Below are positions 1 through 64,000 of a stretch of DNA of 64,000 bases, piece after piece (position 1 is the stretch's first letter; each line of letters opens with the position of its first letter). Source of the DNA: Oscillospiraceae bacterium (GTDB lineage Bacteria > Bacillota > Clostridia > Oscillospirales > SIG627). The position numbers and the translations under genes were made by a program. The notes below the pieces were generated by a model, which searched no databases, had not been told where the DNA came from, and worked only from the letters and a program-made list of their open reading frames with translations. The stretch covers positions 6,613-70,612 of the forward strand of contig SVTC01000011.1 of NCBI GenBank assembly GCA_015063985.1, read 5' to 3'.

Positions 1-936
1 TACTCTCTGCTTACCATCGCAATGATCATTATGATCACTCTTATGAAGTTCGACTTCGGTCCCATGAAAAAGCATGAGAAGAATGCAGTTGAAAAGGGCG
101 ATCTTTACACCACTGCAGAGCGTCCCTACGGCGAAGAGGTCGCTCAGACTGAGGTCAAAGGCAAGGGTAAGGTCATCGATCTGCTCTTCCCCGTTATCGT
201 TCTTATCGCTTGCTGCGTATTCGGTATGATCTACAACGGCTTTACCGCAGGCGGTGCTGAGGACATTATCAACGCCTTCGCAAACTGCGATGCTACCTTC
301 GCACTTCCCTGGGGCTCCCTTATTGCACTTGTTATTATTATCATCTATTATCTCATCCGCAGAGTCATCAGCTTCAAGGAGATCATGGGATCCCTGCCCG
401 AGGGCTTCAAGACCATGGTTCCCGCTATTCTGATCCTGACCTTCGCTTGGACACTGTGCAGCATGACCGGACTTCTCGGTGCAAAGTACTTCGTTTACAA
501 CCTTATCAGCGGCGGTGCGGCTGCACTTCAGATGATGCTTCCCGCTATCATCTTCCTTATCGCCATCGGTCTCAGCTTTGCTACCGGTACCAGCTGGGGA
601 ACCTTCGGTATACTTATCCCCATCGTTACCGCTGCAGGCTTTGAAGGCGAGCTTCTCGTCATTGCCGTTTCCGCTTGTCTTGCAGGCGCAGTATGCGGCG
701 ACCACTGCTCTCCCATCTCCGATACCACCATTATGGCATCCACCGGCGCAAAGAGCGAGCATCTCAACCACGTTACCACCCAGCTTCCTTATGCACTGCT
801 GGTTGCAGGCGTATCCTTCGTAGGATATATCCTTGCAGGTATCATCAAGAACTGGCTCATCGTTCTCCCCGTTATGATAGTTCTTCTCTTCGCGGTTCTT
901 TTCGTACTGAAAAAGCTTTCAAAGGATAAAGAATGA
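1..936 (+). CDS. NhaC-family Na+/H+ antiporter, C-terminal part (5' end lies left of the window)
   Basis: The frame is open from base 1, before the first ATG at 22. The sequence is polytopic and hydrophobic, with the NhaC-type motif CSPISDTTIMAS...HVTTQLPYAL. A hairpin terminator follows. Confidence 0.7.
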   Translation, partial: YSLLTIAMIIMITLMKFDFGPMKKHEKNAVEKGDLYTTAERPYGEEVAQTEVKGKGKVIDLLFPVIVLIACCVFGMIYNGFTAGGAEDIINAFANCDATFALPWGSLIALVIIIIYYLIRRVISFKEIMGSLPEGFKTMVPAILILTFAWTLCSMTGLLGAKYFVYNLISGGAAALQMMLPAIIFLIAIGLSFATGTSWGTFGILIPIVTAAGFEGELLVIAVSACLAGAVCGDHCSPISDTTIMASTGAKSEHLNHVTTQLPYALLVAGVSFVGYILAGIIKNWLIVLPVMIVLLFAVLFVLKKLSKDKE

Positions 937-948
937 TCCGAAATTCCA

Positions 949-979
949 CCCGAAGCGCAAAAGCGCTTCGGGTTTTTTT
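949..979 (+). terminator. Rho-independent terminator after the antiporter gene
   Basis: The 10-bp stem cccgaagcgc/gcgcttcggg has an aaaa loop and is followed by T7. Confidence 0.75.
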
Positions 980-1070
980 ATTTCTTGACAAAGAATAGCC
1001 GCGATAGTATAATAAAAATGCCGAAGTCTTTTTCTTTGGCGCCATCAGAAAAAATCTTTGGGAGACCGAT

Positions 1071-2018
1071 ATGAAAATAACCGTTTTGGACGCATCCACC
1101 CTCGGAGACGATCTTGATCTTGGTTGCTTTGAAGAATTCGGAGAAGTCACCGTCAGACACACCACCCCTCCCGAGCTTGTGGAAGAGGCACTTTGGGACA
1201 GCGACGTTGCAGTTTTAAACAAGGTCAAGCTGGGGGAAACCAATCTGAAAAACCTAAAAAAGCTCAAGCTCGTATGCGTTGCCGCAACGGGATTTGATAA
1301 TATCGATACCGCCTATCTGAAAAAAAGAGGCATTGCCCTTTATAACGTACCGGGATATTGCACCGCGGGTGTGGTGCAGGTCACGGTGGCGATGGCGCTG
1401 AGCCTGGTCACCAAGCTTGAAAGCTACCGCGACTACGTCCACAGCGGAAGGTATTCCGCAGGAGGAGTGGCAAATAAGGTCAGCCCTTATTATCGCGAGA
1501 TCGGCTCACTTACCTGGGGCGTGGTCGGCGGCGGAGCTATCGGCAGGGGCGTGGCAACGGCAGCGAAGGCTCTGGGCGCAAGAGTCCTGATGTGCCGCAG
1601 AAAGCCCGAAAGAGAGTTTGAATCCTGCGATATCGATACCCTCTGCAAAAAGAGCGATATAATCTCTCTTCACGTTCCTCTTAACGGGGAAACGGAAAAT
1701 ATGATAAACACCAAAAGAATAGCCTCTATGAAAAACGGCGCAGTGCTTGTTAACGTCAGCCGCGGCAAGGTCTGTGACGAGCTGGCTCTTACCGAGGCAG
1801 TGCTTTCGGGAAAGCTGGGCGGTCTTGGTATGGACGTTTATTCCGCAGAGCCTATGTCCAAGGATCACCCCTATAACCGCATAGTCCATCTGGACAACGT
1901 TTGTCTGACCCCGCATATGGCTTGGGGAGCTGTGGAAGCCCGCAAAAGATGCATACGCATCATCTGCGATAATATACGCTCCTTTATGGCAGAAAAGGGT
2001 CCAAACAGAGTAGTTTAA
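1071..2018 (+). CDS. D-isomer-specific 2-hydroxyacid dehydrogenase (glycerate dehydrogenase-like)
   Basis: It has the NAD-binding motif GVVGGGAIGRGVA and the downstream motifs HVPLNGETENMIN, RGKVCDE and LTPHMAW typical of the family. A ribosome binding site (ggagaccgat) precedes the ATG. Confidence 0.8.
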   Translation: MKITVLDASTLGDDLDLGCFEEFGEVTVRHTTPPELVEEALWDSDVAVLNKVKLGETNLKNLKKLKLVCVAATGFDNIDTAYLKKRGIALYNVPGYCTAGVVQVTVAMALSLVTKLESYRDYVHSGRYSAGGVANKVSPYYREIGSLTWGVVGGGAIGRGVATAAKALGARVLMCRRKPEREFESCDIDTLCKKSDIISLHVPLNGETENMINTKRIASMKNGAVLVNVSRGKVCDELALTEAVLSGKLGGLGMDVYSAEPMSKDHPYNRIVHLDNVCLTPHMAWGAVEARKRCIRIICDNIRSFMAEKGPNRVV

Positions 2019-2040
2019 CAAGTTTTTTATCGTAAACATA

Positions 2041-2069
2041 TTGACTAAAAAGAAAAAAAGTAATATAAT
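2041..2069 (+). promoter_or_regulatory. SigA-type promoter for serC-serA
   Basis: TTGACT (2041-2046), an exactly 17-nt spacer, then TATAAT (2064-2069), about 75 nt upstream of the serC ATG. Confidence 0.6.
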
Positions 2070-2143
2070 TATATAATGATAGAAAATTTTTAACTGAAGA
2101 TAGCTTCAGCTGTGGGATTACACCCAAGGAAAGGAATATAAAA

Positions 2144-3223
2144 ATGGCAAGAGTATTTAACTTCTCGGCAGGTCCCTCCTCTCTGCCTTTGGAAGTACTC
2201 GAAAAGGCAGGAAGCGAAATAACCGATTGCAACTCAAGCGGCATGAGCGTAATGGAGATGAGCCATCGCAGCAAGCCCTTTGAAAAGATAATCGGAGAAT
2301 GCGAAGAGACCTTCCGCAGACTTATGAACATACCCGAAAACTACAAGGTCCTGTTTTTGCAGGGCGGTGCCTCCACTCAGTTTGCCGCAGTTCCCCTTAA
2401 TTTGATGAGAACGGGCAAGGCTGATTACATCGTATCCGGCCAGTTCTCCGGAAAGGCCCAGAAGGAAGCTGCAAAATACGGAGATGCAAGGATCGTAGCC
2501 AGCAGCAAGGAAGCAAACTTTACGTACGTTCCCAGAGTAGAGCGCGATGAATTCAGAAAAGACGCGGACTACGTTCACATCTGCTTTAACAACACCATTT
2601 ACGGAACCAAGTTCGACTATATTCCCGACACCGGAGACGTTCCCCTGGTTGCGGATATGTCCAGCTGCATCATTTCCGAGCCCGTAGACGTAACCAAGTT
2701 CGGCTTGATCTACGCGGGCGCTCAGAAGAATATGGGCCCCTCGGGTCTTACCGTCGTGATCGTAAGAGAGGATCTTATCGGCTACGCCAACCCCATCACC
2801 CCCACTATGCTGGATTACAAGGTGATGGCAGAAAACGGCAGTATGTACAACACTCCCCCCTGCTACTCCATCTACATCGCAGGTCTTGTCTACAAGTGGG
2901 TAGAAGGCCTCGGCGGACTTGAGGCAATGGCAGAGCTTAACAAGAAGAAGGCGGCAGTGCTTTACGATTATCTGGATTCCTCCAAGCTCTTCAAGCCCAC
3001 CGCAAAGAAGGAAAACCGTTCAATGATGAACGTTTGCTTCGTTACCGGAAACGAGGATCTTGACAAGGAATTCTGTGCTCAGGCAAGTGCAAACGGTCTT
3101 ATGAACGTAAAGGGCCACCGCTCCGTCGGCGGTATGAGAGCGTCCATCTACAACGCTATGCCTATGGAGGGCGTTGAGAAGCTGGTTGCATTTATGAAGG
3201 ATTTTGAAAAGAACAACGTATAA
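2144..3223 (+). CDS. serC: Phosphoserine aminotransferase
   Basis: The N-terminus FNFSAGPSSLPLEVLE and a 359-aa class-V aminotransferase layout fit SerC. It sits directly upstream of serA. Confidence 0.9.
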   Translation: MARVFNFSAGPSSLPLEVLEKAGSEITDCNSSGMSVMEMSHRSKPFEKIIGECEETFRRLMNIPENYKVLFLQGGASTQFAAVPLNLMRTGKADYIVSGQFSGKAQKEAAKYGDARIVASSKEANFTYVPRVERDEFRKDADYVHICFNNTIYGTKFDYIPDTGDVPLVADMSSCIISEPVDVTKFGLIYAGAQKNMGPSGLTVVIVREDLIGYANPITPTMLDYKVMAENGSMYNTPPCYSIYIAGLVYKWVEGLGGLEAMAELNKKKAAVLYDYLDSSKLFKPTAKKENRSMMNVCFVTGNEDLDKEFCAQASANGLMNVKGHRSVGGMRASIYNAMPMEGVEKLVAFMKDFEKNNV

Positions 3224-3235
3224 GAAGGAACGGCA

Positions 3236-4366
3236 ATGAAAAACATAAAGCTTTTTAACAAGATCGCCGCTTGCGGCCTTAACAGATTGGGTGATGATTA
3301 CAACGCCAAGGAGGAGCTCAAATCCTACGAGGGCATTCTTGTAAGAAGCGCTCAGCTTATCGAAGAAAAATTTCCCTCCGAGCTTCTTGCCATCGCAAGA
3401 GCGGGTGCAGGCGTAAACAACATTCCCGTTGACCGTTGCACCGAAGAAGGAATCTGTGTTTTCAACACTCCCGGCGCAAACGCCAACGGAGTTAAGGAGC
3501 TTGCGGTACTCTGCCTGCTTCTGGCATCCAGAGACGTTGTGGGCGCTATAGATTGGGCAAAGACCCTTGAGGGCAATGCCGACGCGGCAAAGCTGGTCGA
3601 AAAGGGCAAGAGCGCCTTTGCGGGCTGTGAGATCAAGGGCAAGACCCTTTCCATCATCGGTCTTGGCGCTATCGGCGGAATGCTTGCAAACGCCGCCATT
3701 GCTTTGGGAATGGACGTTATCGGCTACGATCCCTGGCTCAGCGTTCCCGCCGCACTTAAGCTGGACGCAAGAGTGCAGATCACCGCAGATCTTGACGTGC
3801 TCTTTTCCAAGGCAGATTACCTTTCTATCCACGTTCCCTCCACTCCCGATACAAAGGGTATGATAAACGCCTCCGCCATCGCAAAGATGAAGGACCAAGT
3901 AAAGATCCTCAACCTTGCAAGAGCGGACCTGGTCAACTCTGCAGACGTTGTATCCGCTTTGGAGCAGGGCAAGATAAAGGTATACATCACCGACTTCCCC
4001 AATGCAGACGTCATCGGCAAGAAGGGCGTTATCGCCATTCCCCACCTTGGAGCATCCACCGAGGAGGCAGAGGACAACTGCGCTATTATGGCGGCAGATC
4101 AGCTCAAGGGCTTTATTGAAAACGGCAACGTAGTTAATTCCGTAAACTTCCCCGCTCTGTCCATGGCAAGATGTGCCGCAGAGCGACTGACCGTGCTTTA
4201 TAAGGACGGCACTGACCTTTCTGCATTCACCGCAAAGGCCGTAGCAGCGGTATCCGCTCAGAGAAAGGGCATCGGATATGCAATACTTGATCTTGCTGAC
4301 TCCGCAGATGCACTCAAGAACGAGCTCGAGAAGCTTGACGGCGTTATAAGAGTATTTAGATTTTAA
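3236..4366 (+). CDS. serA: D-3-phosphoglycerate dehydrogenase
   Basis: A 2-hydroxyacid dehydrogenase fold (GLGAIGGMLA NAD motif, HVPSTPDTKGMI) carries a C-terminal regulatory extension. The gene starts 12 nt after serC. Confidence 0.85.
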   Translation: MKNIKLFNKIAACGLNRLGDDYNAKEELKSYEGILVRSAQLIEEKFPSELLAIARAGAGVNNIPVDRCTEEGICVFNTPGANANGVKELAVLCLLLASRDVVGAIDWAKTLEGNADAAKLVEKGKSAFAGCEIKGKTLSIIGLGAIGGMLANAAIALGMDVIGYDPWLSVPAALKLDARVQITADLDVLFSKADYLSIHVPSTPDTKGMINASAIAKMKDQVKILNLARADLVNSADVVSALEQGKIKVYITDFPNADVIGKKGVIAIPHLGASTEEAEDNCAIMAADQLKGFIENGNVVNSVNFPALSMARCAAERLTVLYKDGTDLSAFTAKAVAAVSAQRKGIGYAILDLADSADALKNELEKLDGVIRVFRF

Positions 4367-4427
4367 TTTTTAAGACCATCCCCGACGGCATCACCGTCGG
4401 GGATAGTCAAAAACGGGAGAATATTCT

Positions 4428-4856
4428 ATGGCACTGCTTAGAAGAAAAGAAAGAGAATATGCCTTTATGATGGTATTCGAGGCTTTGTTCCACGAGGGCG
4501 AGGACGTATCCGAGCTTTTCCGGAACATCCTTGAAAACACCGATGACCCCGAGGTCAAGGAAAACGAATACATAAAAACCGTATTCTTCGGCGTAGCGGA
4601 CAAGAAGGAGGAGCTTAACGGCATAATCTCCTCGCTCAGCCCCACAAGAAAGCTTTCAAGGATCTCCAAGGTCAGCCTTGCCCTTCTGCAGCTGGCGCTT
4701 TACGAGATCTACCATATGGAAAGCATCGGAGAAAGCGTTTCCATAAACGAGGCGGTAGAGCTTGCAAAGGTCTACGACGATGACAAGGCCCCCTCCTTTA
4801 TCAACGGATTATTGGGTAACGCCGTCAGAGAGAAAAACGGCGAAGCAAAAAAATGA
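4428..4856 (+). CDS. nusB: Transcription antitermination factor NusB
   Basis: A 142-aa protein with the NusB-like start RRKEREYAFMMVFEALF and the C-terminal motif APSFINGLLG. The nusB-xseA-xseB context is typical of Firmicutes. Confidence 0.85.
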   Translation: MALLRRKEREYAFMMVFEALFHEGEDVSELFRNILENTDDPEVKENEYIKTVFFGVADKKEELNGIISSLSPTRKLSRISKVSLALLQLALYEIYHMESIGESVSINEAVELAKVYDDDKAPSFINGLLGNAVREKNGEAKK

Positions 4857-5800
4857 AGGGCTTTTTGGGCATAGATACCTCCAACTACACCACGTCGGTG
4901 GCATTTTGCAGTGACGACGGTGAGCTTTTTTCCAAAAGAAAGCTTTTGGAGGTAAAGGAAGGCGCCTGCGGTATACGTCAGAGCGACGCAGTCTTCATCC
5001 ATACCAAGACCCTGCCTGCGCTGTCGCGGGAGCTCTTTTCCTCCATCGATTCCCCCAAGATCGAAGCCGTCGGTGTGTCGGGCTTTCCCAGACGTGCCTC
5101 CGGCTCATATATGCCCTGCTTTTTGGCGGGTGTGTCAGTCGCCGCCTCAACGGCGGCTTTTTTGAAGGTTCCTCTTTATGTTTTCAGCCATCAGGAGGGT
5201 CACCTGGCGGCTGCGGCAAAGGGAAGCGGAATGGAGCTTGAGGGCGATTTTTTGGCATTCCATCTTTCGGGCGGAACCCTCGAGCTTTTAGAGGTAAAGG
5301 GAAAAAGCCTGGAGGAAAAGCTTTTAGCCTGCTCTGCCGATATAACCACCGGCCAGCTTATAGACCGCTGCGGAGTAAAGATGGGACTGAAATTCCCTTG
5401 CGGAGCCGAGCTTGAAGAGCTTGCAATAAAGTCCACCGCAAAATTCAAGGTAAATATCCCCTTCAGAGACTCCAAGGTCTCCATCGCAGGGCTTGAAAAC
5501 AGCTTTGACAAGCTTCTGAAATCGGGCGCACCTTACGAGGATTGCGCAGCCTTCGTGTTTGAATGCGTTATTTCCACCGTTGAAAAAATGATATCGGGCA
5601 GGGAGCAAGAAAAAATACTCTTTATGGGCGGAGTCAGCTCATCAAGGCTTATGAAGAGCAGACTTTTCCGGGACTCAAATCGCTTTTTTGCCTCGGGAGA
5701 GTATTCCTGCGACAACGCCATGGGTATAGCGCTTTTGGCAAGAAACGCCTTTCTCTCCGAAAAAGACGGCGACGGTCTTGATTTTATTATAAAGCATTAG
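4853..5800 (+). CDS. Kae1/TsaD-family (M22 glycoprotease-like, ASKHA fold) protein
   Basis: It has GIDTSNYTTSVAF at the N-terminus, an HQEGHL motif and a glycine-rich FMGGVSSS segment. Its start overlaps the nusB stop in an ATGA arrangement. Confidence 0.55.
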   Translation: MKGFLGIDTSNYTTSVAFCSDDGELFSKRKLLEVKEGACGIRQSDAVFIHTKTLPALSRELFSSIDSPKIEAVGVSGFPRRASGSYMPCFLAGVSVAASTAAFLKVPLYVFSHQEGHLAAAAKGSGMELEGDFLAFHLSGGTLELLEVKGKSLEEKLLACSADITTGQLIDRCGVKMGLKFPCGAELEELAIKSTAKFKVNIPFRDSKVSIAGLENSFDKLLKSGAPYEDCAAFVFECVISTVEKMISGREQEKILFMGGVSSSRLMKSRLFRDSNRFFASGEYSCDNAMGIALLARNAFLSEKDGDGLDFIIKH

Positions 5801-5809
5801 GTTTAAACT

Positions 5810-7033
5810 ATGGCAGAAAAGATTATTTTCAGCGTAACACAGATAAACGAATATATTAAGGACCTTCTGGAAAAGGACGAGCTTTTATATACCGTGAGCA
5901 TACGCGGTGAGATATCCAATTTCACCAATCACTATAAAACAGGCCACTTTTACTTCTCACTAAAGGATGAAGGCGGCGTTATAAGAGCCGTGATGTTCAA
6001 GGGATACGCCTCAAAGCTGCAGTTCGTCCCCGAAAACGGTATGAAGGTGGTCCTTACGGGAAAGGTCAGCTCCTACGTCAAGGACGGCTCATATCAGGTC
6101 TACGCCTTTACAATGGAGCCCGACGGCATCGGAAGCCTTTATCTTGCCTTTGAGCAGCTCAAGAAAAAACTTGAGGCCAAGGGCTATTTCTCCCCCCAAT
6201 ACAAAAAGCCCATACCGAGATATCCCTCGGTGGTGGGCATAGTCACAAGCCCCACGGGTGCGGCAATACGGGATATGATAAACGTATCCACCCGCCGCTT
6301 CCCCTTGGCAAAGCTGGTGCTTTTTCCCTGCCTCGTTCAGGGTGACGGCGCACCGCCTCAGATCGCCTCGGGAATTAAATTTTTCAACGAGCGCTACCCC
6401 GTGGACGTTATAATAATAGGAAGAGGCGGCGGCTCTCTGGAGGAGCTGTGGGCATTTAACGATGAAAGACTTGCGGAGGTGATATTCCAAAGCCGCGTGC
6501 CCATTATTTCCGCAGTAGGTCACGAGACCGACTTTTCCATCAGCGACTTTGTCAGCGATCTGCGCGCTCCCACTCCGTCTGCCGCCGCAGAGCTTGCTCT
6601 GCCCGATCAAAACGATCTGAAGCGCCAGCTTGCAAACGTAGGCGCAAGGCTTGTATTGCTTGCCAACAAACGCATAGAAAGCTACGCCCAAAGGCTGGAG
6701 TCACTGAAGAACTCAAGAACGCTCAAGGACCTCAACACCGTGATAGACGACCGCAGAATGGACGTTTTGCGGCTGGAGCAGGCTCTTGACAGCTCTATGG
6801 AAAAGCTCCTGCAAACAAAAGAGCTTCTTTTGAAGATCAACGCGGGAAAGCTGGGCGCCCTTGATCCCCTTAAGATAATGAGCCGAGGCTATGCCGCCGC
6901 CTTCGATGAAGAGGGAAACGTGGTAAGCTCTGTGGAGACCATCAGCGAGGGCGATACACTGAATTTGCAACTAAAGGACGGCAAGGTAATTGCCGACGTT
7001 AAAGAGATCCGAAGGGAGACAAAAAATGCCTGA
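5810..7033 (+). CDS. xseA: Exodeoxyribonuclease VII large subunit
   Basis: An N-terminal OB-fold region (SIRGEISNF...HFYFSLKD), the catalytic-core motifs IIGRGGGSLEELWAFNDE and SAVGHETD, and a coiled-coil tail. Confidence 0.9.
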   Translation: MAEKIIFSVTQINEYIKDLLEKDELLYTVSIRGEISNFTNHYKTGHFYFSLKDEGGVIRAVMFKGYASKLQFVPENGMKVVLTGKVSSYVKDGSYQVYAFTMEPDGIGSLYLAFEQLKKKLEAKGYFSPQYKKPIPRYPSVVGIVTSPTGAAIRDMINVSTRRFPLAKLVLFPCLVQGDGAPPQIASGIKFFNERYPVDVIIIGRGGGSLEELWAFNDERLAEVIFQSRVPIISAVGHETDFSISDFVSDLRAPTPSAAAELALPDQNDLKRQLANVGARLVLLANKRIESYAQRLESLKNSRTLKDLNTVIDDRRMDVLRLEQALDSSMEKLLQTKELLLKINAGKLGALDPLKIMSRGYAAAFDEEGNVVSSVETISEGDTLNLQLKDGKVIADVKEIRRETKNA

Positions 7034-7262
7034 AACAAATCAAAACAATTCCGCAAGCTTTGAAACCAAGCTTCAGCGCCTTGAAGCGGTGGTAAAGGCT
7101 TTGGAGGATTCCTCCACCGCCCTGGACGACAGCCTCAAGCTCTTTGAGGAAGGCGTGGGCCTTGTAAGAGAATGCTCAAAAATGCTGGACGATGCACAGA
7201 AAAAGGTAAAAAGACTTACCCGCAACGAAAACGGCGAAATAGTGGAAGAGGATATGGACTAA
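7026..7262 (+). CDS. xseB: Exodeoxyribonuclease VII small subunit
   Basis: The internal ATG at 7026 (MPETNQ...) overlaps the xseA stop by 8 nt. The motif FETKLQRLEAVVKALE...LFEEGVGL is typical XseB. Confidence 0.85.
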   Translation: MPETNQNNSASFETKLQRLEAVVKALEDSSTALDDSLKLFEEGVGLVRECSKMLDDAQKKVKRLTRNENGEIVEEDMD

Positions 7263-7267
7263 AGAAT

Positions 7268-7304
7268 GATCCCCGACAGCATAAGCTGTCGGGGATTTCA
7301 TTTT
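7268..7304. terminator. Hairpin between convergent xseB and the 1882-aa gene
   Basis: The stem gatccccgacagc/gctgtcggggat has an ataa loop and a T-rich tail on the plus strand. It sits exactly between the two convergent stop codons. Confidence 0.55.
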
Positions 7305-10300
7305 AAAATGCATTAAAGATCAAGGTAATCACTCTCTTTTGCTCGTCGTATACGTAGGAATAACTTCCCTTAAGACGAAGAGTCTTACTGAGATTATAGT
7401 ACTTTATGATCTCTCCTATACGTTTTTTGGTGACCAAAGCTTCAAAGGTATCCTTGAAGACCCCATCGTTTGCAAAGCTGAGCTGAACGTAAAGCTTTGA
7501 CGCGCTTATACGCTTGCAAACGATATCACGGACCGCTTCAAAGGAGAATTCTTCAAAATACAGACCGTTTCTCACAAAATAGTTGCATTTTGTGGCAGTA
7601 CATTTAGGCAAGGGAAGCTCGTCCTCGGGGATGTGGTCGGGCAATGCGGTAATGTACTTATCGGTGACGCAGAACAGTGCGTAGCTTATTCTGTCGGACA
7701 CGTTTTTCTTTTTATCCGTATTTGAATGGTCGCCCCAGGTGGTATCAAGGTGATAGTATTCACCCTCCAGCTTGACTACGTTCCAGGCGTGGGTATCACT
7801 TGTCACGTATACGCAGGAGATTCCCAAAAGGTTCAGCAAATACTGAGTAGCCTTTGCATATCCCGCACAAACTGCTTTTTTATCTGCAAATACTCCCCAG
7901 ATGCTGCGCAGATCGTCGGGCTCTGTGACCTTGTACTCCCGCTTCTCCTGCTTTTCCAAGCTTATGGTATCGTAATCCACCAGCTTAATTATATTCTCAT
8001 AAACTCTGAGCGTGACCTCGTAGTCACTCATGGTGCTGTCAACGGAGCTTAAGAAGGGCTTTATCGCCTTGTCAATAACCGCGTTGCGCTTATCCGCCTC
8101 TTCTCGGGTCATACAGTACTTGAATTCCAGTGCCTTAACAAGGCCCGTGGCGACATTGAGACGAACCGAACAGCCCTGATTGTACCAGAATATCTCGGGA
8201 TGATCGTTGGTAACGTAATGAACGGCTCTGAACACTCTCTCCTTGGGAAGCTCCGCCGGCAAGGGCTCGATACAGGTCTTGAAGCTTGTCAGTGCATCAA
8301 GAATAGCATCGTAAAGCTTTTTTTCAACCTCGTCCAACAGAGAATAGCAGTATCTTTCGGGCTCTCCGGCAATTCTCTTGGCGGGGCCCTTTAAAGAGGA
8401 GGTGTCCTCGATGGGCTCCTTTCTCTTTTTGGGTACGGGCTTGGGCAAGGGTGTGGTTTCGGCAGGCACGGTATAGCTCACGTTACCGCAATACTCCGGC
8501 TCCAAAGGAAGCTTCGGATTCATAAAGGGAGTGGGCTTTGTGATGACCGTTCCCAAGCTGAAGCCGTAATTTGCCTTGTATCTCAAGAAGCCTCTGCCGT
8601 ATTCATCGTTTCTGAAGGCGGTTATCAGCTCTCTTCGCTTTGCCGCTGCGGGCTCGTTTATGAGGTAAGCGTACTGGATCTCCGCCCACTTTGCCATTCC
8701 CTCATATACCTCAAGATAAAGCTTCTTTCCGTAAGTCTTTTTAATCGCCTTATCGTTAAAGTTGAGATATTGCCAGATATGGGTAAGCTCGTGGCATACG
8801 GTGAGAGCCGCCGCCATTCTCGGTGCCGAATTCTCTACCATAAGCGTATAGCCGCTTTTATCCTTTATGGCAACGCCCAGCACTCTGCCGTCCGTCTTGG
8901 GCGACGGGATAAACGCCTTACCCAGCTTTTTGTTAAGCGTGGCGGTGTTTACCGTACTGACCTTAATACCCACGTCAATACGAATGCCGAAAAAGGCCTC
9001 CATATTTCTTTTTACGTCTTCAAAAAGCTGCCTGAACTCGTCAACTGTCTTTATGGCGCTTCTTGAGCAGCACAAGCATCTGTCTCTTCCGTCTCCAAGA
9101 GTCTCGTATTCAACTCCGTAGATCTCGCAGCCGCAGAAATCGCAATAGCGTACGTCGGGCTTTCCGGGTCTGTAGCTTGCTTCCACTGCGGCAGCTATAT
9201 CTCCAGATTCTCTTACCTGTCTGAGGCTTGAGGAATCCATTCCCAAGCGGCAAAGATATTCGAGGGTAGCGGGCGCATCAACGTCCTCCGGCTCGAAGCT
9301 TCCGCCGTACAAGAGGTAATAACGCTTCTCGTAGGGCTTGCGCTTGAACATCTCCTCTTCATCCTCGGAGTCGGACTCTTGCTCTGCCTCAAAAGGCTTC
9401 TCGTTGGGGAGCAAGGGCTCATCGGCGTGAGCTTCCTCGGGCTTCGGCTCCTCGGGCTTTGGCTCCTCGGGCTTTGGCTCCTCGGGCTTAGGTCCCTCAG
9501 GCTCGGGCTCCTCGGGCTTGGGTTCCTCGGGCTTGGGCTCCTCAGGCTTAGGCTCCTCGGGCTTGGGCTCTTCGGGCTTGGGCTCCTCGGGCTTGGGCTC
9601 CTCGGGCTTCGGCTCCTCAGGCTTGGGCTCCTCGGGTTTGGGCTCCTCGGGCTTGGGCTCCTCGGGCTTAGATTTCTTTTTAAAGATCGAAGCAAAGAAT
9701 TCCTTTATCCTCTGCCACAGACTCTTCTTATCCTTCTTATCCTTCTTCTTATCCTTCTTCTTAGTCTTCTTTTTATCTTTTTCTTCCTTTTCGGGCTCTT
9801 CCCCGTCCTCGGGCAGGGGCTCGAATTCTATGGGAGGCAGAGGCTCGGGCTTTGGAGCAAGGCTCTCCTCCAGGGTATCGTTATGCCAGGAAATATAATC
9901 GCAGACGATCTTCATTATCCTCTCCAGATTTCTTTCCACGGCAACGGTCAGACCCAGATCGAGCTGGCTATCCTCGATAAAGTAAATGCAGTTTTTCTTC
10001 AGCTCCTCGGACTCCGACTCCAGCGAGTAGGTAAGTGGATGGTCTTCCTTTCCCTTAACACCGCAAACCGCACTGATATAGTGGGAATTTTCGGCAAAAA
10101 GGGTACGGAACACCTCGTTGAACAACAAGGTCATTGTGTAGCATACCGAATCCGTAAGGCTGCCCGACAGCTCGGGAAGCTCCACGCAAAGCACCTCTTT
10201 GTTTCTGTAAACTCTCTGAGGTATGGGGCTCTCCTCACTGAAGATAACTCTCTTGGCTTTGGCAAAATCGTTGTAGCGATCCATTCTGAAATAACCGGGA

Positions 10301-12951
10301 GTATCTACGCTGATATCGCAGAACAGCTTCCTTATCGTCATTTCACCTATGGTCTGCACCGCACCCGCACAATCCTGCGCCTTTGATGCACCGATGGTAT
10401 ACCTTCTCAGCTGTCTGTAGCAGGGACGGGAGTTGATATGATCAGCCGCACGGCGAACAAGCACCTGACCCTTAGCGGTAAGATTGGTCATCTGGTAATA
10501 CTTGCCGCCAAAAGTAAAGAACTGTCCGGGCAAAAGCTTTTGATATATATGTCCGCAAAGCTCGCTGCCGAGATAATCTCTGTCGCCCTTTTCGTCCTCG
10601 CAAACGTAGCCCGCACTCTTAAGCTCCTTGGTGCATACGCGGATGAACGCCTCGTCGTCGATGAGCAGAGTAACCTCCGCCCTTCCGTTATTGAGGTTGA
10701 AGCGCTCTCCCTCCTTGATAACGGACGCCGATACCTTTTTGCCCTCGAGACAAAGAGTCCTTCCCTGACATTTTGCTACCGCCTCCCTGTAATTCTCGGG
10801 AAGTGTAAGCACCTCGTCAAGAGAAGCAAAATATTTGTATATTTCAAACCAGAGCTGTGATTTGATGTCGTAGACCTCTATTCCCAGCAGCTCAAGATCC
10901 TTTTTGATCTGCTCGGAATCCGTCTGGTGACGGCAGATGGCAAGCAAGGCACCCAGAACCGTGTTTCTCTCCGTTCTGGTGTGATCTGCCACAATGTAGG
11001 GTATCGCCTTTGCGTCGGCAGTAAATACTCTATCGTTTGCCGCCATATAATCCTTCAGAAGATAATCGCCGCCGATAACGTTGACAAATCCCTGAGAGGT
11101 AGCTCTCGTCGAGAAATCCCTGAGGATCTCAAACATATTAAAGCTCTCATCCTCTACGGTGATATAGGCGTTCTTCTGCTTTGTTGCACTCCACATTCCG
11201 TCGGTGCAGGAGAAGTGATCGTCCATAGCCTCCTGAGAGGTGGGCAATCCGGCATATTTTGTAAGCTCGTAGTAATACTGCTTTGCTATCCAGCGCATAT
11301 CCTTCACGGGGAATGCCTCGCCGCCGTACCATTTGGTGTGGCTGACCTGGTTTTTCAGCGCCGCAAAGCTCAATTCGGTGCCGATTCCCAGATATCTGGA
11401 AACGTTGGGAACAAGACGGTGGTGCAGATGCTCCTCGCCGTTTTCCCAGCACATATAACTGCAGGTACCCTTGTGCTTATCGGTTGCAAAGACCTCGGTA
11501 ATGTCAGTCATCAGGATGTGGCTCATGGCGTCCACCAGTCCGTCGCTGTTTTTGTCGCAAAGACAAAATACCGTTTTCTTGTCTTCCTCGTCCTCCTTGA
11601 TCTTCTTCACAAGAAGGTTCAAGCCTATCTGAGCCGTGCTTACAAGCTTAGTGGGCTCAATTACCACACAGAAGCTTACCTTTTTTATAAAGTCGGAGTT
11701 GGCGTTTCTCAGCTTGTGGTCAAGCACCTGAGATCTGGTTACTATACCGATATCAAGATCCTTTTCCTTGTCCCCGAGAACGCCGATCCTCCACATAAAC
11801 GGAAGCCCCGTAACGGACTCGATACCCTTCTCCAGCCAGGAGATGATCTCCTCCTCCACAGAGTGGCGTCCCAGCACGACCAAAACCTTTGAATGGGCAA
11901 GAAGCGCCTTGTTCATAGGATAGAAGGCATAGGGTATGAGATCGTTATAAAAGGGGTTGTTGAAGAGCACGCTCCTTCCGTTGCAAAGCTCGTTGGAGGC
12001 ATTGATGTAGTTTCTGTCCAGCTCCACTCCCTTGCGGTTGAGCTTATCGTAGAACAATGCGAAGTTCACCGTTGACTGATCGGAGCTGTTGCCCAGCTCC
12101 TTGATAAGATCTCCCACGGTCAGCTCTCCGGAAAAAGAGTTATCTACAGTGGTATTCTCGCTTAACAGTCTGTCGGAGAAAAGATTGCGCAGGAACTTTC
12201 TTATCAGAGAATAGTTTACTGTCTTGTAGGCATCCTCGTCCTCTCCGATTATATCCACCGTATATTCCCTTTGGGTGGCACCGTCCAGGAAGAAATACAA
12301 TTCTCCGATGATGATAACACCGAATACCGGATAAAAAACACTTTCCAGCAGTCCGTTATAGAACAAATAGCGGCTGATGATCATAAGACCAACGCCCATC
12401 ACTACGGAGGTCCAGTAAAAAACCTTCAAAAAGCTTCTTGCCTGGGCATAGCTGTCCTTCAGGCACCAAACCGATTTCTGGGAAAAGAAGCCGTAAAACT
12501 CCTTGGATATCCTGTCAAAGATAAAGGTTCCCGGAGCTATCCTCTTCTTCATTATTCTCAAAGCTATCTTTTTGATTATGATATATATTCCCAGCAATGC
12601 CGCATTGGCAAGATAGAACACCCAGAACTTAAGATCCAATCCCGCTATCACAGACCTTATAAGATCTGCAAGCCAATTGAATGCCGAAGCCAAAAAGCCG
12701 GGCATCCACGAGAAGGAGGCAGGAGCCGCTATCCATCCGCTGAGAGAATTAAGAAGCCACATTATCAAAGAGCAGACAAAGCCGTTGATCCATGCCGCAA
12801 TGGGAATATAGATCAAGGCCACTACCACCGTCAGGGGCTGTCTGGCTCTGTCGGTCTTGTCAAGATTTGCCTTGTGGTTCTTTCTGCACAACCATATAAA
12901 GGGAAGAGAGATCAATAAAAGCTTTAAAAGCATTATTAAAAAATCAATCAT
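7303..12951 (-). CDS. 1882-aa polytopic membrane protein with Lys-rich/PEEPK linker, zinc ribbon, HExxH zincin-like module and transglutaminase-like cysteine-peptidase core
   Basis: This is one uninterrupted ORF. About six hydrophobic helices lie in aa 1-230, and no motif is recognised in aa 230-1040. A KKTKKKDKKKDKKDKK stretch and about 15 PEEPK units follow (DNA 9436-9669). Next come CDFCGC...CLCC (DNA about 9063-9150) and HELTH (8779-8793) with EGMAKWAE downstream. The C-terminal core is C-H-D: AVCAGYA (Cys codon 7867-7869), THAWN (His 7789-7791) and HLDTTWGD (Asp 7744-7746). The start overlaps the upstream stop by 8 nt. Confidence 0.85.
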   Translation of the reverse strand: MIDFLIMLLKLLLISLPFIWLCRKNHKANLDKTDRARQPLTVVVALIYIPIAAWINGFVCSLIMWLLNSLSGWIAAPASFSWMPGFLASAFNWLADLIRSVIAGLDLKFWVFYLANAALLGIYIIIKKIALRIMKKRIAPGTFIFDRISKEFYGFFSQKSVWCLKDSYAQARSFLKVFYWTSVVMGVGLMIISRYLFYNGLLESVFYPVFGVIIIGELYFFLDGATQREYTVDIIGEDEDAYKTVNYSLIRKFLRNLFSDRLLSENTTVDNSFSGELTVGDLIKELGNSSDQSTVNFALFYDKLNRKGVELDRNYINASNELCNGRSVLFNNPFYNDLIPYAFYPMNKALLAHSKVLVVLGRHSVEEEIISWLEKGIESVTGLPFMWRIGVLGDKEKDLDIGIVTRSQVLDHKLRNANSDFIKKVSFCVVIEPTKLVSTAQIGLNLLVKKIKEDEEDKKTVFCLCDKNSDGLVDAMSHILMTDITEVFATDKHKGTCSYMCWENGEEHLHHRLVPNVSRYLGIGTELSFAALKNQVSHTKWYGGEAFPVKDMRWIAKQYYYELTKYAGLPTSQEAMDDHFSCTDGMWSATKQKNAYITVEDESFNMFEILRDFSTRATSQGFVNVIGGDYLLKDYMAANDRVFTADAKAIPYIVADHTRTERNTVLGALLAICRHQTDSEQIKKDLELLGIEVYDIKSQLWFEIYKYFASLDEVLTLPENYREAVAKCQGRTLCLEGKKVSASVIKEGERFNLNNGRAEVTLLIDDEAFIRVCTKELKSAGYVCEDEKGDRDYLGSELCGHIYQKLLPGQFFTFGGKYYQMTNLTAKGQVLVRRAADHINSRPCYRQLRRYTIGASKAQDCAGAVQTIGEMTIRKLFCDISVDTPGYFRMDRYNDFAKAKRVIFSEESPIPQRVYRNKEVLCVELPELSGSLTDSVCYTMTLLFNEVFRTLFAENSHYISAVCGVKGKEDHPLTYSLESESEELKKNCIYFIEDSQLDLGLTVAVERNLERIMKIVCDYISWHNDTLEESLAPKPEPLPPIEFEPLPEDGEEPEKEEKDKKKTKKKDKKKDKKDKKSLWQRIKEFFASIFKKKSKPEEPKPEEPKPEEPKPEEPKPEEPKPEEPKPEEPKPEEPKPEEPKPEEPKPEEPEPEGPKPEEPKPEEPKPEEPKPEEAHADEPLLPNEKPFEAEQESDSEDEEEMFKRKPYEKRYYLLYGGSFEPEDVDAPATLEYLCRLGMDSSSLRQVRESGDIAAAVEASYRPGKPDVRYCDFCGCEIYGVEYETLGDGRDRCLCCSRSAIKTVDEFRQLFEDVKRNMEAFFGIRIDVGIKVSTVNTATLNKKLGKAFIPSPKTDGRVLGVAIKDKSGYTLMVENSAPRMAAALTVCHELTHIWQYLNFNDKAIKKTYGKKLYLEVYEGMAKWAEIQYAYLINEPAAAKRRELITAFRNDEYGRGFLRYKANYGFSLGTVITKPTPFMNPKLPLEPEYCGNVSYTVPAETTPLPKPVPKKRKEPIEDTSSLKGPAKRIAGEPERYCYSLLDEVEKKLYDAILDALTSFKTCIEPLPAELPKERVFRAVHYVTNDHPEIFWYNQGCSVRLNVATGLVKALEFKYCMTREEADKRNAVIDKAIKPFLSSVDSTMSDYEVTLRVYENIIKLVDYDTISLEKQEKREYKVTEPDDLRSIWGVFADKKAVCAGYAKATQYLLNLLGISCVYVTSDTHAWNVVKLEGEYYHLDTTWGDHSNTDKKKNVSDRISYALFCVTDKYITALPDHIPEDELPLPKCTATKCNYFVRNGLYFEEFSFEAVRDIVCKRISASKLYVQLSFANDGVFKDTFEALVTKKRIGEIIKYYNLSKTLRLKGSYSYVYDEQKRVITLIFNAF
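9436..9669 (-). repeat. 15-bp in-frame tandem repeat encoding (PEEPK)n, about 15 units
   Basis: The plus strand reads cttgggctcctcggg-like units back to back. Unit-to-unit differences are mostly third-position synonymous (AAG/AAA; CCC/CCA/CCG/CCT). One variant pair encodes PEEPEPEGPK. Confidence 0.95.
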
Positions 12952-14974
12952 AAAGCTCCTCCCTTGTCAATTCAATAGCTTCAATATAATCTATAGGAAG
13001 CTTGATGGCATTACCCTTGTAAAGATACTCCGTCATGCCCGGCTTTGCCACCTCGTTTATCCCAAAGCTATATCTGCGATTTTGGGTAAAGTCGTACAAA
13101 AACGGCTCGGCATCCGGAAGCTTGCCCTTACGAAGCTTAATGCTCTTGTAGAAAACGTTTTGAGTTTTATATATTTGCGCGCTGATATAATGCTCGTGCT
13201 TTTTAAGTATCCCCAATCTTTCGTTGCGGTCGTGCTCGCATGCATTGATAACGGAATGCTCCCTCATCACGTTGCAGGTGGAGCTGAGGTAATTTCCAAA
13301 GGATTCAAGATATCCCTTCACTCCGGAAATTATACCGCCGATAACGTAATTGAAATGCTTAAAGCTATCCACGAGCCTCTTTTTAAACAGCCGCAAGGCA
13401 ATATACCCCGCACCCAAGAATACCAGAAGCGCTCCGGCGGTAAGACATATATTAGTCATTACCGCGGCAACCGAGCCGGTGTTGGTGAAAAGCAAGGGCA
13501 AAAAGCCTATAAAATAAGCCGCCAATGCCACAGATCCGATCACAACGGTCTTCTTCCTGGTCATTCGCTTTGATATCATCCTGCGAATGCGCTTATCCGC
13601 CTCCTCGACCTGCTCTCTGCTCTCCTTACCGTCGAAAAGCCCCGGCTCGGAAAGCTTGACCGCCTTTTCCTCCTCCTCAAGGAGTCTGATGCTGACGTCC
13701 TCCAGCTGATACTCGTTCAAAGCACCTGCTCTGTCGTCGTCAATAAAGCTCTTGCTTCTCAAGGTAACCGTGGTAGCGGTCTTTACGGCTCTTTTGGGCT
13801 CGCGAAGATACTTCACCAGCTCCTTACGGATACGCTGATACTGATCGTCCCAGAAGCGCTGCTCGTCCTTGGGGCAGTTTTTGGACATTCCTATGCCCTT
13901 GTAGGAGCAGTAAAGCTCCTTGGTATCGAATTCACTGTCCACCTCGACGGGTATATACTCATCGGAGATAAACAGCTCCTCCACCGTTTTACGGCTTAAT
14001 GCCTCCTTCTTAAGCTGAGCTATTCTTGACTGCGCTCCCTTGACGTTTCTCAGGGTAGCATAGAGCTTGGCAAGGTAGCCGTAGCAAAAATCAGCCATTC
14101 TTTCCTTATGCAGCTTAAGTGCAAGTCTGTATACCCTATCCTGTCTGAAGCAGTCGTCGGGCTGCTCGTTCACGCAAAGAATAAGCACAAGACTCAAAAA
14201 CTCAAACCAATCGCTCTCTACACGCTCTCCCTTTACGTAAGTAACGTCACTCAACACAAAGCGAAGCTTGTCAGAATAATAGTTTTCTTGGACAAAACGG
14301 CTGTATTCGTGCTCTTCGCCGCTGTTCCAAGCGTTTTTGCAGGCTCTGATGTCATCCACACAGATCCTTTCCGCGAAGGCAATAAGCTCTGCGGGCTTTC
14401 TTTTCAGCTCGCCCTCACAGCAAAAATGCTTTTTAAAGAACAGACTTTTTTCAACCGCCTGCCTCTCAAGCTCAAGCTCAAGAGGATCTACGCCCTTTTC
14501 CTTAAGACCCTCAAAATATCCCGGATCGTCAATATCTCCCAAGGATGCATATTCCTCGGAAAGATCCACCAGCTCGGTGGAGGGAGTCCCCGAAAGCCAA
14601 AGAGAGAGCTTTGCCAGAGGATTGTCCAGAGATGCCTCCCTGGCCATCCTCTTGGCCTCGCGGTATTGAAGCACGTCCTCCCCGTTTGCCAAAACGGGCA
14701 TAGAGCTGTCCGTTTTGACAAAATCAAAGGGGTTCTGTTGTGAAAGCAGCTCGGAAGAAAAGATGGTTGCATCAGCTATAGCAACTGCGCGCCATTTAGG
14801 CTTGTCAGCTATTATGCCCTTCAGATCGGGCAGAGCTTCATCCAAAGTATCCGCGTCCGGTCTCCAATAGCAAAAGGCATATTCCTTGCTCTTCATATAC
14901 GGTGCAAGAAACTCGCCGTAAGTTTGCTTACAGCTCTGCCCGAATGCTTCGGAGCATATAATTACCGTGAACAC
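12944..14974 (-). CDS. 676-aa hypothetical protein with two adjacent transmembrane helices (operon member)
   Basis: Long ORF on the operon strand. Hydrophobic segments VVIGSVALAAYFIGFLPLLF and VMTNICLTAGALLVFLGAGYIAL lie near aa 480-530. I recognise no catalytic motif. Its stop overlaps the start of the 1882-aa gene (ATGATTGA). Confidence 0.8.
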   Translation of the reverse strand: MFTVIICSEAFGQSCKQTYGEFLAPYMKSKEYAFCYWRPDADTLDEALPDLKGIIADKPKWRAVAIADATIFSSELLSQQNPFDFVKTDSSMPVLANGEDVLQYREAKRMAREASLDNPLAKLSLWLSGTPSTELVDLSEEYASLGDIDDPGYFEGLKEKGVDPLELELERQAVEKSLFFKKHFCCEGELKRKPAELIAFAERICVDDIRACKNAWNSGEEHEYSRFVQENYYSDKLRFVLSDVTYVKGERVESDWFEFLSLVLILCVNEQPDDCFRQDRVYRLALKLHKERMADFCYGYLAKLYATLRNVKGAQSRIAQLKKEALSRKTVEELFISDEYIPVEVDSEFDTKELYCSYKGIGMSKNCPKDEQRFWDDQYQRIRKELVKYLREPKRAVKTATTVTLRSKSFIDDDRAGALNEYQLEDVSIRLLEEEEKAVKLSEPGLFDGKESREQVEEADKRIRRMISKRMTRKKTVVIGSVALAAYFIGFLPLLFTNTGSVAAVMTNICLTAGALLVFLGAGYIALRLFKKRLVDSFKHFNYVIGGIISGVKGYLESFGNYLSSTCNVMREHSVINACEHDRNERLGILKKHEHYISAQIYKTQNVFYKSIKLRKGKLPDAEPFLYDFTQNRRYSFGINEVAKPGMTEYLYKGNAIKLPIDYIEAIELTREELYD

Positions 14975-15024
14975 TGTTTCACCTTCCTTTGTCTAAAGTC
15001 GCGGGTCTGATCCCGCAGCCCTTA

Positions 15025-18000
15025 TCACAGAGCCTGAAGATCGTGACCGTTGGGCAGAAGCTGATCGACCAAGCGCTTGATGCACTTATGGATAGCAACA
15101 AGAGCATCGTTGCTTTCGGCGGGAACACCCATAGACAGGAATTCTCCCACCTCGGCAGATCTATAGTTTTCAAGAAGCAGATTGTGCTGCTTGACCACGA
15201 TCTGTGCCATATGGATCTTAACGTCATTGGACTTCTCCTTGGCAGAGATCTGGTGCTCGATGGCGTTGATTATAGCCTCGGTCATGGAACGGATCTCGTC
15301 CACGTCCTCGGATACCATCAGAGAATTGTAATAAATGATCGGGATCTCAAATACGGAGGTCGGTCTTGCATCACTGTTGGCAAGCTCGGGGATATTGGCA
15401 TCGTGGAACATCTTCCTTCTGGAAAGACCTGCCAAAGCCTTTGCAAAGTTGGAGTTATTAAATCCGGCACGGCTTCTTCTGTCCTCCTCGCGCTGCTTCT
15501 CTGCAATGCACTTGATGGACTTAACGGCCGCACGGTCAAAGTAAAGACTGTCAAGCACCTCGTCAAACTTATCGCAGAGAGTTCCGTTACTTACGGTAAA
15601 GTTCTTGGGATTATCATGCTCGTCATAGTAACGGTATACAAGAGTTCTGTCATCGTACGCAGAGGGCTGATATCTCTGGATGGTGTTGTAGATAAAGCCG
15701 TAGAAGAACGCCTGATGGATATCCTGCATCAGATGTGTCTGATAATCCAGATCAAGCTCGGGCATAACGGAAATGGAGTTCCAGCTCTTGTCGATATGGG
15801 GAGTGATAAGAGCATTGAGCTTGCAATCGGGGCCGATGTTCTCCATATACTCCTGGTAGCTTGTGAAATAGTCGCCAACCTCAACGTTGCTGTCGATAGA
15901 GGCAATATCCACGCACTTGCTCAGCTCATCCTTGTCCATAGAGGGGCTGCAGAGCTTGGCAAGCTGAATGGGAGTCAGACCGTAAACGGAGCGGAAGAAG
16001 TGGAGCTCATACTTGGAAATGGAGGGAGCTGAGTTCTTTTCCTCGAGAAGCTTGTTGACCTGCACTCCGGAGAAGTCACAAAGCTTATCGCTGTATGCAA
16101 TGGCATTGACCTCTCTCTCCTCGTCAAAGTCGTTCTTACTGATAGAGGGAGCGGCAAGGTTCTTACCTCTGTTAAGCATCTTTACGATGTAGTTGAGGAC
16201 CTCCTCGTTCTTTCCTCTGAGAGCTCTGAAGCGATTCTTCTTTTCGTCGCTTTCGCTCTGCGCGATCTTCAGATCGCAGCTTGTTTCGTATTCAAGCTTC
16301 ATAGCCTGAAGAATATCCTTGTCGATAACGTTGTCGCAGACCTTTTCCACTGCTTCCTTGTAGGAATTGATGATGACGTCGTCGAAAATGTCAATAGCCA
16401 CCTCGGAGGAAAATTCGTCGAACATATTCATTTCGTCTATAAGGGTGTTCTCACAGATGGCCTTGAAGATATCGGCGTAAAGCTGATCGGTAGAGCCCTC
16501 TCCCTTTGCGGGATTTGCTCTCTTTGCCAAAAGCTCGAGATATTCCTTCTTACCGAAGAGATTGTATACACAGTCACCGGTCTTGTACTTGAGCTCGCCG
16601 ATTATATCGTCACGCATCTTCTCGATGGTAAACACCTTGGACTGGAATGCATTGTAGAACTTCTCGTAGGTGTCGCAGATCATATCCACGCGCTTGAGAG
16701 CGATGGAGATGATAACGGAGTTTACAAGCTTGGTATATGCATCCTTGACCTCCTCGTAGAAGGAGTTGAGCTTCTTACGGCAGAAGGCGATCTCCTCTGC
16801 GTTCTTTTCCTGCTGACCCTCGTTCTTCTTGGATGCCATCATATCGATGGAGATACACATCTGGCTGAGGTTGGTCTCGTTTCCGCCTACGCCCTTGATG
16901 TTGAATTCCTTCTGCTTTTCGGGATCCTGAGGATTGATAATAGCATTGATGGTAGAGGAAAGCTCCGCTCTTTCGGGGGGAAGGTTCTTCTTCTGAGCCT
17001 CCTTCAAATATGCACTGAGCTTGTAAAGCAGGTATCTTGCGGCGTTGGGATGCATTGCACGGTTTCCGCCGGAGAGATATGCTCCCAGTCTGTGGGGCTC
17101 AAGAGTCTTGCCGATAATATCCTCGCTCTCGAAGAGCTCCTTGATAAAGCTCTCGGTCATCTTCTTGATCTTACCGGAATGGTCGATAAATCGGCTGAGA
17201 CGGTCAACGTCGCTGAAGGCCTTTGCATACTGACCTATCATGGGGCTTACACTGTCGGCAAACTGATCCATCTTGTCCTTGTAGCTGGTCAGATCCTCCT
17301 CACTGAGAGTAAGGTTGGAGCCGATAATATTCTTCGCTCTTGTGGAGATCGCCTCAAAATATTCCTTTGCAGCCTCCTCCATGCAAGCTGTGAAGGGATC
17401 GCCGTCGTCGCCTGCAACTGCCGGCTTATTCTTCAGAAGGTCTGCCTTTCTTTCCAAAAAGTCCTTCTTCAGATCAAGAGTAAACTGATCGCTTCCGGTC
17501 TCCACGTAGCTTACGTAGCGGTCTCTGAGCTTGGGCTCGTCGTTGGACGCCATGGGATCGTTCATCCACTTGGTGTATTCCTTGTTGAACTTGTTATCGT
17601 AGATCATCCAGGATCTTTCGATGGCCTTTTCTCTCTGCTCGTCGGTCATATCCTTGGCAGAGGAAACGCCCATTATGGAGTTCTGCGCCCAATCCAATGC
17701 TATGTAGTCCCTGATCTTCTCATAGGGATAACGGATGATAGCCGCGCCTGCTCCGCCAAAACGGCATCTGCCCAGCTTTTCGGGGTTGGAGAATTCCTTT
17801 ATAACGTTATCCTCCTTGCTGTTTGCGGAGGATTTCATGGGTCCTATGGTCTGCTCGTAGATACACTGAGCCGCATAGTTCTCATACTGCTTGAGGTTGC
17901 CCATATTCTTTTGGTTGGAGTCGCTTCTCTCCAGAAGGAACAGGAAGTCGAAGGGAAGGTTGGAAAGATTCTCCATTCCGTTGCCGGAGGGAACGCTGAT

Positions 18001-18747
18001 GTGCAGATCCTTATATCTCTTCAGTCTGGGCTCGTACTCGAAGGCGTTGGATGCCTTCATCATAAAGGCGTTGATCTCCTTTATGGTGGCGTAGCCGTTT
18101 CTTCTCTGGCTCTTTCTTTCGCTGGCGGAATCGATAACGGTATCCATAACGCTGGGCATTACGATAAATCCGCGGATTATAGCGGCAGATTCGGGATAGT
18201 TGTTCTTAAGATACTGACGGATGAGCATTGCAACGGGCAGAGTGATACCGGAGCCTGTTCCGCCGGTGGAGGTGGAGGCGATGATGACCTTCACGGCTCT
18301 GTTTTTATCGGAGCCGTTTTTCATATAAAGGCTGTCGATAGCCTTGTACAAAGCGGCGATCTTGCCCTGCTTGATGGTGGCGTTAAGAGCAAGACGGCTG
18401 ATGGCTCTGACCTGACCGGCGCCCTCGCTTACGGTCTTACCGTCCAGGATCTTGTTCTCGGGGAACCACTCGTTCTTGGCAACGGTGTCGTTTCTCAGAT
18501 AAGCGGCAACGCTTCTGGAGGAGGAGGTCTGGATAGCAACGATGCTGGGGCCGTTTTCTATCCTCTCAAGGTCGTTAACGTCGGTATCCATGGTAACGAA
18601 CTGAACGTTCTCCAAGGAATCATATACACAGCGCTCTCTCACGCCCTTGATGATCCTTGATCCTATACCGCCGAGTCCGACAAACAGAGTCGCTTCCACT
18701 TTGTTGGGTTGAAGTCTTTCTTTTTTCATGTTTTGTTCCTCTTTCAT
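15025..18747 (-). CDS. 1240-aa protein with N-terminal tubulin/FtsZ-superfamily GTPase-like domain and about 900-aa helical extension
   Basis: Three motifs fit the superfamily: FVGLGGIGSRI (T1-like GxGxxG), SEGAGQVRAISR (FtsZ T3-like GAG...R) and IIASTSTGGTGSGI (core of the tubulin signature GGTGSG, DNA 18247-18264). The true start is probably the second ATG at 18729, which follows AAAGAGGAA. Confidence 0.75.
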   Translation of the reverse strand: MKEEQNMKKERLQPNKVEATLFVGLGGIGSRIIKGVRERCVYDSLENVQFVTMDTDVNDLERIENGPSIVAIQTSSSRSVAAYLRNDTVAKNEWFPENKILDGKTVSEGAGQVRAISRLALNATIKQGKIAALYKAIDSLYMKNGSDKNRAVKVIIASTSTGGTGSGITLPVAMLIRQYLKNNYPESAAIIRGFIVMPSVMDTVIDSASERKSQRRNGYATIKEINAFMMKASNAFEYEPRLKRYKDLHISVPSGNGMENLSNLPFDFLFLLERSDSNQKNMGNLKQYENYAAQCIYEQTIGPMKSSANSKEDNVIKEFSNPEKLGRCRFGGAGAAIIRYPYEKIRDYIALDWAQNSIMGVSSAKDMTDEQREKAIERSWMIYDNKFNKEYTKWMNDPMASNDEPKLRDRYVSYVETGSDQFTLDLKKDFLERKADLLKNKPAVAGDDGDPFTACMEEAAKEYFEAISTRAKNIIGSNLTLSEEDLTSYKDKMDQFADSVSPMIGQYAKAFSDVDRLSRFIDHSGKIKKMTESFIKELFESEDIIGKTLEPHRLGAYLSGGNRAMHPNAARYLLYKLSAYLKEAQKKNLPPERAELSSTINAIINPQDPEKQKEFNIKGVGGNETNLSQMCISIDMMASKKNEGQQEKNAEEIAFCRKKLNSFYEEVKDAYTKLVNSVIISIALKRVDMICDTYEKFYNAFQSKVFTIEKMRDDIIGELKYKTGDCVYNLFGKKEYLELLAKRANPAKGEGSTDQLYADIFKAICENTLIDEMNMFDEFSSEVAIDIFDDVIINSYKEAVEKVCDNVIDKDILQAMKLEYETSCDLKIAQSESDEKKNRFRALRGKNEEVLNYIVKMLNRGKNLAAPSISKNDFDEEREVNAIAYSDKLCDFSGVQVNKLLEEKNSAPSISKYELHFFRSVYGLTPIQLAKLCSPSMDKDELSKCVDIASIDSNVEVGDYFTSYQEYMENIGPDCKLNALITPHIDKSWNSISVMPELDLDYQTHLMQDIHQAFFYGFIYNTIQRYQPSAYDDRTLVYRYYDEHDNPKNFTVSNGTLCDKFDEVLDSLYFDRAAVKSIKCIAEKQREEDRRSRAGFNNSNFAKALAGLSRRKMFHDANIPELANSDARPTSVFEIPIIYYNSLMVSEDVDEIRSMTEAIINAIEHQISAKEKSNDVKIHMAQIVVKQHNLLLENYRSAEVGEFLSMGVPAESNDALVAIHKCIKRLVDQLLPNGHDLQAL

Positions 18748-18771
18748 ATTTTATTTTTTTGAAAATATTGT

Positions 18772-20895
18772 TCAGATCCTGTTGATTCGAATCTTAAATT
18801 TCACTTCTGCGCCGTTTCCGTTGAAATACTTGATAACGGTCTCGTCTCCCAGTGTAAATACCTGATCGTCCGAGCCTACCGCCTCGCCGTCTATCTTAAG
18901 TCCGGATGCCACGGCAGCGCCCGTTGAAACACCGCTGACCTTTACCGTAGCCGATGAAGCGGAGCGCTTGTAGTTGGGACAGCTCTTGATGCCCGCCGCG
19001 GTAAATATGATAATGCCTACGGAATTGGTGATGCAGATCATTTCATCTATGCGCACCGCAATAAAGTGATCCGCCCAACGCCCTACAGCGGGAAGGTATT
19101 CGCAAAGCTCCACCGTATCAGGGAACACCTTATGCGTTCTCCACCAATAGATCAATGCGGCGATAAGGGCAATGGCAAGCAGGACCAGCAGGCAGATTAT
19201 TACGTATATGCCGAATCTTTCAAACCAGCTTCTGCCCTCCTTGATCTGTACGGTATGGTCGCAGGATCCGCTCCATACCTCGTTTTCCTTAATGTCGCTT
19301 ATGGATATCTTGATATCCACGCTATCGTAATCGTCAAGGATCAGCTCCTGCCCCTCAAGAGTGGGGGTTATTGCGATTATTCCGATCTCGGAGGTCTTTT
19401 CGGCCTTGAAATCGCCCATTTTAAATTTTTCTTCACTGGTAAGAGCGACCTTGATGCTTCCCAGAGAATTCCACTGCTCCTGAGTGAACTCCTTGCCGTC
19501 AAGGGTAAGCTTGAATTTTATGGGATCCTTGGGGTCCAGACCGTCGGCAAAAACGGTGTACTCCGTATCCTCCGACACCTGAAAGCCTATCTCTTTGTTC
19601 TTATATACTCTGTATTCAAGATAAGTGCTTACCGTATTGTATTCAAGATAGCTTGCAGAGGCGCTGATGGTCAGATCTCCCTCTTCAATGGTGATGGTAT
19701 CACCCGAAGCATATTGCTTTTCGTGGGTCACGCCGTTATTTGTGACCGTGGCGGTATAGGTTATATCTCCCAAAAGCTCGCTGTCGGGGACGGCGTTGAG
19801 AGTGCCCGCCTTAACGAAGCCAAACTTCAAGGTGTAGCTTCCTTCCTTAAGTCCGTCGGCGTTTTTGATGATGCTTCCTTCGTTGTCAACCAGAAATGCT
19901 TCGATCTCAACGTTCGGCTTATAGTAGATCTCCACAGTCTTTGCGTTTTTAACGTCTATTGTGTAGTCGCCCGCATCAAAATCTCCCTCAAACTTCAAAA
20001 GCTTTCCCTGAAGACTTTTGTCGTAAACGTAAGGTCTTCTGCTGTATCTTTTGTCAGCCTGTGTGGAATACATTACCTCAACGGGAGAAGCGGAGGAGGT
20101 ATACTCTGCGGACTTCGGTCCGCCGCTGATCTTGCCGATCTCAACGTTTTCGCCCTGAGCAAAGACGACCAGCTCGCTCATGGGAACGTCGAAGGAAAAC
20201 TTCTTGGTCGCCATATTAACGTCAAGCTTATGAGTGTTGAATATTCTTGTGCAGATTCCGGTGATCTTGTTAAGGATCTGGTCACTGGTCGCCGCCTTTT
20301 CGCAATATATATCCTTGCTTTCATCACCGGTGATCATAGCGGCAGAAGCACCCATGCTCAAAAACATCACCTTGACGTCTGAGCTCTTTTCTCGGAAAAA
20401 GGAGTCCGCAACCAAAAGCCCCATATCAAATTCGCCGTCGGTAAGGACAACAAGCCACTTCTCGTCGACCTGAGCGTGGGTAAGATCCTCGTAGGCCTTA
20501 CGAACGGACATAAAAGGAGTTCCCGCATTTTCGGTAATGGTATTGTGAAGTATGTCAACGTTAGCCTGAGTGGGATCGCTTCCCTTTATGGTGATCCTCG
20601 GTCCCACACAATCCTCAAGAGCCAAGTTGTCATAGGCATAATCGTTCATGTAATAGATACTCATCGTATCATTCTTGCCCAGCATTGCCGCAAAAACTTC
20701 CATTGCGTATTTTGCCTGGCACCAGGTGTCGTGATAATTTTCACCGCCGCTGGTCCACATACTGGTAGAATCATCGTATACCACGTTGATCTGACGGCTG
20801 GGCTCAGCGCTTGCCGCTTGCACGGGGAAGCAAAGACAGCTTGCCAAGGTCGCCACTGCAAGTACTATCGCACACAGCCTGAAAAGTCTTTTCAT
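18772..20895 (-). CDS. Secreted, C-terminally membrane-anchored von Willebrand factor A (vWA) domain protein
   Basis: I chose the start at 20895 (MKRLFRLCAIVLAVATLASC) because AGGAGG lies directly upstream. The signal peptide has a possible lipobox (LASC). The MIDAS motif is intact: DDSTS (20761-20775), NAGTPF and VVLTDGE. A long beta-rich region follows, then one TM helix (FGIYVIICLLVLLAIALIAALIYWW) and a tail of about 110 aa. Confidence 0.8.
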   Translation of the reverse strand: MKRLFRLCAIVLAVATLASCLCFPVQAASAEPSRQINVVYDDSTSMWTSGGENYHDTWCQAKYAMEVFAAMLGKNDTMSIYYMNDYAYDNLALEDCVGPRITIKGSDPTQANVDILHNTITENAGTPFMSVRKAYEDLTHAQVDEKWLVVLTDGEFDMGLLVADSFFREKSSDVKVMFLSMGASAAMITGDESKDIYCEKAATSDQILNKITGICTRIFNTHKLDVNMATKKFSFDVPMSELVVFAQGENVEIGKISGGPKSAEYTSSASPVEVMYSTQADKRYSRRPYVYDKSLQGKLLKFEGDFDAGDYTIDVKNAKTVEIYYKPNVEIEAFLVDNEGSIIKNADGLKEGSYTLKFGFVKAGTLNAVPDSELLGDITYTATVTNNGVTHEKQYASGDTITIEEGDLTISASASYLEYNTVSTYLEYRVYKNKEIGFQVSEDTEYTVFADGLDPKDPIKFKLTLDGKEFTQEQWNSLGSIKVALTSEEKFKMGDFKAEKTSEIGIIAITPTLEGQELILDDYDSVDIKISISDIKENEVWSGSCDHTVQIKEGRSWFERFGIYVIICLLVLLAIALIAALIYWWRTHKVFPDTVELCEYLPAVGRWADHFIAVRIDEMICITNSVGIIIFTAAGIKSCPNYKRSASSATVKVSGVSTGAAVASGLKIDGEAVGSDDQVFTLGDETVIKYFNGNGAEVKFKIRINRI

Positions 20896-20957
20896 CTTTC
20901 TCCTCCTGAAAATATACGAAAACAAAAAATCTTCGCAATTATTCATATTAATAATAT

Positions 20958-20986
20958 ATTATACATTTTCTATTAATATTTGTCAA
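20958..20986 (-). promoter_or_regulatory. Consensus SigA-type promoter of the vWA/tubulin-like operon
   Basis: The minus strand reads TTGACA (20981-20986), a 17-nt spacer, then TATAAT (20958-20963), about 60 nt upstream of the ATG at 20895. Confidence 0.7.
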
Positions 20987-21079
20987 TGATTTTAGCCTCA
21001 TATAAGCTCAAAAAAACGGCGGTTTTGTCAACTATTATCAAAGCTTGGCCACATAAGCTTCACAAAGAAAAAACACCTC

Positions 21080-21108
21080 TTGACAAAACGGGTTTTTTTT
21101 TGCATAAT
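21080..21108 (+). promoter_or_regulatory. SigA-type promoter for the divergent 21138 gene
   Basis: TTGACA (21080-21085), a 17-nt spacer ending in TG, then CATAAT (21103-21108). Confidence 0.55.
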
Positions 21109-21137
21109 ATACCCATACCACCAAAAGGAGAAAGACA

Positions 21138-22421
21138 ATGCAAACCAAGCTTATAAAAAGAAAGCCCCTGGGAAACAAGAACAGAAAATACCGCCAGGAT
21201 AACTTTATCATCTCCACCTTCCGTGCAGATACCAACGATCTTCGCCGCGGTATTCCCGCCGCAAAGGAGCTGAATTTCAATATGGTCGAATTCGGCTGGG
21301 TCCCTCCGGAAAGAAGCCTTGAATGTATAGTTGCCTGCGAGCAGGCTGAGATCGACGGCATCTTCCAGAATTGGGAGGCCTTCGGCGGCTTCCAGGAAAC
21401 CAAGGGTATGGGTGGAGTGAACCCGGAAAAGCTTAAGGAATATATCGCCTACACCCAAAAATTCCGCCACGTAAAGGGCTATTACGTTTGGGATGAGCCC
21501 CTTGCCGACGAAAAGATCGCCGCTGCCGCAGAGCAGGTAAAGCTGATAGAAGAGCTTGACCCCAAGAGACTGCCCTTCACCGTTGCCATCCCCAGCTACA
21601 ATCCCACCCACACCTGGGAAAACGGACTCTTTCCCAAGTATCTAAGACAGTATGCCGACGTTATCGAGCCTGCCGTTATGAGCCTTGACTACTATCCCTT
21701 CAGCCCCAGAAGAGCAGATGCACCCGACCAGCTTGACTCCTCCAAGCTCTTTTTGGACATCGCCCTTCTCAGACAGATCGCTCTGGAAAAGGATATGCCC
21801 ATGTGGTTCTACTTCCAGACTCAGGACGATCCCGCCCACGGCACCTACAAATGCCTCAGTCCCGAGAAGATGCGTATGCAGCAGTACAACGCCATCCTTT
21901 ACGGCGCAAAGGGTCTGCAAAACTACAACATCTTCCAGGGTGCACTTAACGACGACGGCACTCCCGGACCTCTCTATTGGTTCACAAAGGACATCAACCA
22001 CCGCTGTATGATGTGGGGCAACACCCTTATGGCGCTCAGTTCCAAGCACGTTTTCCATTCCCCCGAGGTCTTGAAAAACAACCCCAACTTCGATCAGTTC
22101 CGCGAGAGCCCCAAGGACAGCGCGGTGCTCTCTTGCGACGAGCTTCCCTTCCGTTGCTCCGTGGGCGAATTTGAGGACAGCGAGGGCAACGTATATATCT
22201 TCGTTCAGAACAGAGACTACTACGCTTCCCACGTATTCAACCTCCCCTTCAAGACTGCTATGCGTCTCTACGAGGTAAGTCCTCTGGACGGCTTCCAGTA
22301 CGTCTATGCAGACAACACCGAAAGCTTCACCCGCAAAATAGAGCCCGGCGATGCATACCTGTTCAGAGTACAGAAAGCCGATGAGGACGCATACCTTATC
22401 GACTACGTTTTGGAAAAATAA
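21138..22421 (+). CDS. Hypothetical protein, possibly a TIM-barrel glycoside hydrolase
   Basis: A 427-aa ORF with good coding character that neighbours a GH20 enzyme. The alternating beta/alpha pattern and the YVWDEP motif only hint at a glycosidase fold. Confidence 0.4.
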   Translation: MQTKLIKRKPLGNKNRKYRQDNFIISTFRADTNDLRRGIPAAKELNFNMVEFGWVPPERSLECIVACEQAEIDGIFQNWEAFGGFQETKGMGGVNPEKLKEYIAYTQKFRHVKGYYVWDEPLADEKIAAAAEQVKLIEELDPKRLPFTVAIPSYNPTHTWENGLFPKYLRQYADVIEPAVMSLDYYPFSPRRADAPDQLDSSKLFLDIALLRQIALEKDMPMWFYFQTQDDPAHGTYKCLSPEKMRMQQYNAILYGAKGLQNYNIFQGALNDDGTPGPLYWFTKDINHRCMMWGNTLMALSSKHVFHSPEVLKNNPNFDQFRESPKDSAVLSCDELPFRCSVGEFEDSEGNVYIFVQNRDYYASHVFNLPFKTAMRLYEVSPLDGFQYVYADNTESFTRKIEPGDAYLFRVQKADEDAYLIDYVLEK

Positions 22422-22536
22422 CACTTCAGGTAAAAGCTCATGTTACTTATAATAACAAAGCAAGCATAAATTCTGCCAAGCATCCAAAGGGATGCTTGGC
22501 AGTTTTGCTCTAAAAAAAGAAAGAAGGAAGAAAGCT

Positions 22537-23811
22537 ATGACAGATAAACTTCAAAACGCAATAAAAGAGCTTAATACGACCACTCGCGAAGCCGTTCATT
22601 ACGGCGAGGGAAATTACATTATCACCGTCGCCTACGATACCGAGGCTATGGGCTACAAGGTCTATGAAGGCCGTCTTAGAGAATACGGCTACACCTTAAG
22701 CTACGATAACGAGCATTGCCGCAGCACATGGATCCAAAGAAAAGAGATCTACGATTACGTAAGATGCTCAAGCTATGAAAAGGACGGCATCCAGTGCACG
22801 CTCACCCACGTCAACAAGACCCAAACCACCTATCTTTGCATTTGCGAAGCCTTGCCCGTATCCAAGCACTTAAAGAGAAGATACCAAATTCCCGAAAAAA
22901 GAGAAACCAAGACCACTCTCCATAACGTGCCTCTTAAATCCTTCGGAAACAGCCTGCTGATCCGGCTTAAAAACGGACATTTCATCATAAGCGACGGCGG
23001 CTTGCCCGGAGAAAGCGAATTCCTTTTTCCCTATATGAAAAATCTCCTCCCCGAGGGCGAAAAGCCCGTTATCGAGGCGTGGTTCATCTCCCATCTGCAC
23101 GTCGACCACTGCGGCATCATCAGAGACTTCGTGGACGGTACTTGGGATCCCGACTCTGTTATAGTGGACGGATTTTACTACAGTCTTCCGGGAGAAAGCG
23201 TTTTTGAATTGGATATGGGGCCCATAAAGGATGAAGAAAACGTGAGAAAGGCCGCAAAGCTTTTAAAGAGCTCCGACGGCACCCACCCCGATATCTACCG
23301 TCCCCGAATGGGACAAAGATACTACTTTGACGATATCAGCATAGATATAGTCTTTACCCAGGAGCAGCTCCCGCCAAACTGCTATTTCAGCACCGATTTT
23401 CTCAAAGACACAAAAAGGGCAAATTTCAACGACAGCTCCACCTGGTGTATGCTCAACATCGAGGAGCAGAAGGTTCTCCTGACGGGCGATGCCGACAAGG
23501 GCTCTATGGATCACGTTATGAATATGTACGATAAGGACTATTTCAAGCTTACCGCGGTGGACACAGCCCATCATTCCTGGAATCCTTATATGCCCTTCAG
23601 CCGATTTGTGGAGGCGGAGGTCATAATCGTAACGGATAAAAGACTTGCCACACCCTCCTTTGCTCCCCAAACGGGAAATTGGTATTACCCCAACGCGGTC
23701 CTGGCGGAAAAGGCCAAGGAGGTGCTTGCCTTTAAGGAAGGTGCGGTGATAATGGAATTCCCCTACAAGGTGGGAAGCTTCAAGCGCGGTATTAAAAACT
23801 CCCGTAATTAA
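22537..23811 (+). CDS. MBL-fold metallo-hydrolase
   Basis: The motif ISHLHVDHCG is the HxHxDH metallo-beta-lactamase signature. I chose the start at MTDKLQ (22537), downstream of a purine-rich ribosome binding site. Confidence 0.7.
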   Translation: MTDKLQNAIKELNTTTREAVHYGEGNYIITVAYDTEAMGYKVYEGRLREYGYTLSYDNEHCRSTWIQRKEIYDYVRCSSYEKDGIQCTLTHVNKTQTTYLCICEALPVSKHLKRRYQIPEKRETKTTLHNVPLKSFGNSLLIRLKNGHFIISDGGLPGESEFLFPYMKNLLPEGEKPVIEAWFISHLHVDHCGIIRDFVDGTWDPDSVIVDGFYYSLPGESVFELDMGPIKDEENVRKAAKLLKSSDGTHPDIYRPRMGQRYYFDDISIDIVFTQEQLPPNCYFSTDFLKDTKRANFNDSSTWCMLNIEEQKVLLTGDADKGSMDHVMNMYDKDYFKLTAVDTAHHSWNPYMPFSRFVEAEVIIVTDKRLATPSFAPQTGNWYYPNAVLAEKAKEVLAFKEGAVIMEFPYKVGSFKRGIKNSRN

Positions 23812-23825
23812 AGAAGGTAAAAAAT

Positions 23826-25727
23826 ATGCTTAAACTGAATCTTTCAAAACTCCCCATCCCCTTGGCAGAGGCAGCAAGGGAAGCGCTCCCTCTTTTGGAC
23901 CTTTGTGAGGATCAAAGCGGAATCGTCCTGCTTTCCCAAAGAGATCCCGAGGGCTTGAAGGTATCTTACTCCTCAGACGGGGACGTTGTAATATCTTATA
24001 AGGAGCTCTGCGAATTCTTCCGCGGGCTCTCCCACGTCAAAAGGCTGGAAAGAACGGGCGAAGCCATCAGCGAAAAGCAAAGCTTCAAGTGGCTCAGCTA
24101 TATGGTCGACGTAGCAAGAAACGCAGTGCTGAAGCTCCCCGCAATGAAGCGGCTCATCCGTTATCTTGCCATCAACGGCTTCAACGACCTTATGCTCTAC
24201 CTTGAGGACGTTTTCGAGATGCCCGATTACCCCTATTTTGGCTATATGCGCGGAAAATACACTCTGGATGAATTAAAGGAGCTGGTGGAATACGGCGAAC
24301 GCTTCGGCGTGACCCTTACCCCCTGCGTTCAAAGCCTTGGGCACTATTCCAATATGCTCCGCTGGCCCTGCTTTTCCTCCATCAGGGATTCCGCAGACGT
24401 TTTGTACGTCGGCAAGGATGAGACCTACGAGTTTCTGGATAAGCTCTTTGCCACCCTTTGCTCCGTATTCAAGACCAGAAGATTCAACATCGGTATGGAC
24501 GAGGCGGGAACCTTGGGCAGAGGCAGAATGCTGGAGGAAAAAGGCCTTTTAGATCAAGGTGAGCTGATGACTCTGCATCTTCACAAGATAAAGGAGCTTT
24601 GCAGGAAGCACGGCATTCAGCCGCTTATCTGGAGCGATATGTTCTTCCGCCCCTACGACCCCTCCCACGAGTATTATACCGACACCGTTATTGTCCCCCA
24701 AGAGGCTATAGACGGAGTCCCCGAGGATTTCACCTTGGTTTATTGGAACTACCATAGCTGCGAAAGAAACCAAAAGGAAAAAGACGTCTTCAACCACGTG
24801 TTTGATCAGCATATGCGCTTTAAGAACCCCATAGCCTATGCAGGTGCCTCCTGGACATTCTCGGGCTTTGCTCCCCATAATATGTTCAGTATGTCCGCAG
24901 AAAACTTCCATCTCAACGCCTGCCTTGAAAGAGGGATCAAGGACATCACCCTCACCGCCTGGTCAAACGGAGGCGGAGAGGCATCCCACTTTGTCACTAT
25001 GCCCATCATCACCCTTTACGGCGAAAAGCTCTATACCGCCCAAAGGAATGCACCCGATATATCAGAGCGCTTCTTCGATCTGTACGGTATCAGCCTTGAG
25101 GACTTTCTCAGCCTGGATCTTCCCGACAGAGTCCCCGATTCTCCCGAGCTCCTCAACAGCAGCGGAAGACATCCCGTGACTTATCTGCTTTATAACGACT
25201 GTCTTGGCGGAAAAATGGACAGACTCGTATCCTCCCCTCAATACGGCGATTTTTACCGCTCCCTTATCCCCGGATACGAAAGACTCTCGGAGCATAAGCA
25301 CTTCGGCTATATCTTCCGTACCCAAGCCGCACTGTGCAAAGTAATGGCTAATAAAGCCACCGTATCCTACGATCTGAGAGCCGCTTACAAAGCCAAGGAT
25401 AAGGCCGCACTCGCTCTGCTTTGCCAAAGACTCACCGAGCTTTCCCGTGATCTTTCAAGCTTTATCGACGTTTGCCGCGAGCAATGGCTTACGGACAACA
25501 AGGTAACGGGCTTTGAATGCCTGGAGGCGCGCTTTGGCTCACTGAAGCAAAGAGCACTGGGTGCAAAAGCCATAGTCGAGGCTTATCTTGCGGGAGAAAT
25601 AGACGCCATAGAGCCTCTTGACGAGCCTATGCTCTACCACGATTGCCGCCCCGACGACTCCACCAGAAGCAAGGTCTGCGCCACCAACGGCTACTACGAT
25701 ATCGTTCAACCCAGCTTCTTTATGTGA
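23826..25727 (+). CDS. Glycoside hydrolase family 20-like beta-N-acetylhexosaminidase
   Basis: The segment MVDVARNAV...INGFNDLMLYLED and the IGMDEA motif (adjacent catalytic Asp-Glu pair) fit the GH20 catalytic barrel. Confidence 0.65.
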   Translation: MLKLNLSKLPIPLAEAAREALPLLDLCEDQSGIVLLSQRDPEGLKVSYSSDGDVVISYKELCEFFRGLSHVKRLERTGEAISEKQSFKWLSYMVDVARNAVLKLPAMKRLIRYLAINGFNDLMLYLEDVFEMPDYPYFGYMRGKYTLDELKELVEYGERFGVTLTPCVQSLGHYSNMLRWPCFSSIRDSADVLYVGKDETYEFLDKLFATLCSVFKTRRFNIGMDEAGTLGRGRMLEEKGLLDQGELMTLHLHKIKELCRKHGIQPLIWSDMFFRPYDPSHEYYTDTVIVPQEAIDGVPEDFTLVYWNYHSCERNQKEKDVFNHVFDQHMRFKNPIAYAGASWTFSGFAPHNMFSMSAENFHLNACLERGIKDITLTAWSNGGGEASHFVTMPIITLYGEKLYTAQRNAPDISERFFDLYGISLEDFLSLDLPDRVPDSPELLNSSGRHPVTYLLYNDCLGGKMDRLVSSPQYGDFYRSLIPGYERLSEHKHFGYIFRTQAALCKVMANKATVSYDLRAAYKAKDKAALALLCQRLTELSRDLSSFIDVCREQWLTDNKVTGFECLEARFGSLKQRALGAKAIVEAYLAGEIDAIEPLDEPMLYHDCRPDDSTRSKVCATNGYYDIVQPSFFM

Positions 25728-25747
25728 ATACTGACAAAGACGAAGCA

Positions 25748-25852
25748 ACGTCGAGAATAGAGGATAGATCCAAAACCGTTACCGACATTGAGCTTTTCGC
25801 CATCGCAAAGGCTTTGGAAGTGGATATAAAAGAACTATACAGCCCACAATAA
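25748..25852 (+). pseudogene. 3' remnant of an XRE-family HTH gene (duplicate of the 26208-26450 gene tail)
   Basis: It encodes only TSRIEDRSKTVTDIELFAIAKALEVDIKELYSPQ*, matching the C-terminus of the intact XRE protein. It starts 20 nt after the GH20 stop and has no N-terminal HTH region. Confidence 0.75.
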
Positions 25853-25857
25853 CTTAA

Positions 25858-25895
25858 AGGCACTTGCGGAAAATTCCGTAAGTGCCTTGTTTTAT
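25858..25895 (+). terminator. Terminator hairpin (copy 1)
   Basis: The stem aaggcacttgcgg/ccgtaagtgcctt is followed by a T-run. The same hairpin recurs at 26455-26493. Confidence 0.7.
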
Positions 25896-25910
25896 TACTT
25901 GCGCGGCTCT

Positions 25911-26083
25911 TTAATATTCAGTTTCTTTTTTTACAAGAATATACTCCGGATTTTTTACCAAAATACCCTCATTGGTGATTTGAAGCTCCACCTCGTTTTC
26001 CAAATTAAACAGTTTTCTCATTTCCTTGGGAATGCATATTCTTCCAAGCTTATCTATCTCTTTTTTACTCCGATATTACCCAC
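25911..26083 (-). pseudogene. AbrB/SpoVT-family transcriptional regulator gene interrupted by a frameshift in an A6 run
   Basis: GTG at 26083 follows GAGGG and reads VGNIGVKK, then hits a stop. The +1 frame continues EIDKLGRICIPKEMRKLFNLENEVELQITNEGILVKNPEYILVKKETEY*, which carries the DxLGRIxIPKExR hallmark. The frames join at the run 26061-26066. Confidence 0.65.
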
Positions 26084-26115
26084 TTCTTTGCCCTCGTTTT
26101 TATTATTTAGCTTTA

Positions 26116-26180
26116 TGTCCTATGACAGGACAACATTGTTTCGAAATTAGTATATCATAGAAAGTGTCTTGTGTCAAGAC
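26116..26180. promoter_or_regulatory. Two palindromes in the AbrB-like/XRE divergent intergenic region (candidate operators)
   Basis: TGTCCT-atgac-AGGACA (26116-26132) and GTCTTG-tgt-CAAGAC (26166-26180) lie between the two divergent regulator genes. Confidence 0.35.
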
Positions 26181-26207
26181 AGAATGTATACTAACGGAGT
26201 ACGTTTT

Positions 26208-26450
26208 ATGGCAAGAATAATTGACGGCGATAATAAAAACCTGATAGGCGAAAACTTAAAAAAGCTTCGCATCAAAGCAAAAATGAGCCAGCAGACTCTA
26301 TCAAACAAGCTTGAGCTTTTGGGAGTATACGTGTGCCGTGGCTCTGTTTCGAGAATAGAGGACCGCACCCGAACCGTTACCGACATTGAGCTTTTTGCCA
26401 TAGCAGAGGTTTTGGAAGTGGATCCAAAAGAACTATACAGCCCACAATAA
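26208..26450 (+). CDS. XRE-family helix-turn-helix transcriptional regulator
   Basis: NLIGENLKKLRIKAKMSQQTLSNKLELLGVYVCRGSVSRIE is a classic Cro/C1 HTH. I chose the start at MARIIDG (26208), which follows ACGGAG. Confidence 0.8.
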   Translation: MARIIDGDNKNLIGENLKKLRIKAKMSQQTLSNKLELLGVYVCRGSVSRIEDRTRTVTDIELFAIAEVLEVDPKELYSPQ

Positions 26451-26454
26451 CTTA

Positions 26455-26493
26455 AAGGCACTTGCGGAAAATTCCGTAAGTGCCTTGTTTTTT
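26455..26493 (+). terminator. Terminator hairpin (copy 2)
   Basis: The stem is identical to 25858-25895 and is followed by T6. Confidence 0.75.
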
Positions 26494-26532
26494 CTATAAA
26501 GCCTTTGCAGTTAAAAGGCTTATTTTATCAGA

Positions 26533-28731
26533 TCATCTGCGACCGTCGCTTCTCTTGCGAGGCTTTATGCAGAAAATCAGGAGAATACCGGAAACTGCTG
26601 CAGCAATGAGCCAGAACATACTGCTGTCAGAGGTCTCGGGAGCGGATGCCTGGGGAATATCGGGAACGCCAAGGGGAACATCGGGATCCTCAATGACGCT
26701 CTCGGGCTCGTGAACGTTGGTTACGGTAAAGCCGTCGATAACGGTCTCATATCCCTCTACAGCAAGCTCTGTTATCGTGTAAACGATCTCTTCGCCCGCC
26801 TCGTACTTGTCAAGACCCGCAAAGGTCCACATCCAGCCGTCAGCCTCTGTTATTTCCTTGGTTTCGATCACAGTGCCGTTTGCAAGAAGATTAACGTTAA
26901 TGGATTCGGGACGGATACCGTCCTGATCGTCTTCGTCGTCCCAGATCTTGTTAACGGAGATACTGATCTTGCTGACAGTATATTTAACCTCGGGAACGGG
27001 GAAAACCTGAGGCTCGCCGTCAACTCCGTCGCTGTCAACGGGATACAAAACCGCGGAATTATTGGTAGGAACAATATATTCGCCCGTCTCTGCCTGCTTT
27101 TCGGTCAGCTGAAGCTTATAGGTAAGTGCCGCTTTTCTCACCAGAGAAACGTTTTCGCCAAAGGTCCACACAATGCGCTCGGTAGTCTTGCCGTCGCCGT
27201 AGAAATAATCAAGCCAGAAGCTGGGCTCAGTAGCTCCGGGAGCGATGAAAGCATAGGAGCTCTTTGCGGCTTCGCCGTTCTCATCGGTATATTTTGCAGT
27301 GTCGGCAGAAACACAAGTATAATCATCGCCGCCAACGTTAAGCTTGATATGATCCGCATCTTCGATAAACTCAAAGTTGCCGTTTTCGTTTTTACCGATA
27401 TAGTCCACAACAACAGAGCCGACAGAGCAGTAGTGAACGATGTCGTCGCGTATAGAGTCAAAGAAATTCTCCTGAAGAACCTCTTCGGTAGATATAAGTG
27501 TGCCGTTTTCGTCACGCCGGAAATCCCAAACAGCGGGAGCCTCGGTCTGTCCACCCAGAGTTGCCAGGTAGTTCATAAAGCTATGACCCAACTGAGCTCT
27601 GGATGTGCCCTTGTAACCCTGACCGTCGGTGATATACTCGGAATTATTCTGATAGTATGCGGTTTCACTGCAGATGGAATAGCACTTATAGCCTGCAGCC
27701 ACAAGCTCTTTATAAACCTTAACACATTCGTACTGTGCACGCTCGTAGCCAAGTGCATCATAGGGATTCGATCCGGAGCTTGCACCGTCTGCAACACCCG
27801 TAATAAAATCCTTCGCCTCGGGAGCGGGATCTACGATGCCAAGACCGTAACGGGAGCCTGCAATGCCAAGAGCTCTTAAGTCCTTATTGTTCTTGCCGTA
27901 CCATTCACTGAAGGCATAATGATCGTTCTTGTCTATGGGAAGAGTGTAAACGTACTTGTCTCCGTCGTCCTCTACCCATTTCTCCACGTCTGCAAAGAAT
28001 GCCTCGTAGCTGTCGTTATAACGGTCGGGAAGCATATACAAAGAAGTGTGGCCGCCGCGCTGAGAACGCCAGAGATAGTCTGCATAGTAGAAGTTATCTT
28101 TATTATTTGACTTAAGCTTATTTACAATGGTGGCCTGGTTGCCGTTGGCATCGTCGAAGAAGTAGGTACGGCCGGTCGCAAGCACGAATACGTACTTGTT
28201 TTCGGGCTTTGCCAAAGTCTCCTTCTCCAGCATCTTCTGCGCCTCGCACAGCTGGCTGTGAAGGTTGGTGGATCCGATGGGAAGAGTCTTCATATACGCA
28301 AACTTTTCTTCGATAAGCTGAGCATATGTGTCGGGCTTCAAAAGCGCCTCGTCGCTGTTCAGATCAAGGATTATCTCCTGGCCCTTTTCAAGGGAAATAA
28401 TACCGAGTCTTATGGTTGCTTTGCCGCTTTCCATAGAAGAGGCAAATACGTTGATCGCAGACTCAACGGTCTTTCTGTTGGCATTCATGCCGCCGCCCAG
28501 AATAAAGATCACGTCGATGTAACCTTCAGCGTCGCCGGGAACGGTAAGAGTGACGTTAGTCTGATCGTTTTTGTCAAGGCCGTCCGCAGTCTTGTCAATA
28601 CAGAAAAGGGATGAAGCCTCAGCGGGCACAGCCGCGCCATCCGCAAGGGTGGCAACCGGCACGATTCCAAGCAGGGTTGAAATCACAAGAACCATTATCC
28701 AAAAACGCCTGAATAAGTTTTCTTTTCTCAT
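26533..28731 (-). CDS. Cell-surface adhesin-like protein with vWA-like domain (degenerate MIDAS) and CnaB-type domain
   Basis: It has a signal peptide. DVIFILGGGM sits where DxSxS would be. KIWDDEDDQDGIRPESINVNLLANG...YTITELAVEGYETVIDGFTVTNVH is a CnaB repeat. The C-terminus is a hydrophobic segment plus the basic tail KPRKRSDGRR. Confidence 0.7.
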   Translation of the reverse strand: MRKENLFRRFWIMVLVISTLLGIVPVATLADGAAVPAEASSLFCIDKTADGLDKNDQTNVTLTVPGDAEGYIDVIFILGGGMNANRKTVESAINVFASSMESGKATIRLGIISLEKGQEIILDLNSDEALLKPDTYAQLIEEKFAYMKTLPIGSTNLHSQLCEAQKMLEKETLAKPENKYVFVLATGRTYFFDDANGNQATIVNKLKSNNKDNFYYADYLWRSQRGGHTSLYMLPDRYNDSYEAFFADVEKWVEDDGDKYVYTLPIDKNDHYAFSEWYGKNNKDLRALGIAGSRYGLGIVDPAPEAKDFITGVADGASSGSNPYDALGYERAQYECVKVYKELVAAGYKCYSICSETAYYQNNSEYITDGQGYKGTSRAQLGHSFMNYLATLGGQTEAPAVWDFRRDENGTLISTEEVLQENFFDSIRDDIVHYCSVGSVVVDYIGKNENGNFEFIEDADHIKLNVGGDDYTCVSADTAKYTDENGEAAKSSYAFIAPGATEPSFWLDYFYGDGKTTERIVWTFGENVSLVRKAALTYKLQLTEKQAETGEYIVPTNNSAVLYPVDSDGVDGEPQVFPVPEVKYTVSKISISVNKIWDDEDDQDGIRPESINVNLLANGTVIETKEITEADGWMWTFAGLDKYEAGEEIVYTITELAVEGYETVIDGFTVTNVHEPESVIEDPDVPLGVPDIPQASAPETSDSSMFWLIAAAVSGILLIFCIKPRKRSDGRR

Positions 28732-29006
28732 TTTCTCACCTCATATAAGATTAACAGCTTATTAATTACATATTCCGATTCGGCCGTTTCATACTCATTT
28801 CCGACCTTACGCGCATATTATAATACACTACAGTCACAAAAACGGTCACATTTCACGCTTAAAACATTTTTTTACAACCGCAACATCTCATTTTTTTGAC
28901 CGAAAGCAAAACTTTCACCCCCTGCTCAGATCGAACAGGGGGTGGGATGATTTTTTATGCTTTATGCCGCTTTATATTGATAAGCTCATTGAGCTAAGCT
29001 TGCAAT

Positions 29007-29957
29007 TTACCTTCCTATAAAAGCCTTATAATTTAAAAAACAGATCTTTTCCAAGCTGTCTTCAGAAACCTCAAGCCCCCTTATCCTTATCATTCTGCCG
29101 TAGCAGGCAATATCGAATTCATCCTTACTGTGGGCGAGAGCCCCCTTGACCAATTGATTCAGCTCCAGGTTCAAGCTCGGTTTTTTTCTGTTGTTGGAAT
29201 CCGTGCCGAAAAGGATCCTGTCCGAATACCTTTCAAAAAAGTCGTGCCAGGTGTCAATATCCTTAGAGAAGCCCAAAAACATTTCCCAACCGGGAGTAAG
29301 GTCGAATTTCACCCTCGGATATTTTTCCATCACCTCCACCGCTCTTTGAGGAAAATTTGACAAAAAGAAGAAATGGGCAAAGCAAATATTCAGCCTCGGG
29401 TTTTTATCAAGCCTATTAAACACCTCTTTATATATATCCTCGCTTTTGGGAAAGCTTTCGTCGTAAGCGTAAGCGGGGCTGTCCTTATCCCACATTTCCT
29501 CGGGGTCTCCCGAATGACAGAGAATGGGCGTTCCAAGCTCCTCCAAAAGATCGAAGGCGGCATCGTAGCTTTCGTGATCGATGCCCTTTCCCAGCTCTTT
29601 TCTTACCTCGGGCTTCATCTGCAAAAGCTTTATTCCGTCAAAGCCGCTCTCCAGAAAGCCCTTCAGCTGCAAGAGGTAAGGAAGCTTTGCCCTCTCGCCG
29701 TGCTCGTAAAAGGACGCAAATGCCGTAAGCTCCATCCTTTTATAGTTGTTTTTCAGCCAAAGCGCCCAATCGTTTTCCTCTTGTGAAAATATGCTCCAGC
29801 AGTTCACGCACAAAATAGAGGCGTCCGTAACTCCGCAATCGGCTACCACGTCAAGAAATCTCATTGCGCCCTCTCTGTCACCATCGTGAACGTGCAAATG
29901 ACAGTCGGCAAAGCCTTGGCGCTCCTCGGCTGCCGGATCTATGCAATCCCTTTTCAT
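29007..29957 (-). CDS. Amidohydrolase-family metal-dependent hydrolase
   Basis: The HxH motif FADCHLHVHDG lies near the N-terminus of a TIM-barrel-sized protein. I chose the start at MKRDC (29957), which follows AAAGGAAG. Confidence 0.65.
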   Translation of the reverse strand: MKRDCIDPAAEERQGFADCHLHVHDGDREGAMRFLDVVADCGVTDASILCVNCWSIFSQEENDWALWLKNNYKRMELTAFASFYEHGERAKLPYLLQLKGFLESGFDGIKLLQMKPEVRKELGKGIDHESYDAAFDLLEELGTPILCHSGDPEEMWDKDSPAYAYDESFPKSEDIYKEVFNRLDKNPRLNICFAHFFFLSNFPQRAVEVMEKYPRVKFDLTPGWEMFLGFSKDIDTWHDFFERYSDRILFGTDSNNRKKPSLNLELNQLVKGALAHSKDEFDIACYGRMIRIRGLEVSEDSLEKICFLNYKAFIGR

Positions 29958-30015
29958 AATAGATCTTCCTTTCAAAAGGTGTTTTTTTCTGCTCTATGAC
30001 GGGCTAAAGAAAAGG

Positions 30016-30582
30016 TCAACTGTTTTGCAATTTGTTCGCTTTTCTTTTTGCACTTCTGACTCGTTTCTTTTCGGCTTTTTTATAAATCTTGTGCTTGGCT
30101 TTTATGTATTCCACTTCTCCGCAAACAGGAAATGCCAGCATTATAAGCCCTATAATCACAATACCAACATAAGCTGTATCAATCTCCTCGGAGGTCATTT
30201 TATTGTTGTCTATCACAATGTCATTGATATAAATTTCCACCACCCAAGGTAATTTGTCCATTTTACGATACTCTACTTTTTGCCCCTCCAAGAGCTCCGC
30301 AAGTTGATCAAGGTCATAACCGATTGCATTGTATAGGTCTTTGGGTAGCCACGGACATACAAGATGAAATTGCTCTCCATCAGACATTTCAACAATGGTT
30401 ACATCTTTTCCGCTGGCATAATAAACATCCGCAACAGTACCACTTAAAACAGAGGTATTATCCTCACTTGGTTTAGAATATTTATCAAACATGATTACAC
30501 AGAATGATATAATTACGGCTATTGCCACTACTGTTAGCAACGAAGAGACTATAATATGCTTTTTAAATTCACTTTTTGTCAA
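30016..30582 (-). CDS. Hypothetical membrane protein (N- and C-terminal TM helices)
   Basis: A TTG start follows GGGGGTGA. A TTGATT-N17-TATAAT promoter lies at 30606-30634 on the minus strand. The hydrophobic segments are IIVSSLLTVVAIAVIISFCVIMF and YVGIVIIGLIMLAFPV. Confidence 0.6.
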   Translation of the reverse strand: MTKSEFKKHIIVSSLLTVVAIAVIISFCVIMFDKYSKPSEDNTSVLSGTVADVYYASGKDVTIVEMSDGEQFHLVCPWLPKDLYNAIGYDLDQLAELLEGQKVEYRKMDKLPWVVEIYINDIVIDNNKMTSEEIDTAYVGIVIIGLIMLAFPVCGEVEYIKAKHKIYKKAEKKRVRSAKRKANKLQNS

Positions 30583-30629
30583 TAATAGTCACCCCCTTCG
30601 AGAGTATTATACCGCACTTTCGCAAATAA

Positions 30630-30813
30630 ATCAAGGCGCAAGCCTTGTATATCATCCGCAACTTGTTGCGGTATATCATCAATGCGGGGCATTGTATATC
30701 ATCAAGCCGCAGGAGGATGCACGCTAAAGCGTGATGAGATGCAAGGGCGGTGAGCCGCCCTTGATGATATACACCACGCTTTGCGCGGTGATGATATACC
30801 AAGCCTGCGGCTT
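30630..30813 (+). repeat. Hairpin/10-mer repeat element, copy A
   Basis: Three direct TATATCATC(A) boxes lie at 30648, 30672 and 30695, each preceded by a short perfect hairpin. Two inverted boxes TGATGATATA lie at 30762 and 30789. The 3' part of about 130 nt is nearly identical to copy B. Confidence 0.85.
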
Positions 30814-30951
30814 GGATAAAAAAATCCGACAAGTCGAAACTTGTCGGATTTTTTGTATAAAGGCTACGAAAAAGATATTTTTTGAGAATTGCATTAAGGA
30901 TTTGAACTCAAACGGGGTTAGATGATTGAAAATTCAAATAGACGACATCAA

Positions 30952-31455
30952 TCAAGCAGGAACAAATGTCCCAGAAACGGATACAATATGTATTTTTACA
31001 TCCTGATTATTATGATTGCCGTAACTTATACTAGCAATTAGAGAATGTATCTCTTCTTTGCTACCATTCGCTGGAAGTTTTATTGTAGTGGTTAAACATC
31101 CATCCTTTTCAGAAAAAGCTGGATCAGAACTAGATACATCCCAACCATGTGTTAAACCCACTTTTAAAGTAATGGAAGTATTATAAAATTGCCCTGGAAC
31201 AGCAGGATCTATATTTATAGTAAAATCAGAATAACCAAAAGAGACTCCTACTTTGGTTTCCCTTTCGATTTTTCCATACTGTCCGCTTATATTGAGATAT
31301 TCATTTATATTGCTCGCAGATAATGTTACTTCGGTTGATTGGGTTGATTGGGGTGATTGGGGTGAGGGGATTGAGGAGGGAGTAGCTTCTTCGCAAGAAG
31401 TAAAGCATATTGATATTAGCAAAATAATTGCAAAAACAGATAAAAATTTTTTCAT
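30952..31455 (-). CDS. Putative lipoprotein
   Basis: MKKFLSVFAIILLISICFTSC is a signal peptide plus lipobox, followed by an SPQSPQSTQST linker. A bidirectional hairpin at about 30823-30849 lies downstream. Confidence 0.65.
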   Translation of the reverse strand: MKKFLSVFAIILLISICFTSCEEATPSSIPSPQSPQSTQSTEVTLSASNINEYLNISGQYGKIERETKVGVSFGYSDFTINIDPAVPGQFYNTSITLKVGLTHGWDVSSSDPAFSEKDGCLTTTIKLPANGSKEEIHSLIASISYGNHNNQDVKIHIVSVSGTFVPA

Positions 31456-31484
31456 GGTTAAAACTCCATTCGCGGTTATATAAA

Positions 31485-31700
31485 TTAAATTACTTTTTTC
31501 AGACATACTGTTTTTTCTTTGATTTCAACTCGATATCCATGTTTTTTCGCTTCTTTTGCAAACGCTGATTTGTTTTTAAGATAGTAATAATCTTTTGGCA
31601 ATGGTTTACCAATGCATTTTTCGTACTGACTTTCGGTGAGTGAAAAATCCTGCTTTGCTTCAAATAATGGTATTATTTTCTCAAAGTTAAGTTTTGCCAT
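31485..31700 (-). CDS. 71-aa hypothetical protein, divergent partner of an XRE regulator
   Basis: A compact ORF with its own TTGACT-N17-TATAAT promoter and GGAGG ribosome binding site. I recognise no domain. Confidence 0.5.
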   Translation of the reverse strand: MAKLNFEKIIPLFEAKQDFSLTESQYEKCIGKPLPKDYYYLKNKSAFAKEAKKHGYRVEIKEKTVCLKKVI

Positions 31701-31726
31701 AATATACGCGCCTCCTTTCTAACAAC

Positions 31727-31781
31727 ATTATAGTACAAATATTTACTAAAGTCAATAGTAAATTTATTTACTTGGTATAAT
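31727..31781. promoter_or_regulatory. Divergent promoter pair with a central palindromic operator
   Basis: Minus strand: TTGACT (31750-31755), 17-nt spacer, TATAAT (31727-31732). Plus strand: extended -10 TGGTATAAT (31773-31781). The perfect inverted repeat ATTTACTA-n7-TAGTAAAT (31741-31763) spans both -35 regions. Confidence 0.55.
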
Positions 31782-31816
31782 ATTTACAAATAAGTAACAA
31801 AACAGGGGAACAACAA

Positions 31817-32041
31817 ATGTTGGCTTATATAAAAAGAATTCGTGATCTTCGAGAAGACCACGATAAGTCACAACAGGAAATAGCAGACATTTTAGGCACC
31901 TCACAAACTATGTACGCCAGATATGAAAGAGGGGCAAACGAAATGCCTATTCGGCATTTGATTGCCCTTTGTAAATATTATAAGGTAAGTTCGGATTACA
32001 TCTTAGGGTTAAAAGATTCAGAAAAACAAATTAGGCATTAG
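31817..32041 (+). CDS. XRE-family helix-turn-helix transcriptional regulator
   Basis: IKRIRDLREDHDKSQQEIADILGTSQTMYARYERG is a Cro/C1 HTH in a 74-aa protein. Confidence 0.8.
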   Translation: MLAYIKRIRDLREDHDKSQQEIADILGTSQTMYARYERGANEMPIRHLIALCKYYKVSSDYILGLKDSEKQIRH

Positions 32042-32054
32042 GGTGATGCCTCCA

Positions 32055-32246
32055 AATCACGCCAAAGGCGTGCATATCATCAATTCCGCAGGAATTGCAT
32101 ATCATCAACACGAAGTGTTGTATATCATCAAGCCGCAGGGAGATGCACGCTGACGCGTGATGAGATACAAGGGCGGTGAACCGCCCTTGATGATATACAC
32201 CACGCTTCGCGCGGTGATGATATACCAAGCCTGCGGCTTGGATAAG
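32055..32246 (+). repeat. Hairpin/10-mer repeat element, copy B
   Basis: (C/T)ATATCATCA boxes lie at 32073, 32098 and 32121, and inverted boxes at 32188 and 32215, with the same spacing as copy A. The three leading hairpins differ in sequence from copy A but are still perfect hairpins. Confidence 0.85.
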
Positions 32247-32279
32247 AAAAAAGCACTTGCCCAAGCAAGTGCTTTTTTC

Positions 32280-32353
32280 TGGCTGGGATGGTAGGAATCG
32301 AACCTACCCGCGCAGAGTCAAAGTCTGCTGTCCTACCACTAGACTACACCCCA
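32280..32353 (-). tRNA. tRNA-Gln (anticodon UUG)
   Basis: The reverse complement folds as a cloverleaf: acceptor TGGGGTG/CATCCCA, anticodon stem GCAGA/TCTGC with loop CTTTGAC, T-arm GGTTCGATTCC, and an encoded CCA. A hairpin terminator lies at 32247-32279. Confidence 0.85.
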
Positions 32354-32501
32354 GAATGCCCATATATTATACAACTATTCACCGCTTTTGTCAACACCTT
32401 TTATGTACGGGCAACTTATATTTTTTATTTTCGCCGCACCCGTTGACAAACACTGATCTTTGTGCTATCCTTTCCTTAAATTCAAAAAAGGAGAAAAGAC
32501 A

Positions 32502-33110
32502 ATGAGACTTTTATTTCAGGGTGACAGCATCACCGACGCAGGCAGAGGGGCAGACGGTATCGGCAAGGGCTACGTAAAATATGCAATTGAGTACATCAAG
32601 GAAAAGTATCCCAACGCCGATATAGAGTTTATCAACAAGGGAATCAGCGGAAACAAGGTCTGCGATCTTCTCGCAAGACTTGATAAAGACTTCCTGGATC
32701 TGGAACCGGATATGGTCTCCATTATGATCGGAATAAACGACACCTGGCACCATATGCCCCAAAAGGACTTTATTCCCGACGAGCAGTTTGAGGCTGACTA
32801 CAGAGCTATCCTCACCGCCCTCAAGGACCGCGGTATAAAGATCATGATGATCGAGCCCTTCGTTATCAGCGAGGACAAGCTGGACTTCTACCAGGATCTC
32901 TACAAGAAGATCCTCATCGAAAGAAAGCTGGCAAGAGAATTTGCAGACGTTTACCTGCCTTTGGACGGACTTCTGGCATCCGCTTGGTGCAAAAATCCCG
33001 CAGATTACTTCTCCGCCGATGGCGTACATCCCAACCACACCACCGGAGCTCAGTACATCGCAAAGCTCTATCTGGAATACGCTTCCCCCATCATCGAATC
33101 TCTTATCTGA
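32502..33110 (+). CDS. SGNH/GDSL-family hydrolase
   Basis: LFQGDSITD (block I Ser), GINDTW (block III) and the DGVHPN-type C-terminal block. I chose the start at MRLLF, which follows AAGGAG. Confidence 0.8.
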   Translation: MRLLFQGDSITDAGRGADGIGKGYVKYAIEYIKEKYPNADIEFINKGISGNKVCDLLARLDKDFLDLEPDMVSIMIGINDTWHHMPQKDFIPDEQFEADYRAILTALKDRGIKIMMIEPFVISEDKLDFYQDLYKKILIERKLAREFADVYLPLDGLLASAWCKNPADYFSADGVHPNHTTGAQYIAKLYLEYASPIIESLI

Positions 33111-33132
33111 AGATAACGCCTCCCCATAAGCT

Positions 33133-33175
33133 AAAAAACATCCTGCATACCGAAAGGCATGCAGGATAATTTTTA
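33133..33175. terminator. Bidirectional terminator between the SGNH gene and pheT
   Basis: The stem atcctgcat/atgcaggat is flanked by A6 upstream and a T-run downstream. Confidence 0.65.
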
Positions 33176-33178
33176 TTC

Positions 33179-35578
33179 TCAGCTTCTTATTGTGATTCCG
33201 AGCTCTCTTTCAAGGCCGCCCTTGACCTTGGTGATGATCTTATCACTTTCCACGTCGGTAAAGGTCTTTTCGGGGCTTCTGAGAACAAGCTTGAAGGCTA
33301 TGCTCTTATTGCCCGCTCCCACCTGCTCGCCTCTGTAGATATCAAACACCCTCAAAGACTCAAGATTCTTACCTGCGTACTTGATAATAAGCTTTTCAAG
33401 CTCGCCTACGGTAACGGTCTCGGGGCACACGAAGGCAAGGTCACGGGTAACTGCGGGGAATTTGCCGATATCCTTGTAAACAACGTCCTTCTTCTCTGCC
33501 TCAAAAAGGGCTTCAACGTCGATCACTGCGGCATAGGTCCTCTTATCAAGACCGAAGCTCTTCATTACAGCCGGATGGATCTCGCCCAAGGTCATAAGCA
33601 CCCTTTCATCCTTGACCAGTGCGGCAGTTCTGCCGGGATGGAAGGAGGGATCGTCCTTGACCGCAACTATCTCATAGCTCTTTTTTGCTCCGTCGCCAAA
33701 TCCTACGGTCTTTTGAGCAATGGATTCACAGATACCCTTGAGAGTGTAGAAATCTCCATCGCCGTAAAAGCCGACAACAAGAGAGGTCTTCTCCTCGGGC
33801 AAGGTCATGGGATCCTCATTGGGGATGTAGATCCTTGCCATCTCGTAAAGGGCCGCGCTTTCATTTCTGTGAGCCTGGTTTCTCACCAGAGTCTCAAGCA
33901 TGCTTCCCAAGGCGGTGGTACGCATTATCTTGGTATCCTCGCCCAAGGGGTTGGATATTACAACGCTCTTTCTCTGCTCCTCGGGCAGATTCAGCATCTC
34001 GTAAAGCTTTTCGCTTATAAAGGAATAGGTCTCTATCTCGGTAAGACCGTTGGCGGTACAGAGGGCATGGAGCTTGTTCTTGAAGCAATGGAAGGGGCTT
34101 CTCTTTCCGATACGCGCGCTTACACAGAAGGAGGTGGAGGCTATCTTGTTATAGCCGTAGATACGGGCAATCTCCTCTGCGATGTCCGCAAAGCACACCA
34201 GATCCGTTCTCCAGCTGGGGATAAGAAGCTCTCCGTCCTTAAGCTCGATCCACAGACGCTTTAAGATATCCACCATTGTCTCCTCGGCAATGTCGGTGCC
34301 CAAAAACTCGTTTATTCTCTTGGGTCGGAAGGGGATCCTCACCTGCTCCTTCTTGTTGGGATAGATATCTATAACGCCGTCCACTACCTCGCCCGCTCCC
34401 AGAAGCTCAACCAGCTGGCAGGCTCTGTTGATGGCGGCAATGCAGTTGTTGGGATCAAGACCCTTTTCAAATCTTCCCGATGCCTCGGTTCTCAGACCGA
34501 CGCTCTTTGCGGTAAGTCTTACGCTTACACCGTCAAAGTTTGCACTTTCAAAGATAACGGTCTTGGTGCTGTCGGTGATCTCGCTGTTAAGACCGCCCAT
34601 AACTCCCGCTATACCAACTGCCTTCTTGCCGTCGCAGATGAGAAGATCCTTAGACGTGAGCTTTCTCTCCTGCTCGTCCAGGGTCACTATGGTCTCGCCC
34701 TCCTCGGCGCATCTGACAACGATCTTTGCATCCTCAAGGAAATCTCTGTCAAAGGCGTGCATGGGCTGGCCGTACTCCAGCATAACGTAGTTTGTGATAT
34801 CAACGAGGTTGTTTATGGGTCTTACTCCCATTGCGCGCAATCTGCTTCTCAGCCAAAGGGGGCTGGGCTCGATCTTAACGTTTTTGACCGCTCTTGCGCA
34901 GTAACGGGGGCAAAGCTTTTCGTCAAGCACCTCAACGGATACGTAATCGTTAACGTCTCCGCCGCAGCCCTTTACAACGGGCTCCTCAAGCTTGAAGGCG
35001 GTGTTGTAGCTTACCGCGCTCTCTCTTGCAAGACCGATAACGGAAAAGCAGTCCTGTCTGTTGGAGGTTATCTCGAATTCGATAACCGTGTCTCTGAGCA
35101 TATATACGTCTCTTACGTCATCACCGGGCTTGCAATCCTCTTGAATTATCAAAAGACCGTCCTCGATGGCATAGGGAACGTCGTGGGTGGTAAGATCCAG
35201 CTCTCCGATGGAGCAGAACATACCGTGGGACTCAACGCCTCTGAGCTTGCCGGACTTTATCACGATGCCGCCGGGAAGCTTTGCGGGAGCCTTGGCAACC
35301 GCAACCAGATCGCCCTCCTTCATATTGGTGGCGCCGGTGACTATCTGACGAAGCTCCTCTTCGCCGTCGTCCACAAGACAGACAGTGAGCTTATCGGCAT
35401 CGGGATGCTTTTCGCACTTTACAAGCCTTCCCACTACCACGTTTTCTATTTCGTCACCTGCGATCTCAAAGCCCTCGACCTTACTGCCCGTGTCGGTGAG
35501 CAGATCGCAGTAGCCCTTGGGATCCTCAATGACGGAGGTATCCATAAAATCCTTAAGCCAATTAAAACTAAGCTTCAT
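33179..35578 (-). CDS. pheT: Phenylalanine--tRNA ligase beta subunit
   Basis: A 799-aa protein with the N-terminal motif MKLSFNWLKDF, the B3/4 and B5 region, and a C-terminal anticodon-binding-like domain. It sits directly downstream of pheS. Confidence 0.92.
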   Translation of the reverse strand: MKLSFNWLKDFMDTSVIEDPKGYCDLLTDTGSKVEGFEIAGDEIENVVVGRLVKCEKHPDADKLTVCLVDDGEEELRQIVTGATNMKEGDLVAVAKAPAKLPGGIVIKSGKLRGVESHGMFCSIGELDLTTHDVPYAIEDGLLIIQEDCKPGDDVRDVYMLRDTVIEFEITSNRQDCFSVIGLARESAVSYNTAFKLEEPVVKGCGGDVNDYVSVEVLDEKLCPRYCARAVKNVKIEPSPLWLRSRLRAMGVRPINNLVDITNYVMLEYGQPMHAFDRDFLEDAKIVVRCAEEGETIVTLDEQERKLTSKDLLICDGKKAVGIAGVMGGLNSEITDSTKTVIFESANFDGVSVRLTAKSVGLRTEASGRFEKGLDPNNCIAAINRACQLVELLGAGEVVDGVIDIYPNKKEQVRIPFRPKRINEFLGTDIAEETMVDILKRLWIELKDGELLIPSWRTDLVCFADIAEEIARIYGYNKIASTSFCVSARIGKRSPFHCFKNKLHALCTANGLTEIETYSFISEKLYEMLNLPEEQRKSVVISNPLGEDTKIMRTTALGSMLETLVRNQAHRNESAALYEMARIYIPNEDPMTLPEEKTSLVVGFYGDGDFYTLKGICESIAQKTVGFGDGAKKSYEIVAVKDDPSFHPGRTAALVKDERVLMTLGEIHPAVMKSFGLDKRTYAAVIDVEALFEAEKKDVVYKDIGKFPAVTRDLAFVCPETVTVGELEKLIIKYAGKNLESLRVFDIYRGEQVGAGNKSIAFKLVLRSPEKTFTDVESDKIITKVKGGLERELGITIRS

Positions 35579-35590
35579 TTTCCTTCCTCC

Positions 35591-36613
35591 TTAGTTGAAC
35601 TGCTTGAGAAAACGTACGTCGTTTTCATAGAGCAAGCGCATATCGGTAATGCCGTATTTTTTCATTACTATTCTCTCGATACCCATACCGAAGGCAAAGC
35701 CCGAATATTCCTCGGGGTCTATACCGCAGCCTCTGAGCACGTTGGGATGCACCATTCCCGCACCGAGGATCTCGATCCAGCCTTCCTTCTTGCAAAGGCT
35801 GCAGCCCTTACCGCCGCACATAAAGCAGGAGATATCTACCTCCGCGCTGGGCTCTGTAAAGGGGAAGTGATGGGGACGGAAGCGGATCCTTGTGTCCTCT
35901 CCGAAGAGGGTCTTGGCAAAAAGCTCCAAGGTGCCCTTAAGATCACCCATAGTGATTCCCTTGTCCACCACAAGACCCTCCATCTGATGGAACATTGGAG
36001 AGTGAGTGGCATCGACCGCATCGGAGCGGTATACTCTGCCGGGAGAGATTATTCTGATGGGGGGCTTTTGCTTTTCCATAGTTCTTACCTGAACTGTGGA
36101 GGTCTGTGAACGCAAAAGCACCTTGCTGTTGATATAGAAGGTGTCCTGAGCATCTCTTGCGGGGTGTCCCTCGGGAGTGTTCAGCGCCTCAAAGTTATAG
36201 TAATCGTATTCTACCTCGGGGCCGTCGGCAACGTCAAAGCCCATACCGATAAATATGTTCTCCAGCTCCTCCGTAACGGCAGCAATGGGATGTCTTGAGC
36301 CGAGAGTTCTGATGGAGGCGGGAGCGGTAACGTCGATAGCCTCATCAAGAAGCTTCTTCGCCAAGCCCTCTTGGGCAAGGATCTCCTTCTTTGCTCCTAT
36401 CTTTGCCTCAATGGAAGCCCTCACCTCGTTTACGAGCTTTCCCATTACAGGTCTTTCCTCTGCACTGAGACTGCCCATGGATCTGAGTATTGCGGTAAGC
36501 TCACCCTTTTTTCCCAGATATTTTACTCTGAGCGCTTCAATGCCCTCATTGTCTGCCACCAAAGCGATCTCACTGTCTAAAGCCGCTTCGATTGCCAAAA
36601 GCTTTTCCTTCAT
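35591..36613 (-). CDS. pheS: Phenylalanine--tRNA ligase alpha subunit
   Basis: It carries the class II aaRS motifs ([34 protein letters not shown]). Confidence 0.92.
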
Positions 36614-36699
36614 TTTTTATTTTTCCTTTCCGTTTATTTTTCATTGTTTTATGGTTTACATAACTACAGTTATCACAGTTTATGTACACCCGCAAGCGG

Positions 36700-36972
36700 G
36701 CTAAAAAATAAGATCCGTCACCCAAAACGGGACGACGGATCGTTTAACCACCCATTTTAAGCAGAACCCAACAGTTCCCGATCCGATAACGGGGATCATC
36801 CGAAAGGAGCTACTTTGATTTCACACCTTTGACTCCGAAGGGAAAGGCTTTGCAAAAAACCCGATCTCTTTCCACCGCCGAGATCTCTCTGTAGAGCTTT
36901 TGGCTTGCATCGCCGACTTCATCAACGCCTTTATATTGAGAATATTTTACACCCTTTTTTCACGTTTGTCAA
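36700..36972 (-). promoter_or_regulatory. Promoter plus T-box leader (Phe) with intrinsic terminator upstream of pheS
   Basis: The promoter is TTGACA (36967-36972), 17-nt spacer, TAAAAT (36944-36949). The leader contains AGAGAG and GGTGGAAAG stem-I elements and a candidate UUC specifier in CCCUUCGGAG. The T-box sequence AAUGGGUGGUUAAACG overlaps the terminator gatccgtcgtccc/gggtgacggatc, which is followed by a U-run (36700-36741). Confidence 0.8.
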
Positions 36973-36991
36973 TAGTTTTTTCACTAAAGGC

Positions 36992-37918
36992 TTACTCGCT
37001 CGCCAATTCCTCCATAAAAATATAGCTGTAGCCCTCGGCTTTAAGGAGTTTTGCCATTGTAAATATCTTCTCGGCATAGTCGGGCTGATAATAAGAGTAG
37101 TCGCTGTAAAAATACTGCTCGTGATTTCCTATTATTATAAATTCTCTTGAAGCGATCTTTTTAAGCTCGGCTTCAAGATCAATAAGCTTGGTGCTGTTCA
37201 ACACAAGCTGAGCGGAATTTTTAAAGCGCATTCCGGTCTTTTCATCAAGCACGGTTTTGGTATTATCGAATATAGCCTCATACTGCTCATCGGTGATATG
37301 GTTATAACCGCAGATGGTATTATCCACCACCTTGTTTTCATAGCGCCTTGTAAAGAGCATCGTCTCCGGCTGACGGTTTTGGCTGATTCTTTCTCTGAAA
37401 GCCTTCGGCACGTCCGAAAGATCCTCTGCCGCGGGGCGCTTTTCTCCGTAGGTGGCATAGGTTATCTTAACACCGCAATCCTTCAAAGCCATTATTCCCT
37501 CTCGGCTTGTGGGAGCAAAATGAGGCACCACTCCCACCGCAAGGCTTTTTTCTCCGGCAAAACGCTTTATCTCACCGGTTATAAGCTTATAATGAGACGA
37601 AACCTCATCATAGGGAGAATTTACGTATGGAAAAATGGGGAATTCCGCATAAGCGTGAAAGGCAAGCTTCAACCAATCGGAATTTTGCTCCCATTCGGCT
37701 TTGTATTCATCAGTCATTTCCGCCAAAGTGAAGCTGTCGTCGCCGTAAAACGGCGAGGTGGAGTAAAAAAGATTAAGCTGAACCTTAAGAGAATATTCCT
37801 CGTGAGCTTTTTTAAGAACCGCGAGAAAGCCGTTGTCAAAAAGACTTTTCGGCTTTTGTCTTGTCAGGTCTCTCATCAACCAAATAACGTCATCAATAAA
37901 AAACTGCACCTTTTTCAT
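36992..37918 (-). CDS. Hypothetical protein (last gene of the ttcA-lnt-recD2 string)
   Basis: A 308-aa ORF. Its ATG at 37918 lies 1 nt after the recD2 stop. I recognise no confident motif. Confidence 0.6.
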   Translation of the reverse strand: MKKVQFFIDDVIWLMRDLTRQKPKSLFDNGFLAVLKKAHEEYSLKVQLNLFYSTSPFYGDDSFTLAEMTDEYKAEWEQNSDWLKLAFHAYAEFPIFPYVNSPYDEVSSHYKLITGEIKRFAGEKSLAVGVVPHFAPTSREGIMALKDCGVKITYATYGEKRPAAEDLSDVPKAFRERISQNRQPETMLFTRRYENKVVDNTICGYNHITDEQYEAIFDNTKTVLDEKTGMRFKNSAQLVLNSTKLIDLEAELKKIASREFIIIGNHEQYFYSDYSYYQPDYAEKIFTMAKLLKAEGYSYIFMEELASE

Positions 37919-37919
37919 T

Positions 37920-40142
37920 TTAAAGCTCCTTTCCCAGTCCCGTGTATCTGGAAGCAATTCTGTCTGTATCTACCATTCTGTTCACCGATTCGCTGTTTCC
38001 CACCAATATCACCATCTTTTGAGCTCTGGTTATGGCAGTATAGAGAAGATTTCTCGTGGCAAGCATTCTCGAGGGCTCGAACACGGGCATTATAACAATG
38101 GGATATTCACTGCCCTGAGCCTTGTGGACCGTTATTGCCCAGGCGTGCTCAAGCTCGTCAAGAGAGGAAAACTCATAATCGCAGATCCTGGAATCGAAGT
38201 TTACCGTCATCAGCTCCTCCTCCGTATCTATGGCGATAACCGTTCCTATATCTCCGTTAAAAACTCCCGCCCCCTCCTTATCGGGATCCTCCTCAAGATA
38301 CCAGCCAAGATCGTAATTATTTGTGATCTGCATTACCTTATCGCCCACTCTGAATATTCTATCCCTGCTTTTATGCTCTTTTTTAAAGGGATCGGGGGGA
38401 TTCAGAGTATTCTGCAGCACCGCATTCAGATTATAGGTACCAAGCTCACCCTTTCTCGTGCAGGAAAGTATCTGCACGCCCTCCATAACCTCTGCGCCGT
38501 AGGTGTTTTTCAGCCTCGAGGCGCAAAGCTCCACCACAGTGGCAAGGGTTGCCGCGGAGGACTTTCTCTCCATTATGAAAAAGTCGCCGTTCTTATCGCT
38601 TTTTTGGGGATATTCGCCCTTGTTTATTCTGTGGGCATTCACTATTATGGCGCTTTCACTGGCTTGACGGAAAACGGTATCCAGCCTGCAAACGGGATAT
38701 CTTCGGCAAGCGATCATATCCCTCAGCACGTCTCCCGCGCCAACGCTGGGGAGCTGATCCGAATCTCCGATAAGTATAAGTCTCGTTCCGGGCTTAAGAG
38801 CAGACAAAAGAGAGCTGAACAAAAACACGTCTATCATACTGACCTCGTCAACTATGACAACGTCGCTGTCCAGAGGATTATCCTCGCCTCTGAAGAATTT
38901 CGGCTCGTCGGCTTCGGAAAACTCCATTTCCAGAAGTCTGTGCACGGTCTTGGCATTGGCTTGGGTAGCCTCACTCATTCTTTTTGCCGCCCTTCCCGTG
39001 GGTGCCGCAAGACTCACCCTTAAGCCAAGACGCAAAAATATCTTCAGCGCCGCTCTTATTATGGTGGTCTTTCCCGTTCCGGGACCGCCGGTGATGATGG
39101 TCAGGGAATTGTTTATTGCGGAAATGATCGCCTTCTTCTGTGCCGCCGCATAGCTTATACCGTCCTCAAGCTGTATCTCCTCGATAAGCCCCTCCGCGCC
39201 AACCACGGAGCCGTAGAGATCTATGGCCTTTAACAGCTCCAGCTTTTTAATGCAATTATTTTCAGCCTCAAAGGCTCTTTTGGTATATACCGCCGCCTGA
39301 CCCTCTACTCTTTGCATAACAAGTCTGCCCATATTGCAAAGCCTTGTAACGGCATCCTCCACCAAAGCATCCTCCACGCCCAGAAGCCTTGCCGCCCCTT
39401 CGCAGAGGCTTTCGTAGGGCAGATAAACGTGACCGTTGGACGTGGAATTGTAATTTAAGAGGTATATTATACCCGACTCTATCCTACCGGGCGCATCGGG
39501 ACTTACTCCCATACTCATAGCAAGCTTATCCGCGCGCTCAAAGCCGATGCCGTGTATCTCCTCGCAAAGCAGATACGGATTGGTCTTTATTATCTCCACC
39601 GCATTGCTTCCGAAGCACTTAAATATTTTCATCGAGGTGTTGGGGCCGAAATAATCCCCGAAGAACATCATAACGTTTCTCAGCCCAAACTGCTCTCTGA
39701 AGCTTTTGCAGATAGCGTCCGCCTTCTCTCGGGATATTCCCCTTACAGTACTCAAAAGCTCGGGGGAATTTTCCAACACGTCAAAGCTCGTGTCGCCGAA
39801 TTGATCCACAATGCGCTTTGCCGTTTTGGGCCCAACGCCCTTTATTGCTCTGCTTGAAAGATACTTTAATATCCCGTCGGTGTTGTGCGGTATCACAAGC
39901 TCAAAAATACTAACGGAAAACTGCCTGCCGTAAACGGGATGGGTCACCCACTTTCCCATCAGGCTGACCTCGTTGCCAAGCCTCAGCCCGGGCATTATAC
40001 CCACCACGGTAAGGGGCTCCTTCTCCCATTCTATCACCGCCACGGTATAACCGTTCTCGTCGTTGCGGTATACTATCTCCTCGATAGCACCCTCTATTTT
40101 TATTAAATCATCTCTGTTGAGAGGAAGATCTTCGTTTCTCAT
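37920..40142 (-). CDS. recD2: RecD2-type SF1B ATP-dependent DNA helicase
   Basis: Walker A GGPGTGKTT, DEVSMID (motif II), a helix-hairpin-helix N-terminal region, and the C-terminal motifs AITVHKAQGSE and LLYTAITRA. Confidence 0.88.
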   Translation of the reverse strand: MRNEDLPLNRDDLIKIEGAIEEIVYRNDENGYTVAVIEWEKEPLTVVGIMPGLRLGNEVSLMGKWVTHPVYGRQFSVSIFELVIPHNTDGILKYLSSRAIKGVGPKTAKRIVDQFGDTSFDVLENSPELLSTVRGISREKADAICKSFREQFGLRNVMMFFGDYFGPNTSMKIFKCFGSNAVEIIKTNPYLLCEEIHGIGFERADKLAMSMGVSPDAPGRIESGIIYLLNYNSTSNGHVYLPYESLCEGAARLLGVEDALVEDAVTRLCNMGRLVMQRVEGQAAVYTKRAFEAENNCIKKLELLKAIDLYGSVVGAEGLIEEIQLEDGISYAAAQKKAIISAINNSLTIITGGPGTGKTTIIRAALKIFLRLGLRVSLAAPTGRAAKRMSEATQANAKTVHRLLEMEFSEADEPKFFRGEDNPLDSDVVIVDEVSMIDVFLFSSLLSALKPGTRLILIGDSDQLPSVGAGDVLRDMIACRRYPVCRLDTVFRQASESAIIVNAHRINKGEYPQKSDKNGDFFIMERKSSAATLATVVELCASRLKNTYGAEVMEGVQILSCTRKGELGTYNLNAVLQNTLNPPDPFKKEHKSRDRIFRVGDKVMQITNNYDLGWYLEEDPDKEGAGVFNGDIGTVIAIDTEEELMTVNFDSRICDYEFSSLDELEHAWAITVHKAQGSEYPIVIMPVFEPSRMLATRNLLYTAITRAQKMVILVGNSESVNRMVDTDRIASRYTGLGKEL

Positions 40143-41694
40143 AAATCCTATCCCTTAAGTTATATACGGCAGCAAATACCACTGCGCCAATACAAAACAA
40201 ACCCAGCGGAAGATCGCCCCACAGCGTGTAGAGGCTCATATCGTCCCTGACCTCGGCACTGTCAGTCAATACTCCCGCCTTCATAGCCCCCAGAACCGAG
40301 CTGCATTCTCCCTTTGGAGTTATAAAGGCGCTTATGCCCGAGTTTGCGCTTATCACAACGCTTCTTCGATTCTCCACCGCCCTGAAAACACTCTGTGCAA
40401 GATGCTGAGTCGTAGCCGCACTGTCCTTGAACCAGGAATCGTTGGTGCAAAGCACTATCAGCTCCGCAGAATCCTCCGCCGCATCCCTTGCCAGCGGCGC
40501 AAAGGCGGAATCAAAGCACACCAATGCTCCCACCTTCACTCCGGCCGCCTCGAACACCGCACTGTCCTCTCCCGGAGCAAGATCGGAGGAAAGCTGATTT
40601 ATCTGCGTGAGAAAGGGCGCCACCACCGAAAGAACCTCTCTGAAGGGCAGATACTCTCCGAAGGGAACAAGATGCCTCTTTGAATACCTCCCCGTGATGC
40701 CGCTTTCATCAAAGCCCAGCACAGAGTTTTGCTGCCTTCCGTCCTCGGAACGGGTAAAGGCTCCCACCACAAGCTCACTGTCCGTAACGATGCTTACGTA
40801 GCTGTAAAGCTCGGCGTAGTAGCTCCCGTCCTCCACCAAAACGGGCAGAGCCGTTTCGGGCAGAATTATCAGATCACTGCCTTCAATGTCAAAGGCGGTA
40901 TCAATATAGGCGGAATATATTTTATCAAAGCTATCGGCCTGCCATTTTTCTCCCGAAAGGATATTTCCCTGAACCGTGCTTATCTTCACCTCGCCCTTGC
41001 CCTCTCCGATACACAGTCCATAGACGGCACCGAAGGCAAGGTTTGATATCAGAACAGAGGCCGCGGTAACGGCAAGAGCGGCTTTTTTCAGCTTCAGCCC
41101 CATAGCTCCGCAGCAGCTTATAAATACGGTGATAAAGCTTACGAAAAGGCTTCCGAAAAGGCTCGCGCTTTGAATGTAGGGCGTAAAAGTATATTGCCCT
41201 ACGGATATTCTCGACCAGGGAAAGCCCAATCCCCCCTGCTCCAGCAGAAGCTCAGCAAGCATCCAAAGCGACGCCGTTACAAGGGCGGTCAGAAGACCCC
41301 CTCTTTTTTTGCAGATAAGCCCCGCTACGGGAAATAGGGCTCCGCAGATGGCACTGTGCAACGCACTGAGCGCCAACCACGCAAGAACAAGCATTAAAAG
41401 CGTAAGCAAGGGCGGAAAGCCCACGGTCTCCAAGGGGTACATACTTATAAGAAAGCTGTAAACCGTCAGCTCGTAGCCGAAAAAGAAGAAAAATCCGCAG
41501 GAATAGCCCCTCTTCGGCGTGGCAAAAAAGAGATAAAAGCCCCAAAAGAGCCCCAAAAAGCTGAGCACGAAAAGCTGAGGTATCACCAAGGGCAGGGCGG
41601 CGACTATGCCGCACAGCAGCATGGCGCATCTTTTATGGCGACAAGCCGCTTCAAGGATCCTTTTCAAGAGAATTCTCCTTCCCGAAGCCGTCAA
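40108..41694 (-). CDS. lnt: Apolipoprotein N-acyltransferase-like protein (polytopic N-terminus plus CN-hydrolase domain)
   Basis: A multi-TM N-terminal half is followed by nitrilase-superfamily E-K-C residues in LIILPETALP, YSKRHLVPFGEYLP and LVCFDSAF. The exact start is uncertain (41694 or an internal ATG near 41622). Confidence 0.7.
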   Translation of the reverse strand: MTASGRRILLKRILEAACRHKRCAMLLCGIVAALPLVIPQLFVLSFLGLFWGFYLFFATPKRGYSCGFFFFFGYELTVYSFLISMYPLETVGFPPLLTLLMLVLAWLALSALHSAICGALFPVAGLICKKRGGLLTALVTASLWMLAELLLEQGGLGFPWSRISVGQYTFTPYIQSASLFGSLFVSFITVFISCCGAMGLKLKKAALAVTAASVLISNLAFGAVYGLCIGEGKGEVKISTVQGNILSGEKWQADSFDKIYSAYIDTAFDIEGSDLIILPETALPVLVEDGSYYAELYSYVSIVTDSELVVGAFTRSEDGRQQNSVLGFDESGITGRYSKRHLVPFGEYLPFREVLSVVAPFLTQINQLSSDLAPGEDSAVFEAAGVKVGALVCFDSAFAPLARDAAEDSAELIVLCTNDSWFKDSAATTQHLAQSVFRAVENRRSVVISANSGISAFITPKGECSSVLGAMKAGVLTDSAEVRDDMSLYTLWGDLPLGLFCIGAVVFAAVYNLRDRIYEKRRSSSQQR

Positions 41695-42403
41695 GACCTC
41701 CTCTTGATATAGCTCCGAATATTTTTGATTTTATGTCTCTGTTGTCCCTTTCAAGCTGAAGGATAAGCTTTTTCATTTCCTCCCTGCGGGTGTTTTTGTC
41801 GGCGGGACAGGTGCTTTTTACAACGGGAAGACAAGCCTTCTTAATAAAGCCCGTCAACTCCTTCTCCCGCACGTATATCATCGGTCTTATCTGTGTAATG
41901 CCGCTTTTTTCAAGATGGGTCACGGGACTGAAGGTGCCGAGCCTGCCGCCGTAGAAAAGATTGAGCATAAAGGTGTCTATAACGTCGTCGCAGTGATGCC
42001 CCAGGGCAAGCTTGTTGCATCCGAGACGTGCCGCCGCCTTATTTATGGCTCCGCGGCGCATCTTTGAGCAAAGGGAGCAGGGGTTCTTTTCCTTACGGTT
42101 TTCAAATATCACCGATGCAATGGCAGTATGCTCCACGCGATACTCCACCCCCAGCTTTTTACAGAATTCATCTATGGGAGAAAAATCCATCGGCTCCGAA
42201 AAGCCCATATCAACGGTCAACGCAACAAGAGAATAGCTTTTGGGATAGAACTCCCTCATTGCGGCAAGAGCACACAGAAGCGCCAGCGAATCCTTTCCGC
42301 CGCTTATGCCCACCGCTATTTTGTCGCCGTCTTCTATCATTTCATAGGCGTCCGTTGCGCTTCGCACCAGACTCATCAGCCTTTGTAAGGTCATATATTG
42401 CAC
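41651..42403 (-). CDS. PP-loop ATPase, TtcA-like tRNA thiolation enzyme
   Basis: The PP-loop VGISGGKDSLAL together with the cysteine motifs CSLCSKMRRG and STCP. Confidence 0.7.
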   Translation of the reverse strand: MQYMTLQRLMSLVRSATDAYEMIEDGDKIAVGISGGKDSLALLCALAAMREFYPKSYSLVALTVDMGFSEPMDFSPIDEFCKKLGVEYRVEHTAIASVIFENRKEKNPCSLCSKMRRGAINKAAARLGCNKLALGHHCDDVIDTFMLNLFYGGRLGTFSPVTHLEKSGITQIRPMIYVREKELTGFIKKACLPVVKSTCPADKNTRREEMKKLILQLERDNRDIKSKIFGAISRGGLDGFGKENSLEKDP

Positions 42404-42548
42404 CCTTCTACCATTCTAATAAAGATATTATACATTATATTGTATGGTATTGCAAGATGTTTTTTGTGATATCAAAACTTAGAACAAGCGAGAAAACAAA
42501 AGAAAACGAGAGAAAATAAAAGAAAATAAAAAATATTTTAAAAACCTA

Positions 42549-42577
42549 TTGACAAAAACAAAAGTATGGGGTATAAT
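42549..42577 (+). promoter_or_regulatory. Consensus SigA-type promoter for rplM-rpsI
   Basis: TTGACA (42549-42554), 17-nt spacer, TATAAT (42572-42577). Confidence 0.65.
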
Positions 42578-42610
42578 AACGCCCGTATTAAAGATATCGG
42601 AGGAATAACT

Positions 42611-43036
42611 ATGTCCACATTTATGGCAAAAGCCGAGACAATCGAGCGTAAGTGGTACGTTCTGGACGCTGCAGGCAAGCCCCTTGGTAAGCTTGCTGTT
42701 GCTGCTGCAAACATTCTCCGCGGCAAGCACCGTCCCGAGTTCACCCCCCACGTAGATTGCGGCGAATACGTTATCGTCATCAATGCTTCCAAGGCAGTTC
42801 TTACCGGAAAGAAGCTTGAGCAGAAGAAGTATTACTATCACACCGGATACATCGGCGGACTGAAGACCGTCAGCTACAAGGATATGATGAAGAACAACCC
42901 CGAGAAGGCAGTTACTCTCGCCATCAAGGGAATGCTTCCTCACAACTCCATCGGCGACAAGAGCCTCACCCGTCTGAGAGTGTTCGCAGGCGACACACAC
43001 AACCTTCAGGCACAGAAGCCTGTTGAGCTGAACTGA
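42611..43036 (+). CDS. rplM: 50S ribosomal protein L13
   Basis: The start [20 protein letters not shown] follows GGAGG. The sequence is typical L13. Confidence 0.93.
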
Positions 43037-43053
43037 GTTAGGGGGATATTTAG

Positions 43054-43461
43054 ATGAATTACGCAAGCGCAAAGCCTTATTTCTACGGCACAGGCAGAAG
43101 AAAGAAATCCGTAGCACGCGTTCGCATCTACCCCGGCACAGGTGCGATCACCATCAATAAGAGAGATATCGACGACTACTTCGGTCTCGAGACTCTGAAG
43201 CTCATCGTTCGTCAGCCCTTCGAACTCACCGACACAATGGGTAAGTTTGATGTTATCTGCAACGTATGCGGCGGCGGAATCTCCGGCCAGGCAGGCGCTA
43301 TCCGTCACGGCATCTCCAGAGCACTTCTCCAGGCAGACGCAGAGACCTATCGCGTTACCCTCAAGAAGGCAGGCCTCTTGACCCGTGACCCCAGAATGAA
43401 GGAAAGAAAGAAGTACGGTCTCAAAGCCGCACGTCGCGCTCCTCAGTTCTCCAAGAGATAA
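43054..43461 (+). CDS. rpsI: 30S ribosomal protein S9
   Basis: [14 protein letters not shown] near the N-terminus and the C-terminal motif [17 protein letters not shown]. Confidence 0.93.
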
Positions 43462-43489
43462 GAAATTTACAATCTCAAAAACACACAAA

Positions 43490-43524
43490 AACCCTTGGAA
43501 ACGGCTTGTTTTCAAGGGTTTTTA
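43490..43524 (+). terminator. Terminator after rpsI
   Basis: The stem cccttggaaa/ttttcaaggg is followed by T5. Confidence 0.65.
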
Positions 43525-43674
43525 CTTTCCTCGGTCAAAAATCAAAAGGGCTAAAAACAGATCCATACCCCAAAAAACCATAATTAAAGGAAGGCTTTTA
43601 GCCTTCCTTTTTTGTTTTAATCAAAAAATTGCCGACTGATCTGCAAGCCGTTAAACAACAAGGGAAAAAGTCTC

Positions 43675-43986
43675 TCAAACAAATTTAACCGCAGTGCCGT
43701 AAACGATGACCTCAGCCGCGCCCTGCATTACCGCAGAGGAGGCGTACCTGATGTTGATCACACCGTCTGCCCCCAAAGCCTCGGCTTCCTCCACCATACG
43801 CTTGGTTGCGATGGCGCGGGCTTCGTTCATCATCTCGTTGTAAGCCTTCAGCTCACCACCGAACATAGTCTTAAAGCCCTGAGCAATATCCTTTCCCAAA
43901 TGCTTTGACTGAATGGTGCTTCCTTTCACAATGGAAAGAGTTTCCAAATTTTTTCCCGTGATAAAATCAGTAGTTACTAATATCAT
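43675..43986 (-). CDS. YbjQ/UPF0145-family protein
   Basis: MILVTTDFITGK...GADGVINIRY...VIVYGTAVKF matches the family pattern along its full length (103 aa). Confidence 0.8.
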   Translation of the reverse strand: MILVTTDFITGKNLETLSIVKGSTIQSKHLGKDIAQGFKTMFGGELKAYNEMMNEARAIATKRMVEEAEALGADGVINIRYASSAVMQGAAEVIVYGTAVKFV

Positions 43987-44167
43987 CGTCCTCACTCCTT
44001 ATTTCTTTAATTCTTTCAATGCAGGTTTTGATCGCCAGGATGGCAAAGCCCAGCGGCAGAACAGCCAGAAGATATTTTAAGATCCCGTCCACGTAAAAAA
44101 CGATCACCGAAAAGTAGACTATAAAATATATCATCATAACCAGCGCCACAACGATCGGCGCTATCAT
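43967..44167 (-). CDS. Small hydrophobic membrane protein
   Basis: There are two TM-like segments (MIAPIVVALVMMIYFIVYFSVIVFYV and LLAVLPLGFAILAIK). The start is uncertain (ATG 44167 or TTG 44188) and must lie below the gap terminator at 44240-44269. Confidence 0.45.
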   Translation of the reverse strand: MIAPIVVALVMMIYFIVYFSVIVFYVDGILKYLLAVLPLGFAILAIKTCIERIKEIRSEDDDISNY

Positions 44168-44239
44168 TTTTCTGAAATTGCTCTTCAAAACCCTCACCTC
44201 TCTGATTTTATTATAACACAGAGCTTTAAAAAAATCAAC

Positions 44240-44269
44240 AAAAAAAATCCCGCGCAAAATGCGCGGGAT
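44240..44269 (-). terminator. Terminator after gap
   Basis: The stem atcccgcgc/gcgcgggat is followed by a U-run on the minus strand. Confidence 0.75.
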
Positions 44270-44284
44270 CTGACAAAGCAAAAA

Positions 44285-45316
44285 TCAGTTGAGCTCTGCG
44301 AAGTACTTAATGGTTCTAACCATCTGAGAGGTGTAGCTGTTCTCGTTGTCGTACCAAGAAACAACCTGTACCTGATAGGTCTCGTCATCGATCTTGCTAA
44401 CCATGGTCTGAGTAGCATCGAAGAGAGAACCGAACTTCATACCGATTACGTCGGAGGAAACGATCTCGTCCTCGTTGTAACCGAAGCTCTCGGTAGCAGC
44501 AGCCTTCATTGCAGCGTTGATACCCTCAACGGTAACGTCCTGACCCTTAACAACTGCGATAAGGATGGTGGTGGAACCGGTGGGAGTGGGGATACGCTGA
44601 GCAGCGCCGATGAGCTTGCCGTTGAGCTCGGGGATAACCAGACCGATAGCCTTAGCAGCACCGGTGGAGTTGGGAACGATGTTCATAGCGCCTGCGCGAG
44701 AACGACGGAGATCGCCCTTTCTCTGGGGACCGTCAAGGATCATCTGGTCGCCGGTGTATGCGTGAACGGTGGTCATGATACCGCTCTGGATTGCTGCATA
44801 GTCGTTAAGAGCCTTAGCCATGGGAGCGAGGCAGTTGGTGGTGCAGCTTGCTGCGGAGATGATCTGATCATCTGCAGTAAGAGTATCGTGGTTGGTGTTG
44901 AAAACGATGGTCTTCAGATCCTTGCCTGCGGGAGCGGAGATAACGACCTTCTTTGCGCCTGCTTCGATGTGAGCCATGCTCTTCTCTTTGCTGGTGTAGA
45001 AACCGGTGCACTCGAGAACAACGTCAACACCGATCTTGCCCCAGGGGCAGTCAGCTGCGTTCTTCTCAGCGTAGATCTTGATCTCTTTTCCGTCAACGAT
45101 GATGGAATCCTCAGTAGCCTCTACAGTGTGCTTGCCCTCGCCGTACTTACCTGCGAAACCGCCCTGAGCGGTGTCATACTTGAGAAGGTGAGCCAGCATC
45201 TTGGGGCTGGTGAGGTCATTGATTGCAACTACGTCGTAGCCCTCTGCGTCAAACATCTGTCTGAATGCGAGACGGCCGATACGACCGAAACCGTTAATAG
45301 CAACTTTTACGGACAT
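44285..45316 (-). CDS. gap: Glyceraldehyde-3-phosphate dehydrogenase
   Basis: [13 protein letters not shown] at the N-terminus and the active-site motif SCTTNCLAP. Confidence 0.95.
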
Positions 45317-45417
45317 GGTAAATTTCTCCTTTTTATTTTATAATTTTTTTACTATGTTATTGTATACCATTTTTGACAAAATTACAAGAGCTTTTTTGAA
45401 AAATTTTCAAATTCGTC

Positions 45418-46197
45418 TTAAATTTTCAATAAATTTATCGCGTTTCTTTTGGTTATATCGCACAATTCCTCCGTTGTTACCCCCTTTACCGAGGCAAGAA
45501 CGGCAAGTGTTTCGTAGCAATATCGGGAATCGTTTCTGTATTTTCTGTAGGGCACCGGTGTAAGATAGGGCGCATCCGTTTCCACCAGGATCCTATCAAG
45601 GCTCACTTCCTTAGCCGCCGCTCTCAGATTCTCCGCGTTCTTAAAGGTAACCGATCCGCTGAAGGAAACGTACCATCCGCGCCTTATCAGATCCTTTGCC
45701 ATCTCGCCGCTTCCCGAATACGAATGCACTATTCCAAAGGCATCCTTATGGCGGTATACAAAGTCCATTATATCCCCGTGCGCCTCCCTATCGTGAAGCA
45801 CTATGGGAAGCCCAAGCCTCTCGCTCAGGCAAAACATCTTCTCCAAAACCCTTTTCTGAGTCTCCCTGCTGACAAAATCGTAGTGATACTCCAATCCGCA
45901 CTCTCCCACTGCCACCGCCTTGGGATGGGCCAAAAGCTTCTCCAGCTTCTCCTCGTCGCCCTCTTGGAATTTATCCGCATCCGAGGGATGAAAGCCCAGC
46001 GCGCAGTACACAAAGGGATATCTCTCTGCCAGCTCCAATGCCCTCAGCGACGATTCCATATCCGTGGCACAGTGCATCACGTAGTCCACACCGAAGGGAT
46101 TTATCTCATCCCCTCTGCCCAGCCTTGTCAGAAGCTCGTCCCGATCCTCGTCAAAGCGCTCATCGTCGTAATGGGCGTGGGTATCGAATATTCCCAT
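45418..46197 (-). CDS. tatD: TatD-family metal-dependent hydrolase
   Basis: FDTHAHYDD at the N-terminus and the later motifs IVLHDREAH, GIVHSYSG and LVETDAPYL. The start shares one base with the metG stop. Confidence 0.85.
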   Translation of the reverse strand: MGIFDTHAHYDDERFDEDRDELLTRLGRGDEINPFGVDYVMHCATDMESSLRALELAERYPFVYCALGFHPSDADKFQEGDEEKLEKLLAHPKAVAVGECGLEYHYDFVSRETQKRVLEKMFCLSERLGLPIVLHDREAHGDIMDFVYRHKDAFGIVHSYSGSGEMAKDLIRRGWYVSFSGSVTFKNAENLRAAAKEVSLDRILVETDAPYLTPVPYRKYRNDSRYCYETLAVLASVKGVTTEELCDITKRNAINLLKI

Positions 46198-48119
46198 CAG
46201 CTTATCCTTGATCCCACTTCAACGGCATCGTCAAGGAAGACCACCTTAACGTCCTCGTCGCCGCCCGCAAGTATCATTCCGAAGCTTTCCTCTCCGCAGA
46301 GCACCGCCTTCTTAAGGTTCGCAACCACGATGACCTTCTTGCCTATCATTTCCTCGGGGCTGTAGTAGAGCGCTATTCCGGACACGATCTGTCTCACTCC
46401 GTCGCCCATATCCACCTTAAGCTTCAGAAGCTTCTTGCTCTTCTTGATCTTTTCGCACTCCAGAACCTTTCCGCATCTGAGCTCGCACTTGAAGAAGTCG
46501 TCTATTCCGATCTCCTCCAGATGCTCTATCTCCTTCTTCTCCTCCACGGGCTCCTGCGCCTTCATCTGCTTTTCGTGGATCTCGTTAAGAAGCTTTTCCT
46601 CGTCCAATCTTGCAAAGAGCATAGGACACTCGCCCATAGCCTTTCCTGCCTCAAGCACTCCCAGCTCATCCTTCCAATCCTTACACTCAACTCCGAAGGC
46701 CGCTGCGATCTTCTGCGCTGTCTCGGGCAGGAAGGGGAACAGATGGATAGCCGCAAAGCGGATGACGTCCAGAAGATTATATATTACCGTCTCAAGGCGC
46801 TTCTTGCCCTCCTCGGTCTTTGCAAGCACCCAGGGCTCAGTCTCGTCTATATATTTATTGGCTCTGTGAAGTATCTCAAACACGCAATCTATCGCCTCTG
46901 CGGCTCTGTACTGCTCCATCTTTTCATAGCAAAGCTTTGCCTGCGCCTCTGCGGTGGCAAGCAGATCCTTATCCGTATCGTTAAGCTCGCCCCTGCAAGG
47001 TACTACACCGCCGAAATACTTCTTGGTCATTGCCAAGGTCCTGCTCACCAGATTGCCCAGATTATTGGCAAGCTCGGCATTATACTTCTTTATAACGTTC
47101 TCGTAGGTTATCATTCCGTCCTGGGCGTAAGGCATCTCACTGATAAGATAATATCTCACGCCGTCCACGCCAACGTATTCACTAAGCTCGTCGGCGTAAA
47201 TGGTGTTGCCCTTGGATTTACTCATCTTATCAAAGCCCGCCAAGAACCAGGGATGGGCAAACACCTGCTTGGGAAGCTCCTCGCCCAGCGCCATAAGGAT
47301 TATAGGCCAATAAATAGTATGGAATCTTAAAATATCCTTGCCGATAATGTGCACGTCGCATGGCCAATACCTTCTGTAAAGGTCGCCCTTCTCGTCTACG
47401 TCGTATCCCATCGCGGTGATATAATTGCTCAGAGCGTCTATCCACACGTATATAACGTGCTTGGGATCAAATTCCACGGGGATACCCCAGGTAAAGCTGG
47501 TTCTGGACACGCAAAGATCGCTGAGTCCGGGCTTTAAGAAGTTATTTATCATTTCCTTCTTTCTGGACTCGGGAGTGATAAAGTCGGGATTAGCCTCTAT
47601 ATGCTCCTCCAGGCGCTTCTGGTACTTACTCATCTTGAAGAAGTATGCCTCTTCCTTCGTCTCCTTTACCTGCGCTCCGCAATCGGGACACTTACCGTCG
47701 TTGAGCTGAGTCTGGGTATAAAAGGTCTCGCAGGGAGTGCAATACCATCCGGAATACTCGCCCTTATATATATCCCCCTGCTCATAAAGCTTGGTGAATA
47801 TCTTTGTTACCACCCTTTCGTGCTGCTCGTCGGTGGTACGTATGAATTTATCGTAGCTGGTGTTCATAAGATCCCAAATGCCCTTGATCTCACCCGCTAC
47901 CCTATCAACGTATGCCTTGGGCGCAATGCCCTCCTTCTCGGCGTATTCCTGGATCTTGATTCCGTGCTCGTCGGAGCCCGTCAGGAAAAATACGTCCTTT
48001 CCTATCATCCTCTTGAATCTTGCTATGGCATCGGTGAACACTATCTCATAGGTGTTTCCTATATGCGGCTTTCTTGAGGTATACGCTATCGCTGTTGTGA
48101 TATAAAACTTTTCTTTCAT
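46197..48119 (-). CDS. metG: Methionine--tRNA ligase with C-terminal tRNA-binding domain
   Basis: The HIGH-type motif (AYTSRKPHIGNTYE), KMSKS, the zinc knuckle CTPC...CPDCG, and an EMAP/Trbp111-like tail. Confidence 0.93.
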   Translation of the reverse strand: MKEKFYITTAIAYTSRKPHIGNTYEIVFTDAIARFKRMIGKDVFFLTGSDEHGIKIQEYAEKEGIAPKAYVDRVAGEIKGIWDLMNTSYDKFIRTTDEQHERVVTKIFTKLYEQGDIYKGEYSGWYCTPCETFYTQTQLNDGKCPDCGAQVKETKEEAYFFKMSKYQKRLEEHIEANPDFITPESRKKEMINNFLKPGLSDLCVSRTSFTWGIPVEFDPKHVIYVWIDALSNYITAMGYDVDEKGDLYRRYWPCDVHIIGKDILRFHTIYWPIILMALGEELPKQVFAHPWFLAGFDKMSKSKGNTIYADELSEYVGVDGVRYYLISEMPYAQDGMITYENVIKKYNAELANNLGNLVSRTLAMTKKYFGGVVPCRGELNDTDKDLLATAEAQAKLCYEKMEQYRAAEAIDCVFEILHRANKYIDETEPWVLAKTEEGKKRLETVIYNLLDVIRFAAIHLFPFLPETAQKIAAAFGVECKDWKDELGVLEAGKAMGECPMLFARLDEEKLLNEIHEKQMKAQEPVEEKKEIEHLEEIGIDDFFKCELRCGKVLECEKIKKSKKLLKLKVDMGDGVRQIVSGIALYYSPEEMIGKKVIVVANLKKAVLCGEESFGMILAGGDEDVKVVFLDDAVEVGSRIS

Positions 48120-48444
48120 TTCCTTTTTTCGGCAGGCGCTCCGAAAGCTAATGATTCTCCCTTCGCCCTACCATCCTCCTTGGGATTTTTTTATTAACTT
48201 ATATTATACACCCTTTTTAAAAAAATTACAACCCACCTTTTTGAAAAAAGGTGGGACCAAAAACTTTTATTGTCGATCAAGTTTGTGCATACATATCCCA
48301 CGACAGGGTTCTTAGCTCATATACGAAGATTTTCTTTTTGAAAAAACAAAGAAAGCCCGAAGAAGCGGCATAAAACCTGCTTTTCGAGCTTTTGCTTTTT
48401 AAAAAACCAAGGCGCCGTGCACAGCGCCTTGGCAAATGGGAGAA

Positions 48445-49764
48445 TTATCTGGATTTTACGTATTTGATGTTAGGATTGTAATAGTCTGCTGCTTCTTTTT
48501 GCAGCTCGTTATCACCGAACGCATTTTCGGAAACCTTGCAATCCTCGGGAATGTTTGTTATTTTGATAAAGGGCTTATAGGCTTCAGTTTTATTAGTAGG
48601 AGTTAAAATAGCATCTTCGGCAATATATTCAACACTGTCGGGAATCTCCAGCTCTAACAAGTTTTCCAAGCCGAGAATATTCCACGTTTCCAAGCTCTTA
48701 AGGGTAGACGGCAATTTAAGAGAAAGGATTTCTCTGTTGCAATGCTCGAACACATTTCCGTTTATACGGGTTACACCTTCGGGTATCTCAACATGACCAC
48801 CGATGCCAAGATACATCATTAAAACCCCGTCTATTATAACAAAATGCTCGGGGTCATTATCCACCACGTTTACGTTACTAAAAGCGCTTGTGTATTTCTC
48901 AAACATTTCATTATATTGAGCTTCGATTGAGGCAGTGTAATCGTTTACTTGCAAACCATAGCTACTACCAAAACAATACAGAGAATCTACATAATCTTCC
49001 CTATAGCCGGAAAGACTTATTGAATATTTTCCAACGAGATCAATCGTTTTTAAAGAAGGACAGTTATTAAAGGTACCTTCACAAATATAAAGCTCGGAAT
49101 TATTAATGTTTCCATTGATTTTTTCCAATACGGTATTTCCCGAAAATGCCTTTGACATAATGTGTTTGATGCTTCTATCAACTGTAAACTCTTTATTTGT
49201 TCCGTAATCGCTGTGGCTCCAGAGAACTCCGTTGCTCACAAAGCCACCGTCAATATACTCTACCAAACCATCTTCGGGCAATTCAAAGACAAAGCCGGGG
49301 TCAGCTTTCTTTTGTTCGCCGATCCATTGGTGAAGCTTGGAAAAGTAATCATATATAGCGTCTACCGTTTCTTCAATATTATAGATACTAATATAGCTAT
49401 CCAAGAGTGAATAATTTACAACAAGACTCTTCGTGACCAAATTTATCGCTTCGGCTACCTTGGGGTCTATATCACCAAAATCTTTATCGGGGTCATTTGC
49501 GATATCTTTAGAGAGTTTTTTTATTATTCTTTTTGCATCATCAAGAGTCATTTCTTCCTCTTGGGTAACAGGCTGATCGGAGGTTTCTTTTTGTTCTGTC
49601 GTTTCTTTTGTCAAAGGCAAGGTTTTATTTTCCGTTTTCTCAGAAGTGATCGGCTTTGTATTCGGCAATGTTTCAAGCGGCTTTGTCGGCTCGCTTCCCT
49701 GACAGGAAGTAAAAACGCTTAAAAGCATTACCGTGACCAAAAGTATTGACAATAATTTTTTCAT
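48445..49764 (-). CDS. Lipoprotein with BspA-type leucine-rich repeats
   Basis: I chose the start MKKLLSILLVTVMLLSVFTSC (lipobox), which follows AAGGAG. The LRR segments resemble AFSGNTVLEKI...FNNCPSLKTIDL and IPEGVTRINGNVFEHC...LKLPSTLKSL. Confidence 0.7.
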   Translation of the reverse strand: MKKLLSILLVTVMLLSVFTSCQGSEPTKPLETLPNTKPITSEKTENKTLPLTKETTEQKETSDQPVTQEEEMTLDDAKRIIKKLSKDIANDPDKDFGDIDPKVAEAINLVTKSLVVNYSLLDSYISIYNIEETVDAIYDYFSKLHQWIGEQKKADPGFVFELPEDGLVEYIDGGFVSNGVLWSHSDYGTNKEFTVDRSIKHIMSKAFSGNTVLEKINGNINNSELYICEGTFNNCPSLKTIDLVGKYSISLSGYREDYVDSLYCFGSSYGLQVNDYTASIEAQYNEMFEKYTSAFSNVNVVDNDPEHFVIIDGVLMMYLGIGGHVEIPEGVTRINGNVFEHCNREILSLKLPSTLKSLETWNILGLENLLELEIPDSVEYIAEDAILTPTNKTEAYKPFIKITNIPEDCKVSENAFGDNELQKEAADYYNPNIKYVKSR

Positions 49765-49908
49765 AATGCTGTTACTCCTTATAAGTGATAAAAATTTGAT
49801 AAAGTTGTGTTTCTTCATAACGGAATCGCCTCCTTTTTTAATTTTTTTATTTGTTGAAAAAACACAGGTTTCGGTCACAAATGAACCGTCGGCGTTTTAT
49901 CGCTCTAT

Positions 49909-49958
49909 ACTCTTATCGCCTCAAAGTGCCAAATTATCTATTCCTTGCCAAAAATTTT
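49909..49958 (-). promoter_or_regulatory. Conserved about 48-nt upstream motif, copy A (upstream of the LRR lipoprotein gene)
   Basis: The minus strand reads ...GGAATAGATAATTTGGCACTTTGAGGCGATAAGAGTAT. The same block recurs at 52459-52507 and 54138-54187. It contains TTGGCA-N17-TATAGA. Confidence 0.5.
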
Positions 49959-49964
49959 TAAATA

Positions 49965-49995
49965 AGAAAAAAAGGAGAGGTGCACCTCTCCTTTT
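49965..49995 (-). terminator. Terminator after the 237-aa lipoprotein gene
   Basis: The stem aaaggagagg/cctctccttt is followed by a U-run on the minus strand. Confidence 0.75.
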
Positions 49996-50001
49996 CGCGA
50001 T

Positions 50002-50715
50002 TTATACTTCTTTCAGCTTTTCAAGCTTGGCTCTTACGCTTTCACGCTGGTCGGAAGTTTCAAAATACACAGTTGTTTCTATATGCTCATTTAAAAGCTC
50101 ATAAGTTATTCCCGCTTCTTTATATTCCTCTACACTGTGCTCCACAAGCCATTCTCCCGTTATTACCTCTTCCCCTGCCAAAAATGCATTTATAAGGTAA
50201 TGGGAATAAAAGCCCGCCTTGTCTCCCGAATAGATCATATCTATTGCTCCTTCAAAGAACAACGGCTCTCCTAGTATTTCCTTTCTTCTTTGATCTAATT
50301 TCTCTATCTTTTCCCTCGGAATTCCCAGCTCTACTATTGCGGTATATGCATTATGCTCTATGCTATCCCTTGTTCCTTTGGGATTTACGTGCTCAAACTG
50401 CTGAGCCCATTCATCATACGCTTCTTGATATTCTTTCAATTTGCCGATAATTCCGCCGGGGTTTATATCCGGGCTCAAGCCTCTTGAATACCAGAATTCA
50501 CTTGTTCCCATATTTCCCCCCGTTGCGGGCGGTGCCACTGCGCCTGTGCTTGTGGGCGGTACAGTGCTTGTGGGCGGGGTGGCTGTTGTTGCCGGGGCTT
50601 CGATTGTCTTAGCCTCGGTTTCAGGCAAAGTCTTGGGGGCTTCCTGTCCTGCACAGCTTGCAAATATTGCGCATATCATCAATGCGGCAAGTATCAAAGT
50701 AATTATTCTTTTCAT
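50002..50715 (-). CDS. Lipoprotein whose C-terminal about 190 aa duplicate the anti-sigma extracytoplasmic domain
   Basis: MKRIITLILAALMICAIFASC is a signal peptide plus lipobox. From ATTATPPTSTVPP to KLEKLK the sequence is identical to the 52563-53567 product. Confidence 0.75.
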   Translation of the reverse strand: MKRIITLILAALMICAIFASCAGQEAPKTLPETEAKTIEAPATTATPPTSTVPPTSTGAVAPPATGGNMGTSEFWYSRGLSPDINPGGIIGKLKEYQEAYDEWAQQFEHVNPKGTRDSIEHNAYTAIVELGIPREKIEKLDQRRKEILGEPLFFEGAIDMIYSGDKAGFYSHYLINAFLAGEEVITGEWLVEHSVEEYKEAGITYELLNEHIETTVYFETSDQRESVRAKLEKLKEV

Positions 50716-50747
50716 TTCTCCATCTCTCCTTTCGGTTTAGTTTCGGC

Positions 50748-52318
50748 TTAGGTCACGTTAGACGTGGAATTTATAAAGTTTATATCCGGGTAAAACCTTT
50801 TAACGTTAATGCAATTTGTGTAATCGGGCCAGTTTGGCGAGTTGTTTCTGTTTGGACCGCTGAAAGCACTAAAGTGAAGATGTATTCCTCCCGTTCCGCT
50901 TTCTCCCCTATCTACATCGCCGGTGTTTCCTACCCTTCCCAACGCAGTTCCAGCAGTAACAATTTGTTCTTCCTCAACCATAACTGATCCAGCTACCATG
51001 TGTATACATGCAACTCGAATATCCCTTCCGTTAGAATCAAGAACTCCTGTTGATATCACAACTCCATATCCGGCATCGGCATCATTGTAAAAAGTTCTTA
51101 GAACAATACCATCAACCGGGCTATAAATCATATCACCCGATATTCCCGAGTCTGCAAAATCCACACCGTAGTGATTTGGTCTTGAAAAAGTTCTGTAATC
51201 GCTGGTTATTCTCAAATGAGGTTCGCTATCGGGGAATACCCACTGAAAACCCATATCTCCCAAAGGGTCCTTTTCTTCTATCAAGTTAAGATACCACCTT
51301 TGTTGCGAAGCTCCGCTATATCTCCAGGTTTGGATGGGTGTATTTGCCGAGGTGCTGGGTCCTCTCACGTCAAAAACCTGTTTTGCGCTGCAGGCTGCGG
51401 CAATTCTAAAGGTTCCTCCTGTTGACGGAATTATCCTGAACCTCTGAGCAACGCCGTCATTATCCGCTTGCAAAGCCAAATCGGTTCCGTTTGAATCCGC
51501 GCCGCCTACAACTCCTATCTGATATCCGGTGTTGTTATATGCCTTTATCTCGTAATATCCGTTTTCAAGATATACGATCTCCCATTTTTGAGTGTCGGCT
51601 GTAGAGCTTGCAGTCTGTACTATACTCGTCCCCGATCTTGAAAGATATAAATTGCTGTAAGCGCTTCGTATTTTGTACACACCTTCCGAGATCGGCATTT
51701 CCGTAAGCTGAGGCACCAATTCCCAAACTTGGTTCATGTTTGTGGAGCTGTAGGTCTGCATAAATACGTTGCCTGCAGAGGTTGAGCTTCTTCCCGAAGA
51801 ACTTCCGTCGGAGCTACCGTATGAAGTGAGAGCTTTGTTCAGATCATAATACGATACAATTATTATCCTTTGTGCTCCAACGCTGTCAATACGAAAGCAC
51901 TGATTCATTCCGCTTTCGAAATAATCCTTAAGCGCCACGTTGCTTCCGTTGGATATAACTCCCGCCGCCTCGCTGTCTATGCTCAAAAGCTTTCCGTTTC
52001 CGTTATTGCTACACAACGGATATATATTATATTATAATACTTTTCGAAGCTGTCATAGGAAAACTTAAACAATTGCATTTCCTGTCCATTCCTATCCTCT
52101 TGATAAATATTCGTGTCTTCGGTATAATTTGTACCTCCGCCATTTGGATAGGCTTTATGGACGTTTAAAAATTTTCCGCTGCCAACGTTTTTCAATGCGA
52201 ATATTCCGCCGTCGGGAATCCCTCCCGCTTCAACTGCTTCAACTGCTGCGCTTGCATTAAAACTAAAACATACAACACACAAAATAATAGCTGTAATTAC
52301 CGCGGTAAATTTCTTCAT
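50748..52318 (-). pseudogene. Secreted ricin-B-lectin / M23 (LytM-type) peptidoglycan endopeptidase gene split by a frameshift
   Basis: The 5' ORF (51983-52318) encodes a signal peptide and the first lectin segment. The 3' ORF (50748-52016) continues with QxW repeats (QVW, QKW, QRW) and the M23 motifs HYGVDF and GIHLHFS. The frames switch inside the AT-rich run near 52020-52040. Confidence 0.7.
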
Positions 52319-52458
52319 TTTTCTTTCTCCCTTCGATTTGTAAACAAAGTTTATTTTCCTCTTTTCTTTTCGTGTTTTTTGTTCAAGGAGAAAGCTTCAC
52401 CCGAACAAAAGCTTTACAAATAAACCATTGGCGTATACCTCTCTTTCTTTGTCTTCAT

Positions 52459-52507
52459 AGTCTTATCGCCTCAAAGTGCCAAATTATCTATTCCTTGCCA
52501 AAATTTT
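52459..52507 (-). promoter_or_regulatory. Conserved upstream motif, copy B (upstream of the ricin/M23 gene)
   Basis: It is nearly identical to copy A and lies inside the duplicated block. Confidence 0.5.
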
Positions 52508-52525
52508 TTCAAATTTTTTTTGCAT

Positions 52526-52555
52526 TACAAAAAGGAGAGGCGTACCTCTCCTTTT
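52526..52555 (-). terminator. Terminator after the anti-sigma-like gene
   Basis: The stem aaaggagagg/cctctccttt is followed by a U-run on the minus strand. It is the paralogue of the terminator at 49965-49995. Confidence 0.75.
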
Positions 52556-52562
52556 CGCTGTA

Positions 52563-53567
52563 TTATTTAAGCTTTTCCAGCTTCGCTCTTACGCTTTCAC
52601 GCTGGTCGGAAGTTTCAAAATACACAGTTGTTTCTATATGCTCATTTAAAAGCTCATAAGTTATTCCCGCTTCTTTATATTCCTCTACACTGTGCTCCAC
52701 AAGCCATTCTCCCGTTATTACCTCTTCCCCTGCCAAAAATGCATTTATAAGGTAATGGGAATAAAAGCCCGCCTTGTCTCCCGAATAGATCATATCTATT
52801 GCTCCTTCAAAGAACAACGGCTCTCCTAGTATTTCCTTTCTTCTTTGATCTAATTTCTCTATCTTTTCCCTCGGAATTCCCAGCTCTACTATTGCGGTAT
52901 ATGCATTATGCTCTATGCTATCCCTTGTTCCTTTGGGATTTACGTGCTCAAACTGCTGAGCCCATTCATCATACGCTTCTTGATATTCTTTCAATTTGCC
53001 GATAATTCCGCCGGGGTTTATATCCGGGCTCAAGCCTCTTGAATACCAGAATTCACTTGTTCCCATATTTCCCCCCGTTGCGGGCGGTGCCACTGCGCCT
53101 GTACTTGTGGGCGGTACAGTGCTTGTAGGCGGGGTCGCTGTTGTTGCGGGCGGTGTTGATGTTGTTGCGGGGGCAGAGCTTATTATCGAAGACGAGCCTT
53201 CGGAGCTAAAGGGATCTGTGGTCGGAACAACGGGAGCACCGTCGCCGATATGAGGAATCAGAAGCATCACCGAAACTATAATAGCAAAGGCTGCCGCCAT
53301 AGGCAAGATCCGCTTTACCGCAGGAAGCCATGCGCCGCCTTCAGCCAATTTCTTTTTCGGCAACGGCTTTCTTATTTTCTTCAGATGCTCCTGCAAAGCG
53401 CTGTCGCTTATTCCCTCCAAGCTTAGTCTGAGCTCTATCGCCTCATCGAGAAGTGCCGTGTCCTCGTCCGACTTATGCTCGGAAATTATCTTATCCAAAG
53501 CATTTTTAAGCTCATTTTCGTTTTCAATATTCCGAGCTTCCAAAAGCTCTTCAAGCTTACTATCCAT
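52563..53567 (-). CDS. Putative anti-sigma factor (single TM) with extracytoplasmic domain of unknown function
   Basis: It starts 15 nt after the ECF sigma stop. The layout is a cytoplasmic helical N-terminus, a TM helix (ILPMAAAFAIIVSVMLLIPHI), a Thr/Pro-rich linker and a C-terminal domain of about 175 aa. Confidence 0.6.
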   Translation of the reverse strand: MDSKLEELLEARNIENENELKNALDKIISEHKSDEDTALLDEAIELRLSLEGISDSALQEHLKKIRKPLPKKKLAEGGAWLPAVKRILPMAAAFAIIVSVMLLIPHIGDGAPVVPTTDPFSSEGSSSIISSAPATTSTPPATTATPPTSTVPPTSTGAVAPPATGGNMGTSEFWYSRGLSPDINPGGIIGKLKEYQEAYDEWAQQFEHVNPKGTRDSIEHNAYTAIVELGIPREKIEKLDQRRKEILGEPLFFEGAIDMIYSGDKAGFYSHYLINAFLAGEEVITGEWLVEHSVEEYKEAGITYELLNEHIETTVYFETSDQRESVRAKLEKLK

Positions 53568-53582
53568 TTCCTAAACCTGCTT

Positions 53583-54101
53583 TCATTGATTAAAAATATT
53601 GCTTATTTCTTGTCTTGCCAACTTTTCGGCTTTAATCAATCTCATTCGCAAAGCCGTATAAGACAGTCCCACTCTCTCAGCCACCTCACTGATGCTGAGC
53701 TTTTCCAAAAACCTGAGCTTAAAGGCTTCCCGTAATTCCGGCGGCAGTGCTTTTATGATCTGATCGAGGCTGTTTTCGGGGATGGTATCAAGCGCAAAAT
53801 ACTCATCCTCTTTACCTCCGAGCTCAGCCTCGGTCAGATCTTCGAAAGAAGAAAGCTTTTTTGACTGTTTTGACTTTTTCTTCAGTGCTCTGCGTATCAA
53901 ATTATCGGCAGTTCTATAAAGCCAGGTTCTGATTCCCTTTTCCTTATCAAGAGAATCCCATTTTTCAAAAAGGATTATCAAACTATCGTTATACACTTCA
54001 TCGGCAAGATGAACGTCAAAGGAAGCTTCCACAAGGCAATAGCGATACAATGCCGAGCCATGCAACTCGACCAGCTTTTCAAATATCAACTCGTCAAACA
54101 T
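53583..54101 (-). CDS. ECF-type sigma-70 family RNA polymerase sigma factor
   Basis: Region 2 (GIRTWLYRTADNLIRR) and the region 4 HTH (LSISEVAERVGLSYTALRMRLIKAEKLAR) in a 172-aa protein. A GAGGTG ribosome binding site precedes the start. Confidence 0.85.
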   Translation of the reverse strand: MFDELIFEKLVELHGSALYRYCLVEASFDVHLADEVYNDSLIILFEKWDSLDKEKGIRTWLYRTADNLIRRALKKKSKQSKKLSSFEDLTEAELGGKEDEYFALDTIPENSLDQIIKALPPELREAFKLRFLEKLSISEVAERVGLSYTALRMRLIKAEKLARQEISNIFNQ

Positions 54102-54137
54102 ATCTCTACACCTCGCGCTTGTGTCTTTCCCTCTCCA

Positions 54138-54187
54138 TACTCTTATCGCCTTAAAATACCAAATTATCTATTGCTTTCAAAAATTTT
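54138..54187 (-). promoter_or_regulatory. Conserved upstream motif, copy C (upstream of the ECF sigma gene)
   Basis: The minus strand reads GCAATAGATAATTTGGTATTTTAAGGCGATAAGAGTATGGAG, ending about 36 nt before the sigma ATG. It lies outside the duplicated block. Confidence 0.5.
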
Positions 54188-54440
54188 TTTATTTTTTCCT
54201 ACCTTTTTGAAAAAAGGTAGGTCCAAAAACTTTCAATGTCTTCCACCTTTTTGAAAAAACCGAGGAACATCAGATTTTATATAAAATAACGCATCGAGCA
54301 CTATGTTTGCACTACACAGCATCGAATTAAAAGTTTTTTGCCCCTCTTTTTTTCAAAAAAGAGGGCGGGGCTTGGGGCAGAGCCCCATAAAAAACACAAA
54401 CGGGTATGGGGCAGCGCCCCATATATGATCCTTATAAGCC

Positions 54441-55334
54441 TCAGATCTTCAAGCCCAAAAGATCAACAAAAGCGCCGCAAATAATGCCCACAACAATAAG
54501 ATAAGCCAGAACACCAAAATTCTGCTTCAAGGAACGGTTGGTTTTAAAGAGCACCAGCAATCCCACACCGCTTCCCGAAAGCAAGCCCGATATCATAGCA
54601 CCGAAGCTGATGCTTCCCTCCAAAGCAAGAGAGGTTATCAAAACAGAGGAAGCGCAATTGGGTATTAAGCCAACTAAAGAACTGATAGGATATGCCAACC
54701 AAGGAACAGAGGAAAAGAAACCGGCAATAAAATCCTCGGACACGATCTCTATCGCCGCGCCCATCACCAGATTAAAAACAAAAATGAAAAGAAAGACCTG
54801 AAAAGTATGCTTCAAAGCGGAGCGAAGCACACCTCTGCTGTGGCAGTTACAGCCCTCGTGCTCGCAAAGCTCCTCCACGGTGCTGTGGCCGCGATCCTTC
54901 TTCAAAAGCTTCAGCGCAAAATCGAGAGCAAATCCGAAAAGTAATGCGGCAACAAACTTAACGGCGAGAGTGATGCCGATCGCCGAGGCAGGCACGGAAT
55001 TTGAGATCATTACGGGAAGCATTTCATCGCCCGTGGAAAGAAAAACCGCCACAAGAGTGCCCGCGGTAACAAGACCGCCGGAATAAAGCCCCGCAACAGC
55101 CGCGCCGAATCCGCACTGAGGCAAAAGTCCCAAGGCAGCACCCGCCGCGGGAGCAAAGCCCTTGCAGGAGCTTATCATCCCCACCGTGCGCTCCTTTGCC
55201 CTATGCTCCACAAATTCCATAACAAGATAGCTCAAAAAGAGAAAGGGTAAAAGCTTCAGGGAATCCAAAACAGCGTGCTCCAGCAAATGGCTCAAGCCGT
55301 GAAGTGTAAACAGCTCAAAAAACCGCTCCTTCAT
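54441..55334 (-). CDS. Polytopic membrane protein, putative metal-ion exporter
   Basis: About 8-10 TM segments, including GLLPQCGFGAAVAGLY and FLSTGDEMLP, plus the Cys/His-rich loop CEHEGCNCH. Its ATG overlaps the Fur-family stop (ATGA). Confidence 0.5.
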   Translation of the reverse strand: MKERFFELFTLHGLSHLLEHAVLDSLKLLPFLFLSYLVMEFVEHRAKERTVGMISSCKGFAPAAGAALGLLPQCGFGAAVAGLYSGGLVTAGTLVAVFLSTGDEMLPVMISNSVPASAIGITLAVKFVAALLFGFALDFALKLLKKDRGHSTVEELCEHEGCNCHSRGVLRSALKHTFQVFLFIFVFNLVMGAAIEIVSEDFIAGFFSSVPWLAYPISSLVGLIPNCASSVLITSLALEGSISFGAMISGLLSGSGVGLLVLFKTNRSLKQNFGVLAYLIVVGIICGAFVDLLGLKI

Positions 55335-55738
55335 TTCAAAGCCTCCTTTTCTCTGCAGCTTTTGCATTTTCCCGTAACGGTAGTCTGAAAGCCGTCTATC
55401 TCAAAGCCGTGTATCTCAAGAAAATGCCTCTTCAATTTATCAAACTCCGCACAATGCAAATGGCTTAGCCTTCCGCAGGTATTGCAGACCAAATGATAGC
55501 TGTCCCGACAAGCCTCGCCATACACGTAGCAGGCGCCACCCGGCTCGTTTATCCTTCTCACAAGGCCCTGAGCATACATATTCTCCAGATATCTGTACAC
55601 AGTGGTCCTGCCCACAGATATATTTTTCTCCTCCAGGGCACGGCACAGATCCTGAACGCTCAGATGCTGCCCCTGATTCTCTGCCAAAAGCTCCTTTATA
55701 GCCCGCTTTTGCTTGGTAAGGTATTTTTCCGGTCTCAT
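55331..55738 (-). CDS. Fur-family metalloregulator
   Basis: A winged-helix N-terminus (GRTTVYRYLENM) and CxxC pairs (CNTCGRL..., GKCKSC) in a 135-aa protein. Confidence 0.85.
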   Translation of the reverse strand: MRPEKYLTKQKRAIKELLAENQGQHLSVQDLCRALEEKNISVGRTTVYRYLENMYAQGLVRRINEPGGACYVYGEACRDSYHLVCNTCGRLSHLHCAEFDKLKRHFLEIHGFEIDGFQTTVTGKCKSCREKEALK

Positions 55739-55757
55739 AATATCTCCAATTCGAAAT

Positions 55758-55772
55758 TGAAATTCATTTTCA
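55758..55772. promoter_or_regulatory. Candidate 7-1-7 Fur-type operator
   Basis: TGAAATT-C-ATTTTCA is 12/15 self-complementary. It lies about 20 nt upstream of the Fur-family ATG and resembles the TGATAAT-n-ATTATCA architecture. Confidence 0.35.
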
Positions 55773-55924
55773 TAATCGCAGATGCAATTATATCTTATCC
55801 GCGGAATTTTGTCAAGTTTTTTCTTTTCGGGAACTTATTACATAAATAAATTTACATATTTCTCTTGATTTTCCTTGCCGATTATAGTATTCTATTAATA
55901 TGAAGAAAATTATAAAAGGGATGG

Positions 55925-58282
55925 GTGTACCAATTGAAAAAACTCCTTTACTTATTATTGATATTCTGCCTCCTTCTGGGAGCATTTTCCATCACCGCAA
56001 GCGCTGAAAACGGAGTAGTTCTTTCCAAGGATCTCAACGCCGAAAACGCTCAGCAGGGCTGGACCTGGGACGGAAGCAAGCTAAAGCTCACCAACGCCTC
56101 CGTAAGCTGCAACGGCGATGCGTTTACCTTGCCCGCAGGCGCAATGATCGAGATAAACGGAAGCTGTACCGTCTCCTGCAGCGGCACTGCCTTCAACCTT
56201 TCGGGAGATACCACCTATATAATGGGCAAGGGCACGCTTCACGTGACCTCCTGCACCAACGGTATAGTGGGAAAATCCATAAGTGTTCAGGGTCCCACCA
56301 TACATATTTCCTCAACAGACAAGGGCGCCCTTCTGGAGGGCAAGCTGGGACTGATCTCGGGAAATATCAGCTTTGAAAACGGAGTCCAATGCACAGGCGC
56401 ATCCCTTGCGCCCGACCTTTATCTTGTTCAGGCAAGCAACTCCACCAAAAGCAGCTCCACCGCACAGCTCCTCCCCGTGACCGCAGAGCCCCACGTTGCC
56501 ATCGGTACTCTGTATAAGCTCAAGGTCACCGCAGACTCCAACGTCACCGTAAACGGCGTAAAGGAATTTGAAAAGAGCTACGTTTGCGGCGACGTTGTAT
56601 CCCTTGCCGCAAGCCCCGAAAAGAGCTTCCATTCCTGGACGTTCTCCGACAACGTAAAGCCCTTCAGCGGCGACAGCTCCGCCTCTCAGATAAAGCTTCT
56701 GATGCCCTCAAGCGACGCAAGCATCAAGGCAAACGCAGGCTACAAGCTCTCCTTTAAGATATCGGGCAAGGGCGATATAATCACCAAGCAATCCATTCAC
56801 GCCGCAGGTGAAAAAGTCATTATCGAAGCCAAGGCGGCAAGCGGAAACGTATTTTCAAGCTGGAGCGCACCCTCGGGAAGCTTCGAGGATGCAAAAAGCT
56901 CCACCACCGAATTTACAATGCCCGCAAGCAGTGTAACGGTAACCGCAAGCTTTGCCCCCCTCAGCGGCGGCTTGACAATTGAAGCCACCGAGGGCGGAAA
57001 GGTATCGCCTCAATCGGGCAACTATCCCGCAGGCTCCAAGATCACCCTTACCGCCACCCCCGATGCAGGCTACGCCTTTGACAGCTGGATAGCAAGCTCG
57101 GGCACCATAGAGAATCCCCTGGGAGCAACCACGGTATACACCGTCCCCGAGGGCAATGCAAAGATCACCGCAAGCTTTGTCAAGCTCGTTGCTCCTCCCA
57201 GCGAATTCACTCTAACCGTAACCGTCACCAATCCCGCGGGAGGCACCGTCAATATAAAAGGAGGAAAATATTCCGCAGGCGAAAAGATCGACCTTTTGTG
57301 CACGGTAACAAATACCAAGGATTGGCTCTTTATGGGCTGGAGCGCAGGAGCGGGAAGCTTCAGCAATTACACGACTGCCTCCACACAGTTCACCATGCCC
57401 ATGCAGGACGTTGAGGTAAAGGCTATAATCGGCAGCACCACCAACACTCTAACCGTCACCTCCACCGAGGGCGGTGTGGTCCTGGACAATATGGGCGTTG
57501 AGATCACCGGCTCCGAGCCGCTTTCCGAGACTGTGCTTAAGGGCACCCCCATGAGCTTTATCGCTCAGCCTATGGAGGGCTATATGTTCTCGGGCTGGAC
57601 AGTATCCGGCGGAGACCCTCTCAAGAATCCGTCCACACCCGCTCTTACCTACGTAATGGGCGCGGAAAGCGTCACCTTGACCGCCAACTTTATAAAATCC
57701 TCCTATGACCTGGACGTATCGGCCCAAGCGGGAGGAAAGGTAAATACCTCCGGCGGCTATAAGTCCCTGGGAACCACCATCAAGCTTACCGCCACCCCCG
57801 ATGCAGGCTATATTTTCGGCGGCTGGGACATAGTATTCACCACCGATGCGGAATTCGAGCTCATATACTCCGCCATCACCGAGAAAAATCTGCTGGACTC
57901 CCAAAGCATAAGCTTTGCTATGCCCGCCTGCCCCGTGACTCTGGTGGCTAAATTCTTCAAGGAGGGCGCACCGATTCCTTCCACTGGCACGCAAGCTCCC
58001 CCCACACAAACCCATAGTCAGACTCCCATAGGCACCGCACCCCACGACAGCGGCTTTGAAAGCGGCGACGACGCCCCCGTTGAGGAGACAAGCTTCCCCT
58101 GGTACGTGATAGTAATATTTGCACTTCTGGCACTTATCGGCGTGCTTTTGGTAATGCGCTCCGAAAAGAGGAGAAGAGAGGGCAAGGTAAGCATATATAA
58201 GGAGCTTTTTGCAAAGCACAATATGAAGAACCTGCAAAAATCCGCAACCAAGAAGATAAAAAAAGACGAGGATGAGGAGTAA
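55925..58282 (+). CDS. Surface protein with multiple Listeria-Bacteroides (InlB B-repeat-like) domains and a C-terminal TM anchor
   Basis: A signal peptide is followed by at least six repeats of the type GY.F.(S/G)W....G........T.F.MP...V.(V/L)TA.F. The TM helix is FPWYVIVIFALLALIGVLLVM, with a basic tail. The start is uncertain (GTG 55925 or TTG 55934). Confidence 0.7.
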   Translation: MYQLKKLLYLLLIFCLLLGAFSITASAENGVVLSKDLNAENAQQGWTWDGSKLKLTNASVSCNGDAFTLPAGAMIEINGSCTVSCSGTAFNLSGDTTYIMGKGTLHVTSCTNGIVGKSISVQGPTIHISSTDKGALLEGKLGLISGNISFENGVQCTGASLAPDLYLVQASNSTKSSSTAQLLPVTAEPHVAIGTLYKLKVTADSNVTVNGVKEFEKSYVCGDVVSLAASPEKSFHSWTFSDNVKPFSGDSSASQIKLLMPSSDASIKANAGYKLSFKISGKGDIITKQSIHAAGEKVIIEAKAASGNVFSSWSAPSGSFEDAKSSTTEFTMPASSVTVTASFAPLSGGLTIEATEGGKVSPQSGNYPAGSKITLTATPDAGYAFDSWIASSGTIENPLGATTVYTVPEGNAKITASFVKLVAPPSEFTLTVTVTNPAGGTVNIKGGKYSAGEKIDLLCTVTNTKDWLFMGWSAGAGSFSNYTTASTQFTMPMQDVEVKAIIGSTTNTLTVTSTEGGVVLDNMGVEITGSEPLSETVLKGTPMSFIAQPMEGYMFSGWTVSGGDPLKNPSTPALTYVMGAESVTLTANFIKSSYDLDVSAQAGGKVNTSGGYKSLGTTIKLTATPDAGYIFGGWDIVFTTDAEFELIYSAITEKNLLDSQSISFAMPACPVTLVAKFFKEGAPIPSTGTQAPPTQTHSQTPIGTAPHDSGFESGDDAPVEETSFPWYVIVIFALLALIGVLLVMRSEKRRREGKVSIYKELFAKHNMKNLQKSATKKIKKDEDEE

Positions 58283-58287
58283 AAAAA

Positions 58288-59130
58288 TTGAGAAAAGCAG
58301 AAGAGAATCATAAAAAAATACTTCAAAAAATACTTGACGAGGGCTATCCCGACGTCGATCCCCGCCCCCGTTATCCCGACGGCACCCCCGCACACACCAT
58401 AAGCATCAACCACGTTTTGACCTCCTACGATCTTTCCAAGGGTGAGTGTCCAATAATCACCCTCCGACCCATAGCCTGGAAAAGCTCCGTAAAGGAGATA
58501 CTTTGGATATACCAGGATGCCTCCAACGATCTTGACCGCCTGGAAAACCATTACGGCATCCGTTGGTGGAGAGATTGGGAATCCAAGGACAGACCGGGCA
58601 CCATCGGTCAGCGTTACGGCGCCACCGTGAAAAAATACGATCTTATGAAAAGGCTTCTTTCGGGGATAGAGAGCAATCCCTATGGCAGACGCCACATTAT
58701 GAGCCTTTGGCAGGAGGCAGACTTTAAGGAGAGCGACGGTCTTATGCCCTGCTGCTATGAGACCTTGTGGAACGTCAGAGGTAAATACCTTGATATGACC
58801 ATGATCCAGCGCTCCAGCGATTACGCCACCGCAGGCGTTATAAACGAGCTTCAGTACAGCGCTCTGTTAATGATGGTAGCAAGGCATCTGGGCTATGAGC
58901 CCGGTGTATTTACACACTTCAACGTAAACGTGCAGATCTACGACAGACACGTAGAGCAGGCAAAGGAGCTTATAAGAAGAGAGCCCATAGCCTGCAATCC
59001 CCGTCTTGTATTAAACCCCGAAAAGAAGGATTTCTACTCCTTCACCATCGATGACTTTACCCTGGAGGACTATCCCTTGGACGAGATCAAGGAGAAAAAT
59101 CCTCAGCTGAAATTCGAGCTTGGGATCTGA
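58288..59130 (+). CDS. thyA: Thymidylate synthase (Bacillus ThyA-like form)
   Basis: DGTPAHT, RRHIMSLW, the catalytic-Cys segment LMPCCYETLWNV, and the DFYSFTIDDFTL tail closely parallel the 279-aa Bacillus ThyA type. The start codon is TTG. Confidence 0.88.
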   Translation: MRKAEENHKKILQKILDEGYPDVDPRPRYPDGTPAHTISINHVLTSYDLSKGECPIITLRPIAWKSSVKEILWIYQDASNDLDRLENHYGIRWWRDWESKDRPGTIGQRYGATVKKYDLMKRLLSGIESNPYGRRHIMSLWQEADFKESDGLMPCCYETLWNVRGKYLDMTMIQRSSDYATAGVINELQYSALLMMVARHLGYEPGVFTHFNVNVQIYDRHVEQAKELIRREPIACNPRLVLNPEKKDFYSFTIDDFTLEDYPLDEIKEKNPQLKFELGI

Positions 59131-59131
59131 T

Positions 59132-59908
59132 ATGACACTTTCAAAGCATCAATGCGATCTTCTCACCAAGCAGCTATTGATAATCGGCGAGCAAATGATA
59201 CTCTGCGGCAGTGAGATCCACCGCGTGGAGGACACGGTCCGCCGCATCGGCAAGGCATACGGCGCGCTCCGTACCGACATCTTTGCCATAAACAGCTGTA
59301 TTTTTCTGGCAATGGAATTTCCATTTTTTGATGAACAGACCTACACCCGCCGCATCACCCGCGGCGAAAGCACGGATTATCAAAAGCTGGAAAGACTCAA
59401 CGCGCTTAGCAGAAGCATCTGCGAGGCTCCCATCTCCCCCGATGAATTGGAAACGCGAGTCAAGGAGATAGTTTCCAAAAAAGCCTCCACGGCAAAATTT
59501 TTTATAGGAAGCGTGTTGGCGGCTTCAGCCTTCAGCCTTTTCTTCGGCGGCTCATATTTCGATGCCTTGGCGGCGGGTATTTTCGCCGTCATCATAGCGC
59601 TGATGCAAAGGTATCTCGCCTCCTACTGCCCCACCGCCTTTTTCTTCACCTTTACCGCATCCCTGGTGTCCGGTATTCTCATATATCTGACCTGCACCGC
59701 CTTCCCCGCACTTCATTCCGATAAGGTGGCTATAGGCGATATTATGCTTCTTGTACCGGGAATCGGTATAACCACCTCCGTGAGAAATATGCTGGTAGGC
59801 GATACCGTTTCGGGCTGGCTGAGATTTGTAGAGGTCCTGCTTCAGGCGGCGGCTCTTGCCGCAGGATTTATGCTTGCAATGGCAATTGCAGGAGGTGATC
59901 TGCTGTGA
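59132..59908 (+). CDS. Threonine/serine exporter family protein (ThrE N-terminal-type subunit)
   Basis: GSEIHRVEDTVRRIGKAYG is followed by five hydrophobic segments, and the ThrE_2-type partner gene comes next. Confidence 0.7.
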   Translation: MTLSKHQCDLLTKQLLIIGEQMILCGSEIHRVEDTVRRIGKAYGALRTDIFAINSCIFLAMEFPFFDEQTYTRRITRGESTDYQKLERLNALSRSICEAPISPDELETRVKEIVSKKASTAKFFIGSVLAASAFSLFFGGSYFDALAAGIFAVIIALMQRYLASYCPTAFFFTFTASLVSGILIYLTCTAFPALHSDKVAIGDIMLLVPGIGITTSVRNMLVGDTVSGWLRFVEVLLQAAALAAGFMLAMAIAGGDLL

Positions 59909-60351
59909 TGGAGGCACTTTTGCAGATACTCTGGGCTTGGATAGGCTCCCTTGGCTTTATTTTGATATTCAACCAAAGAAGCTTAAGACTTCTTATCCCC
60001 GGAAGCCTTTGCGGAGCGTTTAGCTGGGCGGTTTATCTTCTTTGCGATATGGTCTTTAATATGGGAAGCTTTTTGTGCTCCTTGTGGGCGGCAGTATTCC
60101 TTGCCCTTTATGCCGAGGTTATGGCGCGCATTATAAAAGCCCCCACAACGGTCTTCATCGGCCCGGGAATCATTCCCCTCGTGCCAGGAAGCTTGCTCTA
60201 CTACACAATGACCCACATCTTGCAAAGAAGTTGGCGGGATGCGATAGATTTCGGCTTGAGAACCCTCTCCTGCGCACTGGGAATAGCCGCGGGAATCGCT
60301 GTTGTATCCGCATTGGGATATATTTTGAGAAAAATAAAAAACAAAAGCTAA
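59908..60351 (+). CDS. Threonine/serine exporter family protein (small subunit)
   Basis: A 147-aa protein with four TM segments. Its ATG shares a base with the upstream stop (TGATG). Confidence 0.65.
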   Translation: MEALLQILWAWIGSLGFILIFNQRSLRLLIPGSLCGAFSWAVYLLCDMVFNMGSFLCSLWAAVFLALYAEVMARIIKAPTTVFIGPGIIPLVPGSLLYYTMTHILQRSWRDAIDFGLRTLSCALGIAAGIAVVSALGYILRKIKNKS

Positions 60352-60354
60352 ATA

Positions 60355-60384
60355 AAGGGGCTTCCGTAGGGAAGCCTCTTTTTC
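60355..60384 (+). terminator. Terminator between the exporter genes and the convergent peptidase gene
   Basis: The stem aggggcttcc/ggaagcctct is followed by T5. Confidence 0.7.
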
Positions 60385-60399
60385 AATTATTTCAGTTAA

Positions 60400-62181
60400 T
60401 TATTTCCAAGCCAGATAACGTTGCTCTGCAAGGAAATCAAAATAAGCGACCAGCTCTTCAAACTTTTCACGGATCTCTTCATCACTGCAAAGGTTCAATT
60501 CAAGGGCAGTCTGTACGGCGATCTGCCACAAACTGCGCTTTCCGTCGATCCAGAAAAGAGGAACGTTCATTTTGCCGTTCCAAGCCACACAGTACGGCGG
60601 ATTTTTCAATTCGGGTCTGCCGTGCAAGGTCAGACAGCCCTTTACCAAGCGCTCAGGAACATCGTTACCGCGTTCTGCGGCATATTCGGGCATTGGCAAA
60701 GCCTCTTCAACGGGCTTTTCATAATCCAAAGTGCCGTCAATGCGGCGAAGTGAATATCTCGCCCTGAAAAACGCTTCCTCGTTATGCCTTTTTTTACGGG
60801 GATGAAGCTGGGAAGCATTCTCCCTTATCAAGCGAGCCTTCAGCTCCCTTTCGAGCATACTGCAGGTCTCTGCATCGGCATCTGCCAAACCGTAAAGATA
60901 AACACCCAATATCAGCGAATTGCGTTTTAGTATCTCCGGTTGAATACGCTCGGGCGTATCAAAGGAAGAATGATAACTCAAAGCGGGCGATGCAACCAAA
61001 GCAACAGAGGGCGTGTTAAAGATGGGGTCGGCAATGATATTATCCGTTCCCAGCTCGTCCGCAAAATACATACTTTTAAAATCATTCTTCACGTTTTTAT
61101 ATTCCCCGTAGAGCCTTACAGAGAGATCCAAAGCCGCATCGGCATAGCTCCAATTGGCTATGGGATCGTAGCGAAGGGAAAGCTGTGTTCTGTCTATACT
61201 CTCGGTGCCTATCATATCAACAACTCCGCCGCAGAGCATTTTCCGTTGGGGATGAGCTAACATATATCCCATTGAACCGGTGCACTCACCGCCCATAGCA
61301 AAACGGATAGTGCGCTTGGGTCGGGGCAGCAAGCCACGGGCGATCGCCTCCTCGAAGCAAGCGGCAAGCTCCAGCAAGGCAGCACTGCCTGATGCGTTGT
61401 CGTTTGCGCCGGGCTCGTAAAGATGCGCATAGCTAAAGACCTCCGGAAGCGAAGGGTCAATACCCATCAAAGCACCGGAAACGGTGTTGTTAACACCCTC
61501 GTAGAATTGGGTTTTAATATCCGCAGTAAGCCTGACAGAAGCTTTTTTCAACTGTTCGCGAAGCCTGTCTCCCTGACGGGGAGTAAGCTTGAAGCCGAAA
61601 ACCGTAGGTCTTTTCCAGCTCATCCCCTGCCAGACACAGTCATCGTAAAGCTCCTTGCGGCTGTCACGAATTCCCTCGTGAAGAGGAACCTGGTCCGAAA
61701 GCACACCGATAGCACCTGCGTTATATGCTTTCCTTGCTATCGCCGCGTTGGGGCGGTCGGACAGCAGGATTTTCCCCTTAAGAGATCCGTCTGAAGGAAA
61801 CTCATCCATACCCGTAACGTCTACCACCTCGCCCTCCACAACTCCGTCGGTCGAGGGAGAATACATACTCAAAGAACATGGATTTTTTTGATAGTCCGCT
61901 ATTACCTCACCGTCGGCATAGCATAAAACGCCACGCTCCGCCTTCCACGCAAGAGGAATCACCCAATCACCGTAACAGGTCTTACCGTCCGCCTTCAAGT
62001 ACAAGGTTTCAGTATCCTTCAAACCCGCCGCCTTCATTGAGTCTAAACAGTAATTCGCCGTATCCTCGTAACGGGAGTAATCGTTCCATTTGTCCCTCTC
62101 CCAAATTTCACGCAGCCGATCAAGGCAACGCTCGGTGTCAAACACCTGATCTAAAACCCTATAAATTTCTTTCCAGTCCAT
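60400..62181 (-). CDS. M28-like aminopeptidase-fold protein
   Basis: I chose the start MDWKEIY (62181), which follows GGAGG. The segment HLYEPGANDNASGSAALLE resembles the M28 metal-ligand Asp region. The assignment is tentative. Confidence 0.5.
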   Translation of the reverse strand: MDWKEIYRVLDQVFDTERCLDRLREIWERDKWNDYSRYEDTANYCLDSMKAAGLKDTETLYLKADGKTCYGDWVIPLAWKAERGVLCYADGEVIADYQKNPCSLSMYSPSTDGVVEGEVVDVTGMDEFPSDGSLKGKILLSDRPNAAIARKAYNAGAIGVLSDQVPLHEGIRDSRKELYDDCVWQGMSWKRPTVFGFKLTPRQGDRLREQLKKASVRLTADIKTQFYEGVNNTVSGALMGIDPSLPEVFSYAHLYEPGANDNASGSAALLELAACFEEAIARGLLPRPKRTIRFAMGGECTGSMGYMLAHPQRKMLCGGVVDMIGTESIDRTQLSLRYDPIANWSYADAALDLSVRLYGEYKNVKNDFKSMYFADELGTDNIIADPIFNTPSVALVASPALSYHSSFDTPERIQPEILKRNSLILGVYLYGLADADAETCSMLERELKARLIRENASQLHPRKKRHNEEAFFRARYSLRRIDGTLDYEKPVEEALPMPEYAAERGNDVPERLVKGCLTLHGRPELKNPPYCVAWNGKMNVPLFWIDGKRSLWQIAVQTALELNLCSDEEIREKFEELVAYFDFLAEQRYLAWK

Positions 62182-62309
62182 CTTAACCTCCTGCAGGATT
62201 TGTCTGCCTGCCCTTGTGTTTCCAAAATTCACACCAATAATCAAGTTGAATTATAGCAGACAATCTCTTTAAAGTCAATTAAACAAAAGAAAAACACTCA
62301 TATTATCAA

Positions 62310-62336
62310 GAAAAGGACTTCCGTAACGGAAGCCCT
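62310..62336 (-). terminator. Terminator after the SulP gene
   Basis: The minus strand shows gggcttccg/cggaagtcc followed by TTTTCTT. Confidence 0.6.
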
Positions 62337-62344
62337 TCGTGATT

Positions 62345-63973
62345 TTATTTATACTGCTCCAGGATCTGACCGATGTGCTCAAATATGTTCTCCTCGCCTA
62401 TAAGCTTATCAAAGCCGCTCTTTTTAAGGACCTTCATAGGCTGGGGATTTACGTGGGTCACACAAAATCTCACTCCCGCGCTTTGAGCCTTCCTTGCCAG
62501 GTTTTCCAAAGCGTTGAGAGCGGTGGCATCCAGGGAGCTTACCGAGCCCATTCTGAGTATCATACAGCGGTCGGTCTCGTCAAAGGTAAGACCCGAGATC
62601 TTGTCGCTGGCGCCGAAGAAAAGCTCGCCCTTGATATCATATACCTCCACTCCGGCAGGGAGTCCGCCCTTTTCGGGATCGCCCATCCACTGCTCCAGGC
62701 GGGTCTCGCGGCTCATTCGCCTCAGGAAAAGTACCGCCGTGAGGATAAGTCCTGCCGCAATGGCAACCACAAGGTCAAAGATAACAGTCAATGCGAAGGT
62801 GACCACCATTACAAGGGTATCGCTGCGGGGAGAGGATCTGACTATCTTCTTAAACTTTCTCCACTCGCTCATATTGTACGCCACTATAAAGAGTATTGCG
62901 GCAATGGTAGGCATGGGGATAAGACCTGCATAGGGCATCAGCACCAGAAGCACCAAAAGCAGTACAACGGCGTGAACCATACCCGCAACGGGAGTCCTTC
63001 CACCGTTTTTGGCATTGGCGGCGGTCCTTGCAATTGCACCGGTAGCGGGGATACCGCCGAAGGCAACACTGAACACGTTTCCTACGCCCTGCGCCACAAG
63101 CTCGGCATTGGAGTTGTGCTTATCGTTTACCATAGTGTCCGCAACCACGCAGGACAAAAGACTTTCTATTGCCGCAAGCAGGGCTATGGTAGCCGCATCG
63201 GGCAAAAGCGCTATGATACGCTCAAGGCTCAGATCGATCCCGCCCAAGGTGAAGGGAGGCAGACCCGAGGGAATGGTGTAAAGCTCTCCGATGGTATATA
63301 CCCCCTGATCGAACCAAGGGATGAACTTCACCAGAAGCGCGCCTACAATAACGGCGATCAGTGAGGGTGGAATCTTTTTCTCAAATTTGGGATAGATTAT
63401 CAAAATTGCAAGGCTGATCAGACCTATTACCAGCGCGGGAAGACTGAAGGTGGCTATTGCCTCCCAGTTTGCCTCCAGCTTTTCAAGGGTCTCGATGGGC
63501 TTTACACCCTCGGCGTATTTAAGTCCGAGAAAATCCTTGATCTGCCCAACCAGAATTGTCACTGCAATACCCGAGGTAAAGCCAACTGTGATGGTGGTGG
63601 GTATGAATTTGATCAGCGCGCCCAGCTTGAATATGCCCATAAGGATGAGCAATACGCCGGCAAGGAGTGTAGCTATGATAAGCCCGTCCATTCCCTGAGT
63701 GGCAACTATTCCCGCCACTATGGTGGCAAAGGCGGCGGTGGGACCCGCAATCTGCACTCGGCTTCCTCCCAGGAAGCTTACCATAAATCCCGCCGCAACG
63801 GCTGTATAAACGCCGCAGGCAGGCTCCACTCCCGATGCAAGAGCAAGTGCGATGCTCAGGGGCAGCGCGATTATCGCAACGATGATACCGGCAATTATAT
63901 CCTTGGTCAACTGTGCTGAGCCGTATCCCTTGAGAGTATCAAAGAGCTTGGGTTTAAGATAGAAGTTTTTCAA
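62345..63973 (-). CDS. SulP-family anion transporter with C-terminal STAS domain
   Basis: The N-terminal motif DIIAGIIVAIIALPLSIALALASGV, a polytopic core, and a soluble C-terminus (ILRMGSVSSLDATALNALENL). Confidence 0.88.
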   Translation of the reverse strand: MKNFYLKPKLFDTLKGYGSAQLTKDIIAGIIVAIIALPLSIALALASGVEPACGVYTAVAAGFMVSFLGGSRVQIAGPTAAFATIVAGIVATQGMDGLIIATLLAGVLLILMGIFKLGALIKFIPTTITVGFTSGIAVTILVGQIKDFLGLKYAEGVKPIETLEKLEANWEAIATFSLPALVIGLISLAILIIYPKFEKKIPPSLIAVIVGALLVKFIPWFDQGVYTIGELYTIPSGLPPFTLGGIDLSLERIIALLPDAATIALLAAIESLLSCVVADTMVNDKHNSNAELVAQGVGNVFSVAFGGIPATGAIARTAANAKNGGRTPVAGMVHAVVLLLVLLVLMPYAGLIPMPTIAAILFIVAYNMSEWRKFKKIVRSSPRSDTLVMVVTFALTVIFDLVVAIAAGLILTAVLFLRRMSRETRLEQWMGDPEKGGLPAGVEVYDIKGELFFGASDKISGLTFDETDRCMILRMGSVSSLDATALNALENLARKAQSAGVRFCVTHVNPQPMKVLKKSGFDKLIGEENIFEHIGQILEQYK

Positions 63974-64000
63974 GATTTTTGCTCCTTTTGCTTTGAATCT

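Follow-up and report, generated by a model that had tools for sequence, protein, structure and literature searches.

A four-gene operon from an Oscillospiraceae bacterium is a real and strictly co-conserved operon of gut and rumen Clostridia, and most likely encodes one membrane-embedded machine of four proteins, the contacts among which we infer. As judged from its sequence, it belongs to a known and predicted class of systems, FtsZl1-vWA, and to the subtype vWA/FtsZl1/B5/B12 within this class. The reading preferred here, given a probability of roughly 0.4, is that the operon is a surface-triggered surveillance or conflict machine. Its largest protein contains a previously unnoticed module, shaped like a helicase but devoid of the ATP-binding loop.

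Organization of the operon

The window (the whole stretch of 64,000 nucleotides that was analysed) carries four minus-strand genes encoding 707, 1240, 676 and 1882 aa between a sigma-70 match and a hairpin, an arrangement already proposed in the first-pass annotation and borne out by the ORF coordinates and by promoter and hairpin scans:

20958..20986, minus strand: putative sigma-70 promoter TTGACA-N17-TATAAT, the sole 12/12 consensus match in 7000-21300 (read directly)
18772..20895, minus strand: gene 1, predicted type-I membrane vWA receptor, 707 aa (MIDAS conservation, Pfam matches in orthologues, hydropathy and charge)
15025..18747, minus strand: gene 2, FtsZl1/Tubulin_2 GTPase-like protein, 1240 aa (Pfam PF13809 and PF00091)
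12944..14974, minus strand: gene 3, predicted cytoplasmic protein with a TM-hairpin anchor, 676 aa (AF2 model, topology from hydropathy and charge)
7303..12951, minus strand: gene 4, predicted membrane-anchored multidomain protein, long form, 1882 aa (co-conserved 3' of gene 3)
7268..7297, strandless: GC-rich hairpin, putative bidirectional terminator (13-bp stem with 8 GC pairs, scored on both strands)

The ORF of gene 1 spans 18772-20946, and its real start is most likely at 20895 (MKRLF), with AGGAGG ahead of it, leading to the 707-aa product; gene 3 starts with GTG. Gaps of 24 nt and 50 nt separate gene 1 from gene 2 and gene 2 from gene 3, respectively. The reported 8-nt overlap of the last two genes (ctttATGATTGAtttt) is confirmed by their coordinates (12944-14974 and 7303-12951), and GGGAGGAG is located 5' of the gene 4 start. 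The hairpin, whose T-tail is weak on the operon strand (CATTCTTT), separates gene 4 from the convergent xseB (7026-7262, plus strand), itself preceded by xseA (5810-7033, plus strand).

Conservation and genomic context

Wherever a locus from the 80 species-level genomes is long enough to be judged, the genes keep the same order on the same strand; the four are therefore one co-conserved unit, as proposed at the outset, in an arrangement far beyond chance. The informative loci span families of Clostridia and Erysipelotrichaceae, and loci found independently via gene 4 or gene 3 homologues display the same four-gene neighbourhood. The overlap between genes 3 and 4 (4-8 nt) recurs in all loci long enough to show gene 4, and this start-stop arrangement suggests translational coupling.

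Relatives are present in at least 209 of 185,579 species representatives, with a patchy distribution and variable genomic locations. The flanks of the window, and those of most annotated loci, consist of housekeeping genes and not of defence islands; some loci adjoin mreB, a PBP or ftsK/spoIIIE, and a TIR+LRR gene is linked to the operon in four distinct loci (five locus records, L022 being a duplicate of L002). Clustering of the flanks revealed no further gene conserved across loci besides the four, and the xseAB neighbours of the window are not kept in other loci. No relatives were found on viral contigs, and PADLOC-DB v2 models yielded 0 matches for all four proteins at E<=0.1. The usual partners of FtsZ, TubZ and MoxR-type systems, whose absence had been remarked upon earlier, are indeed missing from the window flanks and from the conserved flank clusters (no FtsA, SepF, ZapA or TubR genes), and no iteron-like or centromere repeats occur near the operon.

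Relationship to described systems

The architecture had initially been thought to match no described system, which is wrong: gene 2 falls within Pfam Tubulin_2, and its neighbourhood is tabulated in the work that defined the FtsZl1 family (Makarova & Koonin 2010, Biol Direct 5:33; PMC2875224), whose central finding is the FtsZl1-vWA operon and whose prediction for it is a membrane-remodelling system. Additional file 5 of that paper lists vWA/FtsZl1/B5/B12 (zincin and Zn finger, membrane-associated) in two genomes, Ruminococcus lactaris (RUMLAC_01529-01526; 732/1136/678/1418 aa) and 'Bacteroides', now Pseudoflavonifractor, capillosus (BACCAP_04124-04121; 861/1183/658/1435 aa). Compared by description and sizes, both agree with the 707/1240/676/1882 aa of the window in the four genes, their order, strand arrangement and lengths, and both likewise have the gene 3/gene 4 overlap. 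One of the loci collected here, L086, matches the BACCAP sizes (861/1183/658/1433 aa) and is homologous to the window genes. As in the FtsZl1-vWA systems, gene 1 lies immediately upstream of the FtsZl1 gene in all informative loci, with a MIDAS, a signal peptide and a TM helix. The subtype has, 3' of FtsZl1, a B5 of ~660-680 aa and a membrane-associated B12 of ~1420 aa with zincin and Zn finger. Gene 3 corresponds to the 'B5' label of these authors and gene 4 to 'B12', the window's gene 4 being a long form with an extra transglutaminase (TGase)-like module. Makarova & Koonin 2010 do not mention four features described below: the topology, the helicase-like core and TGase module of gene 4, and the cassette exchange. 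The whole cluster thus maps onto a system that is named, and was predicted from comparative genomics, but not onto an experimentally characterised one; no experimental study of FtsZl1 system function was found in the literature.

Tubulin + vWA membrane-proximal systems with inactive NTPase domains have also been described and read as conflict systems (Kaur, Burroughs, Iyer & Aravind 2020, eLife 9:e52696; PMC7159879). These GAP1-N2/DO-GTPase systems resemble the operon in several respects: a tubulin-family protein extended at its C-terminus (the extension, helical or coiled-coil, is only putative in gene 2), a membrane protein whose vWA is extracellular, an organisation close to the membrane, a presence in Firmicutes, and NTPase-like domains predicted to be inactive. 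In contrast to them, the operon contains a single tubulin gene and a single vWA gene where they have two of each, and includes a B5-type 2-TM protein and a helicase-like/zincin protein. Their core component, one or two DO-GTPases of the P-loop TRAFAC type, is lacking, genes 1, 3 and 4 having neither Walker A nor a GTPase Pfam match, and a Pfam scan of the nearest flanking genes revealed no GTPase. GAP1 or fn3 Pfam matches are absent from the four proteins and from the 41 gene 3 and 41 gene 1 orthologues, the presence of GAP1 models in the library being unconfirmed.

Gene 1, a predicted surface receptor

The following features were recognized in gene 1:

20806-20895, minus strand: signal peptide, about residues 1-27/30 (hydropathy and charge)
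20191-20799, minus strand: predicted extracellular vWA domain with MIDAS, about residues 33-235 (MIDAS residues conserved in 41 orthologues)
Residues 236-562: beta-rich stalk
Residues 563-581, minus strand: TM helix (hydropathy and charge analysis)
18775-19140, minus strand: predicted cytoplasmic tail, residues 586-707, ~120 aa (hydropathy and charge)

The protein had been described as secreted; the signal peptide stands, but free secretion does not, and because of the TM helix and the cytoplasmic tail that follows it, gene 1 is regarded here as a predicted membrane-anchored type-I receptor. Among 41 orthologues, four of the MIDAS residues (D41-x-S43-x-S45, T126, D153) are invariant (D41, S43, T126 and D153) and S45 is conserved in at least 90%; P592, directly past the TM helix, is invariant too. 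Pfam VWA is matched by 9/41 and VWA_2 by 4/41. Sortase or pilus features were not found, nor any Pfam adhesin match beyond vWA and Ig-like.

Gene 1 is the fastest-evolving of the four genes, with 28% identity where gene 2 has 71%, and this divergence is counted for the conflict reading as possible conflict-like receptor evolution. The same pattern is to be expected of any surface protein whose exposed ectodomain is under pressure from phages or host immunity. By analogy, the layout is that of integrin alpha-I/beta-I receptors (extracellular MIDAS vWA, beta-sandwich legs, single TM helix and short cytoplasmic tail), with the differences that the gene 1 tail is linked to a cytoskeletal-family protein only genetically, and that the partner is tubulin-like, whereas integrins are actin-linked. 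By hhalign, gene 1 matches the integrin alphaL I-domain weakly (E=0.011), and common ancestry is not proposed for anything but the vWA fold.

Genes 2 and 3, a tubulin-family protein and a 2-TM protein

Two features are located in these genes:

17674-18687, minus strand: tubulin-like domain of gene 2, residues 21-358 (PF13809)
13415-13546, minus strand: predicted TM hairpin of gene 3, residues 477-520 (hydropathy and charge analysis)

Gene 2, predicted to be soluble, is assigned to the FtsZl1 (Pfam Tubulin_2) family by its match to PF13809 (E=1.2e-55, model positions 1-355 of 356), a weaker one to PF00091 (E=4.8e-7), and an N-terminal FtsZ/tubulin-like nucleotide-binding domain with a GGGTG(S/T)G-type T4 signature. 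The T1 loop glycines (G24, G26, G27, G29) and the T4 loop GGTGSG (162-167) are invariant in orthologues. The GTP-binding loops T1-T4 are common to gene 2, the FtsZ of the divisome and the TubZ of the TubZ-TubR-tubC plasmid partition system (type III), but gene 2 is about three times longer, without FtsZ_C or Tubulin_C Pfam match and without partner genes. In the hhalign comparison with E. coli FtsZ, T1-T4 alone align and the T7 catalytic loop does not, thus making a polymerisation-coupled GTPase activity only putative, a caveat likewise raised for FtsZl1 in PMC2875224. Past the tubulin-like domain, the middle of the protein is poorly conserved and the C-terminal region (about 900-1200) is conserved, with a crude heptad score raised at about 441-520 and 641-860. 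Homologues of gene 2 number more than 750, all about 1200-1250 aa long.

The AF2 model of gene 3 (mean pLDDT 85.7) has an N-terminal alpha/beta domain (~1-320) and a small beta domain at the C-terminus, together with a long bundle of helices. Gene 3 has no sequence matches in Pfam or PDB, and its fold has no significant PDB or viral match, the best being the ClyA-type pore-toxin SmhB (E=8e-3). The 'B5' label is also borne by CKL_1669, just 3' of a GTPase gene (PMC2875224); this position resembles the typical one of GAP1, and a possible link between gene 3 and GAP1 is a candidate lead.

The N-terminal ~130 residues of gene 3 co-vary with gene 2. For example, between loci L014 and L054, identity reaches 72% for gene 1 and 79% for gene 4, and falls to 36% for gene 2 and to 31% for the N-terminus of gene 3 (47% for its C-terminus). 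This indicates discordant gene histories, in which gene 2 and the gene 3 N-domain would be swapped as a cassette, and therefore a probable contact between the two proteins.

Gene 4, a predicted helicase-like core with tethered putative peptidases

Gene 4 is composed of five successive parts:

12298..12951, minus strand: predicted membrane anchor of ~5 TM helices, residues 1-218 (hydropathy and charge)
9847..12279, minus strand: MrfA-like SF2 helicase-fold module, residues 225-1035 (AF2 and Foldseek)
9190..9846, minus strand: low-complexity acidic/Pro/Lys linker, residues ~1036-1254 (TRF, orthologue comparison)
8512..9189, minus strand: four-Cys zinc ribbon followed by a zincin-like metallopeptidase, residues ~1255-1480 (conserved ligands, weak Pfam matches)
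7306..8364, minus strand: transglutaminase-like cysteine-peptidase module, residues ~1530-1882 (Pfam, PDB 9crn_A)

Loops 23-41 and 127-173 of the anchor carry 6 and 11 K+R, and by the positive-inside rule the C-terminal 1664 aa, which contain 40 Cys, are predicted to be cytoplasmic. The gene 1 ectodomain would then be the only part of the four proteins outside the cell, genes 3 and 4 being anchored with their bulk in the cytoplasm.

The conserved core of gene 4, missing from the first reading, is the helicase-like module of ~800 aa, modelled by AF2 as RecA-like domains and a beta-rich domain (mean pLDDT 75.9; 50-68 in the second RecA-like half). MrfA/YprA-type DUF1998 helicase relatives occur in DISARM and Druantia. 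The top PDB match in Foldseek is the MrfA DUF1998 helicase 6znp_A (E=6.7e-23, prob 1.00, TM 0.43-0.57); Hel308, DEAD-box and RecQ helicases come next, at about 1e-7. The fold matches that of this helicase type (6ZNP/6ZNQ/6ZNS) over about 800 aligned columns, far better than generic SF2. Unlike MrfA helicases, gene 4 has no detectable sequence similarity to them, no Walker A and no DExH motif II, its module is anchored by ~5 TM helices and fused to peptidases, and its Zn-binding element is a generic zinc ribbon past a disordered linker. The module has no sequence matches in Pfam or PDB (DEAD, Helicase_C and MZB are absent). The Walker A pattern GxxxxGK[ST] was not found in residues 225-1035 of the window protein or in the module of 40/41 orthologues, L042 having one match at the ungapped position; anywhere in gene 4, the pattern is carried by only 3/41 orthologues, the other three matches being outside the module. 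'LFNNPFY' stands at the place of motif I and (I/V)EP(S/T), not DExH, at that of motif II, while 'EVSAT' is motif III-like, and an Arg-rich patch is invariant (R833, R834, H838, R842, R846, R849). The core is accordingly modelled as an MrfA-like SF2 helicase fold without Walker A, and no motor activity is expected of it for this reason. The family of the module comprises 573 clusters at 50% identity, and in most of the top 150 it begins about 200-240 residues in; gene 4 is 40-79% identical between loci.

Every orthologue has a linker, 45-322 aa long (median 218), and its sequence is not conserved. In the window, a 15-nt tandem repeat at 9415-9669 (TRF, period 15; 17 copies, 86% matches) encodes PEEPK units, by 1 and by 5 (1+4) of which alleles otherwise 100% identical differ. 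The ribbon cysteines C1270, C1273, C1292 and C1295 are conserved in 36/36 orthologues, as are H1387, E1388 and H1391 of the HELTH motif, and the downstream E1417 in 35/36. This HExxH with a third zinc ligand defines a putative zincin (Pfam clan MA-like), and weak Pfam matches recur among orthologues (DUF6055 in 26/37, DUF6782 in 19, BSP peptidase in 16, DZR zinc ribbon in 13).

The last module matches Pfam Transglut_core (E=2.8e-5 in the window, down to 1e-10 in orthologues) and PDB 9crn_A, a 'Transglutaminase-like domain-containing protein' (E=7e-40 with a profile, 2e-19 with a single sequence), and a Cys-His-Asp triad (C1695/H1721/D1736) lies within the Transglut_core fold, conserved in 15/15 long forms. 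The C-terminal ~320 aa, triad included, are homologous to 9CRN and to the NCBIfam MAG6410 transglutaminase-related lipoprotein family, whose members, named lipoproteins, are presumably exported; the gene 4 module, by contrast, forms part of a giant membrane protein and is placed in the cytoplasm by the topology prediction. A literature search for 9CRN found no paper that mentions it. The module is absent in 26/41 orthologues and is an accessory of long-form gene 4, shuffled between loci; in L085, a helicase-like+TGase protein is accompanied by a separate zincin+TGase gene. Shuffling of peptidase modules on a constant core, with short and long forms, is counted for the conflict reading. The motif calls made at first reading were all correct, each being invariant or nearly so in orthologues, and purifying selection acts on these catalytic or functional sites (MIDAS, T1/T4 loops, Zn ribbon, HExxH+E, Cys-His-Asp).

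Proposed mechanism and alternatives

The earlier proposal of one membrane-associated machine fits the predicted topologies, polymerisation, coupling across the membrane and protease activity being parts of it that we infer. In the surveillance reading, the fast-diversifying MIDAS vWA of gene 1, held outside the cell on its beta-rich stalk, would bind a surface ligand; candidates are phages, epibionts and other molecules that are foreign or arise from damage. The signal would travel along the TM helix and the conserved tail of 120 aa and reach a membrane complex built by gene 3, with its TM hairpin, and gene 4, with its ~5 TM helices; at this site, the cytoplasmic N-domain of gene 3 would recruit or nucleate GTP-dependent assembly of the gene 2 protein. 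Clustering might then switch on the gene 4 zincin, and the transglutaminase-like cysteine peptidase where present; on their flexible leash of ~200 aa, these would cut proteins of the cell or of the invader. The helicase-shaped module, devoid of Walker A, might serve as a non-motor scaffold or as a nucleic-acid or ligand sensor.

Points counted for this reading are the single unit, the topology, the conserved sites, the discordant gene histories, the patchy distribution and variable locations, the TIR+LRR linkage and the precedent of PMC7159879. Points counted against it are the lack of PADLOC matches and of viral-contig relatives, the housekeeping flanks, a gene 4 conservation (40-79%) unusual for an effector, the existence of only two effector types, a helicase-like assignment based on predicted structure only, the unaligned T7 loop of gene 2, and the other causes of fast ectodomain evolution.

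The main rival, which is rather unlikely, is the machine for membrane remodelling, vesicles or envelope of Makarova & Koonin 2010, in which a polymer tethered by genes 3 and 4 would deform or organise the membrane, the vWA ectodomain would contact the wall or extracellular matrix, and the peptidases would process envelope or complex components. It is the published prediction for the class (PMC2875224), and is consistent with three of the four proteins being membrane proteins, with the housekeeping chromosomal context (including loci by mreB, PBP or ftsK/spoIIIE), with the strict and stable co-inheritance of all four genes, and with the weak resemblance of the gene 3 helical bundle and hydrophobic hairpin to membrane-inserting ClyA-type proteins. 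However, it leaves the helicase-fold module and the zincin and TGase peptidases, all cytoplasmic, without an obvious function, a patchy distribution and variable location are unexpected of a core envelope function, and neither the extreme gene 1 divergence nor the cassette swapping is predicted by it.

An integrin-like role in adhesion or mechanosensing is improbable. Here the gene 1 MIDAS would bind a host, plant-fibre or neighbour-cell ligand and couple attachment to the tubulin-family scaffold, the tethered protease resetting or transducing the signal; the layout of gene 1, the restriction of the system to gut and rumen Clostridia, and an ectodomain diversity that could track ligand diversity would fit, but this is an analogy only, the sortase, pilus and further adhesin features mentioned above are lacking, and the helicase-like module and the gene 2/gene 3 cassette exchange are left unexplained.

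Still less probable is a membrane machine for DNA uptake, segregation or repair, combining a TubZ-like polymer, an MrfA-like helicase-derived DNA binder and a zincin of the DNA-protein-crosslink type. In fold, the nearest match to the gene 4 core is the DNA-repair helicase MrfA, the invariant Arg-rich patch of this core suggests polyanion binding, and tubulin-family TubZ is established to segregate DNA; however, without Walker A no motor activity is expected, no TubR-like gene, iterons, plasmid or phage context was found, the xseAB neighbours in the window are not kept in other loci, and the extracellular vWA receptor is given no role.

Chance adjacency of four unrelated genes has a negligible probability and is effectively refuted by their co-conservation, with order and strand identical in all informative loci from Clostridia and Erysipelotrichaceae, the same neighbourhood recovered from gene 4 and gene 3 queries, and a conserved overlap.

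Within the surveillance reading, a more specific version can be put forward tentatively: the operon may give Gram-positive gut anaerobes a minimal and self-contained device for outside-in immunity or surveillance, in which an integrin-like hypervariable MIDAS receptor at the cell surface directly triggers assembly of a tubulin-family polymer on a dedicated 2-TM tether, thereby switching on leash-tethered cytoplasmic proteases held by an ATPase-dead helicase-derived sensor. If true, FtsZl1, as a branch of the tubulin superfamily, would gain its first assigned function, and bacterial immunity a new logic, thresholding by a cytoskeletal polymer that is driven from outside the cell.

Operon structure and conservation

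Four long ORFs fill positions 7303-20946 on the minus strand (genes 1 to 4, encoding a vWA protein, a tubulin-like Tubulin_2/FtsZl1 protein, a two-TM protein and a giant multidomain protein), and the database entries for their products are MBE6591458-61, annotated as hypothetical proteins in a Ruminococcaceae/Oscillospiraceae MAG. The most plausible start of gene 1 is at 20895 (MKRLF...), with AGGAGG 7 nt upstream, giving a protein of 707 aa. Genes 1 to 3 are separated by gaps of 24 nt and 50 nt, whereas genes 3 and 4 share 8 nt (ATGATTGA), and the Shine-Dalgarno sequence of gene 4, GGGAGGAG, sits within the end of gene 3. Two signals flank the operon:

20986-20958, minus strand, promoter match TTGACA-N17-TATAAT, the sole 12/12 match within 7000-21300
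7268-7297, scoring on both strands, hairpin with a 13-bp stem between gene 4 and the convergent xseA-xseB pair

On the plus strand, 21080-21108 holds a divergent promoter close to consensus (TTGACA-N17-CATAAT, 11/12) that points away from the operon, and the 427-aa ORF downstream of it (21138-22421, plus strand) is without Pfam match.

A distribution scan using one genome per GTDB species recovered relatives in at least 209 species-level genomes of gut and rumen Clostridia, from which 80 loci were fetched (Acutalibacteraceae, Oscillospiraceae, Lachnospiraceae, Ruminococcus, Faecousia, Faecalimonas, Acetatifactor and two Erysipelotrichaceae). According to tblastn with the four window proteins, the order and strand of genes 1-2-3-4 are identical in all loci with adequate contig, each gene missing from the fetched loci falling at a contig end, and the start-stop overlap of genes 3 and 4 recurs across loci. 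The same neighbourhood was met at two loci reached independently via gene 4 matches (P0130 and P0219), and at a third reached via the most divergent gene 3 match (P0317, 23% identity). The first-pass annotation had proposed checking whether the genes co-occur in the same order across genomes, and this is borne out in all informative loci; chance adjacency is excluded by the conserved order and strand. Clustering of flanking ORFs yielded neither a fifth conserved gene nor common flanks: an 83-aa TM+CxxC protein, a ~700-aa multi-TM protein and a TIR-LRR gene occur only occasionally, none of them in the window. The operon is genuine and well delimited, and forms one unit.

Relation to described systems

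Makarova & Koonin (2010) defined FtsZl1, described operons linking it with lineage-specific membrane proteins and with vWA proteins whose MIDAS is intact, and predicted a membrane-remodelling machine for FtsZl1-vWA (PMC2875224). The vWA/FtsZl1/B5/B12 neighbourhoods of their Additional file 5, in which B5 and B12 correspond to genes 3 and 4, are the exact counterpart of the window operon, with 732/1136/678/1418 aa in R. lactaris and 861/1183/658/1435 aa in 'Bacteroides' capillosus; the type strains carrying the four-gene version are, per that table, R. lactaris ATCC 29176 and P. capillosus ATCC 29799 (PMC2875224). Locus L086 has the same gene sizes as the tabulated 'Bacteroides' capillosus neighbourhood. 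The window operon is a long-form variant of this subtype catalogued in 2010, and the headline novelty of the first-pass annotation, an architecture unmatched to any described system, does not hold (Makarova & Koonin, PMC2875224). Our literature searches turned up no experimental work on FtsZl1 function sixteen years after its prediction, and in a 2023 survey Tubulin_2 proteins still served as an outgroup without characterisation.

Kaur et al. (2020) reported Firmicutes/Actinobacteria tubulin+vWA genes within GAP1-N2/DO-GTPase conflict systems, and the genomes in question are not listed in the supplement searched (PMC7159879). Unlike those systems, the window operon has no P-loop GTPase, nor did Pfam show a GAP1 or FNIII signal, and it is therefore not counted as a member of a GAP1-N2/DO-GTPase system as defined. 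The shared B5 label of Makarova & Koonin raises the possibility that gene 3 is related to GAP1.

Domain architecture

All four motif families named in the first-pass annotation were found in the window proteins, so that its description of a four-ORF operon is accurate, apart from two corrections concerning the anchoring of gene 1 and a missed module of gene 4. PADLOC gave no match to the four proteins, NCBIfam and PHROGs scans gave nothing useful, and profile searches of all four families against PDB sequences returned no match except for the transglutaminase-like (TGase) module of gene 4.

In the predicted layout of gene 1, a signal peptide precedes a vWA domain and a beta-rich stalk, and a TM helix at 563-581 leads into a cytoplasmic tail of ~120 aa; the first-pass annotation called the protein secreted, but it is anchored in the membrane and not free. 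Across 41 orthologues, D41, S43, T126, D153 and P592, the last lying just past the membrane on the inner side, are invariant, and S45 is almost so. Pfam detects VWA or VWA_2 in 13 of the 41, with no match in the window copy, and hhalign gives a weak partial alignment to the integrin alphaL I-domain. A DGR or other repeat mechanism behind the variability of gene 1 is rejected, because a template/variable repeat pair is absent near the gene.

Within the tubulin/FtsZ superfamily, no branch is more divergent than FtsZl1. Gene 2 matches Pfam Tubulin_2 (PF13809) over the entire model (E=1.2e-55), with invariant T1 and T4 loops, and its alignment to E. coli FtsZ is weak and partial, covering T1-T4 only (hhalign), in agreement with the published remark that T6-H7 is not identifiable in the FtsZl1 family (PMC2875224). 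Its full-length homologues number more than 750, all of ~1200-1250 aa and from uncultured gut and rumen Clostridia, and a viral-contig scan found no relatives on viral contigs.

In gene 3, an N-terminal part of 476 aa and a C-terminal part of 156 aa, both predicted cytoplasmic, are separated by a TM hairpin, and the confident AF2 model (pLDDT 85.7) puts the hairpin on a long helical bundle, accompanied by an alpha/beta domain and a small beta domain. Neither Foldseek against PDB and BFVD nor sequence searches returned significant relatives; the best fold resemblance in Foldseek, to a ClyA-type pore toxin, is weak (E=8e-3) and is not relied on.

Gene 4 had been described as a dual-peptidase membrane protein, and the motifs of both peptidases are present, but a large third module was overlooked. 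Approximately five TM helices lie at 1-218, which places the other 1664 aa, with 40 Cys, in the predicted cytoplasmic part. Residues 225-1035 are the best-conserved stretch of the entire operon, and their AF2 model (pLDDT 75.9) matches MrfA, a DUF1998 SF2 helicase, at E=6.7e-23, against ~1e-7 for generic SF2 helicases. Walker A is absent from this module, the motif II position reads (I/V)EP(S/T), and a SAT-like motif III is the sole survivor. By sequence, no helicase family was recognised in 41 copies (Pfam, E<=1), and a profile search of the core against PDB sequences gave no match. An exhaustive search of 1.84 billion representatives recovered only 573 clusters, and in most of the best 150 of these the module starts ~200-240 residues in, which indicates that the core family is small and closed. 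The Arg-rich patch 833-849 is invariant, which is suggestive of a scaffold or sensor role for the fold.

After this module comes a low-complexity linker, of 45-322 aa in orthologues and 200 aa in the window, where a 15-nt tandem repeat (9415-9669, 17 copies, 86% matches) encodes PEEPK units and is accompanied by a Lys-rich 12/24-nt repeat (9723-9785). Database alleles of 1882, 1877 and 1857 aa show zero substitutions and differ solely by 1 and 5 (1+4) PEEPK units, reflecting either slippage polymorphism or assembly collapse within the repeat. Past the linker lie a four-Cys zinc ribbon and a zincin domain, in which HExxH and a downstream Glu are invariant, and which shows weak recurrent matches to DUF6055, DUF6782 and BSP. 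The TGase-like module, present in ~37% of gene 4 orthologues including the window's, is homologous to PDB 9CRN (E=7e-40; no paper on this entry was found) and has an invariant Cys-His-Asp triad. Gene 4 could be an ATPase-dead helicase-fold scaffold whose exchangeable peptidases sit on a length-polymorphic leash.

Cassette exchange and module shuffling

Between the window and its nearest fully sampled relative (L084), identity is 71% for gene 2, 53% for gene 4, 44% for gene 3 and 28% for gene 1. Over 1326 locus pairs, the distances of genes 1, 3 and 4 correlate (Spearman 0.66-0.76), and those of gene 2 are discordant with the other genes (0.16-0.47). This discordance is attributable to cassette exchange, as in the pair L014 and L054, where identity is 72% for gene 1, 36% for gene 2, 31% for the N-terminus and 47% for the C-terminus of gene 3, and 79% for gene 4. 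In such pairs the cassette, gene 2 with the first ~130-170 residues of gene 3, has been exchanged between operon backbones. The gene 3 N-domain is consequently read as the likely partner of the tubulin-like protein, and may be the membrane tether of a gene 2 polymer; gene 1 might pair with genes 3 and 4. As far as our searches show, neither the helicase-fold core nor the cassette exchange has been described before.

Peptidase modules are also shuffled: short gene 4 carries a zincin only, long gene 4 a zincin and a TGase, and loci of the Schaedlerella/Faecalimonas type have a helicase-like+TGase protein and, after it, a separate gene for Zn ribbon, zincin and TGase:

L085 9001-15832 (also L031 and L034), gene 4 equivalent with TM, helicase-like and TGase parts, without zincin
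L085-type extra gene, 771 aa, Zn ribbon, zincin (HELTH) and a second TGase module

Genomic context

The window context is chromosomal and housekeeping, and a mobile-element or defence-island setting is rejected because the flanks are housekeeping genes:

xseB side, in order: Na+/H+ antiporter, two 2-hydroxyacid dehydrogenases, aminotransferase, tsaD-like, xseA, xseB
other side, in order: unknown gene, MBL-fold, GH20, Cna_B pilin-like, amidohydrolase, pheT and pheS

This context, together with the strict stability of the operon, favours membrane remodelling, the original 2010 idea and the main rival to the function proposed below; overall, we consider membrane remodelling rather unlikely.

The most divergent version found (L087 3216-15321; 751/1150/714/1121 aa) has several small co-directional genes after it and NERD, bPH and SHOCT genes on its flanks, so that its context appears more island-like than that of other loci. 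In 13 locus records (12 distinct, L022 duplicating L002), the protein of ~83 aa (TM + CxxC...CxxC) is encoded ~70 nt beyond the end of gene 4, often with the ~700-aa multi-TM protein next, and both may be optional accessory subunits. TIR_2 + LRR proteins occur near the operon in four distinct loci (five records, with the same duplicate), a count limited by the short downstream flanks fetched for most loci:

L002 20471-20722, ~83-aa protein
L003 22036-22290, ~83-aa protein
L002 22970-23756, TIR_2 + LRR
L085 17834-19783, TIR_2 + LRR
L034 1732-3714, TIR_2 + LRR
L035 3292-4557, TIR_2 + LRR

About 6 kb from the window operon, a 732-aa ORF (26533-28731, minus strand) combines Cna_B (E=7.5e-28) with a tip-pilin Ig domain of the GBS104 type and resembles surface proteins of the sortase-pilus adhesin type; such tip pilins often have a vWA domain of their own. 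The window further holds several repeats, of which those in a low-GC stretch (48000-54300, 0.38-0.45) look like repeated intergenic or cassette boundaries; its lowest-GC segment is 30000-32300 (0.362), where two minus-strand ORFs (30016-30582 and 30952-31506) have no Pfam match:

50008-50307 and 52563-52862, 300-nt direct repeat, 99% identity
49902, 52452 and 54132, three copies of a 66-nt element
48232, 54198 and 54242; 49951 and 52511, hairpin-containing elements of 48-56 nt
30673-30824 and 32099-32250, 152-nt direct repeat, 91% identity
25751-25893 and 26349-26491, 143-nt direct repeat, 92% identity, between the GH20 gene, which it follows directly, and the pilin-like gene

Proposed function and significance

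Established here are the unity of the operon, the identities of its domains, the conservation of catalytic residues, the topology as predicted, an evolution both fast and discordant, and the shuffling of modules. Beyond these, we infer, with a tentative probability of about 40%, an outside-in surveillance or conflict machine. Gene 1, as a hypervariable extracellular MIDAS receptor, would detect a surface event, and a membrane complex of genes 3 and 4 would pass the signal on; GTP-dependent assembly of gene 2 would be nucleated by the gene 3 N-domain, and the leash-tethered zincin or TGase peptidases would be switched on by clustering, the Walker-A-less helicase fold of gene 4 acting as a scaffold or as a nucleic-acid/ligand sensor. 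Ranked below membrane remodelling, a role in adhesion or mechanosensing is improbable, and one in DNA handling more so.

Owing to its presence in cultured type strains, the four-gene version is a tractable entry point to FtsZl1, whose function is testable in so compact a system of culturable gut anaerobes. Should the surveillance model hold, it would connect a cytoskeletal-family polymer with bacterial immunity or envelope sensing; otherwise the operon would still be an unexplored membrane machine of abundant gut bacteria.

Follow-up and report, generated by a model that had tools for sequence, protein, structure and literature searches.

The giant open reading frame at the end of a four-gene operon in an Oscillospiraceae bacterium is the B12 component of the vWA–FtsZl1 operon of Makarova and Koonin (2010), extended at its C-terminus by a transglutaminase-fold module. 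The operon runs on the minus strand of the window, the whole 64,000-nucleotide stretch of DNA that was analysed (Table 1). The protein is a genuine and so far uncharacterised variant of a system known from computational work, and we infer its substrates and function from its parts and its partners. A sequence-only reading of the same DNA had described the parts of the protein and its coupling to the gene upstream, but had missed the operon context, in which a vWA protein and a tubulin/FtsZ-like GTPase are encoded.

Table 1 Coordinates of the operon and of the parts of B12, counted from the first letter of the window
Feature	Position (nt)	Strand	Description
Promoter-like site	20958..20986	minus	sigma-70-type consensus TTGACA-17-TATAAT, 12/12, upstream of vWA gene
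vWA-family gene	18772..20946	minus	724 aa as listed; lipoprotein-type signal (LASC), TM aa 580-598, cytoplasmic tail
FtsZl1 gene	15025..18747	minus	1240 aa; Tubulin_2 GTPase domain aa 21-358, then long C-terminal region
B5 gene	12944..14974	minus	676 aa; predicted cytoplasmic protein, TM hairpin aa 477-520; stop overlaps B12 start
B12 gene	7303..12951	minus	ATG start, 1882 aa, polytopic membrane protein, last gene of operon
N-terminal membrane domain	12286..12951	minus	aa 1-222; 5 TM segments, predicted N-out/C-in
N-domain	9832..12276	minus	aa 226-1040; family-defining, alpha/beta plus beta-rich
Disordered tether	9337..9831	minus	aa 1041-1205; acidic stretch, polybasic/amphipathic segment (aa 1056-1094), PEEPK repeats, acidic tail
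Cys4 zinc ribbon	9061..9150	minus	C1270/C1273/C1292/C1295; conserved 97/97
Putative gluzincin-type metallopeptidase module	8512..9054	minus	aa ~1300-1480; HExxH + downstream Glu
HELTH	8779-8793	minus	aa 1387-1391; zincin HExxH
E1417 in YEGMAKW	8701-8703	minus	probable third zinc ligand
TglA-like transglutaminase-fold module	7306..8364	minus	aa 1530-1882; helical N-subdomain, Cys-His-Asp core, C-terminal alpha/beta subdomain
Catalytic-type triad C1695 / H1721 / D1736	7867-7869 / 7789-7791 / 7744-7746	minus	
Terminator-like hairpin	7268..7297	.	bidirectional, between B12 stop and convergent xseB

The reading frame exists as proposed, on the minus strand, and all of the motifs quoted for it are found in its translation. 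Its translational coupling is visible directly: the ATG and the B5 stop codon overlap by 8 nt (ATGATTGA), GGGAGGAG lies a few nucleotides 5′ of the ATG, and the conserved C-terminal REELYD of B5 coincides with the B12 Shine–Dalgarno sequence and ATG. The same 8-nt overlap is found again in most related loci. That so large a frame might have arisen by the joining of separate genes during assembly or annotation has next to no probability. Its modules do occur as separate ORFs in some relatives (L073, L084, L060, L071, L075 and L077), but zincin and transglutaminase share a single chain in 117 proteins from independent assemblies and are fused in 31 of the 80 species-level loci, and an independent ENA contig carries the same sequence except for one repeat unit. 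The frame is not an assembly fusion because more than 115 full-length homologues exist (120 at 48–58% identity).

The promoter-like site and the terminator-like hairpin enclose all four genes. The gene two upstream of B12 matches Tubulin_2 at E=1e-55, with conserved GGxG and GGTGSG loops, and belongs to FtsZl1, a branch of the tubulin/FtsZ superfamily for which a role in nucleating a machine for membrane remodelling was predicted (Makarova & Koonin 2010, Biol Direct 5:33). The vWA protein, which probably starts at M18, has a conserved MIDAS motif (DxSxS...T...D) and no match in Pfam or the PDB. The cytoplasmic tails of both proteins show no conserved terminal motif marking a cleavage site. The order vWA, FtsZl1, B5, B12 is kept in every locus with enough upstream DNA among 80 Clostridia loci. 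The genes around the cassette in this window are the housekeeping genes xseAB, nusB, pheT, metG and recD2, and its flanking genes adjoin the cassette in none of the 80 related loci.

Family B12 of these predicted operons included RUMLAC_01526 and BACCAP_04121 (Makarova & Koonin 2010, Additional file 5), and its zincin, zinc-finger and membrane architecture was annotated as such in the same work. The protein described here shares its features: a membrane-associated zincin fused to a zinc finger, encoded on the same strand directly downstream of vWA, FtsZl1 (Tubulin_2) and B5. The P. capillosus ATCC 29799 locus that holds BACCAP_04121 (L046) encodes an ORF of 1447 aa that is 43% identical over query aa 50–1485. 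Operon position, membrane anchor, N-domain, zinc ribbon and zincin are thus common to this protein and the 2010 members, whereas those members, at 1418–1435 aa, end without the C-terminal TglA-like module, which neither the 2010 paper nor its supplement mentions. Its own additions are a transglutaminase fold of about 350 aa and a PEEPK repeat tether that is specific to the species. The combination of two peptidase cores on one polytopic protein, flagged earlier as unusual, is less so, given the base architecture annotated in 2010 and a family of hundreds of clusters. The family is also modular: two loci (L084 and L073) encode the zincin in an overlapping ORF of its own, one member joins the N-domain to the transglutaminase without a zincin, and another has a mycosin-like S8 protease, which is extracellular, together with a Cu_amine_oxidN1 domain. 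We found no functional literature on the vWA–FtsZl1/B12 family after 2010 and no experimental study of any member.

Starting from the N-terminus, hydropathy gives five clear TM segments (aa 4–22, 42–66, 108–126, 174–192 and 200–222) and a doubtful amphipathic stretch at about aa 75–100; the earlier count of about six was therefore near the mark, with five clear and the sixth in doubt. The K/R-rich loops (aa 23–41 and 127–173) fit the positive-inside rule, and N116 and E217, within TM segments, are invariant. On hydropathy and comparative arguments, the soluble part is predicted to face the cytoplasm. This was also the earlier proposal, and it gains independent support from three kinds of variant. 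Where a TM segment separates zincin from transglutaminase, the sequence is K-rich before it, on the zincin side, and S/T-rich after it; no signal peptide is seen on the two stand-alone zincin ORFs; and one homologue (P0175) begins with a signal anchor and a secreted N-terminal S8 subtilase, followed by five TM segments and the N-domain.

The stretch behind the membrane domain had been described as roughly 800 residues with no recognisable motif, in a protein devoid of Walker A. A regular-expression search of the B12 translation indeed finds neither Walker A nor GK[ST], and the stretch has no P-loop and no Pfam model, but its 815 residues form the most conserved, family-defining domain, in which many acidic and Arg residues are invariant and G361-R362-H363 is conserved in part only. 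The N-domain has no sequence-level match among Pfam families or solved structures. The best Foldseek matches of its model are the SF2 helicases MrfA, Hel308, MDA5 and DHX36 (MrfA/DUF1998 and Hel308 types), with MrfA (6ZNP) aligned at E=7e-10 over 792 columns, for a query-normalised TM score of 0.15 and a poor model (mean pLDDT 57.8). One stretch, strand-DKNC-helix-strand-SAT, is reminiscent of motifs II and III of helicases; unlike SF2 helicases, B12 has no Walker A as motif I, and DKNC takes the place of DExH as motif II. We take the modelled helicase likeness as a weak lead and not as a classification. The tether that follows contains the poly-Lys/Asp stretch (aa 1064–1076) and the PEEPK spacer (aa 1096–1170) noticed earlier, the latter encoded by 17 tandem copies of a 15-nt unit (nt 9415–9669, Tandem Repeats Finder), and varies in length between homologues.

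The zinc ribbon is formed by the only two CxxC motifs in B12 (1270–1273 and 1292–1295, by regular expression); the Cys motifs first read as CDFCGC-x20-CLCC are present, with a true spacing of x16. Downstream lie HELTHIWQ (HELTH at 1387–1391) and EGMAKWAE (1417–1424), and the HExxH is the only one in the protein, against about 0.035 expected from its composition. We gathered 97 zincin modules through the N-domain, independently of the motifs, at 21–56% identity (median 39%). All 97 keep the four cysteines and E1388; H1387 is kept in 95/97, E1417 in 94/97 and H1391, replaced by R or K in a few homologues, in 92/97, whereas E1424 is variable. The HExxH residues, for which the sequence-only reading had proposed this comparison, are hence kept in 92–97 of 97 divergent homologues and are not fortuitous. 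In the model, a beta-sheet precedes the HExxH helix and the Glu helix (model helices H173–192 and H204–225), an arrangement that fits zincin secondary structure. The same layout, with a beta-sheet ahead of the HExxH helix and Glu on the next helix (HExxH-x25-E), is found in the MA-clan-like zincin families DUF6782, BSP (PF04450), DUF6055 and SprT-like. B12 differs from these in its obligatory Cys4 ribbon about 95 aa upstream and in scores that all fall under the curated cut-offs: for this protein DUF6055 reaches 20.1 bits and DUF6782 17.3 bits (cut-off 27 each), and across 32 family members weak matches recur to DUF6782 (12/32), BSP (8/32) and DUF6055 (6/32). Foldseek neighbours (MATCAP, ACE2, M32 and M61) are weak as well, at E 0.18–3, and these data place the module in no characterised MEROPS family. 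The module is probably a gluzincin-type metallopeptidase and would be catalytically active. The likeness to DA1-type peptidases suggested earlier is not supported. Both place a cysteine zinc-binding module N-terminal to an HExxH...EG peptidase, but the metal module of B12 is a single Cys4 ribbon and not LIM domains, and the Pfam scan gives no PF12315 match even at E<=5, its matches being the sub-threshold ones named above; the resemblance is one of motifs only.

The C-terminal module was rightly read as transglutaminase-like. AVCAGYA, THAWN and HLDTTWGD are found at aa 1693, 1720 and 1734, and the Cys-His-Asp triad, including C1695, whose conservation was in question, is kept in 32/32. Pfam Transglut_core scores 26.2 bits (cut-off 23) when aa 1530–1882 are scanned alone and 22.7 bits within the whole protein. 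Streptococcus pyogenes TglA (PDB 9CRN) can be aligned over the entire module, all three subdomains included, with a profile match of E=3e-36 that brings Cys, His and Asp into register, and a Foldseek match of E=1.2e-17 (target-normalised TM score 0.70; module pLDDT about 85–94). Further kin are TglA-like ‘transglutaminase domain-containing’ lipoproteins and the NCBIfam MAG6410 transglutaminase-related lipoprotein. As opposed to TglA, a monocistronic lipoprotein of ~410 aa for which we retrieved no published function, the B12 module forms the C-terminal end of a giant protein. It may well be catalytic, judging by its residues.

Of the 80 loci, 31 carry the transglutaminase module as a fusion, about 6 encode it in a separate gene downstream and about 40 lack it, which makes it a clade-specific accessory. 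Its relatives are extracytoplasmic lipoproteins or signal-anchored proteins; they have a hydrophobic segment where B12 has none (aa 1480–1530). Neither a TM segment nor a signal precedes the module in B12 and in 116 of 117 fused homologues (P-set), so a cytoplasmic location is predicted, which is a puzzle given a normally extracytoplasmic family. In four fused variants, an intervening TM segment is predicted to carry the module outside the cell. Given these variants and the extracytoplasmic relatives, a cytoplasmic partner is unlikely to be the general substrate of the module.

Both cores could in principle be non-catalytic scaffolds, or their motifs chance matches, as the sub-threshold Pfam scores of the zincin and the few homologues substituted at H1387 or H1391 might suggest. 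We consider this very improbable, since the metal ligands and the triad hardly vary among homologues whose median identity is 39%, the single HExxH far exceeds chance expectation and the three triad residues of the transglutaminase align with their counterparts in TglA.

We favour, with slightly more confidence than doubt, a role for B12 as the tethered-hydrolase subunit of the vWA–FtsZl1 module, acting on its partners or on nearby proteins in response to vWA sensing. The module comprises a vWA lipoprotein that is exposed outside the cell and has a tail in the cytoplasm, the cytoplasmic FtsZl1 GTPase, the hairpin-anchored B5 and B12 itself, held by five TM helices (predicted N-out/C-in) with its N-domain, its long disordered basic/acidic/proline tether, the zinc-ribbon-capped gluzincin and, in this clade, the TglA-like domain following each other in the cytoplasm. 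The N-domain would dock B12 onto its operon partners at the membrane, and the tethered hydrolases would, under regulation, cleave or modify a partner or a nearby membrane-proximal protein. An outside event sensed by the vWA domain would thereby be coupled to the assembly or turnover of an FtsZl1 structure, a direction of signalling that we infer.

A cell-envelope machine, in which hydrolases positioned or gated by FtsZl1, B5 and the N-domain act on envelope components such as surface proteins or lipid-linked cell-wall precursors, which occur on both membrane faces, is an unlikely but serious contender. The extracellular vWA partner, the lipoprotein or signal-anchored kin of the TglA-like module, the four variants that place it outside, the member with the mycosin-like protease and Cu_amine_oxidN1 domain, and the names of weak zincin relatives as secreted or surface proteins (BSP, ‘Hvo_1808 surface protein’) all point that way. 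The absence of a TM segment or signal before the transglutaminase in B12 and nearly all fused homologues, the stand-alone zincins without signal peptides and the lack of a peptidoglycan-binding domain in B12 speak against it. A little less probable again is an anti-phage or conflict system, with the vWA sensor and FtsZl1 NTPase triggering the B12 peptidases as abortive-infection effectors. Large multi-domain proteins with NTPase and peptidase parts are typical of conflict systems, the cassette is inherited as a unit with flanks not shared among related loci, and its C-terminal modules, which look like effectors, undergo swapping, loss and splitting. However, none of the PADLOC-DB 2.0 families matches any of the four operon proteins, no copy of the N-domain was found on plasmids or phages, N-domain identity among relatives broadly follows taxonomy, and the surroundings are housekeeping genes rather than a defence island.

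A further possibility is a bacterial counterpart of tubulin-processing proteolysis, in which the B12 gluzincin, with the N-domain docking or remodelling, would trim FtsZl1 or its anchor B5 and so switch a membrane polymer upon vWA ligand binding, the TglA-like module having come from a family of extracellular enzymes on the other side of the membrane; we regard this as a long shot. In eukaryotes, MATCAP, a gluzincin, and the vasohibins, transglutaminase-like Cys proteases, process tubulin, and in B12, too, both enzyme types are tied genetically to a tubulin-superfamily protein. MATCAP is among the weak fold neighbours of the B12 zincin (E about 0.18, prob about 0.4), a match without significance. 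Conservation is lacking at the extreme C-terminus of FtsZl1, and the transglutaminase module is dispensable and outside the cell in relatives; both points count against the parallel, which is no more than an analogy.

Globally, this locus is a compact, promoter-to-terminator, four-gene version of the vWA–FtsZl1 system from gut Clostridia. It offers handles in two catalytic-type centres, at E1388 and C1695, in an enzyme-like N-domain outside known families and in natural fusion, fission and compartment-switch variants. The predicted placement of a TglA-type enzyme, normally extracytoplasmic, on the cytoplasmic side in most fusions would be an unexplained evolutionary move. Should the tubulin-like protein or its partners prove to be the targets of the peptidases, bacteria would have a new way of regulating a cytoskeletal polymer; should the target be the envelope, a tubulin relative would be tied to processing at the cell surface.

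The gene for B12, a 1882-residue protein encoded at the end of a four-gene operon, is real. A homology search returned 681 relatives, the best 120 of which are each ~1760–2030 aa long with 48–58% identity over the full length, and a second, independent ENA contig (ERZ27248306) carries the gene identical but for one PEEPK unit fewer. The full-length homologues and this contig rule against an assembly fusion of separate genes, a possibility raised by an earlier, sequence-only reading; the one-unit difference reflects either a recent length-polymorphic repeat or assembly collapse. Each motif quoted in that reading was recovered by regex, with the Cys spacing corrected from x20 to CDFCGC-x16-CLCC, the two only CxxC motifs of B12, 18 residues apart. 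The protein contains a single HExxH (HELTH, aa 1387–1391; ~0.035 expected from composition), and the trio AVCAGYA, THAWN and HLDTTWGD supplies C1695, H1721 and D1736. The reported lack of a Walker A motif is borne out by regex over the whole protein, which likewise holds no GK[ST].

The earlier account missed the operon context, namely three same-strand genes upstream encoding a von Willebrand factor A-type (vWA) protein, the tubulin-like FtsZl1 and B5, a 676-aa protein with a transmembrane (TM) hairpin. When a single genome of each GTDB species was scanned with HELTHIWQ and YEGMAKW as seeds, 338 genomes proved to encode a relative; the 80 loci kept are from Clostridia throughout, with a single exception in Erysipelotrichales. 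Every locus with sufficient upstream DNA keeps the order vWA-FtsZl1-B5-B12. This vWA/FtsZl1 neighbourhood was described by Makarova and Koonin in 2010 (PMC2875224), with the identical four-gene order in Ruminococcus lactaris (RUMLAC_01529-01526) and ‘Bacteroides’ capillosus (BACCAP_04124-04121; both Additional file 5). The P. capillosus locus was recovered here as L046, with 43% identity over query residues 50–1485. As the sequence-only reading proposed, B12 appears translationally coupled to the upstream gene: its start overlaps the upstream stop by 8 nt (ATGATTGA), as in most related loci, and a Shine–Dalgarno sequence, GGGAGGAG, lies a few nucleotides 5′ of the ATG. B5 ends in six residues, REELYD, that are conserved among 74 homologues, unlike the ~50 before them; the REELYD codons coincide with the B12 Shine–Dalgarno sequence and ATG, which suggests selection on the overlapping coupling signals. 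Upstream of the vWA gene lies a 12/12 sigma-70 consensus site, and 3′ of the B12 stop a terminator-like hairpin. Together these features show the four genes to be a conserved, co-transcribed-looking unit.

The first 358 residues of the 1240-aa FtsZl1 match Pfam Tubulin_2 (E=1e-55), with conserved GGxG and GGTGSG loops. The 724-aa vWA protein has a lipoprotein-type signal (LASC), a MIDAS pattern (DxSxS...T...D) and a TM segment (aa 580–598) followed by a predicted cytoplasmic tail. Its vWA fold has no Pfam or PDB match, and the assignment is made because the MIDAS motif is conserved and the protein is homologous to BACCAP_04124, annotated COG2304 in the 2010 study (PMC2875224). Read from the listed ATG at 20946, the protein has 17 extra residues opposite gaps in its homologues; the true start is probably M18 (MKRLFRL..., nt 20895), which would give a standard lipoprotein signal. 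Since this subunit is a predicted lipoprotein, we also note an apolipoprotein N-acyltransferase-like ORF (LNT_N and CN_hydrolase domains) in the same window; the genome is apparently from Clostridia. The flanking genes are housekeeping genes (xseAB, nusB and a TsaD-family gene; farther off pheT, metG and recD2), and in none of the 80 related loci does any of ten flanking window genes lie beside the cassette. A pilus or adhesin gene unrelated to the operon encodes a surface protein of 732 aa that combines a signal peptide with a GBS104-like tip-pilin Ig domain, Cna_B and a C-terminal hydrophobic anchor.

Because the genome scan was seeded with zincin motifs it could not test their conservation, which was therefore checked through a search with the N-domain (aa 226–1040) only. 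Among 1.84 billion cluster representatives, this search found 577 clusters at E≤1e-3 and 272 at E≤1e-30. A ribbon-zincin module, comprising a Cys4 ribbon and an HExxH metallopeptidase-type domain, is present in 97 among the 150 matches listed, at 21–56% identity to the query over that region (median 39%). All four ribbon Cys and E1388 are kept in 97/97 modules, H1387 in 95, H1391 in 92, E1417 and G1418 in 94 each and W1422 in 96, and E1424 is variable. The motif is therefore HExxH-x25-E, in sequence terms a gluzincin-type arrangement. The Cys-His-Asp triad that includes C1695 is kept in 32/32 loci-derived sequences having the transglutaminase-fold (TG) module. The residues for which the sequence-only reading had asked for a conservation check are thus near-invariant, and the alignments show the hydrolase-type centres of B12 to be under purifying selection.

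The same search shows the N-domain to be the common denominator of the family by homology: previously described as some 800 aa without recognisable motif, it proves to be the most conserved part of B12, common to all 577 clusters, with many near-invariant acidic and basic residues. These fall in the motifs PFYxD, EPS, D466...DGLVDxLSH, YLGxGxE, PxxDxxWIxxQYY and EDExxN, and also YLLRDYMxxN...RN, LPGQxxTxxGKYY, RRAxDxxxxRxxYRQxR and EDSxxDxG. No Pfam or NCBIfam family covers the domain in the query or in 32 divergent members, and a profile search against solved structures gave noise alone (S100-A16, E 0.2). Both structure predictions made here used input alignments of 17 sequences each, and the AlphaFold model of the N-domain is poor (mean pLDDT 57.8). 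The Foldseek neighbours of this poor model are coherent, led by MrfA (E=7e-10) and then Hel308, MDA5 and DHX36, with Rossmann-fold methyltransferases interspersed and a query-normalised TM-score of only ~0.15. A strand-DKNC-helix-strand-SAT stretch resembles motifs II and III of SF2 helicases but, unlike those enzymes, the N-domain has no P-loop, and GRH, which stands at the motif I position, shows only partial conservation. We take from this no more than a lead, that the domain might be helicase-derived and not a canonical NTPase. No helicase was found among the ORFs of the loci by regex for motifs I, II and III.

Ahead of the N-domain (aa 1–222), hydropathy supports five clear TM helices of the ‘about six’ first counted, one being doubtful. 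The loops at 23–41 and 127–173 are K/R-rich (family averages of net +3.5 and +3.0), which favours five TM segments in an N-out/C-in arrangement. In a 40-sequence alignment, polar or Pro residues within TM helices are invariant (N116 in TM3, P208 and E217 in TM5), which hints that the membrane domain has a role beyond anchoring. Behind the N-domain, a tether (aa 1041–1205) runs from an acidic to a polybasic/amphipathic stretch, then through the PEEPK repeats to a second acidic stretch. It is gappy in alignments, and the repeats occur in this organism only, their place being taken in other species by unrelated low-complexity linkers. The polybasic amphipathic segment, KKKTKKKDKKKDKKDKKSLWQRIKEFFASIFKKKSK, keeps its character and two Phe positions across the family and could form a helix that binds a partner or lies in the plane of the membrane.

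The ribbon and zincin together span aa ~1268–1480, modelled as a beta-sheet, an HExxH helix and a Glu helix. Pfam matches to DUF6055, DUF6782, BSP and SprT-like families are sub-threshold and recur across family members. The DA1-type peptidases suggested earlier as a comparison are rejected, as PF12315 is not among the Pfam matches even at E≤5. The TG module (aa 1530–1882) passes the Transglut_core cut-off when scanned alone, and a family profile of aa 1206–1882 matches Streptococcus pyogenes TglA (PDB 9CRN) over the whole module with E=3e-36, aligning its Cys, His and Asp with those of 9CRN. The model of the module (pLDDT ~85–94) superposes on 9CRN with E=1e-17 and a target-normalised TM-score of 0.70. 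Within the literature collection searched, nothing relevant turned up on S. pyogenes TglA or 9CRN.

The modules are joined differently among relatives. TG is fused to B12 in 31 of 80 loci, clustering in one clade that includes the query, is absent from about 40, is a separate gene immediately downstream in five and is split, perhaps by a frameshift, in L051. One representative has the N-domain and TG with no zincin. In two loci, a separate ORF with linker, Zn-ribbon and zincin overlaps or abuts a short B12 of TM segments and N-domain only, starting in an acidic linker and lacking a signal peptide; either true gene fission or frameshifts in MAG assemblies may account for this. In the homologue P0175 (1821 aa), the five TM segments and N-domain are preceded by a signal anchor, Cu_amine_oxidN1 and a mycosin-like S8 subtilase. 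Another alignment member has a GrpE domain; a COG0576/GrpE gene, Cagg_1315, adjoins FtsZl1 in the Cagg_ block of the 2010 table (PMC2875224). These fused and split architectures link the modules in function. They also speak for the N-out/C-in topology and, with the K/R-rich loops, lend comparative support to the earlier proposal that the soluble part faces the cytoplasm, as predicted.

The stand-alone TG proteins begin with MKR or MKK, a ~21-aa hydrophobic segment and an acidic linker. Four fused relatives carry a strong TM segment between zincin and TG; in L015, L034 and L037 the sequence preceding it is K-rich and that following it S/T-rich. TglA is a lipoprotein (MKQKIKILTVIGLMTVGMSAC...), monocistronic in S. 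canis, and its relatives are lipoproteins or signal-anchored. Given these signals and those of the stand-alone proteins, the enzyme family normally acts outside the cell, and TG is predicted to lie outside in relatives where a TM segment or signal anchor precedes it. The window B12 and 116/117 fused homologues in the protein sets have no hydrophobic segment between zincin and TG. Whichever topology holds, the module is predicted to sit on different sides of the membrane among family members.

Positions of features in B12, the window and related loci (L, loci from the genome scan; P, homologue from the protein sets)
Feature	Source	Position	Strand	Remark
B12 ORF	window	7303–12951	minus	ATG start, 1882 aa
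Region of N116, P208, E217	window	12286–12951
Polybasic amphipathic segment	B12	aa 1056–1094; nt 9670–9786
K/D run	B12	aa 1064–1076		regex
PEEPK repeats	B12	aa 1096–1170; nt 9415–9669		regex and Tandem Repeats Finder; 15-nt unit, 17 copies
EGMAKWAE	B12	aa 1417–1424		regex
REELYD codons, B12 start signals	window	12944–12975
Extra vWA residues	window	20895–20946
Surface protein	window	26533–28731	minus
LNT_N + CN_hydrolase ORF	window	40108–41694	minus
Separate zincin ORF	L084	4837–5961
Separate zincin ORF	L073	13863–15251
Stand-alone TG	L060	14148–15362
Stand-alone TG	L071	14223–15437
Stand-alone TG	L075	14218–15540
Stand-alone TG	L077	14063–15439
Stand-alone TG	L073	15274–16521
TM between zincin and TG	L015	aa 1512–1530
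TM between zincin and TG	L034	aa 1632–1650
TM between zincin and TG	L037	aa 1626–1644
TM between zincin and TG	P0157	aa 1480–1498

We infer a mechanism in which the N-domain would dock B12 at the membrane, with FtsZl1, B5 or the vWA tail as its partner, and the long tether would bring the zincin, and here also the TG module, within reach of a substrate close to the membrane. Cleaving or modifying this substrate could couple the extracellular vWA sensor to the assembly state of FtsZl1. The simpler model of a protease that trims a tubulin tail is one the data point against: the extreme C-terminus of FtsZl1, the candidate trimming site, is not conserved across homologues, the fold match to MATCAP is weak (E ~0.18), and the TG module is dispensable and predicted to be external in relatives. 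That externality, together with the accessory domains, is what speaks for a role in envelope processing, which we consider improbable. A function in conflict or defence, to which the variable flanks and swappable effector-like ends would be suited, seems somewhat less probable still, given the housekeeping context. PADLOC gave no match to a known defence system, and the N-domain is unmatched in plasmid and phage collections, so that a mobile element was likewise rejected.

The architecture of zincin, Zn-finger and membrane segments, and the operon itself, were catalogued in a supplementary table in 2010 (PMC2875224), and a search of later literature on FtsZl1, Tubulin_2 and vWA plus tubulin-like defence returned only that paper and family surveys. 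We rate B12 as a variant of a computationally known kind. What is new is the TglA-like fusion variant with its pattern of fusion, fission and compartment, the identification of the N-domain as a large family lacking annotation, the residue-level conservation of catalytic-type residues and the comparative support for topology. The B12 locus offers a tractable way into the FtsZl1 system.

Follow-up and report, generated by a model that had tools for sequence, protein, structure and literature searches.

The window, the whole 64,000-nt stretch of DNA that was analysed, carries on its minus strand a four-gene transcription unit, A-B-C-D, of which the tubulin-like gene B is the second member. The four genes are bracketed by a consensus promoter and a terminator hairpin, the latter reading as a hairpin on both strands, and comprise the following elements:

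20958..20986 (-): sigma-70-type promoter match upstream of gene A, TTGACA-17 nt-TATAAT (12/12), from the sequence
18772..20895 (-): gene A, vWA/MIDAS membrane protein, 707 aa; the ORF extends to 20946
15025..18729 (-): gene B, FtsZl1/Tubulin_2 protein, 1234 aa from the second ATG; ORF to 18747 (1240 aa)
12944..14974 (-): gene C, two-TM-helix protein, 676 aa
7303..12951 (-): gene D, giant membrane protein, 1882 aa
7269..7296 (-): terminator-like hairpin directly after the stop of D, 12 bp, 8 G-C

The ORF of gene B was confirmed (15025..18747, minus strand, 1240 aa), and the second ATG (18729), favoured as the start in the preliminary description, has a GAGG 8 nt upstream, whereas the first ATG lacks such a site; the resulting 1234-aa form is also the one used by public gene calls. 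Gene A starts at the ATG at 20895, preceded by AGGAGG, and the last 8 nt of C, including its stop, also form the start of D. The cassette is a conserved operon in gut Clostridia: its genes follow the order A-B-C-D in 86 of 86 loci with a long enough contig, among them 80 species-level genomes from the families Acutalibacteraceae, Oscillospiraceae, Ruminococcaceae, Lachnospiraceae, and Erysipelotrichaceae, and the 8-nt C/D overlap recurs in almost all of these loci. Transmembrane (TM) helices are predicted in A, C, and D and none in B. A recurrent Walker A motif was found in none of the four proteins (70-83 homologues each), and B, judged by its motifs, is the only recognisable nucleotide-binding protein of the cassette.

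The GTPase head and the tail of B

B is a typical member of the divergent FtsZ-like-1 branch (FtsZl1, Pfam Tubulin_2) of the tubulin/FtsZ superfamily, and its GTP-binding head of the tubulin type is complete. The PF13809 Tubulin_2 profile matches its head end to end, as had been expected of a Pfam search (positions 1-355 of 356; 189.6 bits, E 1.2e-55, cut-off 27), while PF00091 Tubulin matches more weakly, just below its cut-off (30.7 bits against 33), and the same search found neither an FtsZ_C nor a Tubulin_C domain in B. The AlphaFold model (pLDDT 88.4, pTM 0.79) leads to the same assignment: in a Foldseek search of the PDB, the best match has an E of 1e-4 and a probability of 1.00, the top 50 matches listed are all tubulin, FtsZ, CetZ, or TubZ except for one low-probability match at rank 26, and the sole significant viral fold match is a phage tubulin. 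The predicted fold of the head is thus of the tubulin/FtsZ type. Of the two options considered beforehand, membership of a divergent tubulin-like family holds, and a new fusion is ruled out by the PF13809 match and by a head-plus-tail layout that is normal across the family, whose members were described as having a tubulin-like head to which a tail some 700-1000 residues long is attached (Makarova & Koonin 2010, Biol Direct 5:33). Published FtsZl1 proteins share with B the N-terminal T1-T4 head, the long helical region, and the C-terminal module within about 1100-1250 aa, and among 1,893 cluster representatives that match the head, almost every one of the best 150 has a B-like length of 1000-1400 aa. 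The parts of B are located as follows:

17674..18687 (-): tubulin/FtsZ-like GTPase head, aa 21-358 (PF13809, AlphaFold model, Foldseek)
18652..18684 (-): T1-type loop FVGLGGIGSRI, aa 22-32, conserved in homologues
18394..18429 (-): T3-type loop SEGAGQVRAISR, aa 107-118, conserved in homologues
18247..18270 (-): T4 signature STGGTGSG, aa 160-167, conserved in homologues
17806..17820 (-): S310-K-E312-D313-N314, candidate T7/H8 catalytic segment (conservation, DSSP of the model)
15025..17673 (-): non-tubulin tail, aa 359-1240, mostly helical, with an alpha/beta module at about aa 870-1080

The coordinates place T1, T3, and T4 in this order within the first 200 aa, as first noticed. Their spacing (T1 to T3 about 85 aa, T3 to T4 about 53 aa), previously likened to that of the FtsZ/tubulin loops, is wider than in FtsZ and nearer to tubulin, in agreement with the family-specific inserts reported for FtsZl1 (Makarova & Koonin 2010). 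The motifs withstand comparison among homologues: G24/G26/G27/G29, EGAGQxR, and GGTG(S/A)G show little or no variation across 118 full-length homologues (37-73% identity), the same degree of conservation extends to another 118 cluster representatives (heads 31-59% identical), and at least 113 of 119 diverse heads retain T1, T2, T3, and T4 together with N217, Y219, and E224. Such conservation indicates that the three loop motifs are not due to chance. In the literature, no tests of function and no evidence for GTP binding, hydrolysis, or polymerisation were found for any FtsZl1 protein.

B shares with FtsZ, CetZ, TubZ, and tubulin (PF00091) the GTPase-domain fold, the T1-T4 loop order, and a core helix followed by an acidic motif at the T7/H8 place; its GGTGSG signature is identical to that of tubulin. 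In contrast, it is three times longer, carries inserts between T1 and T4, and lacks the FtsZ C-terminal peptide. The notion that B is a canonical or plasmid-type cytomotive tubulin with a mere extension, either a division paralogue of FtsZ or a TubZ/PhuZ-like DNA-segregation motor, draws on the presence of TubZ, FtsZ, and a phage tubulin among the fold matches, yet it is effectively refuted by the sub-threshold PF00091 score, the missing FtsZ_C and Tubulin_C domains, the family trees, which set FtsZl1 apart from FtsZ, TubZ, and tubulin, and the different operon context: the cassette is chromosomal rather than borne by plasmids or phages, and neither a TubR-like gene nor a recognised division gene accompanies B, since A, C, and D contain no such domain.

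The segment S310-K-E312-D313-N314 begins the helix that follows the H7-like core helix (DSSP of the B model), and S310-x-E312-D313-N314 is conserved in 113-118 of 119 diverse heads. In the model it occupies the place of the T7 catalytic loop, for which it is a candidate; this invariant S-x-E-D-N is new here. In the 2010 analysis, the head could be aligned only as far as H5. The four-stranded C-terminal activation subdomain of FtsZ and tubulin is not recognisable in the secondary structure of the model, where the H8-like helix is followed by one strand and then helices, as was also remarked for FtsZl1 by Makarova & Koonin (2010); therefore, assembly, if any, may be non-canonical. The tail had been described as helical and charged, and it does consist mostly of helices, although it also contains the beta-containing module, which is strongly conserved (ITPHxDxxWN; VSNxTxCDxxxEVLDxLYFDR). 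Whole-model searches gave it no fold match below E 1e-3, either in the PDB or among viral structures, and it has no match in PDB sequences. The pTM of 0.79 suggests a compact arrangement of B rather than a free, extended coiled coil.

These features could also suit a protein that does not polymerise, in which the head, monomeric or dimeric, would switch its conformation in response to GTP like a signalling GTPase, the tail would be a scaffold regulating the peptidases of D, and S-x-E-D-N would act in cis or within the dimer. The missing or replaced activation subdomain would fit such a switch, as would the pTM of 0.79 over 1200 residues, given that the head may pack against the tail instead of standing free on a stalk. 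Nevertheless, this explanation is rather unlikely, because the T7-like acidic pair is conserved as strongly as the GTP-binding loops, most simply accounted for by the canonical in-trans mechanism, and because, to our knowledge, all characterised members of the tubulin/FtsZ superfamily hydrolyse via an inter-subunit T7-type contact.

The membrane partners A, C, and D

Features of the partner proteins are located as follows:

20761..20775 (-): MIDAS motif DxSxS (DDSTS) of A, from the sequence
19153-19209 (-): TM helix of A, aa 563-581 (TM prediction)
12277..12951 (-): N-terminal multi-TM region of D, aa 1-225, about 5-6 helices (TM prediction)
9862..12270 (-): SF2 helicase fold (MrfA/YprA type) and DUF1998-like region of D, aa 228-1030 (model, Foldseek)
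9415..9669 (-): (PEEPK)n linker of D, 15-nt tandem repeat, 17 copies, from the sequence
8686..9144 (-): Zn ribbon (CxxC...CxxC), then zincin motif HELTH ... E1417 of D (conservation)
7744..8034 (-): transglutaminase-like (papain-fold) core of D, triad C1695/H1721/D1736 (PF01841, NF045980)

In A, a signal peptide precedes an extracellular vWA domain and a beta-rich stalk, after which a single TM helix leads into about 125 aa of cytoplasmic tail. Its MIDAS site is intact (D41, D42, S43, S45, T126, and D153 invariant in 64 homologues), PF00092 VWA is weakly matched by 27 of the 64 homologues, and NCBI gives one of them the name "VWA domain-containing protein". Of the four components of the cassette, A evolves fastest, and it only weakly tracks B (Spearman 0.27). 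In C, a TM hairpin of two helices (nt 13388-13546) separates an N-domain of about 470 aa from a C-domain, both of them cytoplasmic, and no known domain was found in the protein.

The cytoplasmic part of D combines several modules. The model of aa 228-1030 (pLDDT 90.5, pTM 0.90), which is also the most conserved segment of the cassette by identity per segment, matches the whole chain of MrfA (6znp_A; E 8.3e-26, TM 0.52/0.55, 838 aligned columns). It shares this fold with the MrfA/YprA DUF1998 helicases (PDB 6znp; DISARM DrmA/DrmB, Druantia DruE, Dpd, ARMADA), but differs from them in having no Walker A, no DExH, and no conserved Cys in the DUF1998-like part, and in being membrane-anchored and fused to peptidases rather than nucleases. 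GK[ST] and DExH are absent in 108-109 of 111 homologues, so that the fold appears to be catalytically degenerate. This helicase fold without ATPase motifs is likewise new here; D is not covered by the 2025 YprA-family survey, where both tubulin and vWA are unmentioned. Downstream, the 15-nt repeat, which encodes a flexible linker, differs in copy number between strains. In the zincin region, which has weak Pfam matches to DUF6782 and DUF6055, H1387, E1388, and H1391 are invariant in 47/47 homologues and E1417 is present in 46 (D in the other), and the ribbon cysteines C1270, C1273, C1292, and C1295 are invariant. The transglutaminase-like core (PF01841, 22.7 bits against a cut-off of 23; NF045980, E 4.6e-18) keeps its triad in 19/19 homologues with the domain, which is itself optional (BLAST match in 30 of 72 D homologues). 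The peptidase modules of D are variable or optional.

The cassette was already present in the supplement of Makarova & Koonin (2010), who list vWA-FtsZl1-"B5"-"B12" for Ruminococcus lactaris ATCC 29176 (RUMLAC_01529..01526) and "Bacteroides" capillosus ATCC 29799 (BACCAP_04124..04121), with the gene at the A position annotated as COG2304 vWA in both; by position in the cassette, C corresponds to family B5 and D to family B12, in which the helicase fold was not recognised. The order is common to the window and both genomes, and the sizes of A, B, C, and D are similar (707, 1234, 676, and 1882 aa in the window; 732, 1136, 678, and 1418 aa in R. lactaris; 861, 1183, 658, and 1435 aa in "B." capillosus). 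The window D differs in its additional transglutaminase-like domain and PEEPK repeat linker; otherwise, the cassette is simply a further member of a known neighbourhood, from an uncultured Ruminococcaceae/Oscillospiraceae MAG.

Genomic context and proposed role

The genes flanking the cassette show no relation from one locus to the next (any one Pfam family occurs in at most 2 of 85 neighbours) and are housekeeping genes rather than defence islands. Plasmids and phages essentially lack the cassette, the single "phage" match being a 9.8-kb contig, itself unverified, whose gene order is that of the R. lactaris chromosome. In a set representing 185,579 species, 192 genomes matched the subfamily motif patterns and had a confirmed relative, a patchy distribution that argues for an accessory function. 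PADLOC defence models match none of A, B, C, and D, and no nuclease or pore-forming effector was identified in the cassette.

The explanation that we favour, with a probability of about 0.45, is that B forms a module whose assembly is gated by GTP and which connects a surface receptor with peptidases in the cytoplasm, with a role likelier in surveillance or conflict than in cell division. The cytoplasmic parts of A, C, and D would recruit B to the membrane, where GTP binding would drive its head-to-tail self-association; S-x-E-D-N would act as the T7 loop, making hydrolysis dependent on assembly, and the gated assembly would serve as a switch or threshold that couples ligand binding by the surface vWA domain of A to the activation or positioning of the D peptidases. 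The system might thereby sense an invader or envelope damage. A conflict-type role is suggested because the core fold of D is that of the MrfA/YprA helicases, a family central to DISARM, Druantia, and Dpd (PMC12458937), because the peptidase modules vary, because the extracellular A evolves fastest and weakly tracks B, and because the tubulin and extracellular-vWA neighbourhoods of Firmicutes are classed as NTP-dependent conflict systems (Kaur et al. 2020, eLife 9:e52696). Against such a role count the lack of PADLOC matches, the housekeeping neighbours, the near absence from plasmids and phages, and the lack of an identified nuclease or pore-former, while the unrecognisable activation subdomain of the modelled B counts against the gated assembly.

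The same context is compatible with the original hypothesis of Makarova & Koonin (2010), drawn from many FtsZl1 neighbourhoods, that FtsZl1 forms filaments at the core of a machine that constitutively remodels membranes or produces vesicles. B would polymerise under the membrane, anchored there by the vWA protein together with C and D, and the D peptidases would act in maturing or turning over the complex or envelope proteins. This possibility deserves some weight: the fold of B is typical of cytoskeletal polymers, all of its partners are membrane proteins, and the chromosomal housekeeping setting, free of defence-island or mobile-element association and of PADLOC matches, suits a constitutive machine. 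However, the subdomain for longitudinal contacts in FtsZ and tubulin is not recognisable, the patchy distribution points to an accessory function, a defence-family helicase fold, variable peptidases, and a fast-evolving surface component are unexpected for a housekeeping machine, and no ESCRT, dynamin, or lipid-binding domain was found in the cassette.

Similar to the cassette are also the tubulin-containing GAP1-N2/DO-GTPase-centric conflict systems that Kaur, Burroughs, Iyer, and Aravind (2020) described from Firmicutes and Actinobacteria. The cassette has neither their defining P-loop GTPase (GAP1) nor their FNIII-repeat protein, and encodes one tubulin and one vWA protein instead of two of each. 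As in the cassette, a tubulin protein with a C-terminal helical/coiled-coil extension is linked in these systems to an extracellular-vWA membrane protein, and both share membrane-proximal components and peptidase-type domains as candidate effectors.

The tubulin-like protein B and its family

The long open reading frame at 15025-18747 of the minus strand is present with its 1240 codons, and the three nucleotide-binding motifs quoted for it in the preliminary description lie at aa 22-32, 107-118 and 160-167 of its product, protein B. The second ATG (18729), which had been favoured as the start, is preceded at 8 nt by GAGG, while only an A/T-rich stretch stands before the first; a public protein identical to B (P0001) is likewise called from the second ATG, with 1234 aa. 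Gene B is the second of four co-directional genes, A to D, and the cassette has the following features, in order of transcription:

20986-20958, minus strand: perfect promoter match, TTGACA-17-TATAAT
18772-20895, minus strand: gene A, 707 aa
15025-18747, minus strand: gene B, with a mostly helical tail at aa 359-1240 (DSSP of the model)
12944-14974, minus strand: gene C, 676 aa
7303-12951, minus strand: gene D, 1882 aa, with about six N-terminal transmembrane helices and a conserved middle of about 800 aa
9862-12270, minus strand: aa 228-1030 of D (its middle region), conserved more strongly than any other part of the cassette
9415-9669, minus strand: 15-nt tandem repeat in D, 17 copies, encoding (PEEPK)n
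7296-7269, minus strand: 12-base-pair hairpin with 8 G-C pairs, immediately behind the cassette's final stop

B had been described as either a divergent tubulin-like family member or a new fusion, and the first alternative holds. Specifically, B matches the Pfam family PF13809 (Tubulin_2) at aa 21-358 with 189.6 bits (cut-off 27; E 1.2e-55; positions 1-355 of 356). This family corresponds to FtsZ-like 1 (FtsZl1) of Makarova & Koonin 2010 (Biol Direct 5:33); in a later phylogenetic study, the group named "FtsZ-like" is identified with the Tubulin_2 domain. The match to Tubulin/FtsZ itself (PF00091) reaches 30.7 bits, under the cut-off of 33, and the Pfam search of B returned neither FtsZ_C nor Tubulin_C, nor any other above-cut-off domain beyond PF13809. 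A database search with B found 750 homologues, the best 119 of which measure 1198-1289 aa, are 37-72% identical over 94-100% of the query and come from metagenome-assembled genomes of Clostridia, Oscillospiraceae and Ruminococcaceae; one homologue carries the NCBI name "tubulin-like doman-containing protein" (sic). When the head alone was compared by HMMER with 1.84 billion cluster representatives, it gave 1,893 matches at E <= 1e-3; E is <= 1e-10 for 682 of them and <= 1e-30 for 288. Among the best 150, almost every protein measures 1000-1400 aa and has its head at the N-terminus, so that the long tail is the usual architecture of a known family and the new-fusion alternative falls away.

The fold was examined on an AlphaFold2 model of aa 7-1206 (118-sequence alignment; mean pLDDT 88.4, pTM 0.79). 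Among the top 50 PDB matches listed by Foldseek, all belong to the tubulin/FtsZ superfamily except one low-probability match at rank 26: CetZ (3zid) is the best, with E 1e-4 and a target TM-score of 0.45, FtsZ (5zue and 6y1v) gives target TM-scores of 0.47-0.50, and TubZ and alpha-, beta- and gamma-tubulin are also found, the superfamily matches all having probability 1.00. In a viral fold library the single match better than E 1e-3 is phage tubulin, the weaker ones being mostly low-probability coiled-coil or SMC-type matches to the tail. Sequence and profile searches of the PDB with B gave no meaningful match. An hhalign comparison of the B profile with E. coli FtsZ aligned only S1-S3 at a probability of 2%; it is given no weight, since one unverified sequence served as template.

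Conservation of the motifs was checked twice, among 118 close homologues and among 118 further representatives whose heads are 31-59% identical. In the diverse set, G24, G26, G27 and G29 of loop T1 are kept in 118/119 heads, D54-T55-D/N56 of T2 is conserved, T3 reads (S/T)-E-G-A-G-Q-x-R in 114-119/119 and T4 reads G-G-T-G-(S/A)-G in 118-119/119, as do N217, Y219 and E224 in their positions (118-119/119). The tubulin-type nucleotide-binding loops of B thus form a complete and conserved set, and neither of the two points that could have overturned the tubulin reading, the predicted fold and the retention of the motifs, speaks against it. GTP binding, assembly-dependent hydrolysis and polymerisation by B are predictions from this motif conservation.

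Makarova & Koonin could align the FtsZl1 head only up to H5. Past this point, the secondary structure of the model continues with an S6-like strand, a 16-residue H7-like helix and a helix that opens with S310-K-E312-D313-N314, where S310-x-E312-D313-N314 is kept in 113-118/119 of the diverse heads. Since it is placed where FtsZ (NxDxxD) and tubulin have the T7 loop and the acidic residues of H8, the S-x-E-D-N motif may be inferred from the model to be a candidate catalytic "T7-like" element. This helix is followed by one strand and one helix and thereafter by helices only; the four-stranded C-terminal activation subdomain is not recognisable in the secondary structure of the model, in agreement with Makarova & Koonin. 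Because this subdomain of FtsZ and tubulin is missing, a role of B as a GTP switch that does not polymerise is possible. A canonical FtsZ paralogue was considered and rejected: besides the sub-threshold PF00091 score, B lacks FtsZ_C (S7-S10), has a single strand after the H8-like helix and carries S-x-E-D-N in place of the NxDxxD T7 loop. Within the tail, aa ~870-1080 form a beta-containing, strongly conserved module (ITPHxDxxWN; VSNxTxCDxxxEVLDxLYFDR), and the whole-model searches of the PDB and viral fold libraries gave no significant structural match to the tail.

Membrane partners and the helicase-like fold of D

The three partners of B are membrane proteins, and one of them, A, has an extracellular MIDAS domain. 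A is composed of a signal peptide, the N-terminal MIDAS domain, a beta-rich region, one transmembrane helix and, in the cytoplasm, a tail of about 125 aa. Its MIDAS residues are invariant (D41, D42, S43, S45 ... T126 ... D153); PF00092 (VWA) is weakly matched by 27/64 homologues, one of which is named a VWA protein by NCBI, and PDB searches with A, by single sequence and by profile, yielded no meaningful match. In the centre of C lies a two-helix hairpin flanked on either side by basic residues, which implies a cytoplasmic position for both of the protein's large domains. C has no similarity in Pfam, NCBIfam or the PDB, and Pfam searches over 61 homologues returned only weak noise from the transmembrane region. 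The last 8 nt of C, stop included, are also the first 8 of D (12944-12951), an overlap that is nearly universal in related loci and suggests that the two genes are translationally coupled.

D combines two peptidase domains, predicted to be active, with a dead helicase fold. Past the middle region, the (PEEPK)n repeat is followed by a CxxC...CxxC zinc ribbon, a zincin motif and a transglutaminase-like domain. The zincin HExxH residues are invariant in 47/47 homologues and the downstream glutamate is kept in 46/47, while the Cys-His-Asp triad of the transglutaminase-like domain is present in 19/19 homologues that have this domain. In three otherwise identical contigs (L001-L003), D measures 1857, 1877 or 1882 aa; the differences of 5 and 25 aa equal one and five repeat units, which points to variation of the copy number between strains. 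By BLAST against 72 complete homologues, the transmembrane and middle regions are found in nearly all, the zincin part in 65 (otherwise on a separate downstream ORF) and the transglutaminase-like part in 30. In seven loci (L013, L029, L035, L038, L068, L079 and L084), the zincin and/or transglutaminase-like part is a separate ORF immediately downstream, so D behaves as a modular fusion.

The middle of D reaches 68% identity in loci where B is 35-45% identical. Sequence comparison gave no Pfam or PDB match for this segment (Pfam searches over 47 homologues returned only weak noise from the transmembrane region), and sequence and profile searches of the PDB with D gave no meaningful match. Its AlphaFold2 model (111 sequences; pLDDT 90.5, pTM 0.90) matches MrfA (YprA) of Bacillus subtilis (6znp_A) with a Foldseek E of 8.3e-26 and TM-scores of 0.52/0.55; the match runs through the entire chain, with 838 aligned columns against a target of 748 residues, and is followed by Hel308, Pol-theta helicase, Brr2, RecQ, BLM and WRN. 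As modelled, aa 228-1030 would have the SF2 two-RecA fold and DUF1998 architecture of the MrfA/YprA family. The ATPase motifs are replaced: at the P-loop position, after the first strand, D has NNPF in place of GxGK[ST], and the Walker B strand ends in I-E-P-S/T in place of DExH; among the homologues of the segment, Walker A is absent from 109/111 and DExH from 108/111. Moreover, the DUF1998-like part (aa 500-803 of the segment) has no conserved Cys, hence no four-Cys zinc site. According to a 2025 survey of the YprA family (PMC12458937), helicases of this type form the core of the DISARM, Druantia, Dpd and ARMADA systems. Because that survey mentions no tubulin- or vWA-linked branch, a membrane-anchored, peptidase-fused pseudo-helicase such as D appears, with moderate confidence and going by this one survey, to be unreported.

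Conservation of the cassette and its possible role

Three near-identical contigs of the same species share the order A-B-C-D, as do relatives with unrelated flanks in which B is 59%, 42% and 41% identical. A motif search confirmed 192 genomes that encode a relative, and in the 80 species-level genomes from which loci were fetched the order is kept in every one, wherever the contig is long enough; all belong to the Clostridia or to related Bacillota and come from animal guts and the rumen. A flank enrichment test found no recurrent Pfam family among the immediate neighbours (maximum 2/85). All-against-all BLAST of the flanks revealed a homologous unannotated gene of about 700 aa that adjoins the cassette, upstream or downstream, in 8 loci (L026, L031, L034, L040, L041, L044, L054 and L085) and is probably family "B13" of Makarova & Koonin. 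Two more neighbours without assignable annotation also recur, one (about 600 aa) in 5 loci and the other (about 155 aa) in 6, and none of these three genes lies beside the cassette of the window.

Collections of plasmids and phages are practically free of the cassette, with two weak plasmid matches and one "phage" match. In the latter (MT836542.1, "Bacteriophage sp.", UNVERIFIED; L087), an FtsZl1 homologue comes after ORFs of 269, 739 and 732 aa. As this order is identical to RUMLAC_01531..01528 on the Ruminococcus lactaris chromosome, the contig is almost certainly a piece of bacterial chromosome deposited as phage. A segregation system of the TubZ/PhuZ type, for which a plasmid or phage location, a TubR-type adaptor and a centromere are expected, was rejected, as the operon holds only A, C and D besides B and plasmid or phage matches are close to nil.

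The four proteins diverge at different rates. Measured in 60 loci as identical residues per query length against the proteins of the window, the median identity rises from 21% in A through 33% in C and 36% in B to 40% in D, which makes A the fastest-evolving member. The similarity of A is only weakly correlated with that of B (Spearman 0.27), and in three outliers (L010, L053 and L080) A is far more similar than B predicts. Taken together, these values suggest fast evolution or exchange of the surface-exposed component; the pattern is no more than suggestive and could reflect diversifying selection or exchange of the receptor gene.

B is not a discovery as such, as it belongs to a Pfam family, its relatives are named "tubulin-like domain-containing protein" by NCBI and its operon type is present in the 2010 supplement. 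The finding is real and the main interpretation of the preliminary description is right; family and operon type have been known since 2010. B agrees with FtsZl1 in its full-length PF13809 match and an N-terminal FtsZ-like GTP-binding domain that retains T1 and a T4 loop of the GGGTG(S/T)G type (GLGGIGS and GGTGSG are invariant in its homologues), and in its length of over 1000 aa, with a long helical stretch and, at the C-terminus, a domain made up mainly of alpha helices in place of FtsZ_C or Tubulin_C. Gene A agrees with the FtsZl1 operon partner, a vWA protein with an intact MIDAS that is often membrane-associated. Additional file 5 of Makarova & Koonin lists two relevant neighbourhoods, and the order in "Bacteroides" capillosus ATCC 29799 is vWA (861 aa), FtsZl1 (1183 aa), B5 (658 aa) and B12 (1435 aa), the last two being family labels of those authors; the locus of the window thus adds a member to an operon type already catalogued. 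Few branches of the tubulin/FtsZ superfamily are as divergent as this family. In the literature searched, there is no biochemical, structural or genetic study of FtsZl1, no other experimental work on FtsZl1/Tubulin_2 and no description of defence systems that combine tubulin and vWA proteins; a paper on planctomycete division cites the family and nothing more.

Related neighbourhoods in Firmicutes were described by Kaur et al. 2020 (eLife 9:e52696); they contain tubulin plus a coiled coil and a membrane protein with an extracellular vWA domain, and the authors see in them NTP-dependent conflict systems that have a P-loop GTPase (GAP1-N2 type) at their centre. The cassette shares with them the tubulin protein with a helical extension and the transmembrane extracellular-vWA protein, but lacks their TRAFAC P-loop GTPase core (GAP1/DO-GTPase): Walker A is not recurrent in A, B, C or D across 70-83 homologues each, so the defining feature of the GAP1-N2 systems is missing despite the similarity, and the cassette proteins have no GTPase match in Pfam or NCBIfam. 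B is the only recognisable NTP-binding protein of this tightly conserved four-gene unit.

These observations are compatible with a mechanism in which B would bind GTP and, on the parts of A, C and D that face the cytoplasm, self-associate at the membrane, its hydrolysis would depend on a contact in trans through S-x-E-D-N, and its assembly would couple ligand binding outside the cell to peptidase activity inside. Two roles may be weighed for such a device. The constitutive membrane-remodelling role proposed for FtsZl1 in 2010 is somewhat less likely than one in surveillance or conflict, which is favoured by a fold of the YprA type, by peptidase "effectors" that occur as modules and by a surface component that evolves fast. 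Counting against surveillance or conflict are the lack of any PADLOC match (PADLOC-DB v2, A to D, E <= 0.01), of a defence-island context, of a classical effector and of an experiment. In its boldest form, to which we assign a probability of roughly one in four, this reading takes the cassette for an immune or surveillance system of an undescribed, membrane-embedded type, in which the assembly step would use a tubulin-fold GTPase, not a P-loop NTPase, and GTP-driven polymerisation of FtsZl1 would switch on the peptidases. The surface vWA/MIDAS receptor and the ATPase-dead YprA-like fold would act as sensors, the latter for instance of incoming nucleic acid at the membrane, and polymerisation would activate the zincin and transglutaminase-like peptidase effectors. 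If true, this immune-system reading would give a function to a 15-year-old orphan family and would tie FtsZl1 evolutionarily to the helicase world of DISARM, Druantia and Dpd.

Three points are added here to the 2010 description: a family-wide invariant S-x-E-D-N at the T7 position, which offers a clean separation-of-function mutant; a tubulin-like head that is the only recognisable nucleotide-binding site of the Clostridia cassette; and a most conserved partner segment that has the MrfA/YprA helicase fold without ATPase motifs, fused to peptidases. Together, they open the question "cytoskeleton or immune switch?" to direct tests in cultivable relatives, among them R. lactaris and P. capillosus, with the T7-like invariant motif and the YprA-like pseudo-helicase partner as two concrete leads.

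Surroundings of the cassette in the window

The genes around the cassette are ordinary chromosomal ones, including xseA/xseB, a TsaD-like gene, serA-like dehydrogenases, GH20, pheST, metG, gap and recD2. Divergent from the promoter region of the cassette is an ORF of 427 aa (21138-22421, plus strand) with no Pfam match, which is faced by a promoter-like TTGACA-17-CATAAT (21080-21108, plus strand). About 6 kb from the cassette, 26533-28731 of the minus strand encodes a protein of 732 aa that contains Cna_B and GBS104-like tip-pilin Ig domains and is likely a component of a Gram-positive pilus or adhesin. Lastly, the GC content is lower at 30001-32000 (0.36) and 48001-50000 (0.38) than elsewhere in the window (~0.49); these two stretches may be acquired islands, and the second contains a BspA-type leucine-rich-repeat protein (48445-49878).
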